A DNA stretch of 64,000 nt, from positions 2,611 through 66,610 of the forward strand of contig CAZSDC010000001.1 of assembly GCA_964605515.1 (NCBI GenBank), in the 5' to 3' direction. The notes below the pieces were generated by a model. It saw nothing but the letters and a program-made list of their open reading frames with translations. It searched no databases and had not been told where the DNA came from. Of the stretch, positions 1 through 64,000 are shown in pieces. This stretch comes from an uncultured Chthoniobacter sp. (GTDB lineage Bacteria > Verrucomicrobiota > Verrucomicrobiia > Chthoniobacterales > Terrimicrobiaceae). A program made the translations under genes and the position numbers. Position 1 is the first letter of the stretch, and the number at the start of each line of letters is the position of its first letter.

Positions 1-72
1 CCCTCCCGCCCAACCAATGCAATCCGCGTGTGCGGCGCCCAGCTTCAGGATGACTTGGTCTAGTTTTTTGCG

Positions 73-351
73 ATGACCGTCACCGTTCACGAAGCAAAAA
101 CCCATCTGTCGCGAATCCTTCATGCCATGGAGGCAGGGGAGGAGGTTCTGGTCTGCCGTGGAAAACAGCTTGTGGCAAAAATTGTTCCTGCAAATGCGGT
201 TGAAAAGAAAAACCCTCCCGTCGGGGTGCCGACATCTGCCGGATTTGAGATTCCTGCGGATGCCTTCGCTCCAATGAACGAACAGCAGAGGCCCGCAAAT
301 CAGGAAATCCTCGCGAATGAGAGGGACATCCAGCAGGAGGATACGGTCTGA
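73..351 (+). CDS. Phd/YefM-family (prevent-host-death) antitoxin with no adjacent toxin
   Basis: N-terminus MTVTVHEAKTHLSRILHAMEAGEEVLVCRGKQLVAKIVP is the typical Phd/YefM antitoxin N-domain pattern. The later FEIPADAFAPM resembles the toxin-binding tail of VapC-partnered Phd antitoxins. No PIN, Doc or YoeB-like ORF follows. Confidence 0.7.
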   Translation: MTVTVHEAKTHLSRILHAMEAGEEVLVCRGKQLVAKIVPANAVEKKNPPVGVPTSAGFEIPADAFAPMNEQQRPANQEILANERDIQQEDTV

Positions 352-491
352 TTTTTTCCGGGTGAACTTTTCCAATCTCCCTCATTGTATTCGCGTTCAT
401 TGACTTTATTCGCAGGCAAATCCGAATTCGTGTTCTCAATTCCAAGGCGAACCAAAGAAAAATTCTCATTTTCGGATTTTGTCCCTACGCT

Positions 492-836
492 ATGGCAATG
501 CACTGGCCGGGGCTCCTCAAAATCGCAGAGGCCGAGGTCGCCGCAACGATCTCCGAACTGCCCAGCCCGCTTCGCAAGGCGCTCCAAGATGTGCCGGTCC
601 TTATCGAAAAACACCCGTCTCTCCAAGACGTCGAGGACGGCATAGAGCCCGACACCCTCGGATATTTCGACGAATTCCCCGCCGTCCGCATCCGCCTCTG
701 GCTGGAAAATATTGAAGACTACGCCGAGGAGGAGGACCATTCTTTCGCCGAAGAAGTCCGCACAACCCTCCTCCACGAGATCGGTCATGTCCTCGGCTGG
801 GACGAGCAGGATGTCGAGGAGCGGGGGCTCGGATAA
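492..836 (+). CDS. small zincin-like metallopeptidase-fold protein (DUF1025-like)
   Basis: ATG at 492. 114 aa, acidic, with the HExxH motif LLHEIGHVLGWDE near the C-terminus. Size and layout match my recollection of the DUF1025 zincin family. Confidence 0.6.
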   Translation: MAMHWPGLLKIAEAEVAATISELPSPLRKALQDVPVLIEKHPSLQDVEDGIEPDTLGYFDEFPAVRIRLWLENIEDYAEEEDHSFAEEVRTTLLHEIGHVLGWDEQDVEERGLG

Positions 837-911
837 GCCGGGAATTTCAAGAGGATCATTCGCTTCATTTTTTATTGAAAAATCAACCGGGTGCTGTAAT
901 TTCTCTGACAG

Positions 912-1421
912 ATGAGTTCCATGACAGGAAATGCGGTTGAGGAAGAGACGCGCTTGAGCGAGTTGGATATCGAGGCGATCGAGATGTTCATCAGCTTTTT
1001 CAAGCTGATCGGCCTGCCCAAATCCGTCGGCGAGATCTACGGGCTGCTCTTCGTGGCAACGAGCCCTCTTTCAATGGAAGACCTGATGGATCGCCTGCAG
1101 ATCAGTCTCGGGGCGGCCAGCCAGGGGCTGAAATTGTTGCGCTCCGTGGGGGCTGTGAAAGTGGTGTATGCGCCCGGCGAGCGGAGGGATCACTATGTGG
1201 CAGACCTCGAATTGAGCAAATTTGCGACATCCTTCATCAAGGAGGAATTGAAGCCCCGTCTGGAACGGTCTCTCCAAAGGGTTGAGCGGATGGAAAGCCT
1301 TGCGAATGAGATGGACCCGAAAGAGCGCAAAGCGGCCTTCCAAAGAATTGACCGGATGAAACACTGGATGGAGCGTGGCCAGAAGATGATGCCCTGGATC
1401 TTGAAGTTTTTGGTGAGTTAG
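912..1421 (+). CDS. GbsR/MarR-like winged-helix transcriptional regulator
   Basis: 169 aa. IEMFISFFKLIGLPKSVGEIYGLLFVATSPLSMEDLMDRLQISLGAASQGLKLLRSVGAVK is a typical wHTH segment of GbsR/MarR_2-type regulators. Confidence 0.6.
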   Translation: MSSMTGNAVEEETRLSELDIEAIEMFISFFKLIGLPKSVGEIYGLLFVATSPLSMEDLMDRLQISLGAASQGLKLLRSVGAVKVVYAPGERRDHYVADLELSKFATSFIKEELKPRLERSLQRVERMESLANEMDPKERKAAFQRIDRMKHWMERGQKMMPWILKFLVS

Positions 1422-1741
1422 AGCGCCAGCCCGGCGCAAGCCTGTGGAAAACAGGAAAAAAATCATAAAATCTGCATGGACCAGCGGAAAAATCCCGCTG
1501 ATGACCAAAGGCGGCAGCCTGCCTACGCGCCGTTGGCGCGAATTTGGACGCATGGCTGCGGGGGCAGCTTGTGGGTGTTCCAGTCGGCCCACGGCCGGGA
1601 TTGGTTAGCGATTTTCTTGCCACGAAGAGGCACAAAGATTCACAAAAAAAGCCAACCAGGAACGCAGAACAACGAACGCGCCTGCGGCCCTCCCTCATTT
1701 TTCGCCTTTCAGCTTTCCAGTTTCACGTTTCCGCCCCACCC

Positions 1742-1954
1742 ATGTCTCCCCACGAACTGAGAGCCGAAGAACTCCAGAAGGAGTTGATCCGGAAAATGAC
1801 TCCGGCGAAGCGACTAGCAACAGCCAGCGACCTTTATAAAACCGCGTGGGAAATCAAGAAGAGCGGACTCCGGGCATTGCATCCCGATTGGACTGAAGAA
1901 GCCATTCAATCCCGGCTGCGAAGGGTCTTCGTGACAGGATATGCAGGAGATTAA
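1742..1954 (+). CDS. small helical protein, possible partner of the downstream nucleotidyltransferase
   Basis: Internal ATG at 1742 of ORF 1544-1954 (MSPHELRAEELQKELIRKM...), 70 aa. Its last 14 nt overlap the start of the next gene (1941). The upstream part of the long ORF looks non-coding. Confidence 0.45.
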   Translation: MSPHELRAEELQKELIRKMTPAKRLATASDLYKTAWEIKKSGLRALHPDWTEEAIQSRLRRVFVTGYAGD

Positions 1955-2480
1955 TCTCATCACCCGGAAACTGGAATCTGCCCGGATTCCCTATTGCATT
2001 GTGGGTGGTCTTGCGGCCATTGCTTACGGTCGGCCCCGCCTGACGCTGGACGCCGATCTTGTTCTCGCCCTTGGGGCGGGTCATATCCGCTCACTTGTTA
2101 GCTCGTTTCCGATCGAGGATTTTTATCTGCCACCTGAGGAGGTTCTTCTCGCCGAAATTCAAAGAGAGTCCCGCGGCCATTTTAACATTATCCACCAACA
2201 TAGCGCGCTGCGCGCGGACTGCTACCTGCCTGGAAAAAGCCCTCTTGCCCGCTGGGAACTCGCCAACCGCCGAAAGCTGGCCGGCCCGTTCGGTGACGAG
2301 TGGTTTGCGCCTCCGGAGGCTGTCATCCTCAACAAGCTGCTCTTTTTCCGCGAAGGCAAATCCCAGAAGCACCTTGACGATATCTCGGCAATGATCGATG
2401 CGGGGGCTATTCCCGACAGGTCCGAGCTTCTCCGCTGGGTGGGCGAACTCGGCCTGGAGCGCGAATGGGGCCTCGTCTGA
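1941..2480 (+). CDS. nucleotidyltransferase-fold protein (AbiEii/DUF6036-like minimal NTase)
   Basis: 179 aa. CIVGGLAAIAYGRPRLTLDADLVL shows the hGG...DxD pattern of pol-beta-superfamily nucleotidyltransferases. The gene overlaps the upstream small ORF. Confidence 0.6.
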   Translation: MQEINLITRKLESARIPYCIVGGLAAIAYGRPRLTLDADLVLALGAGHIRSLVSSFPIEDFYLPPEEVLLAEIQRESRGHFNIIHQHSALRADCYLPGKSPLARWELANRRKLAGPFGDEWFAPPEAVILNKLLFFREGKSQKHLDDISAMIDAGAIPDRSELLRWVGELGLEREWGLV

Positions 2481-2565
2481 TTGCTTCAGCCTTCACATTT
2501 TATCTTGCCGCCTTTCGCCAACCCTTTTCCTTCGCTTCTCGACTCTCCTCCAGTCTTCAGATTGC

Positions 2566-2868
2566 ATGCTCTTTGAGACCATGAGACTCCCTCCATCGAC
2601 ACGATCCCGTATCAAAGAAACCGTGCAGTCAGTGGTGCCTGACTCCGAATTGCTGCTCTTTGGATCTCGCGCAAACGATGCCGCGAAAGGAGGAGATATC
2701 GACCTGCTCCTCTTGACGAAAGAAAAACTCCCCTTGGTTCTTATCAGCAAAATCAGGAGGTTGATCCTCAATCAGATCGGCGAGCAGAAAATTGACATCG
2801 TGAACTTTTCCAAAACAAGCGACCATCCGTTCAAGGCCATCGCGATGGAATCTGCCATCAAGCTGTGA
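2566..2868 (+). CDS. minimal nucleotidyltransferase (MNT-type antitoxin)
   Basis: ATG at 2566 inside ORF 2398-2868. LLFGSRANDAAKGGDIDLLLL matches the GS-x(9-10)-DxD MNT signature. Start could alternatively be 2581. Confidence 0.75.
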   Translation: MLFETMRLPPSTRSRIKETVQSVVPDSELLLFGSRANDAAKGGDIDLLLLTKEKLPLVLISKIRRLILNQIGEQKIDIVNFSKTSDHPFKAIAMESAIKL

Positions 2869-3320
2869 AGACGGACAACATCAGACGCTTTGTGGAAGCC
2901 AATCGCAGCCTGCTGAAGCAGGCGCTGCCTTCGTTTACCAGATCGTTGGAAAAATGCCGCCGAATCGATCTTTCAGCGGATTTTTCCTTCAATGAGGAAG
3001 AAGCTTTTGATGCGTTGACCTCCAAATTCTCGAGGATCTCGGACATTTACACGCAGAAAGTTCTCAAGTCGCTTGCCTTCTTGCTCAGGGAAGATGCGCC
3101 CACATTTATTGACCGCATGAATCTCTGTGAAAAGTTGGGCGTTCTGCCATCTGCGGAAGACATGATCTCGATCCGCGATCTCAGAAACCTGATTGCTCAT
3201 GAGTATATCACCGAGAACTTGTTGGAGGTATATCGGGAGACGGTAACACTTTCCGACAAGCTTCTCGCAGCCATTGACCAGACGGATCGCCACATTGAAA
3301 ATCTGAAGGCTGAGGGCTGA
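2865..3320 (+). CDS. HEPN-domain protein (DUF86-like toxin partner of the MNT)
   Basis: GTG start at 2865 overlaps the MNT stop (GTGA). IRDLRNLIAHEY contains the Rx4-6H HEPN catalytic motif. Confidence 0.75.
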   Translation: MKTDNIRRFVEANRSLLKQALPSFTRSLEKCRRIDLSADFSFNEEEAFDALTSKFSRISDIYTQKVLKSLAFLLREDAPTFIDRMNLCEKLGVLPSAEDMISIRDLRNLIAHEYITENLLEVYRETVTLSDKLLAAIDQTDRHIENLKAEG

Positions 3321-3353
3321 AATCTTTTTCAATCCTTCAATTTCCCACAACAC

Positions 3354-4376
3354 ATGAAAAAAGCACTCATCACCGGTATCACCGGCCAAGACGGATCGTA
3401 TCTTGCGGACCTCCTCCTTGCAAAAGGCTATGAGGTTCACGGCATCATCCGCCGCGCCAGCACGTTCAACACCTCGCGCATTGATCACCTCTACCAGGAT
3501 CCCCACGGCAACGGGGTTCACCTGCACCTGCACTATGGCGATTTGGCCGATTCGGTGAATCTCGTCAAATTGATCTACAACCTCAAACCCGACGAAATCT
3601 ACCATCTGGGCGCGCAAAGCCATGTCCGCGTGAGCTTCGACATCCCCGAATACACCGGCGATGTGACCGGGCTGGGAACGGTGAGAATTCTCGAAGCCAT
3701 GCGGGAAACCGGTGTCAAGTCGCGGTTTTACCAGGCATCCAGCAGCGAAATGTTCGGAAAAGTCCAGGAAGTCCCGCAGACGGAGACGACGCCCTTCTGG
3801 CCGCGCAGCCCCTACGGTGCCGCGAAGATGTATGCGTATTGGATCACCGTGAACTACCGCGAGAGCTACGGCATGCACGCCACCAACGGAATTCTTTTCA
3901 ACCATGAGAGCCCTCGCCGCGGGGAGACATTTGTCACCCGCAAGATCACGCGCGCGGTGGCCGCCATCAAACTGGGGCGGCAGAAGGAATTGTATCTGGG
4001 CAACCTCGATGCCAAGCGCGACTGGGGCTATGCCGCCGAGTATGTCGAGGCGATGTGGATGATGCTCCAGGCTGACGCTGGTGACGATTACGTTGTCGCC
4101 ACTAACGAAACCCATTCGATCAGGGAATTTCTTGAAGTCGCCTTCGGCCACGTGAATCTCGACTGGAAAGATTATGTGAAATACGACGCGAAGTATGAGC
4201 GGCCCGCGGAAGTGGACCTCCTCATAGGGGATCCCGCCAAGGCGAAACGCCAGCTTGGCTGGGAGCCGAAGGTCAAGTTTGCCGACCTTGCCAAAATCAT
4301 GGTGGATGCGGATATGGCCGCCGCGCAGGGGCTCCCGGTTCCCGATCCGCTGACTCCCGCCTATTTTTCCAAATAA
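3354..4376 (+). CDS. gmd: GDP-mannose 4,6-dehydratase
   Basis: [67 protein letters not shown] and [17 protein letters not shown] are hallmark Gmd sequences. 340 aa. Confidence 0.95.
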
Positions 4377-4401
4377 TACCGATCCTAACTCTCGCTCGAC
4401 C

Positions 4402-5358
4402 ATGAACGATCCCAAACCTCTCCTCTCCATTCTTGTTCCCTGTTACAGGGATGAGACTGGTCTGGAAGAGCTTCATCGCAGGCTGACGCTTGTCTGCAAG
4501 GGCCTGGGCTGCACTTATGAGATCGTTCTTGTCGAGGACGGGTCGCCCGACAGAACGTGGGACGCGATCTGCAGGCTGGCGGCCTCGGATCCCGCCATTG
4601 TCGGAATCCGGCTTTCAAGGAACCACGGCCACCAGCTCGCCGTAACCGCCGGACTCCACAACGTGCGGGGAGAACGCGTGATGATCATTGACTCCGACTT
4701 GCAGGATCCCCCCGAGCTTCTTCCTGATATGATGAAGCTCATGGATGCCGGGGCGGACAATGTTTACGGCCAGAGACTCAGCCGTGAAGGCGTCCCGCTT
4801 TGGAAGAAGTTTTGCTATAAAGCGTATTACAAGCTCCTGAGCGCCCTGGCCGGTTGCCACATCCCTCCGGATACCGGCGACTTCCGACTGATCAGCAGGC
4901 GAGTCGTTAATCTCGTGAATTCCATGCCGGAACACCACCGGTTTCTCCGCGGCATGATCAGCTGGCTCGGCTTTACGCAGGTCCCCATCTTCTATCACCG
5001 GGAAGCCAGGTTCGCTGGCGAGTCGGGGTATACGCTCGCGAAGCTGTTCCGTGTTGCAGTGGACGGAATCACCAGCTTCTCCATCAAGCCCCTGCGCCTG
5101 GCATCCCTGCTGGGCGCGCTCTTCGGCTTCCTTTGCCTCCTCGGGGTCGGCTATTCCATCTTCGGCTACCTGCAAGGAAATACCGGCGTGGCGGGATGGA
5201 CCAGCATCATGGCCGTCATCCTTCTCTCCTTCAGCCTCCAGTTTTTTGTCCTGGGCATGATCGGCGAATATATTGGGAGGTTGTTTATCGAGCAGAAGGG
5301 ACGCCCCCTCTTCATCGTGGACAAAGTTGTCGGCGGAGGCCGATCCGGAAACAAATAA
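4402..5358 (+). CDS. GT2 polyprenyl-phosphate glycosyltransferase (GtrB/ArnC/DPM1-like) with two C-terminal TM helices
   Basis: SILVPCYRDE...VLVEDGSPDRT, IIDSDLQDPPELLP (the DxDLQxPPE motif of GtrB/ArnC), and the C-terminal hydrophobic pair LASLLGALFGFLCLLGVGYSIF / IMAVILLSFSLQFFVLGMIGEYIGR. Confidence 0.85.
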   Translation: MNDPKPLLSILVPCYRDETGLEELHRRLTLVCKGLGCTYEIVLVEDGSPDRTWDAICRLAASDPAIVGIRLSRNHGHQLAVTAGLHNVRGERVMIIDSDLQDPPELLPDMMKLMDAGADNVYGQRLSREGVPLWKKFCYKAYYKLLSALAGCHIPPDTGDFRLISRRVVNLVNSMPEHHRFLRGMISWLGFTQVPIFYHREARFAGESGYTLAKLFRVAVDGITSFSIKPLRLASLLGALFGFLCLLGVGYSIFGYLQGNTGVAGWTSIMAVILLSFSLQFFVLGMIGEYIGRLFIEQKGRPLFIVDKVVGGGRSGNK

Positions 5359-5376
5359 CCCAACCCCCGACCAGCT

Positions 5377-6186
5377 ATGGCCATCTCTGAAAAACTCGCT
5401 AACTCGCTGCTTTTCCGCCGGATCGTGAAATCCCTGCGCCTTCCGGATCTTATCACTGCATGGTTTCGGAGTTTTCCGAAAGTCGTTTCGCTTCCGCCCC
5501 ACGGGATAAAATACCGCGTGCGTGCGTTCGAGTCCCTGCTCGTCGAGCGGGAGGTCTTCGCAAGCAATTTTTACGCGGAGATCATCGCCCCTGGCCGGGT
5601 TGAGACGTTCGCGGACCTCGGCTGCAACCGCGGGCTTTTTTCCGCCTATGTGATTTCCCGAAGCGCCGCTGGACATGCCGTGCGCGGCATCATGGCCGAT
5701 GCGGACGGGGAAATGCGGCAGGATTGCGAGTGGATCATCAAGGCCAATAATCTTTCCGGAGTTCACTTCTTTCAGGGGGCCGTCGGGGTTGAGTCTGCAG
5801 ACGGATTCATCTCGTTCGAAGTGGCTGAGACGGACGTCGGGTCGCATGTTGCATTTGATGGAAAAAAGGCCCCGGGAGAAACCATTAGCACGGTGGTGCG
5901 GGTCCCGGTGCTGGGGATCGGAAAACTTTGGAACGAGACGTTCGGGCCAAGAGTAAGGTGCAACCTCCTGAAGGTCGACATCGAGGGGGCTGAAAAGGAT
6001 TTTTTCCGCATCGAAAAAGAATTTCTGTCGCTGGTGGACCAGGTGATCGTGGAGATCCACCATTACTTTGCTCCGCCGGCTGCTGTGCTCGCCGACGCGG
6101 CTGAGGCAGGATTTTTGGTGATCAAGCACAAGCCGGTGGCCGAGGGAGTGAGCATCGCCTGCTTGGCCCGGAAAATTGATGGATAG
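5377..6186 (+). CDS. FkbM-family SAM-dependent methyltransferase
   Basis: FADLGCNRGLFS (motif I) and LLKVDIEGAEKDFF, the characteristic FkbM (Methyltransf_21) motif. Confidence 0.8.
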   Translation: MAISEKLANSLLFRRIVKSLRLPDLITAWFRSFPKVVSLPPHGIKYRVRAFESLLVEREVFASNFYAEIIAPGRVETFADLGCNRGLFSAYVISRSAAGHAVRGIMADADGEMRQDCEWIIKANNLSGVHFFQGAVGVESADGFISFEVAETDVGSHVAFDGKKAPGETISTVVRVPVLGIGKLWNETFGPRVRCNLLKVDIEGAEKDFFRIEKEFLSLVDQVIVEIHHYFAPPAAVLADAAEAGFLVIKHKPVAEGVSIACLARKIDG

Positions 6187-7936
6187 CCTGATCTTCTGGT
6201 CTGATAACGTGAGGCTTTATGGCTTTACCGTCTGGACGCTGTTTTTTGTGTCCCTGGTGCTCGCCCTGCTTCCGGCGATCCAAGAGCTGCTGCCCGATGG
6301 CCTCCGGCAGTTTGTGCCATCCGGGCTGACCCATCCGGCCTGGTTCCTGGTATCGGCAGTGCTCCTTCTCTTCGCCGGCCGTTGGCCCGGGGTCTTCTAC
6401 AACAGCGCTTACAGTGTGGATGAGGCGCAGATTCTGGCCGCGGCTCAGGTTCTCACAATCGACCCGGTGTTCTTCCGCTCAGCCGAGTGCGGATCCTCAG
6501 GCCCGATAGTCGTTTACCCGCTCCTCCTTTCGAAGATCTTTGGATGCGACCCCTCGCTATTTTCCGCGCGCGTCATCGGGTTGGCCATGCTCGCCGGCTG
6601 CGCGGTCACACTCCGGGGGATTTGTGAAACCTTCTGCCGACCAGCAACTGCAAGGACAGCGACCCTCGCAGCCGTGGTCTTTTTTGCTTTCACCCGGCAT
6701 TGGGACTTTGTCCACTATACGAGCGAACACGCGCCGCTGTTCTTTTTGTTCTGCGGGTTGTGGTGTGTCTGCAACGTCGAATTCCACTCTATTGGATCGA
6801 CAAGAAAATTTGCAGCCACCGCGTGCGCCGGAGCGGTTTTGTTCTCCATAGTCCCATTTGCCAAACTTCAGGCCGCGTATCTCGGGCTTTTCTCCGGCAC
6901 CCTTCTTGTGATTGTCGTCCTTTTCCGCAGGGATCTGCCGTTCCGAAAGCGTCTGGTGATCGCGGGGATGACCGCTTTCTGCGCATTGGCATTTCCTCTA
7001 TTATTGATTCTCATGGCCTTGGTGACCGGCTCAGGGGACTACCTTCTGAACAGCTACTTCGGCAATGCACTTGCCTACGTGGAGAGCGGGTTCTCCACAG
7101 GAACATCGTTTCTTCTTATGTGGAAACTGTTGGTCCAGTCAGCGGATATCGTCGCCTTCGCTGCGGGTTCTCTTCTCTTTGCCCTGGCCGCTGTCTCCGC
7201 CCTTCTTGCTCCCAGCACAGCGCGGTTGGACCGGCGGCTGTTGGGCTTTTCACTCGCTGGATTTCTTCTTCTTGCCCTTGCGATCTGCGCGGTCCTTTCT
7301 CCGCGCCGCGACTACGGCCACTACCTGATTTTTCTTCCGTTCTTTCTGGCTCTATTTGCAGCATCGCTTTCCGGACTCCTCGTTCGTCGTGCCGCCGATT
7401 CCGGGCTGACCCCCCGCAGCCAATCCGCTTATGAACTCGGTTGCTCGGCACTCCTGGCACTTTTCCTGATTTTTCCTGCTGCTGGATTGCGTTGGGAGTC
7501 CGGAAATCCTTGGGCGGGGTCGGGCCGATATTGGTCGCAACAGGCAGCCAAGCCCCAGGATCCGGTCGTGCTCGCGATCAAGAAGGCCGCAGCAAAGTCA
7601 AACCGAAGAATGACTGTGTGGGGCTACATGCCCTACTATTACATCGAAACGGGGCTCAGACAAGCCACACGCCTGAGCACGAGTTCCGCGATGTTCAACG
7701 ACAACCCGCTGCGGCCGTTCTTTGTGGCCACCTACCTCGAAGACCTCAAACGCAACCGGCCGGATGTCTTTGTGGACGCTGTCGCTCCCGGGAGCTTTAT
7801 GATGAATGTTCCCGAACAACAGGCATTTGAACGCATCCCCGAGGTGGCTGACTACATCCGTGCAAACTATTCGCTCGCACGCGAAGTCAATGGTATCCGG
7901 ATTTTCCGCAGAAACAAACCGGGTGACAATGAGTGA
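6179..7936 (+). CDS. polytopic membrane protein, GT-C-like (ArnT/PMT_2-like) glycosyltransferase candidate
   Basis: ATG at 6179 (the ORF track starts at TTG 6176) overlaps the upstream stop. There are more than 10 hydrophobic segments, an acidic motif SVDEAQILAAA in the first loop, and a soluble C-terminal domain of about 150 aa. Confidence 0.6.
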   Translation: MDSLIFWSDNVRLYGFTVWTLFFVSLVLALLPAIQELLPDGLRQFVPSGLTHPAWFLVSAVLLLFAGRWPGVFYNSAYSVDEAQILAAAQVLTIDPVFFRSAECGSSGPIVVYPLLLSKIFGCDPSLFSARVIGLAMLAGCAVTLRGICETFCRPATARTATLAAVVFFAFTRHWDFVHYTSEHAPLFFLFCGLWCVCNVEFHSIGSTRKFAATACAGAVLFSIVPFAKLQAAYLGLFSGTLLVIVVLFRRDLPFRKRLVIAGMTAFCALAFPLLLILMALVTGSGDYLLNSYFGNALAYVESGFSTGTSFLLMWKLLVQSADIVAFAAGSLLFALAAVSALLAPSTARLDRRLLGFSLAGFLLLALAICAVLSPRRDYGHYLIFLPFFLALFAASLSGLLVRRAADSGLTPRSQSAYELGCSALLALFLIFPAAGLRWESGNPWAGSGRYWSQQAAKPQDPVVLAIKKAAAKSNRRMTVWGYMPYYYIETGLRQATRLSTSSAMFNDNPLRPFFVATYLEDLKRNRPDVFVDAVAPGSFMMNVPEQQAFERIPEVADYIRANYSLAREVNGIRIFRRNKPGDNE

Positions 7937-8759
7937 GGCGCCACGCATATCCGTCTGCATCCCGGTCTATAATGGCGCGGCCCATTTGGCGGATTGTCTG
8001 AGAAGCGTCGCCGCCCAGGAAGTCCCGCGCCTTGAAATTGTTGTCTCCGACGACAATTCATCGGACGGATCTTTGGATGTTATTGCTGGTGTGCAGAAAG
8101 AATTTCCGGGAACTGATTGGCGGGTCGTCAGGAATCCGATCCGCCTGGGCATGGCTGGAAACTGGAACGCTTGCGTCGAGGCTGCATCCGGGCAGCTTAT
8201 CAAAGTGATGGGGCAGGACGACATCCTCTATCCCGGATGTCTCGCGGCACAGGCCGCCATAATTGCTTCCGAGGCAGAAGTTGCGGTTTGCGCATGTGCC
8301 GGGGACATTTGCTCTGCATCTGGAAGAAAAATCCCTCTCAGAAGAAAAAAGCATGACGAGGGGATTCACTCGGGCAACAAGTTGATCGAAGATTGCCTCC
8401 GGACGGCGGCCAACCCGATCGGTGAGCCCGTGACCACAATGTTTCGGAAAACCGATTTTCAAAAAACGGGGGGGTTTGATTTGTCGATGCGATATTATAT
8501 CGATGTGGACATGTGGCTGAGGCTTCTGGGGAACAGGAAGTTTGCATTTATTGAAAAGTCCTATTGCGGGTTTCGCGTTCATCGGGGCGGGGCATCTTTT
8601 ACACTTCAGGGCGAAGGATACTCGGAGTTTCTGCGCATGGAAAACAAACTGAATTCCCGCAGGCCGCTTCCGCAGCGGGTCCGATTTGTTCGTCGGATTT
8701 CGGCCTTCCGCGACTCCTGCCTGCGCCTGGCCGCCTACCGGATTTTTGGAGCCATTTAA
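7929..8759 (+). CDS. GT2 glycosyltransferase
   Basis: Internal ATG at 7929 (MSEAPRISVCIPVYNGAAHLADCLRSV...VVSDDNSSDGS) overlaps the upstream stop by 8 nt. DDIL lies at the DxD position. Confidence 0.8.
   Translation: MSEAPRISVCIPVYNGAAHLADCLRSVAAQEVPRLEIVVSDDNSSDGSLDVIAGVQKEFPGTDWRVVRNPIRLGMAGNWNACVEAASGQLIKVMGQDDILYPGCLAAQAAIIASEAEVAVCACAGDICSASGRKIPLRRKKHDEGIHSGNKLIEDCLRTAANPIGEPVTTMFRKTDFQKTGGFDLSMRYYIDVDMWLRLLGNRKFAFIEKSYCGFRVHRGGASFTLQGEGYSEFLRMENKLNSRRPLPQRVRFVRRISAFRDSCLRLAAYRIFGAI
8701..8759. repeat. left copy of a 59-nt direct repeat (3' end of the GT2 gene)
   Basis: Hand alignment with 9861-9919 gives 48/59 identical positions, including an identical 14-mer CGCGACTCCTGCCTGC core. 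Both copies end in TAA. Confidence 0.7.
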
Positions 8760-8807
8760 CTACCTCTCATTTCACCCCTCGTCATTCGCCTTGCGCTACC
8801 GACCCGT

Positions 8808-8829
8808 TTATGCATAAATATGGCCATAT
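8808..8829. promoter_or_regulatory. two abutting perfect palindromes directly upstream of the vapB start (candidate VapB operator)
   Basis: TTATGCATAA (8808-8817) and ATATGGCCATAT (8818-8829) are each self-complementary. They end one nt before the ATG at 8830. Confidence 0.35.
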
Positions 8830-9051
8830 ATGAAAACAACGATTGATATGCCCGATGCTCTTTTTGAGCGGACGAAAATAGCGTCGGTGCGTCGGCGCAC
8901 AACGATCAAGCGGCTGGTGATTGAGGGGCTGGAGCGGGTCTTGGAGGAATCGACGCCCTGCTCAATGCCACTGGACGCTCTGGCTCGGTTGCGGTCCGGC
9001 TACCATCTCGGAGGCAAACCCCTGAGTCGGGAGAAAGCCCATGCCGGCTGA
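8830..9051 (+). CDS. vapB: VapB-type antitoxin (DUF2191/ribbon-helix-helix-like)
   Basis: 73 aa. MKTTIDMPDALFERTKIASVRRRTTIKRLVIEGLERVL is a typical small antitoxin N-terminus. It overlaps the downstream PIN gene by 11 nt. Confidence 0.7.
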   Translation: MKTTIDMPDALFERTKIASVRRRTTIKRLVIEGLERVLEESTPCSMPLDALARLRSGYHLGGKPLSREKAHAG

Positions 9052-9481
9052 ACGGTTCCTCGACACCAATGTGCTGCTTTATGGTTACGACCTCGACGCG
9101 CCGGAGAAGCGCGAGGTCGCGCTGGATCTGATCGAGCGAGGGTGGTCCCAGCCAGGCAGCTCCGCGCTGAGTGTGCAGGTATTGCAGGAGTTCGTCGTGA
9201 ATTTCATCAAGGCCGGTCATTCCCACGAAGAGGCTGCGACCGTAGCGGGCGATTTTTCCACTTGGCCGGTGGTGGATATCACCCTGCCGCTCTTCCGCGT
9301 TGCTCTTTCGGTCCAAGCCCGATGGCAAACCTCCTTATGGGACGCCATGATCGTGGCCGCAGCTCAGGCCAGTGGCGCACGCGAGTTGCTTACGGAAGAT
9401 TTGAACCACGGGCAAGACTACGGCGGAGTGAAAGTTGTCAACCCATTCCAAGAAAGGCCAAAAACGAGTGGGCTGCTTTGA
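9041..9481 (+). CDS. vapC: PIN-domain ribonuclease toxin VapC
   Basis: FLDTNVLLYGYD (first acidic residue), LWDAMIVAAAQASGARELLTEDLNHG (the distal Asp motif). 146 aa. Confidence 0.85.
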   Translation: MPAERFLDTNVLLYGYDLDAPEKREVALDLIERGWSQPGSSALSVQVLQEFVVNFIKAGHSHEEAATVAGDFSTWPVVDITLPLFRVALSVQARWQTSLWDAMIVAAAQASGARELLTEDLNHGQDYGGVKVVNPFQERPKTSGLL

Positions 9482-9502
9482 AGTCGAAATTTTCGACTTC
9501 AA
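9478..9502. repeat. perfect 12-nt inverted repeat (hairpin) overlapping the vapC stop codon
   Basis: TTGAAGTCGAAA-T-TTTCGACTTCAA. There is no T-tract after it, so it is not a canonical intrinsic terminator. Confidence 0.5.
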
Positions 9503-9853
9503 ACCGGGGGGGCAAGGTGAAACTCCCCATTGGTTTCCCCGAGCGGGGCCTCTATATGCTGGCGACAATCCAAAGGCAACTTTTGCGATCATCGAAACTT
9601 TCGCAAAAATCCGAGAGCTGTCCCGGACGATCAAAACACTCTCCGTTGTCAAGGATGATGCGATGCAGAAAACACTTATGCAGAGGAGTGGCGAAATCGT
9701 GTCCGACATTTTTGACGAGGAATTGCAGACCAGTGACACCGAAACCTCCCTTGAACTCAACTTCGCGGTCTTGAAATTCAAGCACACGATCAAAAGAAAA
9801 AAGCAACAGCGCTAACCCGGTCGGCCGATCCGTCTGGAGAATCACAACAAAGA

Positions 9854-9919
9854 ATGAACATCGCCATCCGCGACTCCTGCCTGCAGTTGGCCGCATACCG
9901 GATTTTTAGATCTCTTTAA
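9854..9919 (+). pseudogene. relic C-terminus of a GT2 paralog (right copy of the 59-nt repeat)
   Basis: Translates to MNIAIRDSCLQLAAYRIFRSL*, compared with SAFRDSCLRLAAYRIFGAI* at the end of the intact GT2 gene (7929-8759). No GT2 body precedes it. Confidence 0.55.
9861..9919. repeat. right copy of the 59-nt direct repeat
   Basis: See 8701-8759: 48/59 identical by hand alignment. Confidence 0.7.
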
Positions 9920-9925
9920 TTCGAT

Positions 9926-11032
9926 ATGAGTCAAAGCATTAATCGGGTATATATTCCGGCAATCGATCATATACGAGCGTTTGCAGCATTATTAGTGGTC
10001 TCTTACCACGGCTTGCAGCTCTTGGGAGCGAGGTTGGCTTATGGCGTGTCATTCGATCCGGAAAAGCATTGGCTGCATCACGCGAATGGTTTCATGACAT
10101 TCATCGAGGAAGGGCATTCCGGAGTCGGGCTCTTCATCGTGCTTTCGGGATTTGTGCTTTCCCTCGGAGTTATTGATAACAATATTGACTATAAGAAGTT
10201 TCTATCGGCAAGAATACTAAGAATATATCCAATGCTTGTTCTTTGCCTGATAATGGCCATCAGTATTCGTCCGGCGAATGCATGGGAATTCCTTACATAT
10301 TTATCCCCCGTTCATTCTGCTGGGATTGGCGGCGGCGTATTTACTACCATGTTTTGGGCTGTAGCAGTCGAATTTCAATGCTACCTTATCTTCCCGTTTC
10401 TCAATAAAACCGCTAATCAAAAAGGCAATATATATATTGTCTCAATCATATTCATGCTGATGATATTGAGCCTGCTTGCCGTGTATTCTGAAACCGGAAA
10501 TCCTCGCGATATTAGTTATTTGACATTAATGGGAAGGCTCGGCCAATTTTGTATAGGAATGATCGCCGCTCGGCTATATGTAAAATATGATTTAAAACGT
10601 CTTTCGGCTTGGTTTATTTTGCCTGCAGTTTTTCTGGTGGCTGGCGCCTTAAATGTTTTTAACTGGGTGGGAGGATATCCCGCGATAAGTGATTGGAAAA
10701 TTCTGTGGCAACCTATAGAGGGGGTTATGTGGGGCATATTTATTCTATCATACTTGCCTTTCGCCGGCATTATTCCGAAAATCATATCTTCTATTATTGG
10801 AAAGTTTGGGGAAATCACATATTCGTTTTATCTATTGCACTTTGCAGTGATAACTTCTGTCATCAATAAAAACTGGTATATCAGATGGACTCATGATGGT
10901 CATGTTAATGCTCTGCTTACCGTGCTTGTGGTAGTAGTTCCAATAACGACCTTAATTTCGATTGTAACATACAAAAATATTGAGGTGCCATTCCTCAAAC
11001 TGCGCCCTAAATATATAATCTACCCTGCATAA
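9926..11032 (+). CDS. acyltransferase family 3 (OafA/WecH-like O-acyltransferase), integral membrane
   Basis: IPAIDHIRAFAALLVVSYHG is the acyltransferase_3 N-terminal motif. About 10 hydrophobic segments. GC is markedly low: 22/60 G+C in both 10201-10260 and 10861-10920, against 36/60 in 11161-11220. Confidence 0.85.
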   Translation: MSQSINRVYIPAIDHIRAFAALLVVSYHGLQLLGARLAYGVSFDPEKHWLHHANGFMTFIEEGHSGVGLFIVLSGFVLSLGVIDNNIDYKKFLSARILRIYPMLVLCLIMAISIRPANAWEFLTYLSPVHSAGIGGGVFTTMFWAVAVEFQCYLIFPFLNKTANQKGNIYIVSIIFMLMILSLLAVYSETGNPRDISYLTLMGRLGQFCIGMIAARLYVKYDLKRLSAWFILPAVFLVAGALNVFNWVGGYPAISDWKILWQPIEGVMWGIFILSYLPFAGIIPKIISSIIGKFGEITYSFYLLHFAVITSVINKNWYIRWTHDGHVNALLTVLVVVVPITTLISIVTYKNIEVPFLKLRPKYIIYPA

Positions 11033-11108
11033 TACAGTCGTTACTAAACCGCCCTCGACGCGCTTCGTCGGCCAGATTTTTAAATGTCTCTAACATGACT
11101 GCCCCACA

Positions 11109-12143
11109 ATGAATACCACCGACTCCCACCTCTGCGAAAAAAGCAGCATTCTGATCACCGGCGGCACCGGTTCGTTCGGGCAGAAGTTTGTCCAGACGCT
11201 GCTCGAAAAATACCACCCGGAGAGAATCGTCGTTTACTCCAGGGATGAGCTGAAACAGTTCGAGATGGCGCAAAAGTTCCCGGATTCCGTCTATGGCTGC
11301 ATGCGGTATTTTATCGGAGATGTCCGAGACAGGGATCGTTTGCCCCAGGCGATGGAGGGGATAGACACGGTCATCCACGCGGCTGCCTTGAAGCAGGTTC
11401 CCGCCGCGGAATACAACCCGTTCGAGTTCATCAAAACGAATGTTCTCGGTGCGCAAAACGTGATCGACGCGTCGTTGGCCACGGGCGTCAAACGTGTCGT
11501 GGCCCTCTCGACCGACAAGGCTGCTGCCCCGATCAACCTCTACGGCGCCACCAAGCTTTGCTCGGACAAGCTTTTTACCGCCGCCAACAATATCCGCGGA
11601 AAGCGTGATCTCCGATTCAGCGTGGTCCGTTACGGAAACGTGATGGGAAGCAGGGGGTCGGTCATTCCATTCTTTCTGGAACGCCTCAAGACGGGGGTGT
11701 TGCCGATCACCGATCCGGCAATGACACGTTTCAACATTAGCCTGCAGGAGGGGGTTGACATGGTGATCTGGGCGCTTCAGTACATGCACGGCGGAGAAAT
11801 CTTCGTGCCGAAAATCCCAAGCTACCGCATCACCGACTTGGCGCGGGCCATCGGTCCTGAATGCGAATATCCGGTCGTCGGAATTCGTCCCGGGGAAAAA
11901 ATCCACGAGGAAATGATCACCGTGAGCGACAGTTTTAACACGGTGGATTTCGGGAAATATTTCGCCATTTTGCCATCCGCCGGCACTCATTCGGTCGAGA
12001 GCTATTGCACCGCATCCGGAGCCGTTCCCGCCGCGACGGGGCACTCCTACAACAGCGGTGACAACCCCGATTTTCTGACGGTCGAGCAACTAGAGCTAAT
12101 GATTGCCGAGCAGGTTGTGAAAAAGGTTGATAGGAGCCAATGA
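11109..12143 (+). CDS. pseB: UDP-N-acetylglucosamine 4,6-dehydratase (inverting), PseB/FlaA1
   Basis: ILITGGTGSFGQKFV, YFIGDVRDRDRL, YGATKLCSDKLF and the length (344 aa) are typical of PseB. Confidence 0.9.
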   Translation: MNTTDSHLCEKSSILITGGTGSFGQKFVQTLLEKYHPERIVVYSRDELKQFEMAQKFPDSVYGCMRYFIGDVRDRDRLPQAMEGIDTVIHAAALKQVPAAEYNPFEFIKTNVLGAQNVIDASLATGVKRVVALSTDKAAAPINLYGATKLCSDKLFTAANNIRGKRDLRFSVVRYGNVMGSRGSVIPFFLERLKTGVLPITDPAMTRFNISLQEGVDMVIWALQYMHGGEIFVPKIPSYRITDLARAIGPECEYPVVGIRPGEKIHEEMITVSDSFNTVDFGKYFAILPSAGTHSVESYCTASGAVPAATGHSYNSGDNPDFLTVEQLELMIAEQVVKKVDRSQ

Positions 12144-13300
12144 TCCCATACGGACGCCAGGATATCACCCAGGAAGACATCGACGCCGTCGTGGAGGTGC
12201 TGCGGTCGGACTACCTGACTCAGGGCCCGATGGTTCCAGCCTTCGAGGCGGGCGTTTCCCATGCATGCGGGACCGCGCATGCGGTGGCCGTCAACAGTGC
12301 GACATCGGCTCTGCATATCGCCTGTTTAGCTCTTGGGCTGGGACCTGGAGACTGGCTTTGGACGAGTCCGATCACGTTTGTCGCGTCCGCAAATTGCGCT
12401 CTCTATTGCGGTGCTCAAGTCGATTTCGTCGATATCGACCCTCGCACCTATAACATTTGCCCGCAGGAGTTGGAGCGCAAGCTCATCGAGGCAGAGCGCG
12501 AAGGCCGGCTTCCAAAAATTGTGGCGCCCGTCCACCTCTGCGGACAATCCTGCGATATGGCCGCTATCCATGCTTTGGCGCAACGCTTCGGGTTCAAAAT
12601 TATCGAAGACGCCTCCCACGCCATTGGCGGAAGATACAATGGCGGGCCCGTAGGTAACTGCCGTTACAGCGATATCACGGTTTTCAGCTTTCACCCCGTC
12701 AAGATCATCACAACCGGCGAAGGAGGGATGGCCCTCACAAACGATCCGGGCCTGTCCGAGCGCATGGCCCTCCTGCGCAGTCACGGGATCACCCGTGACG
12801 CGGGAAAAATGACGCACGCTTCCGACGGCCCGTGGTATTACCAGCAGGTTGATCTCGGTTTTAACTACCGCATGACGGATCTCCAGGCGGCACTTGGCAT
12901 CAGCCAGATGGGTCGTCTGGATGCCTACGTGGCAAAAAGGAACAAGATCGCCGCCCGATACAATGAGATGATTGAGGGTTTGCCACTGACCGTGCCGTGG
13001 ATCGCCCCCGATGTTTTTTCCGCATTTCATCTGTATGTCATCTGCCTGGACAGCGACCGGTCACCCTGCACGCATTCACAGCTTTTCGGAGCCCTGCACC
13101 GGACGGGAATCGGCGTCAATCTTCACTATATTCCTGTTTATAGGCAGCCCTATTATGCGAACATGGGATTCGAGGCAGGTTACTGCCCCCAGGCAGAACG
13201 CTACTACAGCGAAGCCGTCAGCCTGCCGATGTATGCCACACTCTCAGAAGGCCAGCAGGATATGGTTGTCAGGACATTAAAAAGCAACCTTGAAGGGTGA
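12140..13300 (+). CDS. pseC: UDP-4-amino-4,6-dideoxy-N-acetyl-beta-L-altrosamine transaminase-like (DegT/DnrJ/EryC1 family), PseC
   Basis: MIPYGRQDITQEDIDAVVEVLRSDYLTQGP and FSFHPVKIITTGEGGMALTND (PLP lysine). ATGA overlap with pseB, and AGGAG at 12132-12136. Confidence 0.85.
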   Translation: MIPYGRQDITQEDIDAVVEVLRSDYLTQGPMVPAFEAGVSHACGTAHAVAVNSATSALHIACLALGLGPGDWLWTSPITFVASANCALYCGAQVDFVDIDPRTYNICPQELERKLIEAEREGRLPKIVAPVHLCGQSCDMAAIHALAQRFGFKIIEDASHAIGGRYNGGPVGNCRYSDITVFSFHPVKIITTGEGGMALTNDPGLSERMALLRSHGITRDAGKMTHASDGPWYYQQVDLGFNYRMTDLQAALGISQMGRLDAYVAKRNKIAARYNEMIEGLPLTVPWIAPDVFSAFHLYVICLDSDRSPCTHSQLFGALHRTGIGVNLHYIPVYRQPYYANMGFEAGYCPQAERYYSEAVSLPMYATLSEGQQDMVVRTLKSNLEG

Positions 13301-14163
13301 AAATTGCTCTCGGGACAGTTCAGTTCGGGATGCGCTATGGCATCGCCAATACGGGGGGGCAGACCTCGCCGGATGAGGTCGGGGAGATACTGGCCTATGC
13401 CCGCAGCCAAGGGGTCGATACTTTGGATACGGCGATTGGCTACGGCGAGAGCGAGGCGGTGCTGGGCGGGCATGCGCTGAACGGCTGGAAAGTCATCTCT
13501 AAAATCGGATCTGTTCCAACGGACTGCAAGGATACCGCCGCCTGGGTGAAGGAGCGGATTCTTGGCTCCCTGTCCCGCCTGCGAATTCCGGCACTTTACG
13601 CCTTGCTGCTTCACTCCCCCCGTCAGCTTCTGGAAGCGAAGGGTGACGAGATTTACTCCGCTTTAAATTCGGCCAAAGAGGAGGGGATTATCGGGAAATT
13701 TGGCGTTTCCATCTATAACCCCCGTGAACTCGATATGTTAGTGGACCGATATCCGTTCGGAATTGTTCAGGCACCCTTCAACATCCTTGACCACCGGTTG
13801 GTTGACTCGGGTTGGATGGGCCGCCTGCAAGCGGCCGGAGTCGAGATTCATGTGCGATCCCTCTTCCTGCAGGGGCTCCTGCTGATGAGCGAATCGGAGC
13901 GACCAAAAACATTTCTACGGTGGAAGAACCTCTGGACGGCCTGGTCGGCCTGGTTGGAGCAAACTCACCAGAGCGCCCTCGAAGCCTGTCTGCGCTTTGT
14001 CTTGGCACATCCTGAAATTAACCGGGCGGTGGTCGGGGTGGATAGCCTGAAGCAGATTCAAGAAATCTGTGCGGCGACCTCCGGAGAAGCCCCCTCGGTC
14101 CCTTCCTCAATTCGATCTGACGATGAGGAATTGTTGAACCCCTCTTGCTGGTCCAATCTATGA
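13297..14163 (+). CDS. aldo/keto reductase
   Basis: GTG start overlaps the pseC stop. LGTVQFGMRYGIAN...GVDTLDTAIGYGESE is a typical AKR N-terminus. Confidence 0.8.
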   Translation: MKIALGTVQFGMRYGIANTGGQTSPDEVGEILAYARSQGVDTLDTAIGYGESEAVLGGHALNGWKVISKIGSVPTDCKDTAAWVKERILGSLSRLRIPALYALLLHSPRQLLEAKGDEIYSALNSAKEEGIIGKFGVSIYNPRELDMLVDRYPFGIVQAPFNILDHRLVDSGWMGRLQAAGVEIHVRSLFLQGLLLMSESERPKTFLRWKNLWTAWSAWLEQTHQSALEACLRFVLAHPEINRAVVGVDSLKQIQEICAATSGEAPSVPSSIRSDDEELLNPSCWSNL

Positions 14164-16187
14164 AAGTTGTCGGAATCGTTCAAGCCCGCATGGGGTCGAC
14201 CCGGTTTCCGGGAAAGGTGATGCAGCCGATCCATGGCGTTCCCATGATCGAGCTTCTCCTCCGCCGGTTGGCCACCTCTCGGACGCTTGACAAAATTCTC
14301 CTCGCGACTTCCGTGGATCCGTGCAACAAGCCCCTGGCCGAACATGCGCATAGCTTGGGATACGTCTGCTATCAAGGCAGTGAAAATGATGTCTTGGACC
14401 GGTATTACCAGGCCGCCAAACTATCTTCGGCGGATGTCGTTGTCCGGATCACCGGCGACTGTCCCTTGGTCGATCCGGCGCTCGTTGATGAAGTTGTCCG
14501 CGGCTTCCTGGCGGCAAAAGTTGACTATTTCAGTAACGTCGCCCCGCCGACCTATCCCGATGGACTCGATATTGAGGTCTTTAGCTTTGCGGCCCTCGAA
14601 AGAGCTTCCCGCGAAGCCTCGAAGAGTCTCGATCGCGAACATGTCACTCCCTACCTGCGTGAAGGCCCCTCGTTTGCGCGCTCATCAATACAGAACAACG
14701 AGGATCTTTCGAGCCTGCGCTGGACCGTTGATGAACCTGCGGATCTGGAGGTGGTCGCAAGAATCTTCGCTCATTTCTCTCCGGATATCTATTTCGCATG
14801 GCAAAGCGTGCTCAACTTGCAAAAAAACCACCCGGAAATTTTTCAAGCGAACCGGAACATTGCCCGCAACGAGGGGATGACGATTGGCACCGGGCAAAAG
14901 CTCTGGGAACGAGCCAAACGCGTCATCCCCGGAGGGAATATGCTGCTTTCCAAGCGCCCCGAAATGTTTCTTCCCGGGCAGTGGCCTGCGTATTTCAGCA
15001 AAGCCAAAGGCTGCAGGGTCTGGGATCTGGACGGCAAAGAATACATCGACATGTCCATCATGGGCATCGGCACCAATATTCTCGGCTACGGTCATCCGGA
15101 AGTGGACGATGCTGTCAGGAAGACCGTGGATGCCGGAAATATGTCCACTCTGAATTGCCCGGAGGAAGTCTATCTGATCGAGAAGCTGATCGAGATCCAT
15201 CCGTGGGCCGACATGGGACGGCTCGCCCGCTCTGGAGGTGAAGCCAATGCTATCGCCATCCGCATCGCCCGCGCTGCGACGGGCAAAGACAAGGTGGCCA
15301 TCTGCGGCTACCACGGTTGGCACGACTGGTATCTCTCGGCAAACCTGGGGGATGACGAAAATCTCGCAGGTCACCTCCTCCCGGGTCTCGATGCCAGAGG
15401 AGTTCCTCAAAACTTGCGGGGCACGGTATTTCCCTTCAACTATAATAACTTTGCAGAATTGGAGGCGCTGGTGAACGCCCATGACATCGGCGTCATCAAG
15501 ATGGAGGTTGTCAGGAACATGGGGCCCGAGGACAACTTCCTGCAGAAGGTCCGGGACTTGGCAACAGCACGGGGGATTGTTCTCATTTTCGATGAATGCA
15601 CCTCCGGATTCCGGGAAACATTCGGCGGGCTGCACAAAAAGTTCGGCGTCGAGCCCGATATGGCCATGTTCGGAAAGGCGCTCGGCAACGGCTACGCGAT
15701 CACCGCCACCATTGGAAAACGTGCGATCATGGAAGCTGCCCAATCCACCTTCATTTCCAGCACATTTTGGACCGAGCGGATAGGCCCAACTGCTGCCCTC
15801 AAAACACTGGAGGTCATGAAGAGGGAAAAATCCTGGGAGACGATCACCCGCACCGGTCTGGGAATCCGCGCGAAATGGCAGGAGATGGCGGACAAACACA
15901 GTCTTGCGCTGGATCACTGGGGCCTTCCGGCGCTCACCGGCTTTACAATCAAGAGCCCGAACTCTCTGGCCTACAAAACGCTCATCACCCAGAAAATGCT
16001 CGCCAAAGGCTTTCTTGTCGGTAACAGCGTCTATGTCTGCACCGAGCACACGCCGGAGGTGCTCGACCTATACTTCGATAGTCTGGACCCGGTATTCCGC
16101 CTCATCCGGGAGTGCGAGGAGGGGCGAAATATCCTGGATTTGTTGGAAGGACCGGTCTGCCACGGCGGGTTCAAGCGCCTAAACTGA
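14160..16187 (+). CDS. fusion protein: SpsF-like cytidylyltransferase domain + class-III (glutamate-1-semialdehyde aminomutase-like) PLP aminotransferase domain
   Basis: ATG at 14160 (ATGA overlap). N-domain has MKVVGIVQARMGSTRFPGKVM...RITGDCPLVDP. The C-domain starts at about aa 240: VIPGGNMLLSKRPE...ARSGGEANAIAIRIARAATG...IFDECTSGFR...FGKALGNGY (PLP lysine). Confidence 0.8.
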   Translation: MKVVGIVQARMGSTRFPGKVMQPIHGVPMIELLLRRLATSRTLDKILLATSVDPCNKPLAEHAHSLGYVCYQGSENDVLDRYYQAAKLSSADVVVRITGDCPLVDPALVDEVVRGFLAAKVDYFSNVAPPTYPDGLDIEVFSFAALERASREASKSLDREHVTPYLREGPSFARSSIQNNEDLSSLRWTVDEPADLEVVARIFAHFSPDIYFAWQSVLNLQKNHPEIFQANRNIARNEGMTIGTGQKLWERAKRVIPGGNMLLSKRPEMFLPGQWPAYFSKAKGCRVWDLDGKEYIDMSIMGIGTNILGYGHPEVDDAVRKTVDAGNMSTLNCPEEVYLIEKLIEIHPWADMGRLARSGGEANAIAIRIARAATGKDKVAICGYHGWHDWYLSANLGDDENLAGHLLPGLDARGVPQNLRGTVFPFNYNNFAELEALVNAHDIGVIKMEVVRNMGPEDNFLQKVRDLATARGIVLIFDECTSGFRETFGGLHKKFGVEPDMAMFGKALGNGYAITATIGKRAIMEAAQSTFISSTFWTERIGPTAALKTLEVMKREKSWETITRTGLGIRAKWQEMADKHSLALDHWGLPALTGFTIKSPNSLAYKTLITQKMLAKGFLVGNSVYVCTEHTPEVLDLYFDSLDPVFRLIRECEEGRNILDLLEGPVCHGGFKRLN

Positions 16188-16192
16188 ACCGG

Positions 16193-17266
16193 ATGCACAT
16201 CGCCTTCCGTGTTGACGCTTCCCGCCAGATCGGCACCGGCCACTTCATGCGGTGTCTCACCCTGGCGGATGCATTGAAGGAACGTGGTGCTTCCTCGGGA
16301 TTTCTCTCCCGGAATCTGCCGAAACATCTGCGAGGACTGCTGGATCTAAGGGGGCACGCTCTCCTCCCGCTAGCTCCAGGCGACGACGCTCCCGACGGTG
16401 ATTTGCTTCACTCCACGTGGCTGGGAACCTCACAGCAAGCGGACGCCCAGAACTGCCTCGGAGCGCTTCGCGAAATGCGCTGCGACTGGCTCGTCGTTGA
16501 CCACTACGCGCTCGATGGTCGCTGGGAAACCCCGCTCCGCCAAAAGGCGGATAAAATTTTTGCCATCGATGATATTGCCGATCGCAACCACGACTGCGAC
16601 CTTCTGCTGGATCAGAATTATTACGCGGACATGCACGGGCGCTACCGAGAACGATTGCCAAAATCCTGCACTCCCCTTCTAGGGCCAAAATATGCTATTC
16701 TCCGCAAAGAATTCATCAACCTCCATGCCAACTCTAGGCCTCGTCCGGGACATGTCGAGCGAGTGTTTATTTTCCTCGGCGGCGTGGATTTAGACAATTA
16801 TACAGGCGTCGTCATGCGAGCGCTTGATAACTTTCGGCGCAAAAACCTGTCTGTGGACATTGTGCTAGGGGCCCAGCATCCCTGCAGAAAAGAGATTTGT
16901 GGTGAATGCGAGCGAAAACAGTATTCGGTGCATGTCCAGACTGACCGAATTGGAGAACTGATGAAAGCGGCGGATCTGGGGATAGGGGCGGGAGGCTCAT
17001 CAACATGGGAGAGATGCGCTGTGGGTCTTCCCACTCTCGTCGTCGCTGTCGCCGCAAACCAGATTCCTACGGCCATTGACACGGCAAAGATCGGCGCGAC
17101 AAATTATGCGGGCTGCGCCGGCGATGTCTCTGCAGAGTTGCTGGCACAGGAAATTGACCGATCTTTTGATTCGTCCTGGATTAATCGCGCCTCTAGGTTT
17201 TGCCTTGATCTCGTCGATGCCCTTGGCGTCCAGCGAATTCTAGAACAAATGAAATGCTATGAGTGA
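16193..17266 (+). CDS. pseG: UDP-2,4-diacetamido-2,4,6-trideoxy-beta-L-altropyranose hydrolase, PseG
   Basis: Internal ATG at 16193. MHIAFRVDASRQIGTGHFMRCLTLADALKERG is the PseG N-terminal signature. GT-B-like C-terminus has GAGGSSTWERCAVGLP. Confidence 0.8.
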   Translation: MHIAFRVDASRQIGTGHFMRCLTLADALKERGASSGFLSRNLPKHLRGLLDLRGHALLPLAPGDDAPDGDLLHSTWLGTSQQADAQNCLGALREMRCDWLVVDHYALDGRWETPLRQKADKIFAIDDIADRNHDCDLLLDQNYYADMHGRYRERLPKSCTPLLGPKYAILRKEFINLHANSRPRPGHVERVFIFLGGVDLDNYTGVVMRALDNFRRKNLSVDIVLGAQHPCRKEICGECERKQYSVHVQTDRIGELMKAADLGIGAGGSSTWERCAVGLPTLVVAVAANQIPTAIDTAKIGATNYAGCAGDVSAELLAQEIDRSFDSSWINRASRFCLDLVDALGVQRILEQMKCYE

Positions 17267-18026
17267 AGACCCCATCTTGAATCATTGGAACCAGCGCGCG
17301 GCGCTTGCGGAGAAATCCGGCAGCGACGACGTTATCGCCAAGGAGATCGAAACGAATGCGATTTCCAACCATATCCGGGATGGGATGGTCGTGGCGGAAT
17401 TTGGCTGCGGGAACGCGGCGACGGCTGTCAATTTGCGAGCCCGGCATGACATCGAACTTTATTGCTTTGATTTTTCTCCAGCGATGATCGAGTTGGCTAA
17501 GGCTCGGGTCGAGCAAGCCGGGATGACGAAGCATATCCACTTGGAGGTGTGCGATATTAGAAAAGAGCCAAAACAGCCACTAAATTTTGACGCCATATAT
17601 ACCGAGCGGATGATTATCAATCTGCCAGACTGGAATACGCAGGCGAATGCAATTAGATATCTTACAAGAAACCTCAAATCCGGCGGGACATATCTCATGT
17701 GTGAAAACAGCGCCAATGGCCTTGATGAGCTGAATGCGCTACGTGCTTCGGTCGGGCTTGAGCCCATTGCTCCTCCCTGGCATAACTTATATCTGATAGA
17801 CGAACTCGTAGCCTCGCTTGAGTCACCTGAAGCAGAGCTTGTCGATGTCGAGATGTTCAGCGCGACCTACTATTTCTTAAGTCGAGTTGTTAATGCATCC
17901 CTGGCCGCCCGCGAGGGGAAGTCTCCATCATATGATGCCCCGGTCAACAGTCTGGCCCTTCGACTGCCTCCCATGGGCCAATGCGCGCAAGGCAAACTGT
18001 GGGTCTTTCGCAAAATCCATGCCTGA
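17259..18026 (+). CDS. class I SAM-dependent methyltransferase embedded in the pse operon
   Basis: VVAEFGCGNAATAVNL (motif I). Overlaps both neighbouring genes by 8 nt. Confidence 0.7.
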   Translation: MSEDPILNHWNQRAALAEKSGSDDVIAKEIETNAISNHIRDGMVVAEFGCGNAATAVNLRARHDIELYCFDFSPAMIELAKARVEQAGMTKHIHLEVCDIRKEPKQPLNFDAIYTERMIINLPDWNTQANAIRYLTRNLKSGGTYLMCENSANGLDELNALRASVGLEPIAPPWHNLYLIDELVASLESPEAELVDVEMFSATYYFLSRVVNASLAAREGKSPSYDAPVNSLALRLPPMGQCAQGKLWVFRKIHA

Positions 18027-19143
18027 GCACAATTTTATGGGTGGATTCCTGCTCTCGGGCCGCCGCGTTGGAGCCGGCAACCCTCCGTTTGTCATCGCGG
18101 AGATGTCTGGCAACCACAACCAGTCCCTTGAAAGGGCTCTGGAGATTGTTGAAGCCGCTGCGCGGACGGGCGCGCACGCCATCAAGATCCAGACTTACAC
18201 GCCTGACACGATGACGATCGATCTCGACGAGCGGGAATTTCACATCGGTGACCCCGACAGCCTGTGGGCGGGCGAGTCGCTTTATAATCTCTACAAGAAA
18301 GCCTATACGCCGTGGGAGTGGCACGCTCCGATTTTTGCTCACGCCCGAGAGCTGGGAATCATTCCATTCAGCTCGCCCTTTGACGAGACGGCCGTCTCAT
18401 TTCTGGAGGAGTTGGAAGCGCCGTGCTATAAGATCGCATCATTTGAGAATACCGACATTCCGCTAATCCAGTGTGCGGCTTCCACGGGCAAACCGCTTAT
18501 CATATCAACAGGCATGGCGACTGCGGAGGAGCTGGACGATACCGTCCGTGCGGCGCGGCAGGCCGGGTGCCAAGACCTCATCCTCCTGAAATGCACAAGC
18601 ACCTACCCGGCCGAGGCTTTGAACACCAATCTGAATACGATCCCTGACTTGTGCAGTCGGTTCGGCTGCGAGGCAGGAATCTCCGATCACACGATGGGGA
18701 TCGGTGTATCGGTGACCGCTGTCGCTCTGGGAGCCTCAGTAATCGAGAAGCATTTTACGCTCAACCGGGCAGATGGTGGCGTAGACAGCGCGTTTTCGAT
18801 GGAACCGGACGAGATGTCACAGCTTGTTGCGGAGGCAAACCGTGCGTGGCAAGCTCTAGGAATGGTGAGTTATGGGCCGACCGAAGCAGAAAAACAATCC
18901 CTCCAATACCGCCGCTCGCTTTATGTCGTCAAGGACATGAAAGAGGGTGAGATTTTCACAAAAGTAAATGTCCGGGCGATCCGCCCGGGGCTGGGGCTGC
19001 CGCCAAAGTTTCTGGAAAGACTACTCGGGAAAAAGGCCACAGGCGCTATCAAGCGCGGCACGGCGCTTGCTCTCGGAATGGTCGCGTGGGAAAGCGGTTC
19101 GCTTGCCGAAGAAGTGCCGATAACCGGAGGACAGGGAAACTAA
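18019..19143 (+). CDS. pseI: pseudaminic acid synthase (NeuB family), PseI
   Basis: Internal ATG at 18019. PPFVIAEMSGNHNQSLERALEIVEAAARTGAHAIKIQTYT and a C-terminal SAF-like VRAIRPGLGLPPKF...IKRGTAL. Confidence 0.9.
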   Translation: MPEHNFMGGFLLSGRRVGAGNPPFVIAEMSGNHNQSLERALEIVEAAARTGAHAIKIQTYTPDTMTIDLDEREFHIGDPDSLWAGESLYNLYKKAYTPWEWHAPIFAHARELGIIPFSSPFDETAVSFLEELEAPCYKIASFENTDIPLIQCAASTGKPLIISTGMATAEELDDTVRAARQAGCQDLILLKCTSTYPAEALNTNLNTIPDLCSRFGCEAGISDHTMGIGVSVTAVALGASVIEKHFTLNRADGGVDSAFSMEPDEMSQLVAEANRAWQALGMVSYGPTEAEKQSLQYRRSLYVVKDMKEGEIFTKVNVRAIRPGLGLPPKFLERLLGKKATGAIKRGTALALGMVAWESGSLAEEVPITGGQGN

Positions 19144-19148
19144 CAATT

Positions 19149-20369
19149 ATGAATGAACTGACACGCTGTAGCAAATGTGTGCTACCGGAGACGCACGAGA
19201 CGATCCATTTTGATGATAAGGGAGTTTGCAGCGTCTGCCGCCAGCAAGAGCACAAGCAGGACCAGGTCAACTGGCCGGAAAGAAAGAAGGATCTCGATCA
19301 CCTCATAGAGCAATACCGAGGCAAATATGATTACGATTGTCTCGTACCGTTCAGCGGCGGGAAGGACAGCACATGGACGCTCTATTACCTGATGAAGGAA
19401 TACGGCATCAAGCCGTTGGTGGTCCGTTTCGACCACGGGTTCCTGCGTCCCAACCTTCATGAGAACACGACCAAAGTTCTCCGGCACCTCGGGGCGGACT
19501 TCTTGACATTTACCCCGAACTGGAAGGTGGTTCAGAAGCTCATGCTCCAGGCCTTTCTGGAGAAGGGAGACTTCTGCTGGCACTGCCATACGGGCATCTT
19601 CTCCTACCCGATGTGGGTGGCTCTCCGCTACAATGTTCCCCTCATATTCTGGGGCGAACCCTCCGCCGAATACACCTCCTACTACAGCTATGACACTCCG
19701 GAGGAGGTTGATGAGAAGCGGTTCAACCGATATGTTAATCTCGGAATCAACGCGGAGGACATGTTTGTGCGTTTGAATGGGCGGGTCGAGATGCGGGATC
19801 TGAAACCATTCAGCTATCCTCCTCTCAAGGAGCTCCGGAAGATCGGCTACCGGTCGGTCTGCCTCGGCTCATACATCCAGTGGGATGTGAAGGTTCAGTC
19901 GAAGATCATCATGGACGAACTCGCATGGAAAGGCGACGAGGTCGAGAATGTCCCGCCCGGCTACAACTACGAGAAGATCGAGTGCTACATGCAGGGCGTC
20001 CGTGATTACATCAAATACATCAAGCGCGGTTACACCCGTCCCGCCCACCTCGCAACCATCGACATCCGGAACGGCCGGATGACCCGTGAGGAGGGGATGG
20101 AGATGGTGGAGCAATATGAAGGGAAACGGCCGCCCAGCCTTGATCTTTTCCTGAAATTCGTCGGCCTGACGGAAGAGGAATTCCATTCCATCGCCATGTC
20201 GCACATGGTCTCGCCCTACCAGCATGATCCATCAAAGATCACACCCGGAAAGAAGCTCCATGACTTTGACGAATGGAGCCAGGAGGGTGCGATGCCGCGG
20301 GATGAGGCGCTAAAGCAGATTGCCAGCCGAAACGCACCGGACGTCCAATCGGAATTGAAGCCGGAGTGA
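19149..20369 (+). CDS. N-acetyl sugar amidotransferase (PseA/WbuX-like, PP-loop ATPase)
   Basis: Internal ATG at 19149. CSKCVLPETHETIHFDDKGVCSVCRQ zinc ribbon plus the LVPFSGGKDSTW PP-loop. Confidence 0.85.
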   Translation: MNELTRCSKCVLPETHETIHFDDKGVCSVCRQQEHKQDQVNWPERKKDLDHLIEQYRGKYDYDCLVPFSGGKDSTWTLYYLMKEYGIKPLVVRFDHGFLRPNLHENTTKVLRHLGADFLTFTPNWKVVQKLMLQAFLEKGDFCWHCHTGIFSYPMWVALRYNVPLIFWGEPSAEYTSYYSYDTPEEVDEKRFNRYVNLGINAEDMFVRLNGRVEMRDLKPFSYPPLKELRKIGYRSVCLGSYIQWDVKVQSKIIMDELAWKGDEVENVPPGYNYEKIECYMQGVRDYIKYIKRGYTRPAHLATIDIRNGRMTREEGMEMVEQYEGKRPPSLDLFLKFVGLTEEEFHSIAMSHMVSPYQHDPSKITPGKKLHDFDEWSQEGAMPRDEALKQIASRNAPDVQSELKPE

Positions 20370-20983
20370 TCGGAATCGTCCATTGCGGCTCCGGAAACAT
20401 TGCCTCGGTGGCCAATGCGGTAGACCATCTCGGCGGAGATGCGGTAGTGATCAAATCTCCCTGTGAGTTGGACGATTGTTCGAGCGTGATCCTTCCCGGC
20501 GTCGGTTCGTTTTTTGACGTCATGGGAAAGCTCCGGCAGGAGGGCTTCGAGGCAGCCTTGCAGAGAAACGTGGTGGAGCGCAGGAAGCCGACGCTCGGGA
20601 TCTGTATTGGAATGCAGTTGATGGCGGCGCTCGGGACCGAGGGGGGGCAATGCGGCGGCCTGGGTTGGTTCGGAGGCACCGTGGAAAAGCTCCATTCCGA
20701 AACCCCCTCGGATCGCATCCCGCATGTCGGGTGGAACCAAGTCCTTCTCCGCCAGCCGCATGCTCTTCTCAATGGAGTGCCCGAGCAGGCCGACTTTTAC
20801 TTTGTTCACAGCTACACGATCAGAATGGAAGCGTCTGCCGATGTCATCGCCATGTGTGACTATGCCGACGGTGTCACCGCCATTGTTGGAAGGGACAATA
20901 TTTTTGCCACGCAATTTCATCCGGAGAAAAGCCAGGATTACGGCCTGAGGATTCTGGAGAACTTTCTGGATTGGCATCCGTAG
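20366..20983 (+). CDS. hisH: imidazole glycerol phosphate synthase HisH-type glutamine amidotransferase (glycan-locus paralog, WbuY-like)
   Basis: GTG start (GTGA overlap). GICIGMQLM (nucleophile Cys) and ATQFHPEKS. Confidence 0.9.
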   Translation: MIGIVHCGSGNIASVANAVDHLGGDAVVIKSPCELDDCSSVILPGVGSFFDVMGKLRQEGFEAALQRNVVERRKPTLGICIGMQLMAALGTEGGQCGGLGWFGGTVEKLHSETPSDRIPHVGWNQVLLRQPHALLNGVPEQADFYFVHSYTIRMEASADVIAMCDYADGVTAIVGRDNIFATQFHPEKSQDYGLRILENFLDWHP

Positions 20984-20985
20984 CC

Positions 20986-21759
20986 ATGCTCAAACGCAGA
21001 CTGATTCCCAAGTTGCAGCTCAAGCGGGCCGCGACGGATGGCCGCTACGAATTGGTCACAACGATCGCGTTCGACAAGATGTTGAAGATCGGTGAGCCGA
21101 TCTCCCAGGCGAAGATCTATCAGGCCCAAAACGTCGACGAGTTGATTTTCGTGGATTTGGATTCCGCCGGACCAAGTCCGGAACTTACTGCTCTGGTCCA
21201 GCGGACGACGCAGAATATTTTTATGCCGATCACCATCGGCGGTGGTGTGCGGACAGTTGAGGATTTCCATGTCCTGCTGTCCAGTGGGGCGGATAAGGTG
21301 GGCATCAATGCTGCTGCGGTGAGTGATCCCCGCCTCATCTCCGACGCAGCCCGCATTTTCGGCGCCCAATGCGTGGTCGTGAGTATGGACTTCCGGAAGA
21401 TTGATGGGGGCTACCGGATCTTTGTTGATCGGGGCCGGGGCGACACCGGGAGGGACTTGATCGATTGGGCGAGGGAATGCGAAAGCCGGGGAGCGGGCGA
21501 AATCCTCATGACGAGCGTCGATCGCGACGGATCCAAGTCAGGGCTGGAACTGGATGCCATCCGCCAGGTCACGCGGACCGTGAGTATCCCGGTGATCGCC
21601 GGTGGCGGATGCGGCGTCGCCAGCCACTTCGTTGATGGGTTAAAATCCGGGGCCGATGCGATTGCGGCGGGCACATATTTCTGCCACCAAGATCAAAGCC
21701 CTATGCAGTGCCGGGCGCACATCAAGAACGCCGGCTTCCCGATCCGGCTGCACCTATGA
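20986..21759 (+). CDS. hisF: HisF-type cyclase subunit (acetamidino-modification paralog, WbuZ-like)
   Basis: ATG at 20986 (the track ORF starts at TTG 20971). RLIPKLQL, DELIFVDL, GGGVRT, GADKVGINAA, MTSVDRDGSKSGLEL and IPVIAGGGCG. Confidence 0.9.
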   Translation: MLKRRLIPKLQLKRAATDGRYELVTTIAFDKMLKIGEPISQAKIYQAQNVDELIFVDLDSAGPSPELTALVQRTTQNIFMPITIGGGVRTVEDFHVLLSSGADKVGINAAAVSDPRLISDAARIFGAQCVVVSMDFRKIDGGYRIFVDRGRGDTGRDLIDWARECESRGAGEILMTSVDRDGSKSGLELDAIRQVTRTVSIPVIAGGGCGVASHFVDGLKSGADAIAAGTYFCHQDQSPMQCRAHIKNAGFPIRLHL

Positions 21760-22313
21760 GCGACGAACAAAACTTGAAAGACCATCAAGTCCTGCTCGTT
21801 GGTGACAAGATAATTCTGCGGGATTTCCGGCTCGAAGACATTACTCAGGATTATATCGACTGGATGAATGATCCGGTGGTTGTTCAATTCACCGAAAGCC
21901 GATTTCACCCCCACTCAATCGAAAGTATCAGCGATTTTGTTGAGCAGTGTCGCCGAAGTCCGTGTGACCTCCTGCTCGGCATCTTCTCAGAAAATGACGG
22001 ACTACACTTGGGGAATATCAAATTAGGTCCTATTAATTCTTATCATAGAATTGCCGACATTGGTTTGATTGTCGGAAGAAAAACCCATTGGGGGAAAGGT
22101 GTTGCCAGTGAGGCGATCGCGCTGGTGCGGGATTATGCATTTCAGGGCCTGGCGCTCCATAAAGTGACCGCATCCTTTTATGAAGGCAACACAGGTTCTG
22201 AAAAAGCCTTTTTAAAAGCAGATTTTGTGAGGGAAGGAGTCCGGAACATGCATGTGAAGTATGAGGATCGATGGATGAACGTGATTGAACTGGGTTGCAT
22301 AAACGCCAAGTAG
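21756..22313 (+). CDS. GNAT-family N-acetyltransferase (PseH candidate)
   Basis: Internal ATG at 21756 (ATGA overlap). ILRDFRLEDITQDYIDWMNDP and HWGKGVASEAIALVRDYAF (acetyl-CoA binding loop). Confidence 0.75.
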   Translation: MSDEQNLKDHQVLLVGDKIILRDFRLEDITQDYIDWMNDPVVVQFTESRFHPHSIESISDFVEQCRRSPCDLLLGIFSENDGLHLGNIKLGPINSYHRIADIGLIVGRKTHWGKGVASEAIALVRDYAFQGLALHKVTASFYEGNTGSEKAFLKADFVREGVRNMHVKYEDRWMNVIELGCINAK

Positions 22314-22326
22314 ATCAAGTGCAGTA

Positions 22327-22807
22327 ATGAACGTCATGGTTAACAGTTTGTACCCCATGTAGCATTATCATTATGTCGCGGAGCTCAACTACATGGAAAA
22401 GCATCTTTCCAAGGACGATACTATGACAGTGCTACATTAGGACGCGGACCGGCATGCGCCTCGCGCTCGCACGCCAAGTTGCCACGCAGGGCTGCGACCT
22501 TCTCAACGAAAAGCTTCTGTCCCACAACCGCGATGGCGTGTACGGCTTTTCCTCTGAAATGAAGGCGAAACAGCTTGTTGCCCTCATCGGCTGGGAACCG
22601 CGCAGCATCGTCACTTTCCGCGATGCCTCCGGAACAGAGTCGCTTGCTTTGAAGAGCCTCTTCCAACATGAGTGCATCAAACGCATCATCCTCTTCACCG
22701 GCAGCCATAACATTTTCCACAGTCACGCCGCCGCCAATATCGACCTGACTTTGCAGGCCTATCGCACGGCGACTGTGCAGGCCATCAAGAACGACGACGC
22801 CAGTTAA
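22327..22807 (+). pseudogene. truncated, stop- and frameshift-disrupted paralog of the N-terminal third of the 23867-25411 gene
   Basis: From ATG 22327 the translation is MNVMVNSLYPM*HYHYVAELNYMEKHLSKDDTMTVLH*DAD, compared with MNILFTGLYPMWHCHYVAELNYIEKHLSLGDRVTLLRCDAD in the intact gene (26/41 identical). In-frame TAG codons lie at 22360 and 22438. Similarity then continues in another frame (ORF 22454-22807): SSEMKAKQLVALIGW vs ISEMKETHVAGFDIG, and DLTLQAYR vs DLFLDSYR. Confidence 0.7.
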
Positions 22808-22865
22808 AAGGTGGAAGGTCCAGCCGTTTAGGCCGTATTCTGCAAGACCTGATTAAATACAAGCC

Positions 22866-23813
22866 ATGAAAACATCCGACACACCAAACAGCTCTCCCAT
22901 TTTCCGTTCGATCTCCTTTTCGGAGGCGTCGGGCTTCAGCCCCTGGCCGGACCGGATTCTGGGCTTCGACAATTGGAAAAAAACCCGGCGCAACGAAGAA
23001 GACATCCTGAGCGAGTATGATCAGGGCTGGTATAAATCGCTTTTGGACACTTGGAGCGAGCATTTCCAGAGCGGGCCGTCATCACCGCTGTCGTTTTTCC
23101 ATAGGATCATCAAGGAGCAATGCGATGAAACGGAGAGGAATTATGAGATCTACCGCACCCGCCAACGCGAGGCTCTCTTCAGCGTTGGCGATTCCCTCGC
23201 GGTGGGCGACCTGGTTTTGATCGCCGAGCTCTTCCGACTCATGGTGGTTCGATTCGTAGAAGAATTGGCCGCCCGTTTCGGGGCCAGCGGCGTCGTAGAA
23301 ACCGGATGCGGAGCTGGCATCAACCTGTTTTTCCTCAACGCCCTGGCCGGCATGAAACCGTTTGTCGGAGGGGAGATCTGCCCTAATGCCGTTAGGGTCG
23401 GCAACTCAATCGCCGGTGATCTCTCGCTGCCTGGAAAATTCCTGAATTTTGATTATCGTGATCCGTCCAGCCTACGGCGCCTCGTGGAAGGGATGGAGAA
23501 TTATGTTCTGATGACTTGCCACAGCATCGAGCAAGTCCAAGTGCGCGAAACAGCCTTCGTCGACAGCATCCTTGCATTGAAAAATAGACCCAGCGTCGTC
23601 ATCCACATCGAACCCATCCAGTGGAGGGACGAAGGATTTTATGCCCGCCTCTGCGAGCGTTACGGAGCGTTGAATCTCTATAATCAGGATCTTAAAGAGC
23701 TGTTAGCCGAAAAAGAAGCCGAAGGTCGAATTCAGATCGTAGAACAGCGCAAGCGTTGCTTTGGGATCTCCGCTTTCAATCCGAGCAGCCTGATTGCCTG
23801 GCGGCCGCGGTGA
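22866..23813 (+). CDS. class I SAM-dependent methyltransferase
   Basis: 315 aa. GVVETGCGAGINLFFL is methyltransferase motif I. There is an N-terminal extension of about 130 aa of unknown function. Confidence 0.7.
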   Translation: MKTSDTPNSSPIFRSISFSEASGFSPWPDRILGFDNWKKTRRNEEDILSEYDQGWYKSLLDTWSEHFQSGPSSPLSFFHRIIKEQCDETERNYEIYRTRQREALFSVGDSLAVGDLVLIAELFRLMVVRFVEELAARFGASGVVETGCGAGINLFFLNALAGMKPFVGGEICPNAVRVGNSIAGDLSLPGKFLNFDYRDPSSLRRLVEGMENYVLMTCHSIEQVQVRETAFVDSILALKNRPSVVIHIEPIQWRDEGFYARLCERYGALNLYNQDLKELLAEKEAEGRIQIVEQRKRCFGISAFNPSSLIAWRPR

Positions 23814-23866
23814 CGCATGGGCGATTCTTACAGGAGCAGCACGGGAGAACCAAACCGCTTGACGAC

Positions 23867-25411
23867 ATGAATATTTTATTCACAGGTCTCTATCCGATGT
23901 GGCACTGCCACTATGTTGCGGAGCTCAATTATATAGAAAAACACCTCTCTCTGGGTGATCGCGTCACGCTTCTCCGCTGCGATGCGGATCAGTTGAGCTG
24001 CGAGGCCAATCCCAAGCGAGAGCTTGCCCATTGCCTGCGCTGCATAGGAATCCGCCAGCACGGGGAAAGCTTGCTTTCATCGAAGGTCAAGACCGCGCCC
24101 CTGATTATCGAGGACTTCAAAAATGCCGTGCCGACGAAATTCGAAGTCAACGTGTCCACGATTTCTGAGATGAAGGAAACTCATGTCGCAGGGTTTGATA
24201 TTGGCAGCGCGGTGTATTCGTCGCTTGTGGATCGAACGATGAGCGCGACTCCGGATCTCAATATACACCGCGATCTTGCCCGCGATCTATTTTTAGATTC
24301 CTACCGGATCTACCTGAGTGCAATTCGTTACCTGGAGGAGGGGCGCTACGACCGCGTCTATGTTTTCAACGGGCGGTACGCCGGTGCCCGACCGTGGATC
24401 CGCGCTTGTGAAAAGAAGAAGGTGTCCTTTTTTACGCATGACAAATTTTCATCCCCCGATCGGCCGACGCGATTTGACTGTGCGTTGCCGCACATCCCCG
24501 CCCAGTATCCCCGACGGATCCTTGATTTCTGGGAAAGCGCTGAAGGCAATTCTGCGATCGTCGACCAGGCCCGCGACTTCTTTGAAGAACGACCGAAGGG
24601 AAAGCTGACCGGATGGGTCTCTTTTGTTGATCTTCAGGAAAAAGACATGCTGCCGGCGGGGTGGGATAGCTCGAAAAAGAATATTGCGATATTTTCCAGC
24701 ACGGAGTGGGAGTTCGTAAGCATTAAGGAGTTGATGGAAAACGCTCTTTTCCCATGTCAGGAGGACGCCTGTCACTATCTGATTACCGAGGTTCACAAAA
24801 GGGATCCCGAAGTCTGTTTCTATATAAGAATCCACCCCAACTCATCCGCCGATAAAGGGCGCTGGTGGGAATTGCCATCAATTCAAAATCTTGCGCATTG
24901 CACGATTATCCCCCCTGAGAGTTCGATATCGAGCTATGCGCTGCTCCAGGCTTGTGACACCTCGGTCACTTATATCTCCACGATCGGCGTGGAAGCAACT
25001 TATTGGGGCAAGCCTTCGATTATTTTGGCACAAGCCATTTATTGGGGGCTTGATGCGGTGTATGAACCAAAGACTCGGGAGGAGGCATTGGAGATGCTGT
25101 GTTCCGATCTGGTTCCCAAGCCGCAAACCAACGCCCTGAAGTATGCCGCCTTCTTGCGATGTGGTGGCGACGAGTTGCCGCACTCCGAGGCGGTGAACTA
25201 CTACACGATGACCTTTAAAGGCCAGATTCTGGAGGCGCGTCAGGAGGTCCATGCCTGGCTGGGAGCTTGCGAGAAGCGCTCGCCCGCTTCTGGATGGAAG
25301 AAATGGCTTCGGGATAAACGAGACCGGCGGCACCTGAAAACGCTTTGGAAAGAATGTGATGGTTGGTTTGCGGCGGAGTCATCCGGCAAGGAATCGACTG
25401 CCGGGAGATAG
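23867..25411 (+). CDS. KpsS/Capsule_synth-like GT-B protein with an N-terminal Cys4 cluster; candidate nonulosonate (Pse) transferase
   Basis: Internal ATG at 23867. LLRCDADQLSCEANPKRELAHCLRC forms a Cys cluster. The C-half NIAIFSSTEWEF...FYIRIHPNSS...SSYALLQACDTSVTYISTIGVEATYWGKPSIILAQAIYWGLD resembles the KpsS/KpsC capsule-synthesis C-lobe as I recall it. The CDS call is firm; the function is inferred. Confidence 0.55.
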   Translation: MNILFTGLYPMWHCHYVAELNYIEKHLSLGDRVTLLRCDADQLSCEANPKRELAHCLRCIGIRQHGESLLSSKVKTAPLIIEDFKNAVPTKFEVNVSTISEMKETHVAGFDIGSAVYSSLVDRTMSATPDLNIHRDLARDLFLDSYRIYLSAIRYLEEGRYDRVYVFNGRYAGARPWIRACEKKKVSFFTHDKFSSPDRPTRFDCALPHIPAQYPRRILDFWESAEGNSAIVDQARDFFEERPKGKLTGWVSFVDLQEKDMLPAGWDSSKKNIAIFSSTEWEFVSIKELMENALFPCQEDACHYLITEVHKRDPEVCFYIRIHPNSSADKGRWWELPSIQNLAHCTIIPPESSISSYALLQACDTSVTYISTIGVEATYWGKPSIILAQAIYWGLDAVYEPKTREEALEMLCSDLVPKPQTNALKYAAFLRCGGDELPHSEAVNYYTMTFKGQILEARQEVHAWLGACEKRSPASGWKKWLRDKRDRRHLKTLWKECDGWFAAESSGKESTAGR

Positions 25412-25415
25412 ACCC

Positions 25416-26234
25416 ATGGGTGCCATTCACTTTTCATTAGACAAAGACCTCGCCCGCCTTTTGCGCGAAGCGCTTTGCGCCTCCGTGTTTGTGGAGACGG
25501 GCACGTTTCAGGGGGATACCACCGCCGAAATGCAGGATACTTTTTCGCGTATCTACACTGCTGAGCTTTCGGAGGAACTCGCATCTCGCGCGCGGATTCG
25601 ATTTTCGGATTCACCATCCACAACCGTCGTGCAGGGGGAGTCGCCCCAATTTCTCCTTTCTTTGAAGGCATCGTTTTGCGGCGAGCCCGTCTTGTATTGG
25701 CTCGATGCCCATTGGTGTGCCGGATCAGGGACTGCCGGAGAGGTTTCCCAATGCCCGCTTCTTGACGAACTTGCGGCCCTCAAGCCGCTGAATGAACGGA
25801 GCGCGGTATTGATCGACGACGCGAGGCTGTTTTTGTCGCCGCCTCCTGCGCCCCACGAGATATCAAAGTGGCCGCGGTTCGACGAGATCCTCTCGCGCGT
25901 CCGGGAGGTGGCTCCCGCCCATGAGATTTCCGTTCTCAACGACGTGATCGTTGTTGCCCCATCCGTCGCGCGCTTGCCTCTCCAGAACTATGCGCAGAAA
26001 AACGGGTTTGATTTGCTGCAAGTCGCGTCCGATGCCCGAGATAAAAACAAGTTGAAAAGATGCCACGCGGATGCAGAGAAGTATGCACGTTCTTTAGAGA
26101 AAGCGTGCGAAGAGCGCCTTGAGGTCATCGACCGGCAAGTCCAGCGGATTTCAGAGCTCGAGTCGGAACTCACAGCGCTCAAAAAGCCTAAGCCACTCTT
26201 GGCGCGAATTGGTGCCGTGTTCTTTCCCCGCTGA
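25416..26234 (+). CDS. methyltransferase-fold protein (TylF/Methyltransf_24-like) with a C-terminal coiled coil
   Basis: Internal ATG at 25416. VFVETGTFQGDTT (motif I-like) and VLIDDARLF. Tail: DAEKYARSLEKACEERLEVIDRQVQRISELESELTALKK. Confidence 0.5.
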   Translation: MGAIHFSLDKDLARLLREALCASVFVETGTFQGDTTAEMQDTFSRIYTAELSEELASRARIRFSDSPSTTVVQGESPQFLLSLKASFCGEPVLYWLDAHWCAGSGTAGEVSQCPLLDELAALKPLNERSAVLIDDARLFLSPPPAPHEISKWPRFDEILSRVREVAPAHEISVLNDVIVVAPSVARLPLQNYAQKNGFDLLQVASDARDKNKLKRCHADAEKYARSLEKACEERLEVIDRQVQRISELESELTALKKPKPLLARIGAVFFPR

Positions 26235-26248
26235 ATCGTCTTGCGACC

Positions 26249-27316
26249 ATGGCTCCCGTATTACTTCTTTTGTTCAACCGCCCCGACCTTACGGCTGGGC
26301 TAATCTCGTCTCTGCGCCGAGCGGCTCCACCCCGTATTTTCATCGCTATCGATGGGCCGCGGGCGGGTGTGGAGGGCGAGGCAGAGCGGGTTGAGGAGGT
26401 TAGGTGCCTCGCTGAGGCAATTGATTGGCCATGCGAAAAGCGCTGGCTCATACGCGATGGAAATCTCGGCTGCGGTCTCGCCGTGAGCGGCGCGATCACC
26501 TGGTTCTTCGATCAGGTGGATGAAGGGATAATACTCGAGGACGATTGCCATCCCGATCCGACATTTTTTGAGTTTTCCAACTCAATGCTTGACCGGTATC
26601 GAGATGATGCCCGCGTTTTTTTAATTTCTGGAACGAGTCTTTTGCCGTCCAGCATCGCAACCACCGAGCCATACTTTTTCTCAAAATATATGGGCGTGTG
26701 GGGATGGGCGACATGGCGGCGCGCGTGGAAGACCTACGACTATAGCCTTTCCACGCAGAGCGCCGATGAGTGGAAAAGAATTATTGTAGCTCACAACGAA
26801 AATGCCGTGGAGCGCCGATACTGGCTGCACATTCTGGAATTGATGCTTGAGGGAAAGATCGACACATGGGATTTTCAGGTCCAGTTTTCTGCGTGGAAGA
26901 AGAATTCCTTGCACGTGACCTCGTCGCGCAATTTGGTGGAAAACTTCGGGTTTCGCGGTGACGCAACCCATACTAGAACTCCCTCTCCTTTGGCTGCGCG
27001 CCATACTATCCCTAATCCGGCTCCCTATCCGGACTTGCCTGTTGTTGTGGATACCATTCTCGACCGTATTGTATTTGGCGAGAAACTCCATGCTTCTCTC
27101 GAGCTCGCCGAATGGCTCTTTGGCGGCGGCCGGGAGCGCGAATGCGCAAACAAAGTGGAGCGGCTTTCTGCAGAATTGCTCGAAGCCCGCGGACACCTCG
27201 GCCAGGCTGCTGCCGACATCGCGCTAAAGGCCGAACATATTCACGCAATGAAATCAGAAATCGCCGGCTATTATGGTTTTTCCGGGGCTCTCCAGTGCCT
27301 GCGTAAAATGTTCTAA
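26249..27316 (+). CDS. GT-A-fold glycosyltransferase (HlpA/GNT-I-like) with a C-terminal coiled coil
   Basis: APVLLLLFNRPDLTAGLISSL, IILEDDCHPDPTFFEF (EDD), WGWATWRRAW. Tail: KVERLSAELLEARGHLGQAAADIALKAEHIHAMKSEI. Confidence 0.6.
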   Translation: MAPVLLLLFNRPDLTAGLISSLRRAAPPRIFIAIDGPRAGVEGEAERVEEVRCLAEAIDWPCEKRWLIRDGNLGCGLAVSGAITWFFDQVDEGIILEDDCHPDPTFFEFSNSMLDRYRDDARVFLISGTSLLPSSIATTEPYFFSKYMGVWGWATWRRAWKTYDYSLSTQSADEWKRIIVAHNENAVERRYWLHILELMLEGKIDTWDFQVQFSAWKKNSLHVTSSRNLVENFGFRGDATHTRTPSPLAARHTIPNPAPYPDLPVVVDTILDRIVFGEKLHASLELAEWLFGGGRERECANKVERLSAELLEARGHLGQAAADIALKAEHIHAMKSEIAGYYGFSGALQCLRKMF

Positions 27317-27326
27317 CCGGTCCCTT

Positions 27327-28376
27327 ATGCCACTGCCCGTCACCGCCATCTTTCCGATCTACGAATGCGCTGATCGTCTCTGCCCTCACTTGGCGCACGC
27401 CCAAGGGTGGATTGATGCCGTTGAGGAGATTATCGTCGTTGATTCCGGATCAAAGGACGGCTCTGCTGAGATCGCACGCAGGGAGATCAAGCATCCCAAT
27501 GTGAAGCACGAGGTTGTTCCCCCGGGCCTTTATCCGGCTTGGAACCACGCCATTCGCATCGCCGAAGCCGAGTTCTGCTATTTTTCCACCGTTGGTGACA
27601 CGATAGACCGAACAGGGTTGGAGCATCTTGTGAAGACGGCCGAAAGCCTGGCGGTTGACGTCGTCGTATCACCACCCCGGTGTGTCGAAGAGGACCGGCG
27701 GCAAACAGACGTGCGGACTTTTCCTATCCACAGCCTTCTCGAAAGCAGTAACGTCACGGAGGCGATGCTGCTCCCGGCGTGGCTGTCGTATCTGATGGCA
27801 ACCGGATTTTCCATCGAGTCATTTCTTGGGAGCAGTGCCAGCAATATTTATCGCACGGATTGCTTGAAGGAGAGCCCTTTTCCGGTGGATTTTGGCAAAG
27901 CTGGGGATGCTGCCTGGTTCCGGAAAAACGCTCTCCGATTTCGTTTTGCTCTTACTCCCAGAATTTGCGCCGACTTCTCGTTGCATCAGGACCATGGGGT
28001 TCGTCCGCACGGGGATATTACCATTCTCCTCGAACGTCTGACGCAACTGTCCAGGAATGCCCTTCGAGAATATCTGGAGACATCCAGCACAGCGGAGGCC
28101 AGGGAAATCCGGATATTGAATGCCTGGCGGAACATTGCCGGGGCATCTCCGGAGAAAACACTCGATGCAATCCGCCACCTCGAAGGAGTGGCAGCCACGG
28201 CGGAACAACAGCGCAAATATATCGGAGATCTTCAGGCCGAGATCAAAAAAATGCGCGCTGTGATGGTGAGCCTGGAGAAAATCTGCCAGGCCCGCGAGAT
28301 GGAAATTGCCCGGATGAAGTCTGTCGCTCCATCCGGTTCGCCCATGTCTTGGCTGCGAAAAATTAAGAACGGTTGA
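27327..28376 (+). CDS. GT2-like glycosyltransferase with a C-terminal coiled coil
   Basis: Internal ATG at 27327. VTAIFPIYECADRL...IIVVDSGSKDGSAEIA. Tail: AEQQRKYIGDLQAEIKKMRAVMVSLEKICQAREMEIARMK. Confidence 0.65.
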   Translation: MPLPVTAIFPIYECADRLCPHLAHAQGWIDAVEEIIVVDSGSKDGSAEIARREIKHPNVKHEVVPPGLYPAWNHAIRIAEAEFCYFSTVGDTIDRTGLEHLVKTAESLAVDVVVSPPRCVEEDRRQTDVRTFPIHSLLESSNVTEAMLLPAWLSYLMATGFSIESFLGSSASNIYRTDCLKESPFPVDFGKAGDAAWFRKNALRFRFALTPRICADFSLHQDHGVRPHGDITILLERLTQLSRNALREYLETSSTAEAREIRILNAWRNIAGASPEKTLDAIRHLEGVAATAEQQRKYIGDLQAEIKKMRAVMVSLEKICQAREMEIARMKSVAPSGSPMSWLRKIKNG

Positions 28377-28393
28377 GCAGAGAAACAAAGGCA

Positions 28394-30118
28394 ATGGAAA
28401 CAACTTCGGAAAAGTGCCGACATGGTATCCTGATTCATGGCGCGTATGTTGTTTTAATCATAGCAATCGTCCTGACTGCATTTTGCGGGTTTTATAAAGC
28501 CGATTTCGCGCAGGACCAGCCGCTGAGTTACGATGGTGACTCGCTGGTCGTTCTTGCCAGCATCCGGGCGGCTGAGGAGGGAGGAATGCTGCCCTTCCTC
28601 CCGGTCCGGATCCAGCGACTCAACGCGCCGGCCGAGGCCTGGTGGAGTGACGCGCCGATCAGTGAGCTTGTCTATTGGTTGCCCACCCTATTGACCCGCT
28701 TTCTGGGATTTTTCCCAGGCACTTCGTGGTTTGTGGCCCTCATGTTATGCGCGGCAGGCATTGCCTTCTACTTCTCAGCAATTGCCATGCGTGGGGCGAG
28801 GGTACCATCAGCAACCATGGGTGTTCTTTTTGCTCTCCTGCCCTATGCTTTTGTGCGGAATATTGAACATCTGACTCTCACTCTGTACTTTGTAGTCCCT
28901 GTGTATATCTGCTCTGCCTGGAATATGTGGGGCGAGGAGGGGGCGAGGTGTTCGAACCAGCGGATTGCGCTGCTCTGTGTTTTGGCCGTTCTCGCCAGCA
29001 TGTTTAATCCCTATTACTGGGCCATGTTTCTTATTCTGGTTGCGTTTGCCGGTGTTGGTCACGTGACCAACTTGTCCTGGCGGGGAATCGCTGCGTGCGC
29101 CCTCCTTGGCTTCTCGGCATGGGTCGGATTCTTACTTCAAAACCTCGACACCTTCTATTTCCGGTGGACCGAAGGGGTCAACAATGCGGTCATCTCCAGG
29201 GATCTTTGGTGGATGGTTAAATTCGGGCTCTACCTTCCCGATTTGTTGCTTCCCTCAACGCACCGGATCGCATGGCTTGAGCAGTTGAGCGGACAGAATT
29301 ACCACTGGAAGATTCCAATCCCAATCCAGGGCGAGAGTCAGACCGCCTACATCGGGATGGTCGCCGCGCTCTTCTTGGTGATTCTGATTATCGGTGGGTT
29401 TGTAGGCGCAAGCGCCGGACGACGGAAACCCATGCACCCGTTCTTTTGGTTCGCGCTGGTGGTATTCGGTTTTGCTGTCGTCGGTGGACTCAACTACTTC
29501 GCCGGCGCCTTCGGATTCCAGATGCTTCGCGCATCGAACCGGTATTCGATCTACCTTGCCGCTCTCGGTTTATTTTACGGGGTGATGCTGATCTCCCGTA
29601 TCAGAAAGCCGGTGGTAATGACCGCGGTTTGTGCGCTGATCCTGCCGCTCGGAATCTACGACCAGATCCCTAAGGTTCCCGAATGGCTGAAAAGCCAGAG
29701 AGCTGCTGCCGCGGAACGCTTCCGCATGGACCGGGAGTTTTTTCCGCGTATGGAAGGAGTCCTGCCTCCCGGCTCGGAGGTCTTCCAGCTCCCCCGTATG
29801 CCATTTCCCGAAAATGGGCCGATTCTAAACATGGGCGACTATGAACACTTCCGTCCGTATCTTCACACCAAGAACCTGAAATTCAGTTATGGCGCAGTCA
29901 AAGGGCGGAAACATGCGTTCTGGCAGGAAGATCTCGACAACAAGCCGTCCGCCGAAGTGATCGGCGAACTGAAAAAGAGGAACTTCGGGGCCATCCTCAT
30001 CAACCGCCGGGCCTACGCTGACAGCGGCAACGGAACTTCGGGCGGATTCCTTCAGGCGGGTTGCCGCGAAATTATGCGCAATTCCGACTTTGTCGTGCTG
30101 GAAATTCCAAAGGGATAG
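28394..30118 (+). CDS. polytopic membrane protein with a C-terminal periplasmic-type domain (possible GT-C-like enzyme)
   Basis: ATG at 28394 (the track ORF starts at TTG 28373). More than 10 hydrophobic segments, PLSYDGDSLVVL after TM1, and a soluble C-terminal domain of about 150 aa (FQLPRMPFPENGPILNMGDYEHFRPYLH...). Confidence 0.5.
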   Translation: METTSEKCRHGILIHGAYVVLIIAIVLTAFCGFYKADFAQDQPLSYDGDSLVVLASIRAAEEGGMLPFLPVRIQRLNAPAEAWWSDAPISELVYWLPTLLTRFLGFFPGTSWFVALMLCAAGIAFYFSAIAMRGARVPSATMGVLFALLPYAFVRNIEHLTLTLYFVVPVYICSAWNMWGEEGARCSNQRIALLCVLAVLASMFNPYYWAMFLILVAFAGVGHVTNLSWRGIAACALLGFSAWVGFLLQNLDTFYFRWTEGVNNAVISRDLWWMVKFGLYLPDLLLPSTHRIAWLEQLSGQNYHWKIPIPIQGESQTAYIGMVAALFLVILIIGGFVGASAGRRKPMHPFFWFALVVFGFAVVGGLNYFAGAFGFQMLRASNRYSIYLAALGLFYGVMLISRIRKPVVMTAVCALILPLGIYDQIPKVPEWLKSQRAAAAERFRMDREFFPRMEGVLPPGSEVFQLPRMPFPENGPILNMGDYEHFRPYLHTKNLKFSYGAVKGRKHAFWQEDLDNKPSAEVIGELKKRNFGAILINRRAYADSGNGTSGGFLQAGCREIMRNSDFVVLEIPKG

Positions 30119-30125
30119 CTGCTGA

Positions 30126-30902
30126 ATGGGCGCAGATCAGACAAATTTAGATGGCAGCGCAAGGCCGGGCATTCTCATCGCGATCCCGGCTTACCGGGAG
30201 AGCGCGCGGCTCCCGAGATTTCTGGAGTTTTTGGCATCTGCGGTGGAATCTTCTGGCCTCGGTGCCGCGATCCTCGTGGTCGACGACGGGTCAGGGCCGC
30301 GCGAGCAGGAGCTGTTGCTGCAAGCTGTCGGCGGGTTAAGAGAGGTGCACTCCTGCATCCTCCCCCCGCTGCTTCTCAAGTTTAACGCAGGCAAGGGGGG
30401 CGCCATCCTGGCCGCATGGCGCAGTTGCCCCGACGCTGATTATCTCGGCTTCGTCGATGCGGATGGTGCCGTTTCGGCGGGGGAAGTTTGCAGGGTCGCG
30501 GCGATGCTGGAGACCGGCGGCAGAGGCCCCGCGCTTTTCGCCTGCCGCGTAAAGATGCTCGGGAAGCGGGTCACCAGAAGCTGGGCGCGGCATCTGATCG
30601 GACGCGTTTTCGCCCTGCTTGTTGGCGCCCTGATCGACCCCGGCGTTTACGACAGCCAGTGCGGGCTAAAGTTCGTCCCTGCCTCCGCATTCAAAAAGTT
30701 GGACCCGTATCTTCAGGGGCATCGTTTTGCCTTCGATGTCGAACTGTTGGCCGGGCTAAAAAAACTGAGGTGGCCGGTCCAGGAAGTGCCGATCGACTGG
30801 CACGACGAACCGGGCAGCAAGGTGTCTTTTTTCCGCGACACGCACCAGATGATCCGCGCGATATTCCGGATAAAGCGGGAAATGGAATCATGGACGTTTT
30901 AG
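30126..30902 (+). CDS. GT2 polyprenyl-phosphate glycosyltransferase-like (ALG5/DPG-synthase-like, soluble)
   Basis: ILIAIPAYRESARLPRFL...VVDDGSG...YLGFVDADGAVS...DSQCGLKF. 258 aa with no TM segment. Confidence 0.75.
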   Translation: MGADQTNLDGSARPGILIAIPAYRESARLPRFLEFLASAVESSGLGAAILVVDDGSGPREQELLLQAVGGLREVHSCILPPLLLKFNAGKGGAILAAWRSCPDADYLGFVDADGAVSAGEVCRVAAMLETGGRGPALFACRVKMLGKRVTRSWARHLIGRVFALLVGALIDPGVYDSQCGLKFVPASAFKKLDPYLQGHRFAFDVELLAGLKKLRWPVQEVPIDWHDEPGSKVSFFRDTHQMIRAIFRIKREMESWTF

Positions 30903-31621
30903 AAAGAGAGCAAATCTCCAACCGGGTCCTCTCAGGGCACTGGTATTACGAGTCGAAGTTCCGGCTGCTCCGGAAACACATCTCCCGCTTGCCTTTGCCG
31001 ACGGCGTCATTTTCGTCTGTGGATGTGGGATCCGGGTTGGGCCTCTTTCTCCACAAAATGGAGAGACACGGGCTCGCTTCGCCGGATCGCAGCATCGGCG
31101 TTGACCCGGCCTACGAGGCACCCCGGCATGCGTTCGAAAGCCAGATCGTAATCTACCCTGATTTCCCGGCCGGGAGGCAGTTTGATTTGCTGGTCCTCAT
31201 GGACGTGCTGGAGCACGTGGAAGACGATGCTGAGGTCTTGAAAAACGCCCTGCGGCATGCCCTGCCGGGAGGGTATGTTTTTATTACGGTTCCCGCCCTT
31301 CCTGCCCTCTGGTCTTCGCACGACCGCTTTCTCGGCCACTACCGGCGATACACCCTCAAGACTTTGAACAGCCTGGTGGAGAAGACAGGCGCGCTCGAGG
31401 TTCTGGACACGCACTATTTCTTCGCGGGGATCCTCCCGTTGGCTGCCCCAGTCAGGTTGCTGCGCTCGCGCACCGCAGAGCCGAGGACCTCCGACATGAA
31501 GGCGCTTTCAGGGGTTGCTAACGCTTTGCTGAAACTTTTCTGCACCGCAGAGTTGGTGGTTGCGGGACTCAACAAAACTGCAGGGCTGACAGCCGTCATG
31601 CTCTGCAAAGTCAAACGATGA
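30890..31621 (+). CDS. class I SAM-dependent methyltransferase
   Basis: Internal ATG at 30890 overlaps the upstream gene by 13 nt. SVDVGSGLGLFL (motif I) and LLVLMDVLEHVEDD. Confidence 0.75.
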   Translation: MDVLEREQISNRVLSGHWYYESKFRLLRKHISRLPLPTASFSSVDVGSGLGLFLHKMERHGLASPDRSIGVDPAYEAPRHAFESQIVIYPDFPAGRQFDLLVLMDVLEHVEDDAEVLKNALRHALPGGYVFITVPALPALWSSHDRFLGHYRRYTLKTLNSLVEKTGALEVLDTHYFFAGILPLAAPVRLLRSRTAEPRTSDMKALSGVANALLKLFCTAELVVAGLNKTAGLTAVMLCKVKR

Positions 31622-33324
31622 ACCCGACGATCCGAAACCGTGGCTTAAGGCCTTTGCTTGGAGCGTTCGAATCGGGAACTTCGCTGACCGTGTGTGTGTC
31701 TGTCGTTCTCGTGCTTGCGGCGTTGTTCCGTTTTATCTGGCTGGACCGCGTTCCTGGGATTAACGGCGACGAGGCTTGGCTCGGCTGCAAAGCTTACGAT
31801 GTCGCGAAGGGCGCCAAACTCGACTGGATCACCTACAGCAGGAATATCGAGAACCCGTTTTTCATGCTCCCGCTCATTTGGCTGCACCAGCACTGGGAGC
31901 CGTCCGGATGGCTTCTGCGCTCGGTGGCCGCAGTGAGCGGCCTGCTGACTCTTCCGGTGAACTGGTTCCTGTGCCGCGCGGTGCTCGGGAGGCGGTTGGC
32001 ATGGATATCGACACTGTTCTTGGCATCGCTTCCGGTGGCGATCGCTTACAGCCGCTATGGCTGGCAGCCATCGCAGGTTCTGCTGTTTGCTTTCCCTGTC
32101 GTATATTCCAGCATCGCGCTCTCCGACGAAAGGCGGAACCTGTGGCTCTGGCTCGGGCTCTGCGCAGTCATCGCCCTGTGCGCGGCTCTTGTCCACCCCA
32201 CGATGGCATTTTTGTTTCTCATGCCAGGCCTTGGGTTTTGTGCGAGATGGATCAGGCCAGAGCGGCGGCCAGGTCGCGCTGCCACGCTTTTCGCGCTGGG
32301 GATCTTAGGGGCCGCCGGGCTTGGTGCGGCGATGTATCTGAAAGCACCGCCCTGGGTCCAAGCGGACATTTCCGCTCGCGTGAGATCGTGTGTTTGGCTC
32401 TTCGATATGGGGCACTTCGCAGTGGCGTGGATCCGTAATTTCAATGGCATCAACACGTTTGGTTTTTTCCCGGCTTCATGGCCCGGCTCCTCCGGAATCA
32501 TGAACACCGCGGAAGCTCCCAGGCTGTTCGTTCTGGATCTGCTCGCGTTTGTCGCTTTTGCAGCAGCCGGCGCGTCCATCATGCTCCAGGTTTTTGCAAG
32601 GGGCCGGAGTGGTCTGCCCCACGGAGGCAGCCAAACCGTGCGCGCCGGGGTTGTGGTGCTCGCTGGTTTTATCTGCGCATCGGTTCTTTTCGGAATCCTT
32701 TCAGGCCCCCAGAAGGCGGCGGTATGGTTCGACCGCTACGGGCTCTGGTCGGTCGCCCCGGGGATAGTTCTGCTGTCCATGGGGTTTGATTCTGTAAGCC
32801 GGGTGTGCGGGAAATTCTCCAGGGCATTCGACTACGGCGGGCTTCTTGTCTGCGCGTTTTTGCTCGGGATGTTTTGGGTCAAGTATTTTAGCTTTTTCTT
32901 CGAGACCGGAGGACGGTCAGGCCTGGATGCGCGCGTGGGGCATTCCGAACTCAAAGAGCAGGCGGCCGCCGAGGTCGAGAGATGGTGTGGTTCGCTGACT
33001 GCAGCGGGGGTCGAAGAAAAGCCGTTTCTTGTCTCCTCCGACTGGTTTGCATACTGGGCCGTGGTTTATTTTTTGAGGGCCGGGAATCACAACCGGGAGT
33101 GGGAGACGGTTTACATCCCCAGCACACCCGACCCGAGCTATACGGTGAGCGAGGAAACGAAGCAGAAAATCAAGGTGGGCCACGTTGCGATTGTGGAATA
33201 CGAATCCTCGGATGCTTGGAAGCAATGGGAGCAGTTTTTTTCCGCAGACCTCGGGATCTGCCCGACCGAGCAGTTTTGCGATTTGACCGGCAAGCCGGTT
33301 TTGCGGGTTAGATTCGTGAGGTGA
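31618..33324 (+). CDS. GT-C glycosyltransferase candidate (GT39/ArnT/PMT_2-like)
   Basis: ATGA overlap with the methyltransferase. LDRVPGINGDEAWLGCKAYDV (DE motif in the first loop), more than 10 TM segments, and a soluble C-terminal domain. Confidence 0.65.
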   Translation: MNPTIRNRGLRPLLGAFESGTSLTVCVSVVLVLAALFRFIWLDRVPGINGDEAWLGCKAYDVAKGAKLDWITYSRNIENPFFMLPLIWLHQHWEPSGWLLRSVAAVSGLLTLPVNWFLCRAVLGRRLAWISTLFLASLPVAIAYSRYGWQPSQVLLFAFPVVYSSIALSDERRNLWLWLGLCAVIALCAALVHPTMAFLFLMPGLGFCARWIRPERRPGRAATLFALGILGAAGLGAAMYLKAPPWVQADISARVRSCVWLFDMGHFAVAWIRNFNGINTFGFFPASWPGSSGIMNTAEAPRLFVLDLLAFVAFAAAGASIMLQVFARGRSGLPHGGSQTVRAGVVVLAGFICASVLFGILSGPQKAAVWFDRYGLWSVAPGIVLLSMGFDSVSRVCGKFSRAFDYGGLLVCAFLLGMFWVKYFSFFFETGGRSGLDARVGHSELKEQAAAEVERWCGSLTAAGVEEKPFLVSSDWFAYWAVVYFLRAGNHNREWETVYIPSTPDPSYTVSEETKQKIKVGHVAIVEYESSDAWKQWEQFFSADLGICPTEQFCDLTGKPVLRVRFVR

Positions 33325-33349
33325 GGCGCCCGGATCGGGAAACCTAACA

Positions 33350-35182
33350 ATGCAGAAAAAACTATTTATATTATATTGTCTGGTTGTCGCCATGGTCTTC
33401 ACGGGATGGGTCGTCGCATGGTCGGTGCAGCAAGGCAAGCTGGCGGTTCCGCCGGACTACGACGACAGCCACAGCATGGTCGAGGGGGCGGTCAGGCTGC
33501 TAAACCTTAAGTCCTTCGGTCCTGCGGCCGCATGGGATGAATACAGGCTCAGGAACACGCATTCGTTTCTGCACTATTATTATACCTCGGCCCTATACGG
33601 AATTTTTGGAATCCGCCAGAGCGTGGTATATTGGGCCAACGGGCTGTTCCTCTTCGGCGTGCTCGTGTCATTCGCGTCTTATCTTCCCACCGGCCGTTAC
33701 GCTTACAACGCGATCTGGGTCGCCGCGTTTCTCGGGATTCCGGTGGCTTTCCACCTCGTCCACGATTTTCGCTCTGAGGTCACTATGGCTGCGCTGATTT
33801 TTATCGGGTGCGCCTCTGCTGTGGCATGGTCGTGGAGCTCCAAGCCTGGACTTTGGCGACCCGCAGCCACCGCCATCGCGTTCGCCCTGGCCTTGGGGAT
33901 GAAGCCGGTGATGTTCCCTTACACGCTGGGCATGCTCGGACTGTGTTCGATCAACTTTTGTTTTGTCCGCGCTTTGTCAGCCCGCTGGCAGGCGCCAGCG
34001 GAAACCGTTCTTCGGGTGCTGTGGCGCGCGCTTCCCGGCTTGCTCGGGAAGGTCTCCCTGCTGTGGGCGCTCGTCGTCATCCCAAATGTTGTCCATTTCT
34101 GGGCTTACAGCCGGTTTATCTTTGCCTACATCTGGAGCGTCGCGTTCGCGTCCGATTTTTACAAGCTCCAGAGTGAACAAGGCGCGCAATGGACGTTCCA
34201 TTGGCTCGGGTATTCGGGGGTTTGGCATCTCAGCGTGCTGAATGTCTTCTTTGTCATCGTCGTTGCCCTTGGATTGATCCTCTGCTGCATCCCACGCCTC
34301 CGAAATCACGCCCCTGAAGGCAAGTGGTTGTCCTTGATATTTCTGACTGTAGGTTCGTTTTTCGGAATCGCCATCAACGGGGTCCATCAGCCATTTTTTG
34401 GGATGACATTCCAACTGCTGCTCGTTGCTTCGGCGTTGTCCGCTCTGGCACAGGTATTTTCAAAACCGATTCCGCTCTGGATTCCGCCATGCTTGATTCT
34501 TGTTGTTGGATACGTTTATATCAACCCGGCATTGAACCGCGCGATTCTTATCCCTGCTATTCTTGTCGCTCTCGCTGCTGGCGGGATTTGCGCATTCATG
34601 AAAACCGGTGTGCGATCTGCAGTTTCATATGTCTGCTGTGCCTGGTTTGCTCTGCTCTGCTGGAAGACAACCGAGAGGGCACCTTACCACAACTATGTCC
34701 AGCGGACGATCAGCGAAGCCGGCGAAGCTGGACTGGATTGGAGAAGGTCCGGGCCTTTGAAAGTCTATGACGCCATTTCCGGCGTCTGGACCAAGGCGAC
34801 CAGTCCGATCATTTGGTCTTCTGCCTACGGATGGGTGGACGGACGAAGTATTGCCTGGGAGGCTGTCCTGCGCGGGCGGGCGTGGATGGCGTTCAACGAA
34901 TCCGAGCTTCCTGAGCCCCTTTCAGGTGATATCCCGCTTTATGCCGATTTTCTACTCATCCAGGAGCCTGGCGTCCTCGGATCTATCAAAACGCCTCAAT
35001 CTCATGACTATTTTTCCCGCGTGGAGGATCTGCTGAAAGAGCATCCGGGCATCAAACAGGTCGCGAAAGTGAAAGATCCAGGGGGGAAAATGATCCTGAT
35101 CCTCCGGAATGACAACGCCAGCACGTGTTTCAAACAAGGGCCGGAATGGCTTTCTGCTGCGGTCGCCCACGGACAGTATTGA
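33350..35182 (+). CDS. GT-C-like polytopic membrane protein (paralog family A)
   Basis: GKLAVPPDYDDSHSMVEGA after TM1. The N-terminal region aligns by eye with the 35199 and 43832 proteins (xYDD/YED ... H-S-F/P ... FG(I/V)(R/H)). Many TM segments and a soluble C-terminus. Confidence 0.55.
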   Translation: MQKKLFILYCLVVAMVFTGWVVAWSVQQGKLAVPPDYDDSHSMVEGAVRLLNLKSFGPAAAWDEYRLRNTHSFLHYYYTSALYGIFGIRQSVVYWANGLFLFGVLVSFASYLPTGRYAYNAIWVAAFLGIPVAFHLVHDFRSEVTMAALIFIGCASAVAWSWSSKPGLWRPAATAIAFALALGMKPVMFPYTLGMLGLCSINFCFVRALSARWQAPAETVLRVLWRALPGLLGKVSLLWALVVIPNVVHFWAYSRFIFAYIWSVAFASDFYKLQSEQGAQWTFHWLGYSGVWHLSVLNVFFVIVVALGLILCCIPRLRNHAPEGKWLSLIFLTVGSFFGIAINGVHQPFFGMTFQLLLVASALSALAQVFSKPIPLWIPPCLILVVGYVYINPALNRAILIPAILVALAAGGICAFMKTGVRSAVSYVCCAWFALLCWKTTERAPYHNYVQRTISEAGEAGLDWRRSGPLKVYDAISGVWTKATSPIIWSSAYGWVDGRSIAWEAVLRGRAWMAFNESELPEPLSGDIPLYADFLLIQEPGVLGSIKTPQSHDYFSRVEDLLKEHPGIKQVAKVKDPGGKMILILRNDNASTCFKQGPEWLSAAVAHGQY

Positions 35183-35198
35183 TCCCCAACAACTCATT

Positions 35199-37256
35199 AT
35201 GAATGTCAGATCCGATAATCGCAGAGCACTCTGGTTTGTGCTTGGGCTAACTCTCTTGCTGCTCGCGGTGGCAGTCAGCTTCTCCTTTTCCCGCGGAAGG
35301 CTCCAGTATGAGATGGACTACGAGGATATCATCACTCATATCGACGGGCTGAAGCGATGGAGGGATCTCAGCGAAGGGGGAGTTTGGAAGTTTTTCACCG
35401 GTTACGCGGCAAATCCCCCTCACTGTCCGTTGCACAGCTTTACTGCGGCGGTCGGGTTTATGATATTCGGCGTTCATGACTGGGCACCATATGTTCTCAA
35501 CGGCGTCTTTCTTTTCGGATTTCTCCTGCTTGCGCAACGCTTGACCAAAGGGCTTGGTTTGGTTGCCTCATGCGTTGCCGTATTAGGTGCTGCGCTTGTG
35601 CCCCTCTCATTCCAGACCATCCACCAGTTTCGTCCGGACTTTCCATGTGCGTTGGCCACACTATGGGGAATGCTTGTTTATCCGATGCGCCTTGGGCGGG
35701 ATTTCGAAAAGCGCGCGGGGATTGCCGGCCTCTTCTTCGGGCTGGCCCTTCTAGCAAAGCCCCCGTTTTTTCCATTCACCCTCGCGATGGGGGCGCTGCC
35801 CTGGCTTATTAGCGTGGCTGCTTCTTATAGGGCGGCTTCGGGCTGGACGGGAGCCTGGTGTGCTATTCGGCGAAGCTGGCCTTTCTTTGCTGCGACAGCA
35901 ATCGTGGCCGGCCCACACTACTTTGTCGCCTGGAAAAAGATTCTGGAATACATCCAGTTGAACCAGTTCGGAGAAAATGCCCATGTCTGGAAAATGACGG
36001 GCGGACTGGACTTCCAGATTGTTTATCACGTGTTTGGATACAGCGGGATATTCATGCTTGGAAATGCTGTCTGGATCCTTATCGCACTCGTCCTGGCGGG
36101 GTTCGCTCTCAGTTTTGTTCTTCGCCGTCGGGCCTCCGACAACTGTTTGAGGTTCATTTACCTCTTTGCCGTAACCCTGTGGGCTTGGATCTTTATTGCG
36201 TGGAACCCCCACATGAACCCATTCTTCGGGCTGACGTTCCAGTATGCCCTCGTCCTTTGCGGGATGTTTGTCCTGGCTTGGGTGACCAACCTCATTTTGC
36301 TTTCAGGAAGGAGGGGGATGCTGGTTTTTCCGGCTGCTTTGGTTGCGGCCTTGGCTTGCATGGCGGTTCCATTCCGGGAGCATGACCAGAAATTCACGAA
36401 TGCGGATCCCGAACTCCACAACTTTGCAAGGGATCTCCCCCGCGAGGTTTATCGTCGTCTGATGAAGTGGCGCTGGCATTCCGATGCTGGCTACACCCTG
36501 CTCTCGACCTACGGTATCGTCTCCTCTCACCGCCTTCAGTGGATGGCGGACAAGAACCGCCAAAAATTCCAGTTCTTTGGTGTCCCGTTCTGGCCGATCG
36601 ATCGGGTGGTTGAGCTGTTCGACCAGGAAACCAAAATCCACGACCGGATAGATTTCGCCGTGGTCAGCGAACCCGGTGCCGAAGGTGTCTTTGAAGAATT
36701 GCCAAATGCCGACACAACCGGAGGCTTGATCGAATGGCTGAATGGCAAAAAGGAATACCGTGCCGTCGAAACGATTCTCACACCGTCCGGCAAAAAATAT
36801 TTTCTCTACATGGCGGCTCCAAATTTTGGCGTGTTTGAAAATGTGTCTGGACTTGGACCGAAAACCGGTCCGGTCAATCTGGCCGGAAAGCCCATGGTCA
36901 AACATGTTTTGGCTTCTGACGTTGCTCTGGAATTCGCATCACCGACATCCGGAGAAGGATTGCTGGAGTTTTCGTTTCGCGCGAATGATCCCATCGCCAT
37001 GATCAAGGTCGAGGTGAATTCGCGCGAGGTCGCCGTAATTGACACGGGCCGGCTCGACCCTCAGTCTGATTTCCACACAATCGATTCCAAGGTCGCACTT
37101 GTGGAGGGAAAAAATCCGGTTAAGATCCGGATGTATGACCGTGGTGGAAACATGGTCCAGAACCCGTCAATGATCATCCGTCGTTTGAGGATTTCTCCAC
37201 CCGGAGATGCTTCCCCTCTTGATGACATTCTGCGTAAAATTAACAATCAAAAGTAA
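35199..37256 (+). CDS. GT-C-like polytopic membrane protein (paralog family A) with a C-terminal beta-rich domain of about 230 aa
   Basis: Internal ATG at 35199. GRLQYEMDYEDIITHIDG after TM1, then CPLHSFTAAVGFMIFGVHDWAPY. The C-terminus (about aa 450-685) is soluble. Confidence 0.55.
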   Translation: MNVRSDNRRALWFVLGLTLLLLAVAVSFSFSRGRLQYEMDYEDIITHIDGLKRWRDLSEGGVWKFFTGYAANPPHCPLHSFTAAVGFMIFGVHDWAPYVLNGVFLFGFLLLAQRLTKGLGLVASCVAVLGAALVPLSFQTIHQFRPDFPCALATLWGMLVYPMRLGRDFEKRAGIAGLFFGLALLAKPPFFPFTLAMGALPWLISVAASYRAASGWTGAWCAIRRSWPFFAATAIVAGPHYFVAWKKILEYIQLNQFGENAHVWKMTGGLDFQIVYHVFGYSGIFMLGNAVWILIALVLAGFALSFVLRRRASDNCLRFIYLFAVTLWAWIFIAWNPHMNPFFGLTFQYALVLCGMFVLAWVTNLILLSGRRGMLVFPAALVAALACMAVPFREHDQKFTNADPELHNFARDLPREVYRRLMKWRWHSDAGYTLLSTYGIVSSHRLQWMADKNRQKFQFFGVPFWPIDRVVELFDQETKIHDRIDFAVVSEPGAEGVFEELPNADTTGGLIEWLNGKKEYRAVETILTPSGKKYFLYMAAPNFGVFENVSGLGPKTGPVNLAGKPMVKHVLASDVALEFASPTSGEGLLEFSFRANDPIAMIKVEVNSREVAVIDTGRLDPQSDFHTIDSKVALVEGKNPVKIRMYDRGGNMVQNPSMIIRRLRISPPGDASPLDDILRKINNQK

Positions 37257-37263
37257 ACATCGC

Positions 37264-38127
37264 ATGAGCCAGCAAACCGAATCCGAAACCCAGGCCTGGG
37301 ACGTCGTCATCACAAGCAAAAAGCTACTGTTCAATTTTTCGATCAGGGAGCTTTGGAGTTACAGGGATTTGATGCTTTTGACGATCTATCGCGACTTCGT
37401 GGCCATGCACAAGCAGACCGTAATGGGCTTTTTGTGGTATGTAATCCCACCGGTCATCATGACCGTCGTTTACAAGGTGGTGTTCGGGAACATCGCCAAG
37501 ATGCCGACGAACCAAATTCCTCCCTTTCTGTTCTTTATGAGCGGGATCGTCCTGTGGGCATATTTTTCTGCGTGCATTTCGAAAACGGCGACGACGTTCA
37601 CCTCGAACGCACCGCTTTTCACAAAAATCTATTTTCCGCGCCTGGTGCTTCCGATTGCCGGCTGCATCAGCAATCTCTGGCAATTTCTCGTGCAGCTTTT
37701 GATCTTCGCCGGCTTTTACATCTATTTCCTTATAAATGGGTCGCCCATCTCATTCTCTTATCGCATCATTATTGTCCCGTTTCTGGTTCTGCAAATTGCG
37801 GTGCTGGGATTTGGAGCAGGATGCTGGATTTCCGCCTTAACCACCCGATTCCGTGACCTGCAATTGGCGGTTGCGCCAGTCATTCAAATGTGGATGTATG
37901 CGAGCTGCATTTTTTATCCAAGATCAAGCGTTCCGGAAAATCTTCAGTGGGTAATGTCGATTAACCCCTTGGTGCCAATTATTGAAGCGTTTCGCTTTGC
38001 TGTGATGGGGCAAGGGCAAGTCAGTATCCTGAATTGGTTATTTAGTGTTGTTATCACGCTTATCATGCTGATTATCGGAGTGATCGAATTCGGCCGCGCC
38101 GAAAAAACAATGGCGGACACCATATAA
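37264..38127 (+). CDS. wzm: ABC-2 type polysaccharide exporter permease (Wzm/TagG/KpsM family)
   Basis: Internal ATG at 37264. IRELWSYRDLMLLTIYRDFVAMHKQTVMGFLWYVIPP is a typical ABC-2 N-terminus. Six hydrophobic segments. Confidence 0.85.
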   Translation: MSQQTESETQAWDVVITSKKLLFNFSIRELWSYRDLMLLTIYRDFVAMHKQTVMGFLWYVIPPVIMTVVYKVVFGNIAKMPTNQIPPFLFFMSGIVLWAYFSACISKTATTFTSNAPLFTKIYFPRLVLPIAGCISNLWQFLVQLLIFAGFYIYFLINGSPISFSYRIIIVPFLVLQIAVLGFGAGCWISALTTRFRDLQLAVAPVIQMWMYASCIFYPRSSVPENLQWVMSINPLVPIIEAFRFAVMGQGQVSILNWLFSVVITLIMLIIGVIEFGRAEKTMADTI

Positions 38128-38159
38128 ACGAGTCTTTAAAAAACACAGCCTTCCATTTT

Positions 38160-39011
38160 ATGTCAGACGCAATTTCTATTGAAAATGTCTCGAAAATATA
38201 CCGTTTGGGTGAAATCAACCGTTCACAGCTATTTGGGGATATCCGGAGATGGGTTCAGCGAAAGGTGGGTGTTGGGCAAGGTTTTGGAAATCCGGTGTGT
38301 GAAGAGGAGGAAGGCGATAAGCGGGACGTCTTCTGGGCACTGAAAGATATCAGTATAAAGATACGACAGGGTGAGACCCTGGCGATCATCGGGGCAAACG
38401 GTGCCGGAAAATCCACGCTGCTGAAAATTATTTCAAGAATTACCGCTCCGACAGAAGGGGTGGTGCGGATTTGCGGGCGTGTAGGCAGTTTGCTGGAAGT
38501 CGGGACAGGGTTCCATCCGGATCTTACCGGGCGCGATAACGTGTATTTAAATGGAGCGATTCTTGGAATGCTGCGAAGTGAGGTGAAGGCAAAATTTGAT
38601 GATATTGTCTCATTTGCGGGTGTGGAACGGTTTATCGACACGCCTGTAAAGCACTACTCCAGCGGCATGTATGTGCGCCTGGCGTTCTCTGTAGCCTCCT
38701 ATCTGGAACCAGAGATACTGATTGTCGATGAGGTGCTTTCGGTGGGAGACGCAAAGTTCCAGGATAAGTGCATGGATCGGATCCGCGCACTCATCAAAGA
38801 CGGTCGAACGCTGATCTTTGTGTCGCATGGCGCGGAAACCGTTGCAAAAATCTGCGATCGCGCAATTTATCTGAAGGAAGGGAAAATGGCTTACGATGGC
38901 GATACGATGTCCGCAATCGAGGAATATTATCTCGATCAGTATATCGACCTTAAAACTCTTGATAAGACGCGGGAACTGATGCGTGAAACAATTAAAGAAA
39001 AAGCATTATAA
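38160..39011 (+). CDS. wzt: ABC polysaccharide exporter ATP-binding protein (Wzt/TagH family), short form without a carbohydrate-binding C-domain
   Basis: Walker A GANGAGKSTLLK, signature YSSGMYVRLAF, Walker B ILIVDEVLSVGD. Only about 40 aa follow the NBD. Confidence 0.9.
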   Translation: MSDAISIENVSKIYRLGEINRSQLFGDIRRWVQRKVGVGQGFGNPVCEEEEGDKRDVFWALKDISIKIRQGETLAIIGANGAGKSTLLKIISRITAPTEGVVRICGRVGSLLEVGTGFHPDLTGRDNVYLNGAILGMLRSEVKAKFDDIVSFAGVERFIDTPVKHYSSGMYVRLAFSVASYLEPEILIVDEVLSVGDAKFQDKCMDRIRALIKDGRTLIFVSHGAETVAKICDRAIYLKEGKMAYDGDTMSAIEEYYLDQYIDLKTLDKTRELMRETIKEKAL

Positions 39012-39038
39012 ACACGCGGCGTCTCAGCACAATAAGCC

Positions 39039-39908
39039 ATGATAATTCACTTTGTCGCATATCCTAACACCAAGGATTATCTCTTGCTTCAGGCATTTTA
39101 TAAGATATTTGGCATTCCTTGGTATGAGGCCGATATTTCCAACCAGTCGGATCTTATTGTTTCCGAGGAGGAGCAACTCGGGGGTTATCGGTCAGCCGGC
39201 GAACCATGGAGGACATTTTTTGATAAACATAATAGCTCGCAAAGCTCGTTAATCTTTGCCAGAACACGCCGCCTGCCTCAGGATGCACTTCCATTTGTCT
39301 ACGTATCCCGTCATCCGGCAAACATATTTATGGACGCAGCCAAGTCTCAACATTCAGATGGGATTCAAGATTCCACCCTCATGTTGAGGGAGATTTATGG
39401 GATTGGTGTTTATCCGGATTGGAGTGCGCACTATCTAGAATGGAAAGCGCATAAAGAGCGGGTTTCCGGCTACTTTGTGCGGTTGGAAGACTTTTGTGCT
39501 GATCCTCTGCGCACGCTGGTAAAGCTCGCCGTGCGCCTTCACCTACCCAAGCCTCAGGCATTCCAGGAGTATAGCTGCCCATTGCCTCCTGATCACCTCG
39601 CGGAGTTTGATGCGATCGATCCTGCTTTAAAGAGCCTGCTCCTTGCGCTCCACGGAACAGCTATGTCTGAACTGGGCTATCTGCAGTCTGACCATACGCC
39701 AACGGACAAACTTCTCGAGGGGTTGCCTTCAAGCATTCTTGCTAAAGCTCTAACTTTGTTGAGAGATGAAAGCAACCTTAACAAAAAAAAGGCGAATGAG
39801 GTCCAGACGATGGCGAGTTACATCGAATCGTTGGAAAATCAATACAAGCTGGAGACAGGAAATCTGATTGATCGCATCAACAAGCTGACGAAGAGGATTC
39901 CCGCCTGA
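39039..39908 (+). CDS. sulfotransferase-fold-like protein with a degenerate PAPS loop and a C-terminal coiled coil
   Basis: YVSRHPANIFMDAAKS resembles the 3'-PB motif (Y-V-x-R-x-P-x-D). DWSAHYLEWK...FVRLEDFCADPLRTLVKLAVRLHL resembles the sulfotransferase W..H..W / YEDL..DP block. The N-terminal loop is YPNTKD rather than PKSGTT. Tail: ANEVQTMASYIESLENQYKLETGNLIDRINKLTK. GC is low (21/60 in 39061-39120). Confidence 0.45.
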   Translation: MIIHFVAYPNTKDYLLLQAFYKIFGIPWYEADISNQSDLIVSEEEQLGGYRSAGEPWRTFFDKHNSSQSSLIFARTRRLPQDALPFVYVSRHPANIFMDAAKSQHSDGIQDSTLMLREIYGIGVYPDWSAHYLEWKAHKERVSGYFVRLEDFCADPLRTLVKLAVRLHLPKPQAFQEYSCPLPPDHLAEFDAIDPALKSLLLALHGTAMSELGYLQSDHTPTDKLLEGLPSSILAKALTLLRDESNLNKKKANEVQTMASYIESLENQYKLETGNLIDRINKLTKRIPA

Positions 39909-40021
39909 GGTCGGACTACTGAGAAGCGACGCCGATGGGAAGCGGATTGCGCGATCGACTGCATCAAGGCGACACTCCAAAAATACCGCGCAAGAAAATG
40001 GCTAAGTCATTTTAAACCGGC

Positions 40022-41029
40022 ATGTCTGCTGAAAGGATTAAAAACATGGTGGGGATGGCTCAGCACTGGGCTGGGGTTGCCAGATACCGCTTGACTCACC
40101 CTGACGCGCACAGGAAATACAAGGAACACTTTACTGAGTTTATTGCCCACCTCGAGGAGAAGTATATTCCGATGCGTTTGGGCGTTTACATGCAGCATGA
40201 GCCGAGGAGGCCATATCTTGAGCGGTTTCCACAAAGACACGGAATCTCGGAAAAACTGTCCATCGCGATCGTCACCCCGAGCTACAACCAGGCTAGGTTC
40301 GTGGGAGATACCGTTGAAAGCGTTCTGGATCAAAACTACTCCAATCTCCGCTATGCGGTGATGGACGGTGACTCCAAAGACAATAGTAAGCAGGTCATTT
40401 CGGAATACCAACCCAGACTCAGCGCTTTTGTCAGTGAGAGGGATGCCGGACAATCGGATGCCATTAAAAAAGGGTTTTCCATGGTCGCCGGAGAAATTAT
40501 GGCTTATCTAAACTCCGACGATATGCTGATGCCGGGAGTGCTGGATTATGTCGACAATTTCTTCAAGCAATATAAGGATGTTGATGTGATATATGGTCAC
40601 CGTATCGTCATCGACGAAAGCGGACGACAGATAGGAAGGTGGGTGCTCCCACCCCACTCCGACAATGATTTGAAATACTTTGATTATATTCCACAGGAGA
40701 CCATGTTCTGGCGGAGGAAGATCTGGGACAAGGCCGGGGGAATTGACCCGAAGTTTCAATTCGCGATGGATTGGGACTTGATACTGAGGTTTATCGAAGC
40801 CGGGGCGACGTTCAGGCGGCTCCCATTCTTTATGGCATACTTCAGAGCCCATGGGGCTCAGAAATCCCACACGATCTTCCGCACCAGCGGAGAGGAAGAA
40901 ACCCGAAAGATTCTGGACCGCGTCCACAACGGGGCAGTTTGTCGGCGCGATTTCGTCTCGGTTTATCGGTCCTATCGCCGCAGGTCGGCCATCTCCACGA
41001 TTTTGCTAAAATGTGGGATACGAAACTGA
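40022..41029 (+). CDS. GT2 glycosyltransferase (paralog set B, with an N-terminal extension of about 85 aa)
   Basis: SIAIVTPSYNQARFVGDTVESVLDQNY...MDGDSKDNS...ERDAGQSDAIKKGF...YLNSDDML. Confidence 0.8.
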   Translation: MSAERIKNMVGMAQHWAGVARYRLTHPDAHRKYKEHFTEFIAHLEEKYIPMRLGVYMQHEPRRPYLERFPQRHGISEKLSIAIVTPSYNQARFVGDTVESVLDQNYSNLRYAVMDGDSKDNSKQVISEYQPRLSAFVSERDAGQSDAIKKGFSMVAGEIMAYLNSDDMLMPGVLDYVDNFFKQYKDVDVIYGHRIVIDESGRQIGRWVLPPHSDNDLKYFDYIPQETMFWRRKIWDKAGGIDPKFQFAMDWDLILRFIEAGATFRRLPFFMAYFRAHGAQKSHTIFRTSGEEETRKILDRVHNGAVCRRDFVSVYRSYRRRSAISTILLKCGIRN

Positions 41030-41069
41030 CCTCTCGACCAAACGCGCCGCATACGCGGGGACTCAACTC

Positions 41070-42050
41070 ATGAAAATAAGTATTATCACACCGTCGTTCA
41101 ATCAGGCGGAGTTTCTCGAATCAACACTACAGAGCGTGCTCTCACAGACCGGAATCGATTTAGAATATATCGTCGTAGATGGCGGTTCAACCGATGGGAG
41201 CAAGGAAATTATTGAAAAACACAGCGGCAAGCTGGCGTGGTGGTGCAGCGAGCCGGACGGGGGGCAATACCAGGCGATCAACAAGGGGTTTGAGAAAGCC
41301 ACCGGCGAAATTCTCGCATGGCTCAATTCATCGGATATTTATCTTCCGTGGACGCTGACCACAGTATCACAAATCTTTTCAAGTCATCCCGGAGTGAACT
41401 GGCTGGCTGCCAATCACAAGCTGTGCATTGGCGAAAAGAACGAGTTTGCAGGTTATCAAAAGCTCCCGGGATACTCCCGGAATGCCTTTATCAAGGGAAT
41501 GCATGGCAGTCGACAGAACACAAACTTTATTCAACAAGAGACATGCTTCTGGCGCCGCTCCCTCTGGGACAAGATTGGAGGAAGGATTCCCGACACGTAT
41601 AAATATGCCGCCGACTTTCATCTCTGGTCGCTTATGTTTGAGCGCTCCGCCCTGACAGGGGTCGAGTGTCCTCTGGCTGCCTTTCGGTATCATGATGATC
41701 AGCGGAGCAAGATCGATGGCTATATGGACGAAGTGGAAGCCGTTCTGGCAGAGGCACGCAAATCCTCATCGATGCCGTCGCATCATGCTGAGATGCCGGT
41801 TGCATATTTAAAGCCTTCCAAGGAAGGGGACGAGGGGTTCGGCCGATGGGTGTTGAGCGTGATGGAGAACGACAACTTCATTTTCGAGGTGGATAACGCA
41901 GAGGTGGCGCTTCAGAAAAAAGAGCGGGTTATCGAAGAGCTGAATACTGCATGCATTGACCGTCTGGCAATCATCGAGAGGCTCAGAAGCGAGAATACGT
42001 TGAAGTTCCAACTGGAGCGCTTTGTCAGACACATGTTCAACAAATACTGA
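41070..42050 (+). CDS. GT2 glycosyltransferase (paralog set B, no N-extension) with a C-terminal coiled coil
   Basis: Internal ATG at 41070. MKISIITPSFNQAEFLESTLQSVLSQ...VVDGGSTDGS...PDGGQYQAINKGF...WLNSSDIY. Tail: AEVALQKKERVIEELNTACIDRLAIIERLRSENTLKFQLE. Confidence 0.8.
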   Translation: MKISIITPSFNQAEFLESTLQSVLSQTGIDLEYIVVDGGSTDGSKEIIEKHSGKLAWWCSEPDGGQYQAINKGFEKATGEILAWLNSSDIYLPWTLTTVSQIFSSHPGVNWLAANHKLCIGEKNEFAGYQKLPGYSRNAFIKGMHGSRQNTNFIQQETCFWRRSLWDKIGGRIPDTYKYAADFHLWSLMFERSALTGVECPLAAFRYHDDQRSKIDGYMDEVEAVLAEARKSSSMPSHHAEMPVAYLKPSKEGDEGFGRWVLSVMENDNFIFEVDNAEVALQKKERVIEELNTACIDRLAIIERLRSENTLKFQLERFVRHMFNKY

Positions 42051-42808
42051 TGAATACTCGCGATTTGCATTTGCTTTCGGTCGTTATTCCGGCCCGTGAC
42101 GAGGAGGGATGCATCGCATCAACGGTTGCCCATCTACACCTCGAGCTTAAACTGCGTGGAGTCCCTCATGAAATCATCGTGGTGGATGACGGCAGCACGG
42201 ATCGCACCTGGGAAATTCTCGGAGAGACCCGGGCACAAATCTCCGAGTTGGTCCCCCTTCAAAACCCCGGGCCGCACGGCTTTGGTAGGGCTATCGTAAA
42301 AGGGTTGAACCATTTTACCGGTGATTGTGTCGTGATCATGATGGCGGATGAATCTGACGATTGTCGTGATGTGGTGCGCTATTGGGAGGAACTCAACCGC
42401 GGATACGACTGTGTGTTTGGCAGCCGCTTCATGCGGGGCGGCGGGGTGATTGACTATCCGAAAATCAAACTCACGCTTAACCGACTTGCAAACGCATTTG
42501 TCAAAGTTCTATTCCGACACGGGCTGAATGATACGACGAACGCATTCAAGGCCTACAGGCGCACTGTCATTGAGGGAATCCGTCCGATTCTCTCGCCCCA
42601 TTTCAACATTACAGTAGAATTGCCACTCAAGGCGATCGTCCGGGGGTATTCTTTCAGCACAATTCCCATCACTTGGCGTAACAGGCGACATGGCGTCGCG
42701 AAGCTCAAGATTCGCGAAATGGGGAGCCGCTATCTTTTCATCTGCCTCTATGTTTGGCTTGAGAAATACTTCAGCGGTGGCGACTACAAAAAGCTATCTT
42801 CCGAATGA
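42050..42808 (+). CDS. GT2 polyprenyl-phosphate glycosyltransferase-like (DPM1-like)
   Basis: LSVVIPARDEEGCIASTV...IIVVDDGSTDRTWEIL...IMMADESDD...NAFKAYRR. Start overlaps the upstream stop by 1 nt (TGATG). Confidence 0.8.
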   Translation: MNTRDLHLLSVVIPARDEEGCIASTVAHLHLELKLRGVPHEIIVVDDGSTDRTWEILGETRAQISELVPLQNPGPHGFGRAIVKGLNHFTGDCVVIMMADESDDCRDVVRYWEELNRGYDCVFGSRFMRGGGVIDYPKIKLTLNRLANAFVKVLFRHGLNDTTNAFKAYRRTVIEGIRPILSPHFNITVELPLKAIVRGYSFSTIPITWRNRRHGVAKLKIREMGSRYLFICLYVWLEKYFSGGDYKKLSSE

Positions 42809-43803
42809 TTCTCGAAAAGATTAGTGCCAGAATAGCGAGATGGCCCCAACTGTATCTGTTCCATCATCGGAGGATCCGCTACCGGATTAAGACCGGAAAA
42901 ATCCGACCGTTTGATCCTGTATATTATCTGCAAGCATTGCACTGGATGCAGCTTGGGAAATATCAACACTACGCTCCCAGGAAAGTCACCTTTGACAAAC
43001 TGCCGTCCGGCAAGTCTTCATGTGCGTCCTTGCCTTCAATCTCAATTGTTACTCCAAGCTACAATCAGGGGGCATATTTGGAACAAACGATAAAAAGCGT
43101 TTGCAATCAGAACTATCCCCGCCTGAGCTATGCTGTTGTCGATGGGGGGTCCTCGGACGGAAGCTGTGATGTTATAAACCGCTACCGTGCCTTTTTAAGC
43201 TACACAGTCAGCGAAAAGGACCGGGGCCAGTCGGATGCGATTGCAAAAGGAATGCGCCATGTGTCAGGAGAAATCCAGGCATATCTGAACTCCGATGACC
43301 TCCTGGCTCCCGGGGTATTGCGCTTTGTCGGGAGCTACTTTGCTGAGCATCCGGATGTCGACGTGGTGTATGGGCACAGAATTATTGTCAACCACAACGC
43401 CGAGGAAATCGGGCGTTGGATTCTTCCAAGGCACTATCCCGAATCGATCATCCACTTTGATTTTGTTCCACAGGAAACCATGTTTTGGAGAAAATCAATC
43501 GCGGAGCGAATTGGCGGCATCAACCCCGATCTTCACTATGTGATGGATTGGGACTTCCTCCTCCGTCTCCAAAATGCCGGGGGCACGATCAGGCGTTTGC
43601 CATATTTTATGGGATGCTTCAGAGCTCACGAAGTCCAAAAGAGCCAGTCAGGGTCCGAAGTCGGAAAGCAGGAAATTCTGGATGTGATGAAAATGTTCGG
43701 CGGGGACTGGCATTTCGGAGCGGAATTCATGCGGGCCGAACAGGAACTCAAGCGCAGAGCCCTTTGGACATCGATTCAAATGGTATTCGGTATCCGCTCA
43801 TGA
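42805..43803 (+). CDS. GT2 glycosyltransferase (paralog set B, with N-terminal extension)
   Basis: ISIVTPSYNQGAYLEQTIKSVCNQNY...VDGGSSDGS...EKDRGQSDAIAKGM...YLNSDDLL. Roughly half of the residues are identical to the 40022 protein by eye. ATGA overlap. Confidence 0.8.
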   Translation: MILEKISARIARWPQLYLFHHRRIRYRIKTGKIRPFDPVYYLQALHWMQLGKYQHYAPRKVTFDKLPSGKSSCASLPSISIVTPSYNQGAYLEQTIKSVCNQNYPRLSYAVVDGGSSDGSCDVINRYRAFLSYTVSEKDRGQSDAIAKGMRHVSGEIQAYLNSDDLLAPGVLRFVGSYFAEHPDVDVVYGHRIIVNHNAEEIGRWILPRHYPESIIHFDFVPQETMFWRKSIAERIGGINPDLHYVMDWDFLLRLQNAGGTIRRLPYFMGCFRAHEVQKSQSGSEVGKQEILDVMKMFGGDWHFGAEFMRAEQELKRRALWTSIQMVFGIRS

Positions 43804-43831
43804 TCAGTCTATCCGTTCGCAACAACGCAGT

Positions 43832-45469
43832 ATGAGCATTTCATCTTTTGTGGAGAAATACCCAATGGCGGTCCGAGCTTTCTTGATCGTTGTTCTCACG
43901 GCTGTATTTGTGTCCTTGTGCGTTCAGCAATCCCGCATAAAGGGGCGGTTGTGTTCAGTTCCAAATTATGACGACGTCGTATATCTATACCAGGGTGCAC
44001 TACTTCAGAAAACCGTTGCCAACGAGGGCATCAACGGATTCCTAAGATTTCTCAGGGAGACCGATCTGCATAGCCCGTTCTCAATTTTCCTCGCCGCGGT
44101 TTCATTCGCTATTCTGGGTATACGGGATGATGCCCCATACATTGCGAATCTGATTGTGGTCGTCGGATATCTCGCGGGGTTGACTTGGTTCTTCAGAAAA
44201 CTGAAGTTTTTCGACTGGCTCCTGTGCGCAGTCATGTTTTTGACTCTGCCATTCATGACAATAGGGGTGGTGGAGTTTCGCCCCGATATCGCATGGGCTG
44301 TTATGGCTGGATTTGGCGTCGTCTGGTTCGTGACGGAGCCTGCGGTCTTTTCGAATTACTCAAAAGCTGCTTTGTCGGGCATGTTTTTGGGGCTGGCGCT
44401 CACTATAAAGCCGACGACATTTGCGATGACAGTTTTGTTGTATTCCGGGGCGATCATCTCAAGGGCGGTCATTGGCTATTCGACCCTGAGGGAATCCCAG
44501 TCCCCGGGGACGATAAGAATCATAAAAGGAGCGATCATTGTTTTGATTGTGGCATGCCTTTTCGCTGGCCCGTATTGGTTGCGATACGGGCGTGAAGTAT
44601 GGGAGTACTTCTACATAAACTCGTTTGGTGTAAACAAGGCGGTTTGGTCGCTGGACATGGGGCTGTTTGATTCCATTACTTACTACATCACTGGTGCCGG
44701 AGGGGTCTCAAATCTTGGCAGATCGGGGGCGATCCTTTTCTTATTCACCTTGCTTTGTGCCAGTCTTGCATTTGTCCGGTTCCGTCAAATCCGGCTCAAC
44801 ATGGTCTTTCTAATGCTGATCCTTCTGGGCGCATGCGCGGTAAATTCCGTGGCTTCGATGAAACAGCCGTTTCTCGGAGGAGGCTTCTATGGGGTTCTGA
44901 TATTTTCTTCCGCCTATCTCATCGCTTTGGTATATGGAGCGAACGATCTTGGGATCAGGGCGAGGGTGATATTGCGCATTGTGCTTTGTTTTTTTTGCGC
45001 GGCTTCGATCATCTCGTATGCTTGGCCTGATTGTAGCGACTATTTCAAAACCCGAATGGATTCCCTAGCTAATCTAAAGGGCAGCAACGAGTTTCTTGTC
45101 AGAAATCTCAAAGAATCCGGGAGCGGAATCCCTAAAAGCATTCTTTTTACCCAGGCAGGCCCGATCATCATGGAAGGAGTTGGGCTTTCCATGCTGAGAG
45201 ACAACCTGAATCCCACGATGCGTTGGGGTGCATTTATCCGGAATGCGGAGGGATTCAGGTGGACCTACCCCAACTTTGACTGGGTTCTGCTCCAAGATCC
45301 AGGGATGAAGGGATCGTCTCCAAATATGCCCTCGGAAGCCATCCTTCCAGAATTTCAAGCCGTTATCGCCGCAGACCCTAACTACAAGGTTCATGCGGAA
45401 TACATTGATGCCGACGGAAAGAGGATCGTAATTTACAGCCGGATTGACCGGAATCACGGGGCAGAATGA
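43832..45469 (+). CDS. GT-C-like polytopic membrane protein (paralog family A)
   Basis: GRLCSVPNYDDVVYLYQGA after TM1, then HSPFSIFLAAVSFAILGIRDDAPY. More than 10 TM segments and a soluble C-terminus. Confidence 0.55.
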   Translation: MSISSFVEKYPMAVRAFLIVVLTAVFVSLCVQQSRIKGRLCSVPNYDDVVYLYQGALLQKTVANEGINGFLRFLRETDLHSPFSIFLAAVSFAILGIRDDAPYIANLIVVVGYLAGLTWFFRKLKFFDWLLCAVMFLTLPFMTIGVVEFRPDIAWAVMAGFGVVWFVTEPAVFSNYSKAALSGMFLGLALTIKPTTFAMTVLLYSGAIISRAVIGYSTLRESQSPGTIRIIKGAIIVLIVACLFAGPYWLRYGREVWEYFYINSFGVNKAVWSLDMGLFDSITYYITGAGGVSNLGRSGAILFLFTLLCASLAFVRFRQIRLNMVFLMLILLGACAVNSVASMKQPFLGGGFYGVLIFSSAYLIALVYGANDLGIRARVILRIVLCFFCAASIISYAWPDCSDYFKTRMDSLANLKGSNEFLVRNLKESGSGIPKSILFTQAGPIIMEGVGLSMLRDNLNPTMRWGAFIRNAEGFRWTYPNFDWVLLQDPGMKGSSPNMPSEAILPEFQAVIAADPNYKVHAEYIDADGKRIVIYSRIDRNHGAE

Positions 45470-45543
45470 TAACCGTCGAAACAACCGGGAATGGCATACA
45501 CTGGACCGCCTGCAACCAAGGGTGTGATAGGAATTGAATCCCT

Positions 45544-46245
45544 GTGCCAGATGACCACGATTGCCGACAAGTGACAACCCCTCGCATCACCTTCCAGTGG
45601 ATTGAAAACTGTCCGAATGAGCGGCTGCGCACCGCCCAGGGGCAGCTGCAGGAAAGCGTTCGCATGATTGGGCTGGAGCCTTTCGTTTTTCCAGCCGGAC
45701 CGTCGCTTGTGAAGTTTACGGATGTGCTCCGCTTTGCCCGCAAGCACGCCTCGGGGAATAGTTTTGTCTGGTGCAATTCCGATGTCACGCTGACAGCCAA
45801 CCCCTATGATCTGGACGACGGGCTAACTGTCCGGGGATTTCACCGGCGGGAAGTGCCATCGGGAGAAATCTGCGGCGGGGTGGACATGTATCTGATTCCA
45901 AATTCTTTTTGGGACGAGGTTTTGTCTCGGGACCTTCCGGATCTCTGGTGTGGTGCCACCCACATAGATTGGTGGTTGACCCGCGCGTCGGCTCTTGCTG
46001 GCCGGTATACGCCACACACTGGTTACATTGATCACATCACCCATCCCGAGTCTCCCGCATCGAAATCTGTATCGAGTTCATTTTATCGGCACAACATCAG
46101 GGAATACAACAGGTGGGCGCGCAGGAACGGCGCTGGACTTCATGAGACGAAAATCTCACTCCCGATTATCGGAAAATCTTTCTCGCCCATCACTGATTAT
46201 CTACGATGGATTTTCTCCAGCAAGAAAGCCAATGGCACTCCGTAA
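45544..46245 (+). CDS. hypothetical soluble protein, possible small GT-A-like transferase
   Basis: GTG start (uncertain; the next in-frame ATG is at 45664). FVWCNSDVTL and GGVDMYLI are reminiscent of DxD-type GT-A cores. No family is recognised with certainty. Confidence 0.4.
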   Translation: MPDDHDCRQVTTPRITFQWIENCPNERLRTAQGQLQESVRMIGLEPFVFPAGPSLVKFTDVLRFARKHASGNSFVWCNSDVTLTANPYDLDDGLTVRGFHRREVPSGEICGGVDMYLIPNSFWDEVLSRDLPDLWCGATHIDWWLTRASALAGRYTPHTGYIDHITHPESPASKSVSSSFYRHNIREYNRWARRNGAGLHETKISLPIIGKSFSPITDYLRWIFSSKKANGTP

Positions 46246-46374
46246 CCCGTTGAATATCACCTTGCACCAGCATATCGTTCATGTGCATGAACCGTGTGGT
46301 TTTCAAAGCCGATTGTCTTTGATGGAGTGTTTTCTCGGTAGATTATCGCAGCGGCGTCCACCTCACTTCTTGTC

Positions 46375-47322
46375 ATGAAAACCTGTCTGGTCATCGGCGG
46401 TGCCGGTTTCATTGGGAGACATGTTACGCGGCTGCTTTGCGAGTCGGGGCGCGACGTGACGGTCATCGGCCGCCGTGCAAAGGCTGATCGCGACCTGCAT
46501 CCTGCTTGCCGCTATTTATGCGGGGATTATGGCAACCGTGCTGTTTTGCGCGGCATCCTAAAGGCTGGCTGCGAAGTCATTGATCTGGCCTATTCCACCG
46601 TGCCTAAGACCAGCTTCGAGGATCCGGTATTCGACTTGATGTCCAACCTCCCGGCCAGCGTCGGGCTTTTCCAGGAAGCCCTTATTGCTGGGGTGGGCCG
46701 CGTCCTCATCGTTTCTTCCGGCGGCACTGTATACGGGCCGACCGACCAACTCCCCATCCGCGAAGATCATCCGACCCAGCCGGTCAGCCCCTACGGGATC
46801 ACCAAGCTTGCCATCGACCGATACGCAATGATGTTCCATCGAAATGCCGGGCTTCCCGTCATGGTCATACGTCCTGCAAATGCCTACGCCGAGGACCAGA
46901 GGGCTGGGACTGGACAGGGATTTATTGCGACCGCCGTTGCCGCGACCCTCTCCGGGCGCGAGGTCGAGATCTATGGTATCGAGGGAACAATCCGTGACTA
47001 TATCCATGTCTCCGACGTGGCTGCCGGAATTGTCGCGGCTCTCGATCATGGTGATGAGGGGGAGATTTACAACCTCGGCACGGGAGTGGGCACTTCGAAT
47101 GTCGGGATCGTCAAAATCCTTGAAAAGCTTGCCCGGGAACAGGGGATTCACCTGCTGAGCAAAACGCTCCCTTCACGCGGGTTTGATGTTGAGGCTAATG
47201 TCCTGGACAGCACCAAGCTGAGCGCGAAGTCCGGATGGGTTCCTTCGGTTTTGCTAGAAAATGGTCTCAAGCGGGTTTGGGGGGCAGCGATCTCCAGGAG
47301 GCCGAAGACCTGGGCGCACTGA
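46375..47322 (+). CDS. NAD-dependent epimerase/dehydratase (extended SDR)
   Basis: LVIGGAGFIGRHV (Rossmann), SSGGTVYG, YGITKLAIDRY (YxxxK). Confidence 0.85.
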   Translation: MKTCLVIGGAGFIGRHVTRLLCESGRDVTVIGRRAKADRDLHPACRYLCGDYGNRAVLRGILKAGCEVIDLAYSTVPKTSFEDPVFDLMSNLPASVGLFQEALIAGVGRVLIVSSGGTVYGPTDQLPIREDHPTQPVSPYGITKLAIDRYAMMFHRNAGLPVMVIRPANAYAEDQRAGTGQGFIATAVAATLSGREVEIYGIEGTIRDYIHVSDVAAGIVAALDHGDEGEIYNLGTGVGTSNVGIVKILEKLAREQGIHLLSKTLPSRGFDVEANVLDSTKLSAKSGWVPSVLLENGLKRVWGAAISRRPKTWAH

Positions 47323-47382
47323 CCTCAATGCATCTCTGGTCATTTTCTGGCAAGGCCTCCTGATGCGGCTAACCTTCAAAAC

Positions 47383-47685
47383 ATGATTTCCGGACAGACA
47401 GAGCGTCTCGACAAGTTCGGAATGTTTCGGCTCATTGCCGACAAAGTTGAGCGGTATCCCGTGCTTCTGCAGGTGCGGTTGGATATCATCGCGCGGTGGG
47501 TCACGAGTGGTATTGGTCAACAGCGCCGTCTCCGACAGCGGGAGGAGATGATCCTCGCCGAAAAATCTTCGTCCGCCGGGACGGCCGGGCTGCTTGCGGT
47601 GTTTAGCGAGGACTCCGAGCGCGCGGAGGAGGAAATGTTCCGCGCTGGACGGGATCTTACCGGGGTCTCAGCCGGAACTGGATGA
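47383..47685 (+). CDS. hypothetical small protein
   Basis: 100-aa ORF that fills the gap and is ATGA-coupled to the GT9 gene. No recognisable motif. Confidence 0.35.
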   Translation: MISGQTERLDKFGMFRLIADKVERYPVLLQVRLDIIARWVTSGIGQQRRLRQREEMILAEKSSSAGTAGLLAVFSEDSERAEEEMFRAGRDLTGVSAGTG

Positions 47686-48947
47686 AAATAACGATCAGCA
47701 GCCTGGACGGGCTCGGTGATTTCATCCTGCGGCTCCCGATGATCCGGGCACTGCTGGGAGACGGTCATCAAATTCAGCTGTTTCTGCAGAAGCCTGCTGC
47801 GGAATTGGCAGAGGTGGTATTTCCTGGCGTCGAGCGCCACAGTATCGGGGCCAACCCGTATCATCCCGACACCCGCCGCAGAAAAAATCCGTTCCGCGCC
47901 GAGCACGCCGCGATCCGGAAATTTGGACCGGCGCTCTATGTCGCAGGGGGCTTCTCGATCAACTATTTCGACCAAGTCTGGATGGAATGCGGGGACCGGC
48001 AAGTGCAGGTTGCGGGGTTTGATACCTCCGATCCCTTCTGGCCGTGCATGACGACCTGCAATCCGAGGGATTTGTCCCAACGCTTTAATATCCGGGCAGA
48101 GGTTTCCGTGGCGCTTCCGGAGCTTGAAAAAAACCGACTTCTGGCCTCGTGCATCCTTGGTCAGCAGCTTCCATTGGAGCCACCGCGGCTGGAGGCGCGA
48201 CCGTCAGACCTTGAATCCGCTTCTGCCCTTCTTTCTGTGCGGGGTCTTGCACCGGAGGGGTATTGGATCGCCTGCGTCGGGTCGCGCTTCGGTCTGCGGA
48301 ACAAGGATTGGGGAGAAGAGAATTGGAAGAAGTTCTTTTCCTTCATAACGCGCTCCGATACGCGAGCGGTTGTATTTCTTGGGAACCCCAAGGAATTTGA
48401 ATCCATCGAGCGGATCCGGTCTGCTTTGCCGGCCTCCGCGAATTCTGTCAACCTCGCGGGTGAGCCCCCGCCGATCGGGGTCTCTCTGGCCCTGGTCTCA
48501 CTGGCGCGGGGATATCTTGGCAGGGATTCGGGAGTGATGCACATGGCCGCGGCTACCGGACGACCGGTCCTGGCCGTTTACGGCGGCAGCCATTGGGGGA
48601 GGTTTCTTCCCTCCAGTGGTCCGGCTGTTGTTGTGACCTGCTCTGTCCCCTGCCGAGGTTGCGACTTTTCTTGTCCATACGAGAAGCCTTGGTGCATCAC
48701 GGATGTCCGTTTGGAAACGATGAATGGGGCCTGGAACCGCTTGCCTTTTGCCTTGGGGGTTGAAGCCATCGAGCAACCCGGTCAAAGTGACCGGCACCTC
48801 CTTTCCAATCTTGAGGCCCGGCAACACGCGCATTCCGCGCAAATCGAACGCCAGAACCACGAGCAGGCCGAACGGTTGAAAGGCCTCCCCTCACGTATGG
48901 CGGGAAGCATTTTCTCCCGGTTGCTACGGCTGAAACGGCAGCGCTGA
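47682..48947 (+). CDS. GT9 glycosyltransferase (heptosyltransferase-like) with a C-terminal coiled-coil/basic tail
   Basis: SLDGLGDFILRLPMIRAL and YLGRDSGVMHMAAATGRPVLAVYGGSHWGRFLP are classic GT9 motifs. Tail: EARQHAHSAQIERQNHEQAERLK...LLRLKRQR. Confidence 0.8.
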   Translation: MKITISSLDGLGDFILRLPMIRALLGDGHQIQLFLQKPAAELAEVVFPGVERHSIGANPYHPDTRRRKNPFRAEHAAIRKFGPALYVAGGFSINYFDQVWMECGDRQVQVAGFDTSDPFWPCMTTCNPRDLSQRFNIRAEVSVALPELEKNRLLASCILGQQLPLEPPRLEARPSDLESASALLSVRGLAPEGYWIACVGSRFGLRNKDWGEENWKKFFSFITRSDTRAVVFLGNPKEFESIERIRSALPASANSVNLAGEPPPIGVSLALVSLARGYLGRDSGVMHMAAATGRPVLAVYGGSHWGRFLPSSGPAVVVTCSVPCRGCDFSCPYEKPWCITDVRLETMNGAWNRLPFALGVEAIEQPGQSDRHLLSNLEARQHAHSAQIERQNHEQAERLKGLPSRMAGSIFSRLLRLKRQR

Positions 48948-48953
48948 ACGGAT

Positions 48954-50117
48954 ATGAAATTTAAACAAACCATTATCAATTGGGCCAGATTCCGCACGTC
49001 GTGGCGGCTTCTTTTGTCCAGTCTGAAATGTGATTTCACGAACGATTGCCTTAAGCCGCTTTTAATATTTGCGGGGCTGACGAACCCGCAGCGATCCCCC
49101 GTCGGTTCAGCCACGCCAACCGCAAAGAGAAACGCTCAACGCCCGGTCATATTCGCCTCCTATTGTGCCGGTCCCTCGCTCGTTGGGAGCAATAAATACT
49201 GCGGAGGAGAAAAAGTTCTCAACAATCTGGTTCTGTTGTTGAGGCACCACGGATACGAAGCCTTCATGGTGAGCCTTGATGGGACACACACCGATTGGCT
49301 GGTCGAGCACGCCCCCTACATTTCTTTGTCCGAGTTTGCCGAGAGAAAAGCCAAAGCGCCCTCATTCCGGTGTGTCACATCCTGGTTGAAGGCGACAGCC
49401 TTTCTCGAGCATGCAGAGAGTTTTTATTTTTGGGATCAGGAATTGGGATCCTCTGCCCGAAGCCAGTTTCCAGAATTCGCCCGACTTGTTGCCTCCGGGA
49501 GAATTCTTCAATCCGCAGGTCTCAACCGGGTTATCCAAACATGGCATTCAGCTGTCTTTGGGAAGGAGACGCATTTGCTGCGACAAATCCTGAATGATCG
49601 CCATTGGCGTCCTGATCCAAGCCGGCGTATCCGTCGTCGTGTGGGGTATTTTGATGAGGGTGGGCATACCGCGGATTACCTCAGCGTGGTTGGGGATTTG
49701 ACACGTCGCGGAGGACTCGATCTGGAGTTTTATGAACTTCAAGGGCTTGAACTAGATATTGTCCAACAGATGCAAACCTGCGCGGTTTGTCTTGTATTGA
49801 ATATCGGCAAGAGTGAATGGGGAGAGGGTGGGCCGATGGCTCCCTGGGAAGCTATGGCATGCGGAGCGGTTCCTGTCTGCTTCGACCTCAAGGGTGCTTG
49901 GGAGATCGTCCAGCCGAACTACAGTGGTGTGATCACGGAGGAGATCCGTCCGGAGTTGATGGGGACTGCCCTGCTTGACATTTACAGGACGCCCGGACGC
50001 CTCGAGGAGATGAGTCGGCGCTGCCTCGAGACCACGGCTGCCGCCCATACGATGGAAGCCCGGTGGCCGGCTGTGAAAAAATTTCTCGATCTGGACGACA
50101 GTTCCGAACACGCATGA
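48954..50117 (+). CDS. GT-B glycosyltransferase (GT4/GT1-like)
   Basis: GGEKVLNNLVLLLRHHGYE (N-lobe) and EGGPMAPWEAMACGAVPVC (E-x7-E-type C-lobe motif). Confidence 0.65.
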   Translation: MKFKQTIINWARFRTSWRLLLSSLKCDFTNDCLKPLLIFAGLTNPQRSPVGSATPTAKRNAQRPVIFASYCAGPSLVGSNKYCGGEKVLNNLVLLLRHHGYEAFMVSLDGTHTDWLVEHAPYISLSEFAERKAKAPSFRCVTSWLKATAFLEHAESFYFWDQELGSSARSQFPEFARLVASGRILQSAGLNRVIQTWHSAVFGKETHLLRQILNDRHWRPDPSRRIRRRVGYFDEGGHTADYLSVVGDLTRRGGLDLEFYELQGLELDIVQQMQTCAVCLVLNIGKSEWGEGGPMAPWEAMACGAVPVCFDLKGAWEIVQPNYSGVITEEIRPELMGTALLDIYRTPGRLEEMSRRCLETTAAAHTMEARWPAVKKFLDLDDSSEHA

Positions 50118-51313
50118 GTTTCGTCCGGAATCTTTTTCTCGTGGACCAGTGCCTGACCGGTCTAACCGGACACCACCTTTTTTACAACAGGGCGCTGGCC
50201 GAAGCCGCGTCCTGCATGGGGCTCCAGACAACGGTGGTGGCCGGGTGCGAGTTTCGCTCTAATGATCTGATTCCGTGCGATGTCCGTGCGGTTTTCCGAC
50301 GCGACTGGCGCGCGATCCCTCCGGCACGGGCGGCTAAAAACCACCTGGTGCTTAATGCGCTTGACCGGCTTTCCTTCCGGCGTTTCCGGAGCGATCTTGG
50401 ACGGGCGTTCCCGCAGAAATCATGGGGCCCGAGCGATTTGGTTTTCGGCCAGATGATTGCGCCGCGGCACCTGGCCGCTTGGCTGGAATGGCTCTCCGCC
50501 CTACCGGCCCACCGCGCTCCAGCGCTTGCCGTCCATGTCGCTTACGATCCTTCACGCTTCGCCGCCCACCCCCGGTTGAAACGCTCTCTGCGGGTGTTCA
50601 ACGAAAGCATTCACCGCGCGCGGTTGATTCCGCTGACCGACAGTTCCAAGCTCACCGGGGCGTATGGCGAAGTGCTGGGGCGGAAGGTGTTTGTCCTTCC
50701 GCATGTCATCAGCCCGGAGATTGGAAAAGTGGACCCGTTCCCTGACGATCACCCTCCTGTCTTTGGAGTTTTGGGAAGCCCGCGCGAGGAGAAAGGCTTT
50801 GCCGAAACCGTGGGGGCGATCCTGAACCTTTCGGCGGATCCGGATCCTCCACGCTTTCTGGTGGTCGTGAACCGGCCGGATGCCTTCAGCTTGCCATGGG
50901 TTCATAAACTGCGCGCGGCACGGCTGGAAAACGTCGAACTCGTGGAAGAAGCATTTGAAAGCGAGTCGGACTACGCTCGGCTGTTCGATCGAGTTTCGAC
51001 CCTTATCCTACCCTACCACCTGAATATTTACGGTGTTCGAACAAGCGGAGTTTTTTGCGAGGCGCTGGCATCTGGTCGCGTGGTGGTTGTGAGCGAAGGA
51101 TCATGGATGAGCGATAAGGCTGGCGATGTCGCCGCATGCCGGAGAAGTCCGGAGCGAGACCCTGCGGCGCTAGCCGCCGCGATTCGCTCGGCCATTTTCG
51201 AGAGACGGGAGCTTTCCGCCAAAGCGCGCCGGGCAGCTCCGGGGTATCGCGAGGAATTCAGTGCGCAGGGGTTCCTATCTGGCCTGATGGAGGCGGTGGA
51301 GGCGCATGTCTGA
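50114..51313 (+). CDS. GT-B glycosyltransferase-like protein
   Basis: Internal ATG at 50114 (ATGA overlap). REEKGF...LILPYHLNIYGVRTSGVFCEALASGRVVVVS resembles the GT-B C-lobe. Confidence 0.55.
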   Translation: MSFVRNLFLVDQCLTGLTGHHLFYNRALAEAASCMGLQTTVVAGCEFRSNDLIPCDVRAVFRRDWRAIPPARAAKNHLVLNALDRLSFRRFRSDLGRAFPQKSWGPSDLVFGQMIAPRHLAAWLEWLSALPAHRAPALAVHVAYDPSRFAAHPRLKRSLRVFNESIHRARLIPLTDSSKLTGAYGEVLGRKVFVLPHVISPEIGKVDPFPDDHPPVFGVLGSPREEKGFAETVGAILNLSADPDPPRFLVVVNRPDAFSLPWVHKLRAARLENVELVEEAFESESDYARLFDRVSTLILPYHLNIYGVRTSGVFCEALASGRVVVVSEGSWMSDKAGDVAACRRSPERDPAALAAAIRSAIFERRELSAKARRAAPGYREEFSAQGFLSGLMEAVEAHV

Positions 51314-52520
51314 TCCGTTGAAGATCGGCCTGCTCTTCCCTTGGAAGGGGCTCCCGGCAATGGATCGTGGCTCGGCAAGGCGTGCCGTGCCGCTGGTTTC
51401 CTTGCTCTCCGAACATTTCGAGACGGTCGAGGTTTTGAGCCCCGGCGACAGGGAAGCCGTCATCGACGGGAATGTGACATACGATTTTTACCATGACAGT
51501 CCGGTTGCCCGCTGGATATGCGGCATGGCATACCGGATTTTCGAGGGCACGACCTATCATCTCTGGCGGGGACGGGCTTCCCTTCATGAAAGGCACCAGC
51601 TGTGGCACTATATCCATCCATATTTCGAACCATCCCTCCGGGCCTCCGTCCGCTGCCTGGTATCGCGGGTGGATGTCGTGCTTCTCAAATATCCGTTCTG
51701 GTCTTCGATCCTTCCGCAGGGGAGCAGTTCAAAGCCCGTCATCCTTTCTCTCTACGATATGCTTTCCGAGGCGATTTCGCAGCCGTGGCTGAAACGCACG
51801 GTGCGCAAGCTCGAACTCGATGCCTGTCGGCGCTCCGACGCGGTCGTCTGCTGCACGGAGGCCGATGCCGACAACATCCGGTCAGCGGGATTTCATCCGA
51901 CATACATCCCGCACGGGATCGACCTCCGCGCGCAGCAGCGTCCGCGGATTCCGCAGGGGACCGAATTCGAGCGGATTGATGCGCACAAAAACAATGGCGG
52001 GCTCGTCTGCTTTTTTGTCGGCAGCAGCCACGGGCCGAATCGCGAGGCTGTCGAAGAGATCCGGAAGATGTCCGGCGCGTTGTTGGACGAACCCGGGATC
52101 CTGTTTGTCGCGGCTGGTTCCTGCTGTGGGCGGATGTCGCCCGCCAGCAACCTGATCTTGCTCGGTCCGGTAGCGGAGGAAGCACTGGACTGGCTGTATT
52201 CAGCCTGCGATGTCGTCCTGTCGCCGCTGCGCAGCGGAACGGGTTCCTCACTCAAAACGCTCGAGGCGCTGGCGAAGAGAAAAATCCTTCTCTCCTCCAG
52301 CGTGGGGGCGCGCGGGTATCCATTGGTTTCCGGCAGGGACGCGATTCTCAGCGATGACTTTTCGGCGTATCCTGTCATTCTTCGCGGCCTGATGAACGAC
52401 GCGTCGCTGCGCGAAAAGCTTTCCGATGGCGGGTGGGACTTTGTTCAGGCGTTTAGCAGCCGCAGAGTTTACCTTCCATATATTGAAATGATCAAAGACG
52501 TGGTTGCACGGCGGACATGA
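51306..52520 (+). CDS. GT4-family glycosyltransferase
   Basis: FFVGSSHGPNREAV and LSPLRSGTGSSLKTLEALAKRKILLSSSVGARG. 8-nt overlap upstream. Confidence 0.75.
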   Translation: MSDPLKIGLLFPWKGLPAMDRGSARRAVPLVSLLSEHFETVEVLSPGDREAVIDGNVTYDFYHDSPVARWICGMAYRIFEGTTYHLWRGRASLHERHQLWHYIHPYFEPSLRASVRCLVSRVDVVLLKYPFWSSILPQGSSSKPVILSLYDMLSEAISQPWLKRTVRKLELDACRRSDAVVCCTEADADNIRSAGFHPTYIPHGIDLRAQQRPRIPQGTEFERIDAHKNNGGLVCFFVGSSHGPNREAVEEIRKMSGALLDEPGILFVAAGSCCGRMSPASNLILLGPVAEEALDWLYSACDVVLSPLRSGTGSSLKTLEALAKRKILLSSSVGARGYPLVSGRDAILSDDFSAYPVILRGLMNDASLREKLSDGGWDFVQAFSSRRVYLPYIEMIKDVVARRT

Positions 52521-53458
52521 CGATCAGCGTTATTATTCCTTCCTTCAATGCGGCGAAGTGGCTGCCCGCCGCGGTGGCCAGCGTGCGCGCTCAGATCCGT
52601 CCCGCCGACGAAATCGTGATTGTGGATGACGGGAGCACCGATGGCACGCGCGAGCTCTGTCAGACTTTCGGTGAACGCGTCCGATATGTGGCGCGGGAGA
52701 ATGGAGGCTTGGCAGCGGCACGCAATACGGGCGTTGCTGCGACATCCGGCGAATGGCTGTTGTTCCTTGATGCCGATGACGTGCTCGTCCCCGATGCGCT
52801 GGCCTCGCTTTCCCGCTCGGCCGAACGGTCTGACGCAGGGGTAGTTTACGGATTTGTTCTCCAGCGCCGTGCGGTGGCCACCGAGACCAGGCTCCACGGT
52901 CTGCCTTATGCGGTAGGCGAACCGCCCGTACCGGCAAAGGCTCATTTCTGGTGGACGCCCATCCCGACTGCCGGGGCAGCATTGATCCGGCGTTCGCTGA
53001 ATGAAGAAGTCGGCGGATTCGACGAAAACTTCCGGCAGGTCGAGGATGCGGAATACTGGCTGCGCTGCGGGGTCACTGCGCCATTCGCGCACTGCGATCG
53101 GGTGGTGCTGGACAAAACCTTTACTCCGACATCGCTCGGACAGCAGGGCGGCGGAAGCATCTGGTATCGTCTCCAACTCCAGCGTAAATTTCTCCTCTGG
53201 TGCGAGCGCAAAGGCATCGCCACGGAATTTCTGGAAGCAACCCCCCGCGACATCGTGGATCACGCATTGATGCGCATCTGCCGTCAGAAAGCCTGGGGGT
53301 GTCTCGAACAAATACTCGGGCAGGCGGACGAGATGGGCGTGAGGTCGCCGTGGTATTGGAGGTCCTTGCTCACGGAACGCGCCATGAAATTATCGGGTTC
53401 GTTGCCCGCCGGTTCGCAACGTTATCCTGTCGTGTATTCCCGGTGGATGGAAAGCTGA
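52517..53458 (+). CDS. GT2 glycosyltransferase
   Basis: MTISVIIPSFNAAKWLPAAVASVRAQ...IVIVDDGSTDGT...GLAAARNTG...FLDADDVL. ATGA overlap. Confidence 0.85.
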   Translation: MTISVIIPSFNAAKWLPAAVASVRAQIRPADEIVIVDDGSTDGTRELCQTFGERVRYVARENGGLAAARNTGVAATSGEWLLFLDADDVLVPDALASLSRSAERSDAGVVYGFVLQRRAVATETRLHGLPYAVGEPPVPAKAHFWWTPIPTAGAALIRRSLNEEVGGFDENFRQVEDAEYWLRCGVTAPFAHCDRVVLDKTFTPTSLGQQGGGSIWYRLQLQRKFLLWCERKGIATEFLEATPRDIVDHALMRICRQKAWGCLEQILGQADEMGVRSPWYWRSLLTERAMKLSGSLPAGSQRYPVVYSRWMES

Positions 53459-53461
53459 GCG

Positions 53462-54610
53462 ATGAATGTTCTCATAATTGGAGGCGCTGGATTTATCGGT
53501 TCCCGAACTGCGTTCCGGCTGCTGGCCGACGGCCACTCACCGGTGGTTTTTGATTCCTTCGACCCGCAGATCCACGGGGATTCCGGGCTCGGCCACGTGG
53601 CCGAACTGCGGAAGTGCCTTCCCGTCATTGAGGGTGACACGCGCGATGGGGCAGCGCTTGAGAAATGCCTCGGGGATGCCGAGGCAGTCTTTTATTTTCC
53701 GGCCTGCACCGGGACCGGCCAGTCGATGTATCGCGCGGGGAATTATTGTGATGTGAACGTTCACGGTGCGGGGGTTTTTGCCGATGCCCTTCAGAAATTC
53801 CGTTCCCGCATTTCGCGGGTAATTGTCAGCTCGTCGAGGGCGGTCTATGGCGAAGGGGCGGCCAAGTGCGACAATCACGGCCGCGTCTTCCCGCGCAACA
53901 GGCGGGCGGCCGACATGGAAGCCGGACAGTTTGAAAGCACCTGTCCCCACTGCGGCAAGCCGGTGTCCGCACTGCCGTCACGTGAAGACGATGCCTTCGG
54001 CCCGGTCTCGATTTACGGCATCACCAAGCTCGCGCAGGAAATGGTGGTTGCCAATACGGCCGCCGGCGCGGGGATCCCGTCCGTCATTTTCAGGTATCAA
54101 AACGTTTACGGCCCCGGGCAGTCGCTCGCGAACCCCTACACCGGCATCCTCTCGATCTTCACCCAACTGCTCCTCGGCGGACAGGCGATCAATGTTTTTG
54201 AAGACGGTTTTGCGACGAGGGATTTTGTGTTTGTGGACGACGTTGTCGAATACAATTGTCGGGCACTCACGGCACCGGTTTCCGGGTCGGCCGTGCTTAA
54301 TGTCGGGATGGGTGTGAGAAAAACCATTTTTGATCTCGTGCGGGCGCTGGGAGAGGCGCTGGGGGTCGAGACCCGCCATTTCGTCAGTGGAGATTTCCGA
54401 CTCGGTGATATCCGGCATGCCGTGGCGGACACGGAAACGTTATTCGGGATTCTGGGTCCGATGGAGTTCACTTCGCTTGAGGACGGGGTCCGCGCGTTCA
54501 CGGCCTGGGTCACATCGCAGGAGCTTTCCGGCCAAGCGAATGCTTCGTTCCAAAATTCGCTTGCGGAGATGAGGGGTGCCGGGCTTCTTCGCACGGCTCG
54601 GAGCTCATGA
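53462..54610 (+). CDS. NAD-dependent epimerase/dehydratase (extended SDR) with a Cys/His-rich insertion
   Basis: LIIGGAGFIGSR, SSSRAVYG, YGITKLAQE. Between the Ser and the YxxxK lies an insertion of about 45 aa: KCDNHGRVFPRN...FESTCPHCGKPV. Confidence 0.85.
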   Translation: MNVLIIGGAGFIGSRTAFRLLADGHSPVVFDSFDPQIHGDSGLGHVAELRKCLPVIEGDTRDGAALEKCLGDAEAVFYFPACTGTGQSMYRAGNYCDVNVHGAGVFADALQKFRSRISRVIVSSSRAVYGEGAAKCDNHGRVFPRNRRAADMEAGQFESTCPHCGKPVSALPSREDDAFGPVSIYGITKLAQEMVVANTAAGAGIPSVIFRYQNVYGPGQSLANPYTGILSIFTQLLLGGQAINVFEDGFATRDFVFVDDVVEYNCRALTAPVSGSAVLNVGMGVRKTIFDLVRALGEALGVETRHFVSGDFRLGDIRHAVADTETLFGILGPMEFTSLEDGVRAFTAWVTSQELSGQANASFQNSLAEMRGAGLLRTARSS

Positions 54611-55551
54611 GTATGCTCCAACCCATCCACACGGAACGCCTCTGCGTCCTCATCACCGTCTATCATCCCTACCGGTGGACGGCTCCCTTCACCTGGCGGA
54701 TGATCCGGAAGTTCTGGCCGGAGCATCCGCCGGTGTATTTTTGCGGATTAACCACGGAGGAGGCGGGCGACCTTCCGCACATTCCGGTCGCGGATGCCGC
54801 CTTGCCGCGCGTCTGGGCCGACTTCGCCTTCGAGGCTGCTGCAAAACTCAAGGCCGATGGCTTCGAGGCGGTATATTTTTTCCTCGAAGACCACATGCCT
54901 CTCGGCCGTTGCCACGAGGCGAATCTCCGCGACCTTCTGCCCTCCATGCTGAACTCTCTGCCTGCCTCCTACATCGGTTTGATGGGATGGGACAACCGGC
55001 GGTTTGCGGCAAGAGGGGGGGATGTTTTGCCGTCGGCACAGCACCGCTTCATGCATCTCACCACTGCTGGTGCGCCGCGGTTCCATCTTCATCCTTCTCT
55101 TTTCCGCATGGAGGCATTGGTCGCGTGTCTGGACGCTCTGCGAAAGCACGAAAAGCCGAACCCCTGGGGGTTTGAAAAATTATGCGAGAAGCCGGGTGCT
55201 CCGCTGCCCGGGGAATTCAAGGGCAGCTGCTACCAGATCTGTGGAAGCGAACTGGCTTTGAAGAAACCCGGGGCTTCCAAGAGGCTTTTCGATGCTTTTG
55301 AGCGATGGGTTTACCACCGGGCGATGAGCGTGATTCCGTATGCTTACAAGATGGGATTCGGAAGCTGGCTTTCGAGAATCATCGGCTTCGACAACTTCTA
55401 TTACATCGGCCCGTTCCCGATGTTTTATTCCGGCGTCATGGCGGGTGGAAAGGTCAACCCGTTTTTTCTCCGATATCTCAAGGCGCACCCGGATCCGGAT
55501 TTTTGTGACCTGATCGAAGCGGCTCAGGAACAGACCGGCCTCCGGCCTTGA
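54607..55551 (+). CDS. hypothetical protein, possible unclassified GT-A-like transferase
   Basis: ATGA-coupled to the SDR gene. LCVLITVYHPYRW...AVYFFLEDHMPLG (ED at a DxD-like position). No family is recognised. Confidence 0.45.
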   Translation: MSMLQPIHTERLCVLITVYHPYRWTAPFTWRMIRKFWPEHPPVYFCGLTTEEAGDLPHIPVADAALPRVWADFAFEAAAKLKADGFEAVYFFLEDHMPLGRCHEANLRDLLPSMLNSLPASYIGLMGWDNRRFAARGGDVLPSAQHRFMHLTTAGAPRFHLHPSLFRMEALVACLDALRKHEKPNPWGFEKLCEKPGAPLPGEFKGSCYQICGSELALKKPGASKRLFDAFERWVYHRAMSVIPYAYKMGFGSWLSRIIGFDNFYYIGPFPMFYSGVMAGGKVNPFFLRYLKAHPDPDFCDLIEAAQEQTGLRP

Positions 55552-55554
55552 GCA

Positions 55555-56283
55555 CTAATTCTGCGTGCCCCGGATCGTGCAAAAGTAATCCTTGCCGATG
55601 TTGCGGACGTGGTAGCGAGGCTCAAGGAATTTCAAAGCCGCCCGCTGGTCTTCCTCGGAGATGGCGCAGTTCTCGAAGACGATGACATCCGGTTTCCATA
55701 TGGCGAGGTCGAGCTGTCGCAGGATTTCCCAGTCATGGCCTTCGGTATCGATGACGAGAAGGTCGACACGCTTTTGTGCCGTGTGGGAGAAGAGTTCGTC
55801 CAGGGAAATAGTGGGAACGAGGATCTCCGTGATGAACGGTTCAAGGCGGCCGTTGAGCTGGACGGCGATGTGGTCGCGGTTGAACGAGCCGAGCTGTTCG
55901 ACCCACGAGGGCAGTTCAGGGACCTCTCGTCGCGCCGCAGGGGAAACGAAGTAGAACTTCTCCTCGCTTGTTTTGCGCGAAACCGCCGCATTGACAAAAG
56001 AAAACCGCCCGGAAGCCCCGTAGTGATTTTTCAGTTTCTCAAAAAGGTAGGGGACCGGCTCGACAAACGTGCCGCTCCAACCGGCATGCTTTTGAAGCAA
56101 TGGAAATGCGGGATCAGTTGTCGGACCGTCGTTGGCGCCGATGACAACAACCGCTACATCGTCCCGATGGCCGATCGCCTTTTCGATCAGGCGCGTTGGG
56201 CTGAACTTCCATCCTACATATTCCAGATGCAGAGATGCCAGAGGGCGTCCAATGACTGGAATGGACTTCAGAAAATTTTGCAT
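55555..56283 (-). CDS. FkbM-family methyltransferase (the only minus-strand gene in the locus)
   Basis: The minus-strand translation has VAVVVIGANDGPTTDP (motif I) and VDLLVIDTEGHDWEIL (FkbM motif). The overlapping + ORF 55609-56394 has no motifs. Confidence 0.8.
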   Translation of the reverse strand: MQNFLKSIPVIGRPLASLHLEYVGWKFSPTRLIEKAIGHRDDVAVVVIGANDGPTTDPAFPLLQKHAGWSGTFVEPVPYLFEKLKNHYGASGRFSFVNAAVSRKTSEEKFYFVSPAARREVPELPSWVEQLGSFNRDHIAVQLNGRLEPFITEILVPTISLDELFSHTAQKRVDLLVIDTEGHDWEILRQLDLAIWKPDVIVFENCAISEEDQRAALKFLEPRYHVRNIGKDYFCTIRGTQN

Positions 56284-56410
56284 GGGGCGGTTACGTTGGC
56301 ACTTTCTGGAACGGTTGTCATATGCAAATATCAGGTCCTCCTCAATGTGGTGGCTGTTTCCTCACGTCCGTGCCTGGATGGAGAGAGCCCGTGAACACCA
56401 GACCTCACAA

Positions 56411-57313
56411 ATGAAAATCCTTCCCGCATGGGTCCGCCGCAGGACCATAGATTTTTGCCGTGTGAATTTCGCGGCATCCGCTGTTCGCCGGCGCGATCCG
56501 CTGCCCCACCATGGGCATCCGGTGTCCCTCCACATGGTTCTTTCGCGCGACGGCCTGCTGATGGGGCAACTCGCGCTGCGGAGCCTGGAATTCCATTCCG
56601 GCTTCAGTTGGGCGCCCGTGCTGCACGACGACGGCACGCTGAGTGACCGGGATGTCGCGGAACTCCGCTCGAACTTTCCCGATGCTGTGGTGATCCGGCG
56701 CACGGAAGCGGATGCCGCGCTCGGAGAGGCGCTCGCCAGCTATCCGCAGTGCCGGGAGAACAGGCTCAAGCACCCCTGGTTTCTGAAAGTTTTTGACACG
56801 CGGCATTATGCCACACACGACCGCTACATAGTCCTCGACAGCGACATCGTTTTTTTTCGTAGGCCGGATTTCGTTTTGGACTGGATGGGAAAGCGTCCGG
56901 AAACATTCTGGTTCATGGAAGACACGAGGGAAAAATATTCGTCCGACCGCGCAGGCATCGAGGCCGCGATGGGATTTCCATTGTGGGAGCGCGTCAACAG
57001 CGGGCTTGACCTGATGGTCCGCCCAGCGGTGGATCTCGCGCTCGCAGAAAAATTTCTTGAGCGCTGCGCGCCGATCGCGCGCGAATTCCATTTTCTCGAG
57101 CAGACATTTTTTGCGGTGGCCGGTTCAGTCTGGGGAAAAGGGGGGAAGCTGCCGCGCGAATACGAAATCAGCTGGACGAATTTCCGGCGGCCGGGTGCTG
57201 TCTGCCGTCACTATGTCGGGCCGTTCAAGAACGACGCGCTCTTCATTGAAGGCGCGAGCGTCTTCTGGTGGCAGTCACGCCGCGTGCTGCGGAGTCGTGT
57301 GGAGAAAAATTAG
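56411..57313 (+). CDS. hypothetical protein, possible DxD-type glycosyltransferase
   Basis: ATG at 56411 (alternative 56345), downstream of the divergent FkbM start. RYIVLDSDIVFFRRPDF is a DxD-like motif after a beta-strand. Confidence 0.45.
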   Translation: MKILPAWVRRRTIDFCRVNFAASAVRRRDPLPHHGHPVSLHMVLSRDGLLMGQLALRSLEFHSGFSWAPVLHDDGTLSDRDVAELRSNFPDAVVIRRTEADAALGEALASYPQCRENRLKHPWFLKVFDTRHYATHDRYIVLDSDIVFFRRPDFVLDWMGKRPETFWFMEDTREKYSSDRAGIEAAMGFPLWERVNSGLDLMVRPAVDLALAEKFLERCAPIAREFHFLEQTFFAVAGSVWGKGGKLPREYEISWTNFRRPGAVCRHYVGPFKNDALFIEGASVFWWQSRRVLRSRVEKN

Positions 57314-57314
57314 T

Positions 57315-58067
57315 ATGAGCGAAACAAACCTGGACCAGCACAACATCGAGATTCACGAGAACCGTCTCGCCTGGGAAAAGAAAAAGTCCCTGCGGATGGC
57401 TTACGGGCGGTTCTACGCCGCGATTGCCGGGCATATACAGCCCGGCCTGCCCGGCCTGAAGCTCGAACTCGGATCCGGGATGGGAAACATCAAGCAATAC
57501 ATCCCCGACTGCATCACCTCGGACCTTTTCCCCAACCCGTGGCTTGACCGGGTGGAGAATGCATATGCCCTGAATTTTCCCGACGGCAGCATCGGCCACC
57601 TCATCCTATTTGATGTCTGGCATCATCTGGAGTATCCGGCAAACGCCCTCAAGGAAGCCCGGCGGGTCTTGGTGCCGGGAGGGAAGATCATTCTCATGGA
57701 GCCCGCCATGAGCCTGGTGGGCCGCTTGGTTTACGGCAACTGCCATCACGAGCCGCTCGGCTTCGAGTCCAAATTTTCCGATGTTCCGGCGGATATCAGC
57801 GCACCGGAGGCGACGCGTTACTTTGCGGCCCAATCCTCCGCACACCGTATGTTTCTCAAGCGCGAGCTGCCAGGCGTCCTGCGCGGGTGGGATGTTTGCA
57901 GCATTAGACAAATCACCTCGTTCGCCTACCTCGGCTCCGGGGGCTTTCGCGGACCCCAACTCTACCCGGACTTTGTGGCTCCGGCGGTCCGCCTCGCCGA
58001 TTCCGTCTTGGGCTTGCTACCGGACATGTTTGCCGCAAGGATCCTGGCCGTCTTAAAAAAGCTCTGA
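57315..58067 (+). CDS. class I SAM-dependent methyltransferase
   Basis: Internal ATG at 57315, 1 nt after the upstream stop. LKLELGSGMGNIKQYIP (motif I), LILFDVWHHLEYP, GGKIILMEP. Confidence 0.75.
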   Translation: MSETNLDQHNIEIHENRLAWEKKKSLRMAYGRFYAAIAGHIQPGLPGLKLELGSGMGNIKQYIPDCITSDLFPNPWLDRVENAYALNFPDGSIGHLILFDVWHHLEYPANALKEARRVLVPGGKIILMEPAMSLVGRLVYGNCHHEPLGFESKFSDVPADISAPEATRYFAAQSSAHRMFLKRELPGVLRGWDVCSIRQITSFAYLGSGGFRGPQLYPDFVAPAVRLADSVLGLLPDMFAARILAVLKKL

Positions 58068-58122
58068 GGCGACAAAACCCTGGCAGGACAAGAAGCCATC
58101 CCGCACCTAACATTTCATTTCG

Positions 58123-59514
58123 ATGAACAAATCCGGTTCCAGCGTCGCCTTTTTTGAAGGCGGATATTACAAGGAAAAACCCGGGGGATTGGCCTACCGC
58201 CGTTCGCTGGCGCATTATTTGAATCTGGTCATTCCCGGGTCCGCCGACCTGCTGGAGATCGGTTGCGGGAGCGGGCAGTTGCTCGGACTCCTCAAATCCC
58301 GTTCCAAGACCGGGATCGACGCCTCGGCAAGCCAGATCTCGGAGGCCGAAAAGAATTGTCCGGGGGCCGTGTTTATTTGCGGGGATGCCTGCGAGGTGAA
58401 CCCGGATGCCGCGTTCGACGTGGTGCTGGTGTCGGATACTTTGAACCATTGCAGTGACGCGCAGGCACTGCTAGAGGCAGCCCGGCGGTTTGCGCGACCG
58501 GAAGCCAGGCTCGTGATCACGACATACAACACGCTTTGGCGTCCGGCGCTTTCGTTTCTTACATCCTTGGGGCTTCGTTCTCCGCAACCGGACTTGAACT
58601 GGCTATCCGGAAACGACGTTCGCAACATCGCCGAACTGGCGGGCTGGGAAATCATCAAGTCCGATGGTCGCATTCTGCTGCCCGTGCAGTTGTCTTTTCT
58701 TTCCGCTTTTGTGAACCGCTGGGTGGCGCCGTTCCTGCCGGTTTTTTGTCTGGCGAACATCATGGTGGCGAGAAGGGCGGAAAAAATGGCGGGTTCCCCA
58801 TCGGTTTCGATCGTCATCCCGGCGAGGAACGAGGCAGGAAACATCCCCGCCGCCATCGAGAGGATTCCGGCCATGGCACCCGACATCGAGTATATTTTTA
58901 TCGAGGGGCATTCGACGGATTCGACATGGGAGGCAATCGTCAAGGTTCAGGCCGCACATCCTAACAAGAAAATCAAAATTGCCCGCCAGACAGGAAAGGG
59001 CAAAGGCGATGCCGTGCGGCTGGGGTTTTCGATGGCCGAGGGGGACATCCTGATGATCCTCGATGCCGATCTCACAATGCCGCCAGAGGATCTGCCGAAA
59101 TTCTACCGGGCGCTGGCCGATGGCAGGTGCGAGTTTGCTAACGGCTGCCGGCTTATCTACCCGATGGAGAAGGAAGCGATGCAGTTCCTCAACCTTTGCG
59201 CCAACAAGCTCTTCGGGGTTTTATTCTCCTGGATTCTCGGCCAGAACCTCAAGGATACCCTCTGCGGCACCAAGGTCCTAAGCCGGAAAAACTACGAGGC
59301 TATCGCTCGGAACCGGGCCTATTTCGGAGACTTCGATCCGTTCGGGGATTTCGACCTGCTGTTCGGAGCGGACAAGCTGAACCTGAAAATCCGAGACATC
59401 CCGGTGCGATATCGCGAGCGCACCTACGGATCAACCAACATAAGCCGTTTCCGACACGGCATCCTGCTCTTCCGCATGGTCGCTTTCGCGGCCAAAAAGC
59501 TGAAGTTTGTCTGA
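58123..59514 (+). CDS. bifunctional class I SAM methyltransferase / hydrophobic linker / GT2 polyprenyl-phosphate glycosyltransferase-like fusion
   Basis: N-domain: LLEIGCGSGQLLGLL, VVLVSDTLNHCSD. Linker: LLPVQLSFLSAFVNRWVAPFLPVFCLANIMV. C-domain: VSIVIPARNEAGNI...IFIEGHSTDST...ILMILDADLTMPPEDLPKFY. Confidence 0.8.
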   Translation: MNKSGSSVAFFEGGYYKEKPGGLAYRRSLAHYLNLVIPGSADLLEIGCGSGQLLGLLKSRSKTGIDASASQISEAEKNCPGAVFICGDACEVNPDAAFDVVLVSDTLNHCSDAQALLEAARRFARPEARLVITTYNTLWRPALSFLTSLGLRSPQPDLNWLSGNDVRNIAELAGWEIIKSDGRILLPVQLSFLSAFVNRWVAPFLPVFCLANIMVARRAEKMAGSPSVSIVIPARNEAGNIPAAIERIPAMAPDIEYIFIEGHSTDSTWEAIVKVQAAHPNKKIKIARQTGKGKGDAVRLGFSMAEGDILMILDADLTMPPEDLPKFYRALADGRCEFANGCRLIYPMEKEAMQFLNLCANKLFGVLFSWILGQNLKDTLCGTKVLSRKNYEAIARNRAYFGDFDPFGDFDLLFGADKLNLKIRDIPVRYRERTYGSTNISRFRHGILLFRMVAFAAKKLKFV

Positions 59515-59518
59515 ACGC

Positions 59519-61765
59519 ATGTTGAAGAAAAACTCCCTCTGGCCGATTTTTTCTGGCGGCCTGGTGCTTCTCGCGTTGGTTCTGTCATTTCCAGGCTGGT
59601 TCGGGCTTTCGAAGACCGTGCGGATTGTCGGGGTCCAGAGCCCGGACGGATTTGTTCTCACCGCTGAAATGCCGCCGGGCATGGCGGGCGAGCGCAAGCG
59701 GGATTTTCTATTTCCGGATTCTCCGGTTCTCTACGAAAACGGCCGCGCGCTGGCACGCCCCTGGTCGTCCTATAAACAGATTACCAGCGCGGGCCGGGGG
59801 CGCTACCAGATCAGCGGTTCCAACATCCATTTCTCGACGTCTGACGGGGAGCCGCCCGCAGCCCGCGAATACACGATCCGCGCGCCGATGTGGTCGCTTC
59901 GCGAGTCTTTGCTTCTGGCGATCTGGCTTGTTGCGGTTGCGGCTGCTGCCGTCGCGATTCGCATGGCGCTGCCGGACGGGGCGGGAAGTTTTGCTCAATG
60001 CCGCTGTGTCGCATACGCGGCGCCCGGGCTGGCCCTGGCGCTTGTCGCGATCTTTTTCTGGCGGGCGACGAGTTTCTCCGACCAGTTTTTTCTGGGTCTG
60101 ACAATACCCGCGATCTGGGCCGCCGCGATGGGCCTGCTGGCCACGCAAAAGCATTTCGCCGGACGGGCGGGCCTGGTCGTTCTGGCGGTATTGCCCGCGT
60201 TTGCCGGCTGGTTCTACTACGGCTTCAACGCTGCTTCCGACAGTTCGTTCCTCGTTGGCGGCGTCATCCCCTGCAGTGATGCCTGGCTCCATTTTCTGCA
60301 AGCTGCCGAGATCGCGGTTCACGGGACAACGAAGGTTTTGTTCAACGGGCGCTTTTTCTACCCGGCATTTTACTCGGTGATCCTGGATGTCGTCGGGCTG
60401 AACATCCTCGTTGCGAACCTGGTGGTTTCCCTGCTGGTGATGCTGGGACTCGCGTTCACTTGCAGGCTTGTCGCCAAGCGCCTTGGATTTGCCGGAGCCG
60501 CGGTTTATTGTCTCCTCTTCTGGCTGTATTTTCGTGTTCACGGGTGTGGGCTCGTGATGACGGAAAACCTTGGCCTGCTGCTCGGAACACTCGGGTTCGG
60601 ATTCCTTCTGTTATCGGTGGGCCGGGAAAATATTCTGTCGATTTATTTAGCGATCCTGTTTTTCGGACTTGGGTCGGTGGTGAGGCCCGGTGCGCTTTTT
60701 ATTCTTCCAGCTCTGGCGCTTTACGCGGGGTTCCGGGTCTGGATCGAGCGTCCGGGACGGATGAGAATGGCCTCCTCCGCCACCGCTGTAGTTCTTGGTC
60801 TGGCGCTGACCGCCGGATGTTTTGGAGCAAACCGCCTGGTCATGAAATCGCTCTCGGTTGGGGAGGGGAAAGCCTTTCAAAATTTTGCATTCACCCTGAG
60901 CGGCCTGCTGAACGACACCACGTGGAGCACGAGCGCCGATGCCTCCGGATGGGACGCTGCACTTGTCATGGAGCAGAACATCAAGCAGATCAAAGAATCC
61001 CCGGCCAGCCTGGTCCGCGGGGTTGGCCGCGCCTACGGGGAAACGATGAAAAAGGGGTTCCTGTTCCGTTTCGGACCGGAAAAGCGGCTCGCCTCAAGCG
61101 GTATGACAATGTTCATTCTAGCCTCGCTGGGCTGCTGGCTCTGGAAGCCGCTCCGCCGCGATGCCGGTTGGATTATTCTCGTTGTAGCTGCGATCATTGC
61201 ATCCATCCCTTTTGCGCCTCCTTGGGACGCTGGCGTGAGGCCGTATGCCGCGAGTGTGCCGGTCCAGATCTTTCTGGCGGCTGCCGGCTTTGCTATGCTG
61301 ATTGATCTTTTCCGCAGGCTCGCGGAAGCCGTTGTCACGGGCGCTCCCGCCGGTTTTCTGCGGGAGATACCGGATGGCGATCTGACCGCAGGGGATGCAA
61401 CTTTCAATACCGCGCCTGGCCTCATCCTGCTTTCGGCTCTGTGCTTTTTCCTGGTTTTTCCCGCTCCACTGATCCTGAAACTGTCAGGCTTCCGCCACCC
61501 GGTTCCCTCGGAGGCACCGGCGTCGTTGCCCGGTTCCAGAGTGTTGGTTTCCCAGGAGGGACCATCGCATTTCGGCTGCATCACCCGCGCGAACTTCCTC
61601 GACCGGCTCTCGAATTTCCAGGCCTCCTACCCGAAGGAGGCAAAATTTTTTAGCTCCCAGCCCGCTGACTTTTTGTTGGCGGTCAACTGGAGCAGTTTGC
61701 AAACAGTCCTCCTGCCATGGCCGGACGGTGCTACGGGAGCCGCGCTCCCGCTTCCCGAACGATGA
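59519..61765 (+). CDS. large polytopic membrane protein (GT-C-like candidate) with an N-terminal extracytoplasmic domain
   Basis: ATG at 59519 (alternative 59507). One TM, then a soluble segment of about 100 aa, then more than 12 hydrophobic segments. 748 aa from the 59519 start. Confidence 0.5.
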   Translation: MLKKNSLWPIFSGGLVLLALVLSFPGWFGLSKTVRIVGVQSPDGFVLTAEMPPGMAGERKRDFLFPDSPVLYENGRALARPWSSYKQITSAGRGRYQISGSNIHFSTSDGEPPAAREYTIRAPMWSLRESLLLAIWLVAVAAAAVAIRMALPDGAGSFAQCRCVAYAAPGLALALVAIFFWRATSFSDQFFLGLTIPAIWAAAMGLLATQKHFAGRAGLVVLAVLPAFAGWFYYGFNAASDSSFLVGGVIPCSDAWLHFLQAAEIAVHGTTKVLFNGRFFYPAFYSVILDVVGLNILVANLVVSLLVMLGLAFTCRLVAKRLGFAGAAVYCLLFWLYFRVHGCGLVMTENLGLLLGTLGFGFLLLSVGRENILSIYLAILFFGLGSVVRPGALFILPALALYAGFRVWIERPGRMRMASSATAVVLGLALTAGCFGANRLVMKSLSVGEGKAFQNFAFTLSGLLNDTTWSTSADASGWDAALVMEQNIKQIKESPASLVRGVGRAYGETMKKGFLFRFGPEKRLASSGMTMFILASLGCWLWKPLRRDAGWIILVVAAIIASIPFAPPWDAGVRPYAASVPVQIFLAAAGFAMLIDLFRRLAEAVVTGAPAGFLREIPDGDLTAGDATFNTAPGLILLSALCFFLVFPAPLILKLSGFRHPVPSEAPASLPGSRVLVSQEGPSHFGCITRANFLDRLSNFQASYPKEAKFFSSQPADFLLAVNWSSLQTVLLPWPDGATGAALPLPER

Positions 61766-62577
61766 ATCCGCCAGTTAGCGGGATCGCAACAATTGTCGGC
61801 ATCGTCCTGGTGCGAAATGAGGATATTTTTGTTTCTCAGGCGGTGAAGAACATCGCTTCCTTCTGCGACACATTGATTCTCTGCGACCACGGCTCCACGG
61901 ATGGGACTGCTGGAATCCTCGACGGCCTTGCAAGATCATTGCCGCACGCCGCAGTCCACAGGTTGGCCCATCCCTCCGGATCCCACGATTTACTGAAGGC
62001 TTTTGCCGGGACGCATACATGGGTCTTTGGGGTTGACGGCGACGAACTCTACGACTCCCGGAAGCTTCAGGATTTTCGGCCGCGCCTGCTGGCAGGCGAG
62101 TTCGACCATATCTGGCGTATGAAAGGAAACGTTCTCCATTGCACGGCGCTCGCCCCAGATCGTTCGACGGCCACCGGGCACATGGCACCCCCGAGCAGGA
62201 GCATCACAAAGCTCTACAACTTCGGCGCGATTACTTCATGGGATGGGGATACCGTGGAACGTCTGCACGGGGGAACGATCCGGTTTCAGCCCGGCTTCGA
62301 TGATGGCATGAAGAGAAATTTCCAGGACGAGTTGGGCTGGGATGAATCCCCTCTGCGGTGCCTGCACACATGCTTCCTGCCGCGCAGTTCCCATGACTTC
62401 GCCAGGGCTGAACCGGCCGTCCGCAAGAACATCATGGAGATTTACCGCGGAGGCATCGGGGGTGCAATGCGTCGCTTTGCCGGCCGTCTTTTGCGCCGGC
62501 AGGATTCGCGTTGGAAAAACGATTTTTACCAGCGTGGTTCGGTCGAAACCGTCGATGCCAGGCCGTATTTTCTATGA
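61762..62577 (+). CDS. GT2-like glycosyltransferase
   Basis: Internal ATG at 61762 (ATGA overlap). IVGIVLVRNEDIFVSQAVKNI...LCDHGSTDGT...VFGVDGDELY. Confidence 0.65.
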   Translation: MNPPVSGIATIVGIVLVRNEDIFVSQAVKNIASFCDTLILCDHGSTDGTAGILDGLARSLPHAAVHRLAHPSGSHDLLKAFAGTHTWVFGVDGDELYDSRKLQDFRPRLLAGEFDHIWRMKGNVLHCTALAPDRSTATGHMAPPSRSITKLYNFGAITSWDGDTVERLHGGTIRFQPGFDDGMKRNFQDELGWDESPLRCLHTCFLPRSSHDFARAEPAVRKNIMEIYRGGIGGAMRRFAGRLLRRQDSRWKNDFYQRGSVETVDARPYFL

Positions 62578-63545
62578 GCGCTCTTCCGAGGATCACCGTC
62601 GCTTTTCTGAGCTGGAATCGGCTTCATTATTTCCGGGCTGCGCTCGAATCCGCCCGCCGCTGCATCCGGTATCCGGACATCGAGTGGATCATCAGCGACA
62701 ACGAATCCCGCGAACCCGGCCTCCGCGAATATATCGAGAGCCTCGATTGGGTTCCGAACAAATGGTTCCGCGAGCAGACCCATGCTGCGGCGATGAACGA
62801 GATCGTGGCTCGCGCGACTGGAAAATACCTGGTCCTGTGGCCGGACGACGTCCAGTTTGTCGTCGAGGGTGATTGGATGGTGCGGCTGATTGAAACTCTG
62901 GAATCGCATCCGTGGATAGGTTCGGCCGGGCTCAACTTTTTGCGGCGGAAGACCTACAAGCGGCTGGTCGGGCCGCCGCGCTCGGATGAGGTTGTCAGCA
63001 TCGCTGCCGAGGCCGTCCGGAGAAAGCTGGCATTCAGGATTCCCCGCCGGATCAGTGGCCCGCAGGGGCTTGTCACATGCGGGTGGCGGCTCCCGGGGGT
63101 TGTCGCATCCGGAATTCCCTCCCTTACGCCGCTCGCCTGCTGGAAGGCGCTGGGCCCGTGGAGGACGCGCGATGCAACGCAATCGAACATCGTGGACTCT
63201 TCGCTGGGAGCCGAGGACGACATGATCGCGCGGTTTCAAAACGGCGGCTTCAACTGGCAGCAGGCGTTAATGATGACACCCGTTGCCGCCGACATCATCA
63301 ACGACGAGACGGGCTGCAAAGCCAAGATCCGTCAGGGAAAACGCCACGGCGTCTACACCCCGCCAGTGAATGGGTCGTTCTATTATGAAATCCTTCAGCA
63401 GCCCGCGCTTCCCGGGAGCGAGGGGGTCTACCCACTTGCCTTCGAGGACACAGTGCGCCCGATCGGTTTCCAGTTGCCGCGCGACTCCCGGGGCAACCTT
63501 CTCAAGTCCAGCCTGAACTCCAGCGTGATTGCGGAGATCGCATGA
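62574..63545 (+). CDS. GT2-like glycosyltransferase
   Basis: Internal ATG at 62574 (ATGA overlap). ITVAFLSWNRLHYFRAALESA...IISDNESREPG...VLWPDDVQFV. Confidence 0.65.
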   Translation: MSALPRITVAFLSWNRLHYFRAALESARRCIRYPDIEWIISDNESREPGLREYIESLDWVPNKWFREQTHAAAMNEIVARATGKYLVLWPDDVQFVVEGDWMVRLIETLESHPWIGSAGLNFLRRKTYKRLVGPPRSDEVVSIAAEAVRRKLAFRIPRRISGPQGLVTCGWRLPGVVASGIPSLTPLACWKALGPWRTRDATQSNIVDSSLGAEDDMIARFQNGGFNWQQALMMTPVAADIINDETGCKAKIRQGKRHGVYTPPVNGSFYYEILQQPALPGSEGVYPLAFEDTVRPIGFQLPRDSRGNLLKSSLNSSVIAEIA

Positions 63546-64000
63546 AAACGTTTTTCCGTCTTGCGTATATTTTTCTTCTCGCCGTCTGCGCTGTGCCGGG
63601 TTCGTTTGTTTCGATGGCGCAATCGGAAGGCGTGCCTATCGAGTTCGACAAATCTGCGCCTTCTCAGGCAGTGCTTGATCAGGCTGAGCACTTGCGCGCT
63701 GATGGGCGTCTTTTGCGGTCTGATGCGGTCGCCGCACAGTTGGTAACTCCCCTGCCGGGGCCTGTCCGGCCTGCCGATGTCCTCACCAGACCATTGCGTC
63801 CTCGCGAGGTCGCTGCGCGCGCCCGTGCTGGTGGAGTGCACGTGGGCTGGTATTATCTGTGTCCCGATTGCAACCACTGGCACGCGAAGCTTCTGGGCGG
63901 CTACGCGATCGCGTGGGACGCCGTCGCGACCGCATACCACTGTGTCGATCCCGACAAGAACAGGACGCGCGAGGGGTATTTGATTGCCGTGGACTCCGAA
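63542..64000 (+). CDS. secreted protein, probable trypsin-like serine peptidase (5' partial; runs off the window)
   Basis: Not in the ORF track because it has no stop within the window. ATG at 63542 (ATGA overlap). Signal peptide MKTFFRLAYIFLLAVCAVPGSFVSMAQS. GGYAIAWDAVATAYHCV resembles the catalytic-His TAAHC block. CPDCNHWH lies just upstream. Confidence 0.5.
   Translation, partial: MKTFFRLAYIFLLAVCAVPGSFVSMAQSEGVPIEFDKSAPSQAVLDQAEHLRADGRLLRSDAVAAQLVTPLPGPVRPADVLTRPLRPREVAARARAGGVHVGWYYLCPDCNHWHAKLLGGYAIAWDAVATAYHCVDPDKNRTREGYLIAVDSE

Follow-up and report, generated by a model that had tools for sequence, protein, structure and literature searches.

The window analysed here (the whole stretch of 64,000 nucleotides, from the metagenome-assembled genome of an uncultured Verrucomicrobiota) appears to be a cell-envelope glycan locus. 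Our best reading is that it encodes Gtr/Arn-like extracytoplasmic glycosylation combined with methylation of the sugar donors in the cytoplasm, an explanation in which, taken as one whole, we have moderate confidence. By Pfam, the 57 genes of the locus include about 17 family 2 glycosyltransferases (GT2s) and at least seven methyltransferase genes or domains. The original prediction described recurrent modules of a GT2, a methyltransferase and a GT-C-like membrane protein, and this observation was confirmed with corrections to sets (i), (iii) and (iv) and to the protein at 28394. Every gene that it named is present at its position as an open reading frame on the + strand, and its motifs DSDLQDPPE, SVDEAQ, VDADGA, NGDEAW, PDYDD, MDYED and PNYDD were all found. 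ORF coordinates gave tight or overlapping junctions at 5358/5377, 6186/6179, 30902/30890, 31621/31618 and 59514/59519, and recurrence of the arrangement in other genomes indicates more than chance. The interpretation offered with that observation stood in part: the enzyme classes and a conserved methyltransferase partner held, while a methylated lipid-linked sugar is something that we, too, infer.

Module (i) comprises the following genes:
3354..4376, + strand: gmd, GDP-mannose 4,6-dehydratase (TIGR01472, 539 bits, cutoff 415; PF16363, 489 bits)
4402..5358, + strand: G1, GtrB/PgfS-type polyprenyl-phosphate glycosyltransferase with a GT-A domain and two C-terminal TM helices (236-254 and 269-287)
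5377..6186, + strand: T1, cytoplasmic FkbM-family SAM methyltransferase (TIGR01444, 52.9 bits, cutoff 37.7; PF05050, 27.5 bits), with no TM helix predicted
6179..7936, + strand: M1, ArnT-like membrane glycosyltransferase of GT-C fold (AF2 and Foldseek; no Pfam family)
7806..8759, + strand: ordinary glycan-extending GT2 (PF00535, 93 bits), probably with its true start near 7930

The predicted trio of G1, T1 and M1 is thus part of a larger set that also takes in gmd upstream and the ordinary GT2 (7806-8759) downstream. G1 matched the GtrB protein Sll0501 over its full length (246 bits) and ArnC at 147 bits in a phmmer search of the PDB, and NCBIfam PgfS at 218 bits.

Conservation in other genomes was examined for module (i) and for a methyltransferase-GT2 fusion in module (iv). 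The sample for module (i) was 12 loci with a close M1 homologue and sufficient upstream DNA. A G1-type GT2 lies upstream of the M1 homologue in 11 of the 12, and in nine of those 11 a methyltransferase stands between the GtrB-type GT2 and the M1-type GT-C. The slot holds an FkbM-type enzyme, homologous to T1, in six loci (L002, L085, L087, L089, L092 and L104). In the other three it holds a class I enzyme unrelated to these, a replacement by a different family. G1 homologues in 11 related loci are 74-85% identical; gmd precedes the GtrB gene in L002, L090 and L095 (87-95% identical), and a homologue of the GT2 at 7806 (46-71% identical) directly follows the M1 homologue in eight loci, making it a conserved fourth gene. 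GT2 and GT-C occur without a methyltransferase in two of the 11 close loci (L094 and L111) and in distant M1-like loci (L106, L125 and L126). The methyltransferase had been called a consistent partner; it is conserved elsewhere (9/11 loci), but is missing from set (iii), from L094 and L111 and from the distant M1 relatives.

Module (ii) and the GT2 upstream of it are as follows:
27273..28376, + strand: GT2 upstream of M2 (PF00535, 44 bits)
28394..30118, + strand: M2, polytopic membrane protein (8 hydrophobic segments) whose family is large and uncharacterised
30126..30902, + strand: G2, short, weakly ArnC-like GT2 (PF00535, 40 bits)
30890..31621, + strand: T2, class I SAM methyltransferase (PF13489, Methyltransf_23, 61 bits; PF08241, 35 bits)
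31618..33324, + strand: M3, GT-C-like, PMT_2/Agl23-like, with the NGDEAW motif after TM1
33350..35182, + strand: M4, paralogue of M5, putative GT-C, with PDYDD after TM1
35199..37256, + strand: M5, PMT_2-family GT-C (PF13231, 31.9 bits, gathering score 26.1), with MDYED after TM1

T2 overlaps both of its neighbours, G2 (whose 3' end runs 13 nt past the T2 start) and M3. M3 scored 24.1 bits against PF13231 (E 4.7e-5), under the gathering score of 26.1, and 34 bits against TIGR03663 Agl23 (E 1.3e-8). By blastp, M4 resembles M5 (E 5e-20) and M6 of module (iii) (E 1e-11); M5 has a large C-terminal extracytoplasmic domain. The M2 family numbers 4026 representatives at E<=0.001, and we found no Pfam family for M2 or common to its homologues. 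Aligned by hhalign with the M1 family (44-50% probability), its invariant D56 (SYDGDS) falls on the DE motif of M1, which is suggestive of a GT-C.

Module (iii) contains three genes:
42050..42808, + strand: G3, polyprenyl-phosphate hexose synthase of the DPM1 type, with no TM helix (DPMS 5mlz; NCBIfam)
42805..43803, + strand: ordinary GT2 between G3 and M6 (PF00535, 78 bits), sharing 46% identity with the one at 40022
43832..45469, + strand: M6, paralogue of M5 (blastp E 1.2e-26), putative GT-C, with PNYDD after TM1

This set lacks a methyltransferase, as had been predicted, but G3 does not directly precede M6, since the ordinary GT2 (42805-43803) intervenes. G3 matched DPMS 5mlz (75 bits) and ArnC (52 bits) in the PDB and, in NCBIfam, dolichyl-phosphate hexose transferase (69.5 bits) and AglJ (67 bits). 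Its homologues occur in the M1 modules of L084, L085, L087, L088 and L089 (76-80% identical) and, in L097 and L119, immediately 5' of M1-like GT-C genes (64-66% identical).

Module (iv) also has three genes:
57057..58067, + strand: separate class I SAM methyltransferase (PF08241, 39.8 bits)
58123..59514, + strand: G4, fusion of an N-terminal class I SAM methyltransferase and a C-terminal DPM1/AglJ-type GT2, with no TM helix predicted
59519..61765, + strand: M7, membrane protein of GT-C fold (first outer loop beta-rich), belonging to a narrow family

The predicted fusion followed by the gene at 59519 was found, and the methyltransferase at 57057-58067, directly upstream, had been overlooked; homologues of the latter (30-54% identical) occur in 32 of 82 fusion loci and adjoin the fusion in 29. 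The fusion is real, since a single ORF carries Methyltransf_11 (residues 44-132, 55 bits) and PF00535 (86 bits). The claim that a methyltransferase is joined to the GT2 was borne out beyond the window: at least 592 confirmed matches (50-80% identity) occur across about ten phyla of the genome collection, and more than 120 protein clusters (58-100% identity) all have both domains. Across 84 fusion sequences, ExGCGxG (the SAM motif), DAD and RxYGxT never vary, and the GT2 domain carries the DADLxxPPE and RxYGxT motifs of the DPMS/ArnC class. Polytopic ORFs (>=450 aa, >=7 TM) lie within 400 nt of the fusion in 29 of 82 loci. There are 3.86 of them per 10 kb at distances of 0-500 nt versus 0.14-0.22 at 6-10 kb, an enrichment of about 20-fold directly beside the fusion; about half of the fusion loci lack a large polytopic protein within 3 kb. 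Among the genes near the fusion are those for YfhO (PF09586), for polytopic proteins with TPRs, for Wzm and for LPG_synthase_TM, which is flippase-like. M7 directly follows the fusion in L002, L003, L004 and L010.

The fusion might instead be soluble and bifunctional, attaching a sugar to the growing glycan and methylating it, while its membrane neighbours have roles of their own, as in WsaE-type methyl-rhamnosyl capping and methylmannose polymer synthesis by mycobacterial ManT/MeT. The missing TM helix agrees with this, as do weaker PDB matches to GpgS and to a family-2 glycosyltransferase (6yv7, 30.6 bits). Wzm/Wzt or DegT are common neighbours, adjoining the fusion in some loci, an arrangement that would also suit a role in modifying the polymer in the cytoplasm. 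Nevertheless, we consider it quite unlikely. The GT2 domain matches AglJ (99.6 bits, NCBIfam), DPMS (60) and ArnC (51 bits, both PDB) far better and has the motifs of that class; DPM1-type synthases without a TM helix exist (human DPM1, PpgS and GacI); and beside the enriched GT-C or YfhO-type polytopic proteins, a gene for LPG_synthase_TM adjoins the fusion in L023 and, in Azospirillum Sp7, overlaps with the start of the fusion gene.

The four GT2s at 4402, 30126, 42050 and 58123 had been assigned to the polyprenyl-phosphate class, and the best matches of all four agree, weakly for 30126 (G2), which matched only ArnC in the PDB (32-35 bits). PF00535 was found in 4402 (94 bits), 30126 (40), 42050 (81) and residues 229-356 of 58123 (86). 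In the same PDB phmmer search, control GT2s from the window best matched chondroitin synthase, GalT1 and PglI. The GT2 at 7806 matched chondroitin synthase and similar enzymes, with no DPMS, ArnC or GtrB match at E<=0.001, and DPMS/ArnC rank last among the matches of the GT2 at 52517. We therefore rejected G1-G4 as ordinary glycan-extending GT2s, the controls being chondroitin synthase-like instead. The GT2 at 27273, with blastp likeness to ordinary GT2s alone, falls outside the DPM1/GtrB class.

Seven GT-C-like proteins had been predicted; six stood, and M2 at 28394 is suggestive only. All seven are polytopic (7-13 hydrophobic segments), with an acidic motif just after TM1. The AF2 model of M1 (pLDDT 91.6, pTM 0.93) gave ArnT 5f15 as its top Foldseek match (E 1.4e-6, TM 0.53/0.56), 28 of 28 top matches were GT-C, and every member of the family retains D82 and E83. 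For M7 (pLDDT 82.8, pTM 0.86), 11 of 11 top matches were GT-C (Emb, AglB, STT3 and PglB; probability 0.99-1.0, E 5e-4), with low TM scores of about 0.3. These models support M1 and M7 as GT-Cs, and Pfam matches and paralogy support the same for M3, M4, M5 and M6. It is extremely improbable that the proteins are instead Wzy/WaaL-type polymerases or ligases, or transporters. M1, M2, M4, M6 and M7 do lack a Pfam or NCBIfam match of their own, and M2 any family assignment, but the M1 and M7 models have GT-C top matches only (transporters at probability <=0.4), M5 and M3 match PMT_2 and Agl23, Wzy_C matches none of the seven, and the acidic motif is in all. This identity was rejected for all but M2.

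The prediction of an ABC-exported polymer was upheld by an exporter in mid-locus, identified with Pfam:
37207-38127, + strand: Wzm (PF01061, 60 bits)
38160-39011, + strand: Wzt (PF00005, 78 bits; galactan/teichoic-acid Wzt/TagH type in NCBIfam, 187 bits)

The Wzt (283 aa) consists of the ATPase domain alone, with no carbohydrate-binding module. As predicted, there is no GtrA-like flippase in the window, nor a Wzx or MATE flippase or a hydrophobic intergenic ORF of >=70 aa; the remaining membrane proteins there are one Acyl_transf_3 protein and Wzm.

Based on these observations, we predict that a polymer would be built in the cytoplasm, exported by Wzm/Wzt and then, at the outer face of the inner membrane, decorated by several modules of a Gtr/Arn-like kind. 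Within each, a DPM1/GtrB/ArnC-type GT2 would load polyprenyl phosphate with one sugar taken from a nucleotide sugar, and the GT-C would take this lipid-linked sugar as donor. We infer the sugar, lipid, methyl acceptor, acceptor glycan and flippase; gmd beside module (i) suggests a GDP-derived 6-deoxyhexose. In three of the four modules there is also a cytoplasmic SAM methyltransferase, encoded between synthase and GT-C or fused to the synthase. Since SAM is found in the cytoplasm and the active sites of GT-Cs face outward, the methyl group must be added ahead of flipping. The most likely role of the methyltransferase would be to methylate the polyprenyl-phosphate sugar or its nucleotide precursor before the flip, so that the GT-C would hand on an already methylated sugar, a step in the place of ArnD in the Arn pathway. 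Sugars are edited on lipid carriers by ArnD and DprE1/E2. AglP, which acts on a dolichol-phosphate-linked glycan, is a further precedent (PMC3871713).

A possible though doubtful alternative is that the GT2/GT-C pairs represent side-chain systems of the ordinary three-component kind and the methyltransferases, unrelated to them, O-methylate the undecaprenyl-pyrophosphate-linked polymer, made in the cytoplasm, or its non-reducing end like WbdD-type caps, lying beside GT2s only because the locus is so rich in genes of these kinds. With so many methyltransferases and GT2s among 57 genes, some adjacency is expected. Pathways with ABC transporters routinely use methyl caps (PMC11127046), Wzm/Wzt adjoin the fusion in several loci, the Wzt of L001 includes the cap-recognising Wzt_C module (for terminal caps), and module (iii), L094 and L111 function without a methyltransferase. 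On the other hand, the Wzt of the window has no cap-reading module, the GT2-methyltransferase-GT-C order persists in 9/11 loci despite divergence of the methyltransferase and GT-C to 32-41% identity, two unrelated methyltransferase families fill one slot, and the covalent fusion is kept at >=50% identity across phyla. Donor methylation is the reading that we prefer.

The original prediction called the GT-C layer unusually extensive, which was overstated, since L024, L059 and L097 also hold several GT-C genes. It further suggested an undescribed variant, and here three-component systems are already known to decorate ABC-exported polymers outside the cytoplasm (PMC11127046), which leaves the methyltransferase component alone as candidate novelty. 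Our literature search found no paper on methyltransferase-linked GT2/GT-C modules. Known versions of the pathway have no such methyltransferase, whereas the modules described here carry a conserved one.

Pfam and NCBIfam scans of the window's 57 ORFs showed that it is one very large glycan locus, with a GC content of about 55% and nearly all of its genes on the plus strand. Those needed here, with gmd, the nonulosonic-acid operon, Wzm/Wzt and the GT9 gene as placed by the Pfam/NCBIfam scan, are as follows.

3354, plus strand: gmd
4402, plus strand: G1, GT2 of module (i)
5377, plus strand: T1, FkbM methyltransferase of module (i)
6179, plus strand: M1, polytopic protein of module (i)
11109-22313, plus strand: nonulosonic-acid operon
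28394, plus strand: M2, polytopic protein
30126, plus strand: G2, GT2 of module (ii)
30890, plus strand: T2, class I methyltransferase of module (ii)
31618, 33350 and 35199, plus strand: M3, M4 and M5, polytopic proteins of module (ii)
37207-39011, plus strand: Wzm/Wzt
42050, plus strand: G3, GT2 of module (iii)
43832, plus strand: M6, polytopic protein of module (iii)
47682, plus strand: GT9 heptosyltransferase-like gene
58123, plus strand: G4, the methyltransferase-GT2 fusion of module (iv)
59519, plus strand: M7, polytopic protein of module (iv)

The window also encodes about 17 GT2 genes, GT1/GT4 genes, several methyltransferases and, in M1-M7, seven large polytopic proteins. Every gene named in the original prediction, which had described recurrent sets of GT2, methyltransferase and membrane protein, was found where it had been placed and with the quoted motifs present, and Pfam and NCBIfam confirmed the focal GT2s G1-G4, the free-standing methyltransferases T1 and T2, and the fusion. 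The make-up of the modules had to be amended: G3 and M6 are separated by an ordinary GT2 (42805), the fusion has a second methyltransferase (57057) immediately upstream, and module (i) has gmd upstream and an ordinary GT2 downstream, all of which had been overlooked.

The nonulosonic acid operon is of the legionaminic/pseudaminic type and looks complete (11109-22313 and 23756-25411). It contains dehydratase, DegT aminotransferase, NeuB and GNAT genes, a cytidylyltransferase fused to a class III aminotransferase (14145-16187), and a WbuX amidotransferase (350 bits) with HisH/HisF-like partners, which form an acetamidino branch; a protein encoded beyond the operon weakly matches the BFO_1060 glycosyltransferase family. 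Toxin-antitoxin-like pairs occur within the glycan locus at 8830-9481 and 2398-3320 (a small antitoxin with a PIN-like protein; a nucleotidyltransferase with its partner), and in a related locus, L084, a VapB/PIN pair (6455-7077) follows a GT2 like that at 7806, the same relative position as in the window. The sole minus-strand gene of the locus encodes an FkbM methyltransferase (55555-56283, 65 bits). This gene, ORF 56132-57313 and the methyltransferase gene 57057 are missing from L004 (9031-10001), which is otherwise syntenic with the window from 45.5 to 63.5 kb, and this suggests an insertion.

The proposal that the focal GT2s are of the polyprenyl-phosphate type was borne out for G1, G3 and G4, with G2 a weak case. 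G1 aligned end to end with Sll0501, a GtrB structure (246 bits; Sll0501 residues 28-329) and also matched ArnC (147 bits). It possesses the GT-A domain, DSD motif and C-terminal TM helices (236-254 and 269-287) of the GtrB family. The best match of G3 was DPMS (75 bits), followed by ArnC, and in NCBIfam it matched dolichyl-phosphate hexose transferase and AglJ; the GT2 half of the fusion matched AglJ (99.6 bits), DPMS (60 bits) and ArnC (51 bits). G2 matched ArnC alone, and weakly (35 bits). Two control GT2s from the same window, 52517 and 7806, had chondroitin synthase, GalT1 and PglI-type enzymes as their best matches, with DPMS/ArnC at the bottom of the list for 52517 and missing for 7806. 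Further, an all-against-all comparison set G1, G3 and G4 apart from the window's ordinary GT2s. Since their best matches are GtrB, DPMS, AglJ and ArnC and the controls differ, the reading of G1, G3 and G4 as ordinary GT2s fails. Judged from sequence, the locus would encode the GtrB/ArnC/DPM1-class synthases that a Gtr-type three-component system requires.

Structure models, PMT_2 and Agl23 matches and paralogy indicate that GT-C transferases, as in Gtr-type systems, are encoded with these synthases. For M3-M6, this status was assigned from sequence families and paralogy: M5 matched PMT_2 above the gathering score, M3 matched it just under that score as well as Agl23 (E 1e-8), and M4 and M6 are paralogues of M5, these three being the only paralogues among the seven membrane proteins. 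M1 and M7 had no family match and no PDB sequence match in Pfam, NCBIfam and PDB searches, and sequence and profile searches of the PDB with M5, M1 and M7 yielded nothing useful. M1 and M7 were modelled from alignments of their homologues. The M1 model (pLDDT 91.6) had ArnT as its best PDB match in Foldseek (E 1.4e-6, TM 0.53/0.56), and its top 28 matches were all GT-C. The top 11 Foldseek matches of the M7 model (pLDDT 82.8) were also all GT-C (Emb, AglB, STT3, PglB), with probabilities of 0.99-1.0 but a TM of only about 0.3. It is solely through these models that M1 and M7 are tied to GT-C, as predicted members. Residues D82/E83 in the first outer loop of M1 are invariant in 35 M1-family sequences, and a DE, DD or ED motif follows TM1 in M3-M6. 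The genes of M1 and M3-M7 each adjoin a synthase gene or sit within two genes of one.

The family of M2 is very large, with 4026 representatives at 50% clustering that are typically about 700 aa long. Pfam gave no match for M2 and none common to 30 of its homologues, and profile searches of the PDB gave no meaningful match. Alignment of M2 with the M1 family by hhalign was weak (44-50% probability) and placed an invariant Asp of M2, D56, which sits just after TM1, on the DE motif of M1. A weak match of M2 to NADH-dehydrogenase chain 5 was rejected as a match between hydrophobic segments. Of the seven GT-C-like proteins originally proposed, M1 and M7 stand by their models, M3 and M5 by family matches and M4 and M6 by paralogy, while M2 has a weak alignment only. 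None of the seven was assigned to Wzy, WaaL or transporters, in keeping with the proposal: Wzy_C matched no membrane protein, and WaaL/Wzy were not among the top Foldseek matches of M1 and M7. Profile comparison showed no relation of the M1 family to M5 or to the M7 family, so the seven are not one family. Two or three tandem GT-C-like paralogues also lie beside DPM1-like synthases or the fusion in L097, L024, L059 and L055, from other environmental genomes; loci with several GT-C genes are thus not unique to the window.

The dedicated small flippase of Gtr-type three-component systems was not found within the window. No GtrA, SMR or MATE flippase was detected by Pfam among the 57 genes, no small hydrophobic ORF was present in the intergenic DNA, and the only membrane proteins beyond M1-M7 are an Acyl_transf_3 acyltransferase and Wzm; the original statement on GtrA therefore holds. 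The genome may carry a flippase gene outside the window. In L085, an apparent gene of 120 aa that follows the M1 homologue was considered as a small flippase and proved to be a frameshifted M1 tail. A flippase-like LPG_synthase_TM protein (PF03706, 122-152 bits) adjoins the fusion in L023 and is a candidate for flipping the lipid-linked product. On plasmid p5 of Azospirillum brasilense Sp7 (L133, 7863-10344), a cultured and genetically tractable host of the fusion, the LPG_synthase_TM protein overlaps the start of the fusion gene, AMK58_RS28810.

The main rival explanation is that the methyltransferases modify or cap the cytoplasmic polymer, like WbdD-type terminators (PMC11127046). The window's Wzt has 283 aa and an ABC_tran domain alone. 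It has no cap-binding module, the Wzt feature of a WbdD/WsaE-type chain terminator system, and this weakens the rival.

For module (i), we compared the window's genes with 47 metagenome loci and four contigs encoding M1 relatives. Twelve loci with a close M1 homologue (32-41% identical) and enough upstream DNA were scored. A G1-type GtrB lies directly upstream of the M1 homologue in 11 of the 12, and its identity to G1 (74-85%) greatly exceeds that of the homologues to M1. Between the two genes, nine of these 11 loci carry a methyltransferase, which is FkbM-type in six (L002, L085, L087, L089, L092, L104) and of an unrelated class I family in three (L084, L090, L095); L094 and L111 have GtrB and the M1 homologue without a methyltransferase. 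The trio of the original prediction is thus conserved elsewhere for module (i). As to modules (ii) and (iii), homologues of M3-M6 were absent from all loci that were compared. The upstream FkbM gene is truncated by the contig end in three short contigs. A 7806-like GT2 follows the M1 homologue in eight loci, succeeded in five by a G3-like synthase (76-80% identical), with gmd or a related reductase upstream. More remote M1-like proteins (L097, L106, L119, L125, L126) are accompanied by a GtrB- or DPM1-like GT2 but by no methyltransferase, so the GT2/GT-C pairing is taken as the older core and the methyltransferase as a frequent addition. Within the window alone, the chance estimate is borderline (about 0.03), and the argument therefore rests on cross-genome conservation. 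As a separate observation, the high identity of G1 (L002, L084-L095, L104, L111), similar to that of G3, is set against only 32-41% for the adjacent methyltransferase and GT-C; by sequence identity, the synthases appear strongly constrained while their partner genes diverge.

The fusion is also conserved in other genomes. Both domains are present in all of more than 120 fusion protein clusters (58-100% identity), and a scan of one genome per species confirmed at least 592 fusion stretches, with identities of 50-80% for the best 80 of these. No contig came up when the identical fusion protein was looked up. Among the matches listed, the hosts belong to ten phyla: Verrucomicrobiota, Bacteroidota, Desulfobacterota, Chloroflexota, Planctomycetota, Acidobacteriota, Nitrospirota, Myxococcota, Omnitrophota and Pseudomonadota. 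An alignment of 84 sequences shows no variation in SAM motif I, in the acidic residues that bind SAM, or in PARNE, DAD and RxYGxT; because the motifs of both halves are invariant, both look catalytically active. A hydrophobic stretch between the domains (median hydropathy 1.39) was considered as a membrane anchor, which it probably is not. It is read as the end of the methyltransferase fold, given its '...FxVAR' pattern and the similarly hydrophobic C-terminus of T2, and it was left out of the evidence.

Thirty-two of 82 fusion loci, spread across phyla (L013, L024, L028, L034, L040 and others), also encode a 57057-type methyltransferase, immediately beside the fusion in 29, so the system often has two methyltransferase modules. 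Polytopic proteins (at least 450 aa, 7 TM) lie within 400 nt of the fusion in 29 of the 82 loci and within 3 kb in 44, and they thin out with distance, from 3.86 per 10 kb (0-500 nt) to 0.14-0.22 per 10 kb (6-10 kb). Among these neighbours are YfhO-family GT-C proteins, which adjoin the fusion in several loci of Verrucomicrobiota, polytopic proteins that bear TPRs, a Bacteroidales family whose motif is GDDSSY and, in four loci of the window's own clade, the M7 family; Wzm adjoins the fusion in some other loci. In L062, a Desulfobacteraceae MAG, a 299-aa minus-strand ORF beside the fusion encodes a UbiA-family prenyltransferase (164 bits), which recalls the polyprenyl phosphoribose synthases of arabinan and pentofuranose pathways.

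On a second rival view, the fusion would be a soluble enzyme, WsaE- or ManT/MeT-like. The enrichment of GT-C and flippase-like neighbours, the polyprenyl-phosphate class of the GT2s and the Wzt without a cap-binding module weaken this explanation as they do polymer capping. Both rivals are less likely but may still hold: in about half of the fusion loci, no large polytopic protein occurs within 3 kb of the fusion, and a methyltransferase is missing from some modules.

Sugar editing on the lipid carrier is carried out by ArnD and DprE1/E2, and a cytoplasmic SAM-dependent enzyme cannot act once the sugar is flipped. Three features point to methylation in the donor branch: the conserved slot between synthase and GT-C, its occupation by an unrelated methyltransferase family in some loci, and the covalent fusion. 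Given the enzyme classes and gene order demonstrated here, we infer such a methylation step. Its substrate could be the sugar on polyprenyl phosphate, as the examples of ArnD, DprE1/E2 and AglP (PMC3871713) suggest, or else the nucleotide precursor of that sugar. We tentatively propose, giving it a little under an even chance, a widespread bacterial pathway (about ten phyla) in which methylated polyprenyl-phosphate monosaccharides are the donors of GT-C enzymes. Systems of the Gtr/Arn type would have the methyltransferase as a fourth component, encoded in the slot, where FkbM and class I enzymes are interchangeable, or fused to a DPM1-like synthase, often with a second methyltransferase. Methyl sugars would then be added outside the cell from pre-methylated lipid donors and not by methylation of the finished polymer, which would explain how methylated side-chain sugars arrive on polymers already outside the cytoplasm.

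Three-component periplasmic glycosylation is among the main sources of the antigenic diversity of surface glycans in bacteria and is being used for glycoengineering. If the methyltransferase is tied to donor synthesis, it would add another example of sugar editing on the lipid carrier, or just ahead of it, to those of ArnD, DprE1/E2 and AglP. A testable function is thereby proposed for the methyltransferase-GT2 fusion, a large unannotated family labelled in public records only as 'glycosyltransferase' or 'bifunctional class I SAM-dependent ...', as on the 16 Azospirillum plasmids that carry it. The models would also place M1 and M7, two membrane families without a Pfam model, among GT-C enzymes.

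Three-component glycosylation of ABC-exported O antigens is already known (PMC11127046, PMC5836110). The Gtr systems, including the galactose addition of Klebsiella and the GT136 pentofuranose system of Citrobacter youngae (PMC11127046), likewise use a synthase and a GT-C to decorate an exported polymer; G1 is a full-length GtrB homologue, and the window has Wzm/Wzt like the ABC-pathway relatives. In contrast to Gtr, the window has no GtrA, SMR or MATE flippase gene, has a SAM methyltransferase inserted between synthase and GT-C or fused to the synthase, packs four or more synthases with six or seven GT-C genes into a single locus, and includes in M1 and M7 predicted GT-C families without a Pfam model. 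The ArnC-ArnD-ArnE/F-ArnT pathway shares the order of GT2 synthase, editing of the lipid-carrier sugar on the cytoplasmic face, flipping and GT-C transfer, and it provides the best structural match of M1 (ArnT) and a match for all of G1-G4 (ArnC). Here, however, the editor would be a methyltransferase and not a deformylase, editing on the lipid is proposed, the acceptor is probably a polysaccharide and not lipid A, and ArnE/F are missing from the window.

WbdD and WsaE resemble the fusion in that a methyltransferase domain is joined to glycan-synthesis functions in Wzm/Wzt loci. The GT2 of the fusion is instead of the DPM1/AglJ class, the window's Wzt has no cap-binding module, and the fusion is at least 50% identical across phyla among the matches listed, whereas the terminators are serotype-specific. 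The Agl pathway of Haloferax volcanii comprises AglJ/AglD synthases, the AglP methyltransferase and the Dol-P-Man transferase AglS (PMC3871713). It shares GT2s that load dolichol phosphate and a SAM methyltransferase in a lipid-linked glycan pathway; the GT2 domain of the fusion scores highest with AglJ, and M3 matches Agl23. However, it is a system of archaeal protein N-glycosylation, and AglP is a separate protein that methylates the hexuronic acid of a tetrasaccharide. We know of no equivalent fusion or gene order in that pathway. CsbB/YfhO (with GtcA) glycosylates lipoteichoic acid in Bacillus and Listeria (PMC5836110, PMC7389260) and shares a C55-phosphate sugar GT2 with a YfhO-family GT-C, the family found beside the fusion in Verrucomicrobiota. 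The hosts here are of the Gram-negative type, though, the synthase bears a methyltransferase domain, and the window itself has no YfhO gene. The literature searched contained no account of the fusion or of a module that combines methyltransferase, GT2 and GT-C. The scheme operates as the Gtr, Arn and CsbB/YfhO systems do, minus the dedicated small flippase and with a methyltransferase added.

Follow-up and report, generated by a model that had tools for sequence, protein, structure and literature searches.

The window studied here, a stretch of 64,000 nucleotides from an uncultured Chthoniobacter sp., carries the gene of a 514-residue protein, P0001, which would be a glycosyltransferase using a CMP-activated derivative of pseudaminic acid (Pse) as donor. 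The probability of this reading is put at about 0.7. The enzyme would belong to a new family related to GT107, GT99 and GT118, the last being compared by description only. A first-pass annotation had put the protein forward as a KpsS-like candidate for Pse transfer. The fold, the homology, the supply of the donor and the synteny support the plausibility of this candidacy, but the resemblance to KpsS is confined to the fold and to the CMP site. The family is uncharacterised but widespread, with about 1,850 clusters at 50% identity (E <= 1e-30).

The frame of 514 codons announced on the forward strand is intact, and its translation is free of stops from 23867 to 25411. A longer frame using a TTG start at 23756 was rejected, because the first residues of the homologues coincide with the M-x-[IV]-L-F-T-G position. 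The features of the gene and of its product considered below are the following.

23867..25411, + strand: gene of P0001, a 514-aa GT-B protein, candidate CMP-nonulosonate (Pse-derivative) glycosyltransferase (reading frame, AF2 model, fold matches)
23909..23911, + strand: H15, invariant His that follows strand beta1 and opens helix alpha1 (43-homologue alignment)
23978..24043, + strand: Cys4 cluster C38-x6-C45-x10-C56-x2-C59 of the N-lobe, lying after strand beta2 and before helix alpha2, putative site for a structural metal (Zn or Fe) (conservation)
24359..24376, + strand: Y165-V-F-N-G-R170 motif of the N-lobe
24437..24442, + strand: H191-D192, mostly H-E in relatives, placed by hhalign on the invariant Glu of the Capsule_synth ExGFxRS motif
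24698..24715, + strand: S278-T-E-W-E282-F at the QXXXD site, with E282 as candidate nucleophile (hhalign sets Q on S278 and the nucleophilic D on E282)
24833..24841, + strand: H323-P324-N325, HP motif of CMP-sugar-dependent GT-B enzymes, invariant, aligned to the HP of KpsC and Capsule_synth
24965..25018, + strand: T367...I384 (ISTIGVEATYWGKPS), nucleotide-binding S..G.EA..GKP motif, aligned to KpsC and WbbB
25241..25354, + strand: C-terminal helices, residues 459-496, rich in Lys, Arg and Trp (model helices, sequence)

The AF2 model of P0001 displays a GT-B fold (pLDDT 93.9, pTM 0.91). The KpsC modules (GT107; E. coli and Thermosulfurimonas dismutans; PDB 6MGB, 6MGC, 6MGD, 8FUW, 8FUX) are its best structural matches, both with Foldseek (6mgb/8fux, E 7.9e-9) and in an exhaustive VIA search (6mgd/6mgb, Z 14.9 over 264-279 residues, rmsd 4.1-4.2). 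In the latter search, generic GT-B enzymes come below KpsC, at Z 10-12. The beta-Kdo transferase domain found at the N-terminus of WbbB (GT99; PDB 5FA0, 8CSB-8CSF), with Z 10.2, is also a weaker match than KpsC. The KpsS/KpsC-like fold that had been proposed from the letters is therefore recovered in a high-confidence model, and P0001 has the dual Rossmann (GT-B-like) architecture of GT99, GT107 and GT140. Sequence identity with KpsC is nevertheless only 12-16%. A single-sequence phmmer search of P0001 against PDB sequences returned chance-level matches only. With the Pfam model PF05159 (Capsule_synth), the check recommended at the outset, P0001 alone stays under the threshold (E 0.05, 13.5 bits against a gathering threshold of 20 bits, over model positions 166-270 only), whereas its relatives and profile-profile comparison speak for homology. 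Indeed, 28 of the 43 relatives match the model (E <= 0.01), seven of the ten fused relatives exceed the cut-off (25-39 bits), and hhalign aligns the family profile with five genuine members of Capsule_synth from the same phylum over 248 columns (probability 97.8%, E 1e-12). Thus, the P0001 family is a remote homologue lying at the edge of the PF05159 model. When compared to the PDB, the family profile retrieves KpsC (E 1.2e-4 to 8.6e-4, spanning the HP and S..G.EA motifs) and WbbB (E 1.3e-3 to 7e-3, with the S..G.EA motif at E 1.3e-3).

The two motifs of the C-half on which the initial assignment was based, FYIRIHPN (residues 318-325) and TYISTIGVEATYWGKPSI (residues 367-384), are exactly the segments aligned by HMMER to KpsC and WbbB. 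Within them, H323-P324 and S371..E376-A377 align to KpsC, WbbB and Capsule_synth, and E376 and A377 are invariant across the 43 homologues. P0001 therefore carries the HP and S..G.EA elements of GT99, GT107 and GT140. The HP motif is also common to GT38, GT52 and GT80 (PMC5420450). The situation is different for the QXXXD motif, which GT99, GT107 and GT140 keep without exception (PMC10148158; PMC12887879) and which is invariant in the five same-phylum Capsule_synth proteins. In P0001, the aligned residues are S278 and E282, and the family consensus at this site is S-[ST]-[ED]-x-E. E282 is invariant in the 43-homologue alignment; among 60 independently collected genomic homologues, 59 have Glu and one has Asp. 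Because QXXXD is absent, P0001 falls outside the beta-Kdo transferase families GT99, GT107 and GT140, and its mechanism may differ from theirs. In the N-lobe, 57/60 genomic homologues have Glu and 3/60 have Asp in the column of residue 192. In KpsC-N, the general base is Glu66, a Glu of the N-terminal domain (PMC10148158), to which residue 192 would be equivalent. H15, present in all homologues whose N-terminus was captured, is a candidate acceptor-side catalytic or binding residue. Finally, Y165, F167, N168, G169 and R170 are conserved in 60/60 genomic homologues.

A C-x6-C...C-x2-C cluster had been noticed in the N-lobe. Its four cysteines, C38, C45, C56 and C59, are invariant in the 43 homologues, which are 32-63% identical, and the other 12 Cys of P0001 are unconserved. 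The four residues are also found in 58 of the 60 genomic homologues. Of the two exceptions, one is N-terminally truncated; in the other, from Babeliales, the four cysteines have been lost jointly. As judged from these alignments, the cluster is more than a chance arrangement. The corresponding block is modelled with a pLDDT of 93-97. In the hhalign comparison, canonical Capsule_synth proteins show nothing equivalent to this region; the region is carried by a family-specific extension of the N-lobe of about 160 residues, which KpsC does not have. P0001 also consists of a single module, as opposed to the dual-module KpsC. The pattern of conservation suggests that the cluster is probably a structural metal site. 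A precedent exists in the autotransporter heptosyltransferase TibC, where an 'iron-finger' with a tetrahedral Cys4 site is structural and required for oligomer assembly, not for catalysis (PMC4358343). TibC is homologous to P0001 in the GT-B fold only; its Cys4 site holds Fe(III) in a C-lobe insertion, whereas the putative site of P0001 is situated between beta2 and alpha2 of the N-lobe. The latter would add a second case of a GT-B enzyme equipped with a metal finger.

A presumed supply of the donor is encoded in the surroundings of the gene.

11109..22313, + strand: pse-type operon, presumed donor supply (Pfam, NCBIfam)
22327..22452, + strand: decayed N-terminal fragment of a P0001 paralogue, 26/42 identical to residues 1-42
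22866-23813: 315-aa reading frame between the pse operon and the P0001 gene
26249..27316, + strand: 355-aa GnT-I/POMGnT1-like GT-A with an EDD motif, the family's most conserved neighbour
37207..39011, + strand: Wzm-like ABC-2 permease and short Wzt-like ATPase (PF01061, PF00005)

The operon encodes PseB, PseC, an AKR, a cytidylyltransferase-aminotransferase fusion, PseG, a methyltransferase, PseI, a WbuX/HisH/HisF amidotransferase trio and a GNAT. NCBIfam scores are 275 bits for PseG (cut-off 153.55), 507.5 for PseI (340.25) and 349.6 for WbuX (203.2). With PseG and PseI above their equivalog cut-offs, and with PseB, PseC and a CMP-sugar cytidylyltransferase domain, the attribution of a CMP-nonulosonate pathway to this locus holds. 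The P0001 gene belongs with the pse genes to one co-directional array, but it does not follow the operon immediately, as had been written: the GNAT gene ends at 22313, and the paralogue fragment and the 315-aa frame intervene. A promoter and terminator scan of 22000-28500 gave sites not above the count in shuffled sequences. The genome, 82.6% complete, has a single NeuB-family gene, its one nonulosonate (NulO) synthase, and P0001 is its sole match to Capsule_synth or BFO_1060. The reported lack of a Maf-type or sialyltransferase-like gene extends to this genome, where Maf, GT38, GT42, GT52 and GT80 have no match. In particular, the Maf model PF01973 matches neither P0001 (E <= 10) nor the genome (E <= 0.1); PF07388, PF06002, PF07922 and PF11477 match neither P0001 (E <= 10) nor the genome, the genome scans being weak for PF06002 and PF11477, whose controls gave no match. 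At this completeness a further transferase could be missed, and many other glycosyltransferases are encoded in the same island. Among them, the GT-A at 26249..27316 is modelled with a pLDDT of 86.5 and resembles POMGnT1 (Foldseek, 3e-11) and GnT-I (1.2e-9). A complex prediction of P0001 with this neighbour scored 0.01 against a mark of 0.32, a value with no bearing on binding either way. The Wzm/Wzt pair is proposed from sequence as the export route of the glycan; Wzm/Wzt homologues head clusters containing pse genes and a P0001 homologue in five other loci (L008, L021, L030, L050 and L062).

Beyond this genome, at least seven phyla contain relatives of P0001 that adjoin nonulosonate operons, of the pse type or other. 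Such synteny occurs in Verrucomicrobiota, Planctomycetota, Bacteroidota, Nitrospirota, Myxococcota and Pseudomonadota, and a plasmid of Picosynechococcus shows a like arrangement of the family gene and a NulO operon. A recurrent gene order is GT-A, P0001 homologue, PseB, PseC, PseF, PseG, PseI. A homologue of the GnT-I-like GT-A adjoins the family member in 39 of 62 genomic loci. A NulO synthase lies within 10 kb in 24 of these 62 loci, and in 14 of the 27 with full flanks; over this distance, a NulO gene is absent from about half of the latter. NeuB is present genome-wide in 9/10 carrier genomes lacking a NulO gene within 10 kb, a figure made uninformative by the 9/14 control genomes that are also positive. 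Co-occurrence statistics are precluded in the phylum, since 300 sampled genomes contain only two or three full-length homologues. Donor-specific clades were looked for in a quick tree of 60 homologues and rejected: Pse and non-Pse contexts are intermixed, so that membership of the family cannot reveal donor specificity. The closest genomic relative (locus L001, 55% identity) has a NeuB/LegI-like synthase nearby. As relatives also adjoin non-Pse NulO synthases, 'nonulosonate transferase family' is the better name. Some relatives are fused to GT2, GT4 or methyltransferase domains, which places the family module in glycan assembly lines.

Several characterised enzymes help to interpret these data. 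KpsC shares with P0001 the HP and S..G.EA..GKP motifs and acidic residues at the positions of the nucleophile and of the N-domain Glu, but it has QXXXD where P0001 has SxxxE, and its genomic association is with Kdo pathways whereas that of the P0001 family is with NulO pathways. The functional precedent is KpsS1 (GT118) of Acinetobacter baumannii, a retaining Pse5Ac7Ac transferase with CMP-Pse as donor, related to GT99 and KpsC (PMC12887879). The KpsS-like precedent from Acinetobacter invoked in the first reading is therefore a sound one. KpsS1 belongs to the same superfamily as P0001, as far as its published description allows comparison. It shares about 30% identity with E. coli KpsS; P0001, by contrast, is undetectable against Capsule_synth by single-sequence search, and no Cys4 cluster is reported for KpsS1 in the literature examined. 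In Tannerella forsythia, the addition of Pse or Leg derivatives requires members of the Tanf_01245/TFUB4_00887/BFO_1060 family, as established by knock-out and complementation (PMC5420450). The model of this family (NF046086) is matched weakly but consistently by the P0001 family in the HP-containing C-domain: P0001 reaches 29.6 bits, short of the cut-off of 200, over model positions 198-291 of 365 only, and 38 of the 43 relatives match weakly (best E 4.3e-9). The TagB-like region and the DXD and D/E-D/E-G motifs of the Tannerella proteins were not found in P0001. KrkA (GT140) of E. coli K13, a retaining Kdo transferase, operates by double displacement (PMC12887879). KrkA and P0001 are deeply divergent members of the same structural class; KrkA keeps a QTLND motif with invariant Q and D, unlike P0001, and is absent among the fold matches listed. 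As to WbbB, it also has QXXXD where P0001 does not, and both proteins occur in ABC-transporter-dependent glycan systems. Like WbbB, the relatives P0136, P0131 and P0124 carry additional GT modules by fusion. WbbB adds a chain-terminating Kdo. By analogy, a capping role may be imagined for P0001.

In the model that we favor, cytoplasmic P0001 would transfer the CMP-activated pseudaminic acid derivative produced by the upstream operon to a growing surface glycan, and the NulO-containing glycan would then be exported by the Wzm/Wzt transporter of the same island. In the C-lobe, CMP would be held by H323-P324 and by the S..G.EA..GKP motif including E376, as in KpsC and WbbB. E282 would sit at the site of the nucleophilic Asp of QXXXD, and H191-D/E192 at that of the invariant Glu. 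Accordingly, the likeliest chemistry would be a retaining double displacement resembling that of KpsC and KpsS1, with a Glu nucleophile in place of Asp; on this analogy, the configuration is probably retained. The Cys4 of the N-lobe would most likely bind a structural Zn (or Fe) and shape the acceptor side. The GnT-I-like GT-A partner would probably make or extend the acceptor.

Other readings can be envisaged. The one that fares best, although it is improbable, is an initiating or polymerising enzyme of the KpsS kind, which, instead of adding one residue to a growing glycan, would attach the first NulO to an anchoring lipid or assemble a run of poly-NulO. P0001 has its fold and motifs in common with KpsS and KpsC, ABC-2 transporter genes lie near the family in several loci, and the basic, Trp-rich C-terminal helices could bind the membrane; they form a possible membrane-association or interaction tail in the model. 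However, the annotated part of the window contains no export genes of the KpsE/KpsD type, and the constant GnT-I-like GT-A partner as well as the GT2 and GT4 fusions better fit a mid-chain or terminal step. A little less probable still is a transferase of beta-Kdo, or of another octulosonate, similar to KpsC, KpsS or WbbB and using CMP-Kdo for a linker or cap, the pse genes being close only as part of a shared polysaccharide island. All the closest solved folds are indeed beta-Kdo transferases, with CMP-binding motifs in common, and the ABC-2 exporter of the locus is of a sort that serves Kdo-capped or Kdo-linked glycans. Against this stand the replacement by SxxxE of the QXXXD motif kept in GT99, GT107, GT140 and the same-phylum Capsule_synth proteins, the specific adjacency of NulO biosynthesis operons in seven phyla, and the existence of a Pse transferase, KpsS1, in the superfamily.

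Two further readings appear very unlikely. P0001 might be a GT-B-fold protein other than a transferase, either a nucleotide-sugar 2-epimerase or a hydrolase, akin to NeuC, PseG or LegG, or an enzyme modifying CMP-NulO within the biosynthetic pathway. The family gene travels with biosynthesis genes, 13 of the 43 relatives weakly match PF02350 (Epimerase_2; best 1.4e-6), and UDP-GlcNAc 2-epimerases rank after KpsC in fold searches. Their Z of ~10-11, with rmsd 8.5-10 A, is nevertheless well under the 14.9 of KpsC; the locus already has a distinct PseG that scores over the equivalog cut-off; the HP motif and the residues at the nucleophile position fit transferases; and the fusion partners are glycosyltransferases and methyltransferases, not pathway enzymes. 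Equally, a generic GT-B enzyme using a UDP-, GDP- or dTDP-sugar unrelated to the neighbouring NulO, as might be suggested by the many NDP-sugar GT-B matches at Z 9-12 and by the annotation of the Picosynechococcus homologue as 'glycosyl transferase, group 1', is disfavoured by the lack of any GT1 or GT4 Pfam match in P0001 at E <= 10, by the HP motif and Capsule_synth homology, which indicate a CMP-sugar donor, and by the synteny with CMP-NulO pathways.

To our knowledge, few NulO transferases have been identified beyond Maf proteins, the T. forsythia enzymes and KpsS1/GT118, and the literature searched for Pse transferases in Verrucomicrobia contained no relevant report. If P0001 transfers a Pse derivative, its family would account for NulO transfer in many environmental phyla, where pse or leg operons occur without a known transferase. 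More tentatively, and with some doubt, it may be imagined that P0001 founds a new CAZy-level family of metal-finger CMP-nonulosonate transferases with the Glu of SxxxE as nucleophile, forming with the GnT-I-like GT-A, and often a methyltransferase, a conserved module that adds a terminal NulO cap to Wzm/Wzt-exported glycans. Were the terminal-cap reading true, this module would do with NulO, in Verrucomicrobiota, Planctomycetota, Bacteroidota and Cyanobacteriota, what WbbB does with its chain-terminating beta-Kdo. The SxxxE-for-QXXXD swap offers a direct test of whether the double displacement of beta-Kdo transferases also operates, with Glu as the nucleophile, on sugars of nine carbons. Two culturable organisms give access to the family, [Synechococcus] sp. 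NIES-970 (plasmid1), which has the homologue NIES970_27450, and Draconibacterium aestuarii Z1-6, and new Pse transferases would be useful in the synthesis of Pse glycoconjugates.

Finally, the paralogue fragment at 22327-22452 contains two in-frame TAG codons, at the positions of W12 and C38. A reassignment of TAG was considered for them and rejected: five of the 39 genes of the window terminate with TAG, which is therefore a true stop.

The 514-aa protein that the first-pass annotation proposed as a pseudaminic acid (Pse) or other nonulosonate (NulO) transferase is supported as such a candidate by its fold, its homology, its synteny with CMP-NulO genes and the fusions of its relatives. Our confidence in a glycosyltransferase for CMP-NulO, in this locus a Pse derivative, is about 0.7. 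A large glycan island of co-directional genes fills the window, and within it the gene has the following surroundings.

Features of the island
Upstream: PseB and PseC
Upstream: aldo-keto reductase
14145-16187, upstream: CTP_transf_3 cytidylyltransferase fused to a class-III aminotransferase
Upstream: PseG (275 bits, cut-off 154)
Upstream: methyltransferase
Upstream: PseI (507 bits, cut-off 340)
Upstream: WbuX/HisH/HisF amidotransferase trio
Upstream: GNAT
22327-22452: decayed N-terminal paralogue fragment of the gene, 26/42 identical to residues 1-42
23867-25411, + strand: the candidate transferase, 514 uninterrupted codons
26249-27316, + strand: 355-aa GT-A neighbour
Downstream: two unassigned proteins
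Downstream: several GT2 genes
Downstream: PMT_2/GT-C-like membrane proteins
Downstream: Wzm/short-Wzt ABC-2 exporter
Downstream: more GT2, GT9 and GT4 genes

Since 42 homologues begin at the same M-x-[IV]-L-F-T-G, the start is placed at the ATG at 23867; their N-termini rule out the TTG at 23756, where a longer frame opens. The translated ORF contains the three sequence features quoted earlier, FYIRIHPN (residues 318-325), TYISTIGVEATYWGKPSI (residues 367-384) and the N-lobe cluster C38-x6-C45-x10-C56-x2-C59. The gene had also been placed immediately downstream of the pse operon, which needs correction: between the end of the GNAT gene, at 22313, and the transferase gene lie the paralogue fragment and a 315-aa ORF without family assignment. 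Two in-frame TAGs replace W12 and C38 in the fragment. These are genuine stops, because TAG closes 5 of the 39 genes of the window. After a frameshift, the fragment may possibly extend to about 22807.

Judging from the upstream gene set, the locus very probably makes a CMP-activated Pse carrying acetamidino and/or methyl decorations. The earlier claim of a CMP-nonulosonate product is supported by PseB, PseC, the cytidylyltransferase domain, and PseG and PseI, both above their cut-offs. The reported lack of a Maf-type or sialyltransferase-like gene extends to the full 3.49-Mb assembly of 328 contigs, which is 82.6% complete: no Maf, GT52, GT42, GT38 or GT80 model matched there, the absences being weak for the two models that matched no control genome. 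This genome has one NeuB-family gene, and the protein is its only Capsule_synth match and its only appreciable match to BFO_1060_trans (NF046086). Within the fusion at 14145-16187, the aminotransferase half is glutamate-1-semialdehyde aminomutase-like. Full-length fusions 70-74% identical to it, preceded by an aldo-keto reductase, adjoin homologues of the transferase gene in two other loci, L003 and L041; in a third, L055, the fusion beside the homologue is 38% identical. The recurrence points to a conserved Pse-tailoring sub-module.

The AlphaFold2 model of the protein is very confident (pLDDT 93.9, pTM 0.91) and has a GT-B fold, in agreement with the KpsS/KpsC-like C-half noted before. Foldseek ranked KpsC modules first (E 7.9e-9). 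When 48,161 chains were searched exhaustively with VIA-align, both T. dismutans KpsC modules came on top (Z 14.9, 264-279 residues, rmsd 4.1-4.2), clear of generic GT-B enzymes (Z 10-12) and WbbB (10.2). Since both searches put KpsC first, neither a non-GT fold nor the lack of a GT107-like fold, the outcomes named beforehand as contrary to the assignment, was found.

At the sequence level, the proposed PF05159 (Capsule_synth) search was positive for the family and not for the protein alone, which scored below the cut-off (E 0.05, 13.5 bits, cut-off 20). Likewise, BFO_1060_trans gave 29.6 bits (cut-off 200), and the single sequence had no real match among PDB sequences. In an alignment of 43 database relatives, PF05159 matches 28 (best E 6.6e-8) and BFO_1060_trans 38 (best E 4.3e-9). 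The profile of this alignment finds KpsC (8FUW, E 8.6e-4) and WbbB (5FA0, E 7e-3) in the PDB, and a profile of the C-domain only does better (1.2e-4 and 1.3e-3). What aligns in these matches is precisely HP, the 'vS..Ll' segment and S..G.EA..GKP. Homology to CMP-ulosonate transferases is accompanied by a conserved CMP-binding half-site. Despite near-silence in family libraries, the protein is a member of a large family: 577 matches, nearly all unnamed or 'hypothetical', in a database clustered at 90% identity, and 1,851, 4,442 and 8,328 clusters at E <= 1e-30, <= 1e-10 and <= 1e-3 in a 50%-identity representative library. By those families' own criteria it falls outside PF05159, NF046086, GT99, GT107 and GT140. 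It represents an uncharacterised homologous sister family with an altered nucleophile motif and an extra putative metal site.

The retaining beta-Kdo transferases WbbB (GT99), KpsC (GT107) and KrkA (GT140) absolutely conserve QXXXD, the Asp of which forms the covalent sugar adduct (PMC10148158; PMC12887879). Five bona fide Capsule_synth proteins from same-phylum genomes (61-214 bits on PF05159) all have it, 33-38 residues ahead of HP. Profile-profile alignment with these five (97.8% probability, E 1e-12, 248 columns, positions 162-422 of the 43-relative alignment) places the Q at S278, the nucleophilic D at E282, the invariant Glu of ExGFxRS, which would be equivalent to the general base Glu66 of KpsC, at D192, and HP at H323-P324. 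The family signature in place of QXXXD is S-[ST]-[ED]-x-E-[FY]. E282 is invariant among the 43 relatives; of 60 separately gathered genomic homologues, 59 have Glu there and one has Asp. The D192 position is Glu in 57 of the 60. At each of the two catalytic positions of the double-displacement enzymes, the family thus still has an acidic residue. H15, Y165-x-F-N-G-R170, H209, R242, R321 and Y357 are also conserved in all or nearly all of the 60.

The C-lobe would bind the CMP-Pse derivative, and attack on C2 by E282 would form a covalent NulO-enzyme intermediate. E/D192 (or H15/H191) would then activate an acceptor hydroxyl to resolve this intermediate by displacement, with net retention, as demonstrated for KpsS1 (PMC12887879). 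Retention via E282 is proposed tentatively, at somewhat under even odds; E282 might instead serve as the base of an inverting mechanism. The putative Cys4-metal knuckle would stabilise an enlarged acceptor-binding N-lobe, basic C-terminal helices would keep the enzyme at the inner membrane, and by analogy with the Kdo of WbbB it could add a chain-terminating cap.

The unusual N-lobe cluster proved real. Its four Cys are invariant among the 43 relatives, where the other 12 Cys of the protein are not conserved, and all four occur in 58 of the 60 genomic homologues, one of the remaining two being N-terminally truncated. The homologue of a Candidatus Babeliales MAG (L053, 10001-11347) is the only one with all four replaced (D, T, K, S), and it keeps H15 and E282; such all-or-none loss is as predicted for a single, non-catalytic metal site. 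Strand beta2 (residues 32-37) and helix alpha2 (53-68) flank the cluster, which is modelled at block pLDDT 93-97. The first ~160 residues, Cys4 included, have no counterpart in the five Capsule_synth proteins aligned. TibC is a GT-B enzyme with a structural Cys4 site, but there the cluster is in the C-lobe and binds Fe(III) (PMC4358343), whereas here it is in the N-lobe and its metal is putative. A structural Zn/Fe site is a reasonably probable assignment. The 1.4-Mb Babeliales genome has a NeuB-family gene (G308:C2:69928-70650), just beyond the fetched flank and ~11 kb upstream of the homologue if contig C2 carries both.

The family is linked with CMP-NulO biosynthesis and with other glycosyltransferases. 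A scan of one genome per species yielded 62 loci, which were then searched with the window proteins. A NulO synthase lies within 10 kb of the homologue in 24 of them (14 of the 27 with full flanks), usually accompanied by PseB, PseC, PseF and PseG and often directly adjacent. The order GT-A, transferase, PseB, PseC, PseF, PseG, PseI recurs, and this synteny spans Verrucomicrobiota, Planctomycetota, Bacteroidota, Nitrospirota, Myxococcota and Pseudomonadota. On plasmid1 of [Synechococcus] sp. NIES-970, a 31.8% identical homologue labelled 'glycosyl transferase, group 1' comes just after a complete pse operon. In this plasmid-borne NulO glycan cassette of a cultured cyanobacterium (L069, AP017960.1 5796-31127), a formyltransferase and an LmbE-like deacetylase are among the products of the pse operon, after which come an MsbA-like ABC exporter and, further downstream, a PIN/AbrB toxin-antitoxin pair, the homologue, and FkbM and type-11 methyltransferases. 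Draconibacterium aestuarii Z1-6 (L012) is a further cultured carrier. At eight loci the synthase close by shares just 27-33% identity with PseI, a level that points to NeuB/LegI-type enzymes, and a quick tree intermixes Pse and non-Pse contexts. The link of the family is therefore to NulO sugars at large, and for the window it is the local operon that assigns Pse as the sugar.

As its most constant neighbour the family has a homologue of the GT-A encoded at 26249-27316, which lies immediately next to the transferase gene in 39 of the 62 loci. Its alignment shows N-R-P...D-G-P...L-E-D-D...W-G-W, with L-E-D-D invariant. The window copy has no Pfam match; its model (pLDDT 86.5) retrieves POMGnT1 (3e-11) and GnT-I (1.2e-9), so that it is a bacterial GT13-like (GnT-I/POMGnT1-like) GT-A, which would work just before or just after the transferase. 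This copy also ends in about 90 residues that are predicted to form a helical tail. The transferase module occurs in natural fusions with GT2 (P0124), with GT4 (P0131), with several methyltransferase types (P0121, P0125, P0139, P0050) or, in the 1,607-aa P0136, with GT2, methyltransferase and GT4, a multidomain architecture similar to that of WbbB. These architectures argue that the module acts as an assembly-line glycosyltransferase rather than as a pathway enzyme, and those with methyltransferases hint at a methylated terminal residue. TPR is also among the domains joined.

In the phylum of the window the family is rare, with 2-3 full-length copies among 300 sampled genomes, including one interrupted by many stops, yet it occurs across many phyla, a spread that fits mobile, fast-turning-over surface-glycan loci, as does the decayed fragment in the window. 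One same-phylum copy (G112:C32:10239-11660) has eight in-frame stops (2 TGA, 2 TAG, 4 TAA) and is a pseudogene, another sign of rapid turnover. Finally, several large membrane proteins are encoded at 31618-37256 and 43832-45469, two with weak PMT_2 (GT-C) matches and two without family; periplasmic-face GT-C enzymes beside a Wzm/Wzt ABC-transporter pathway make an unusual mix for one island.
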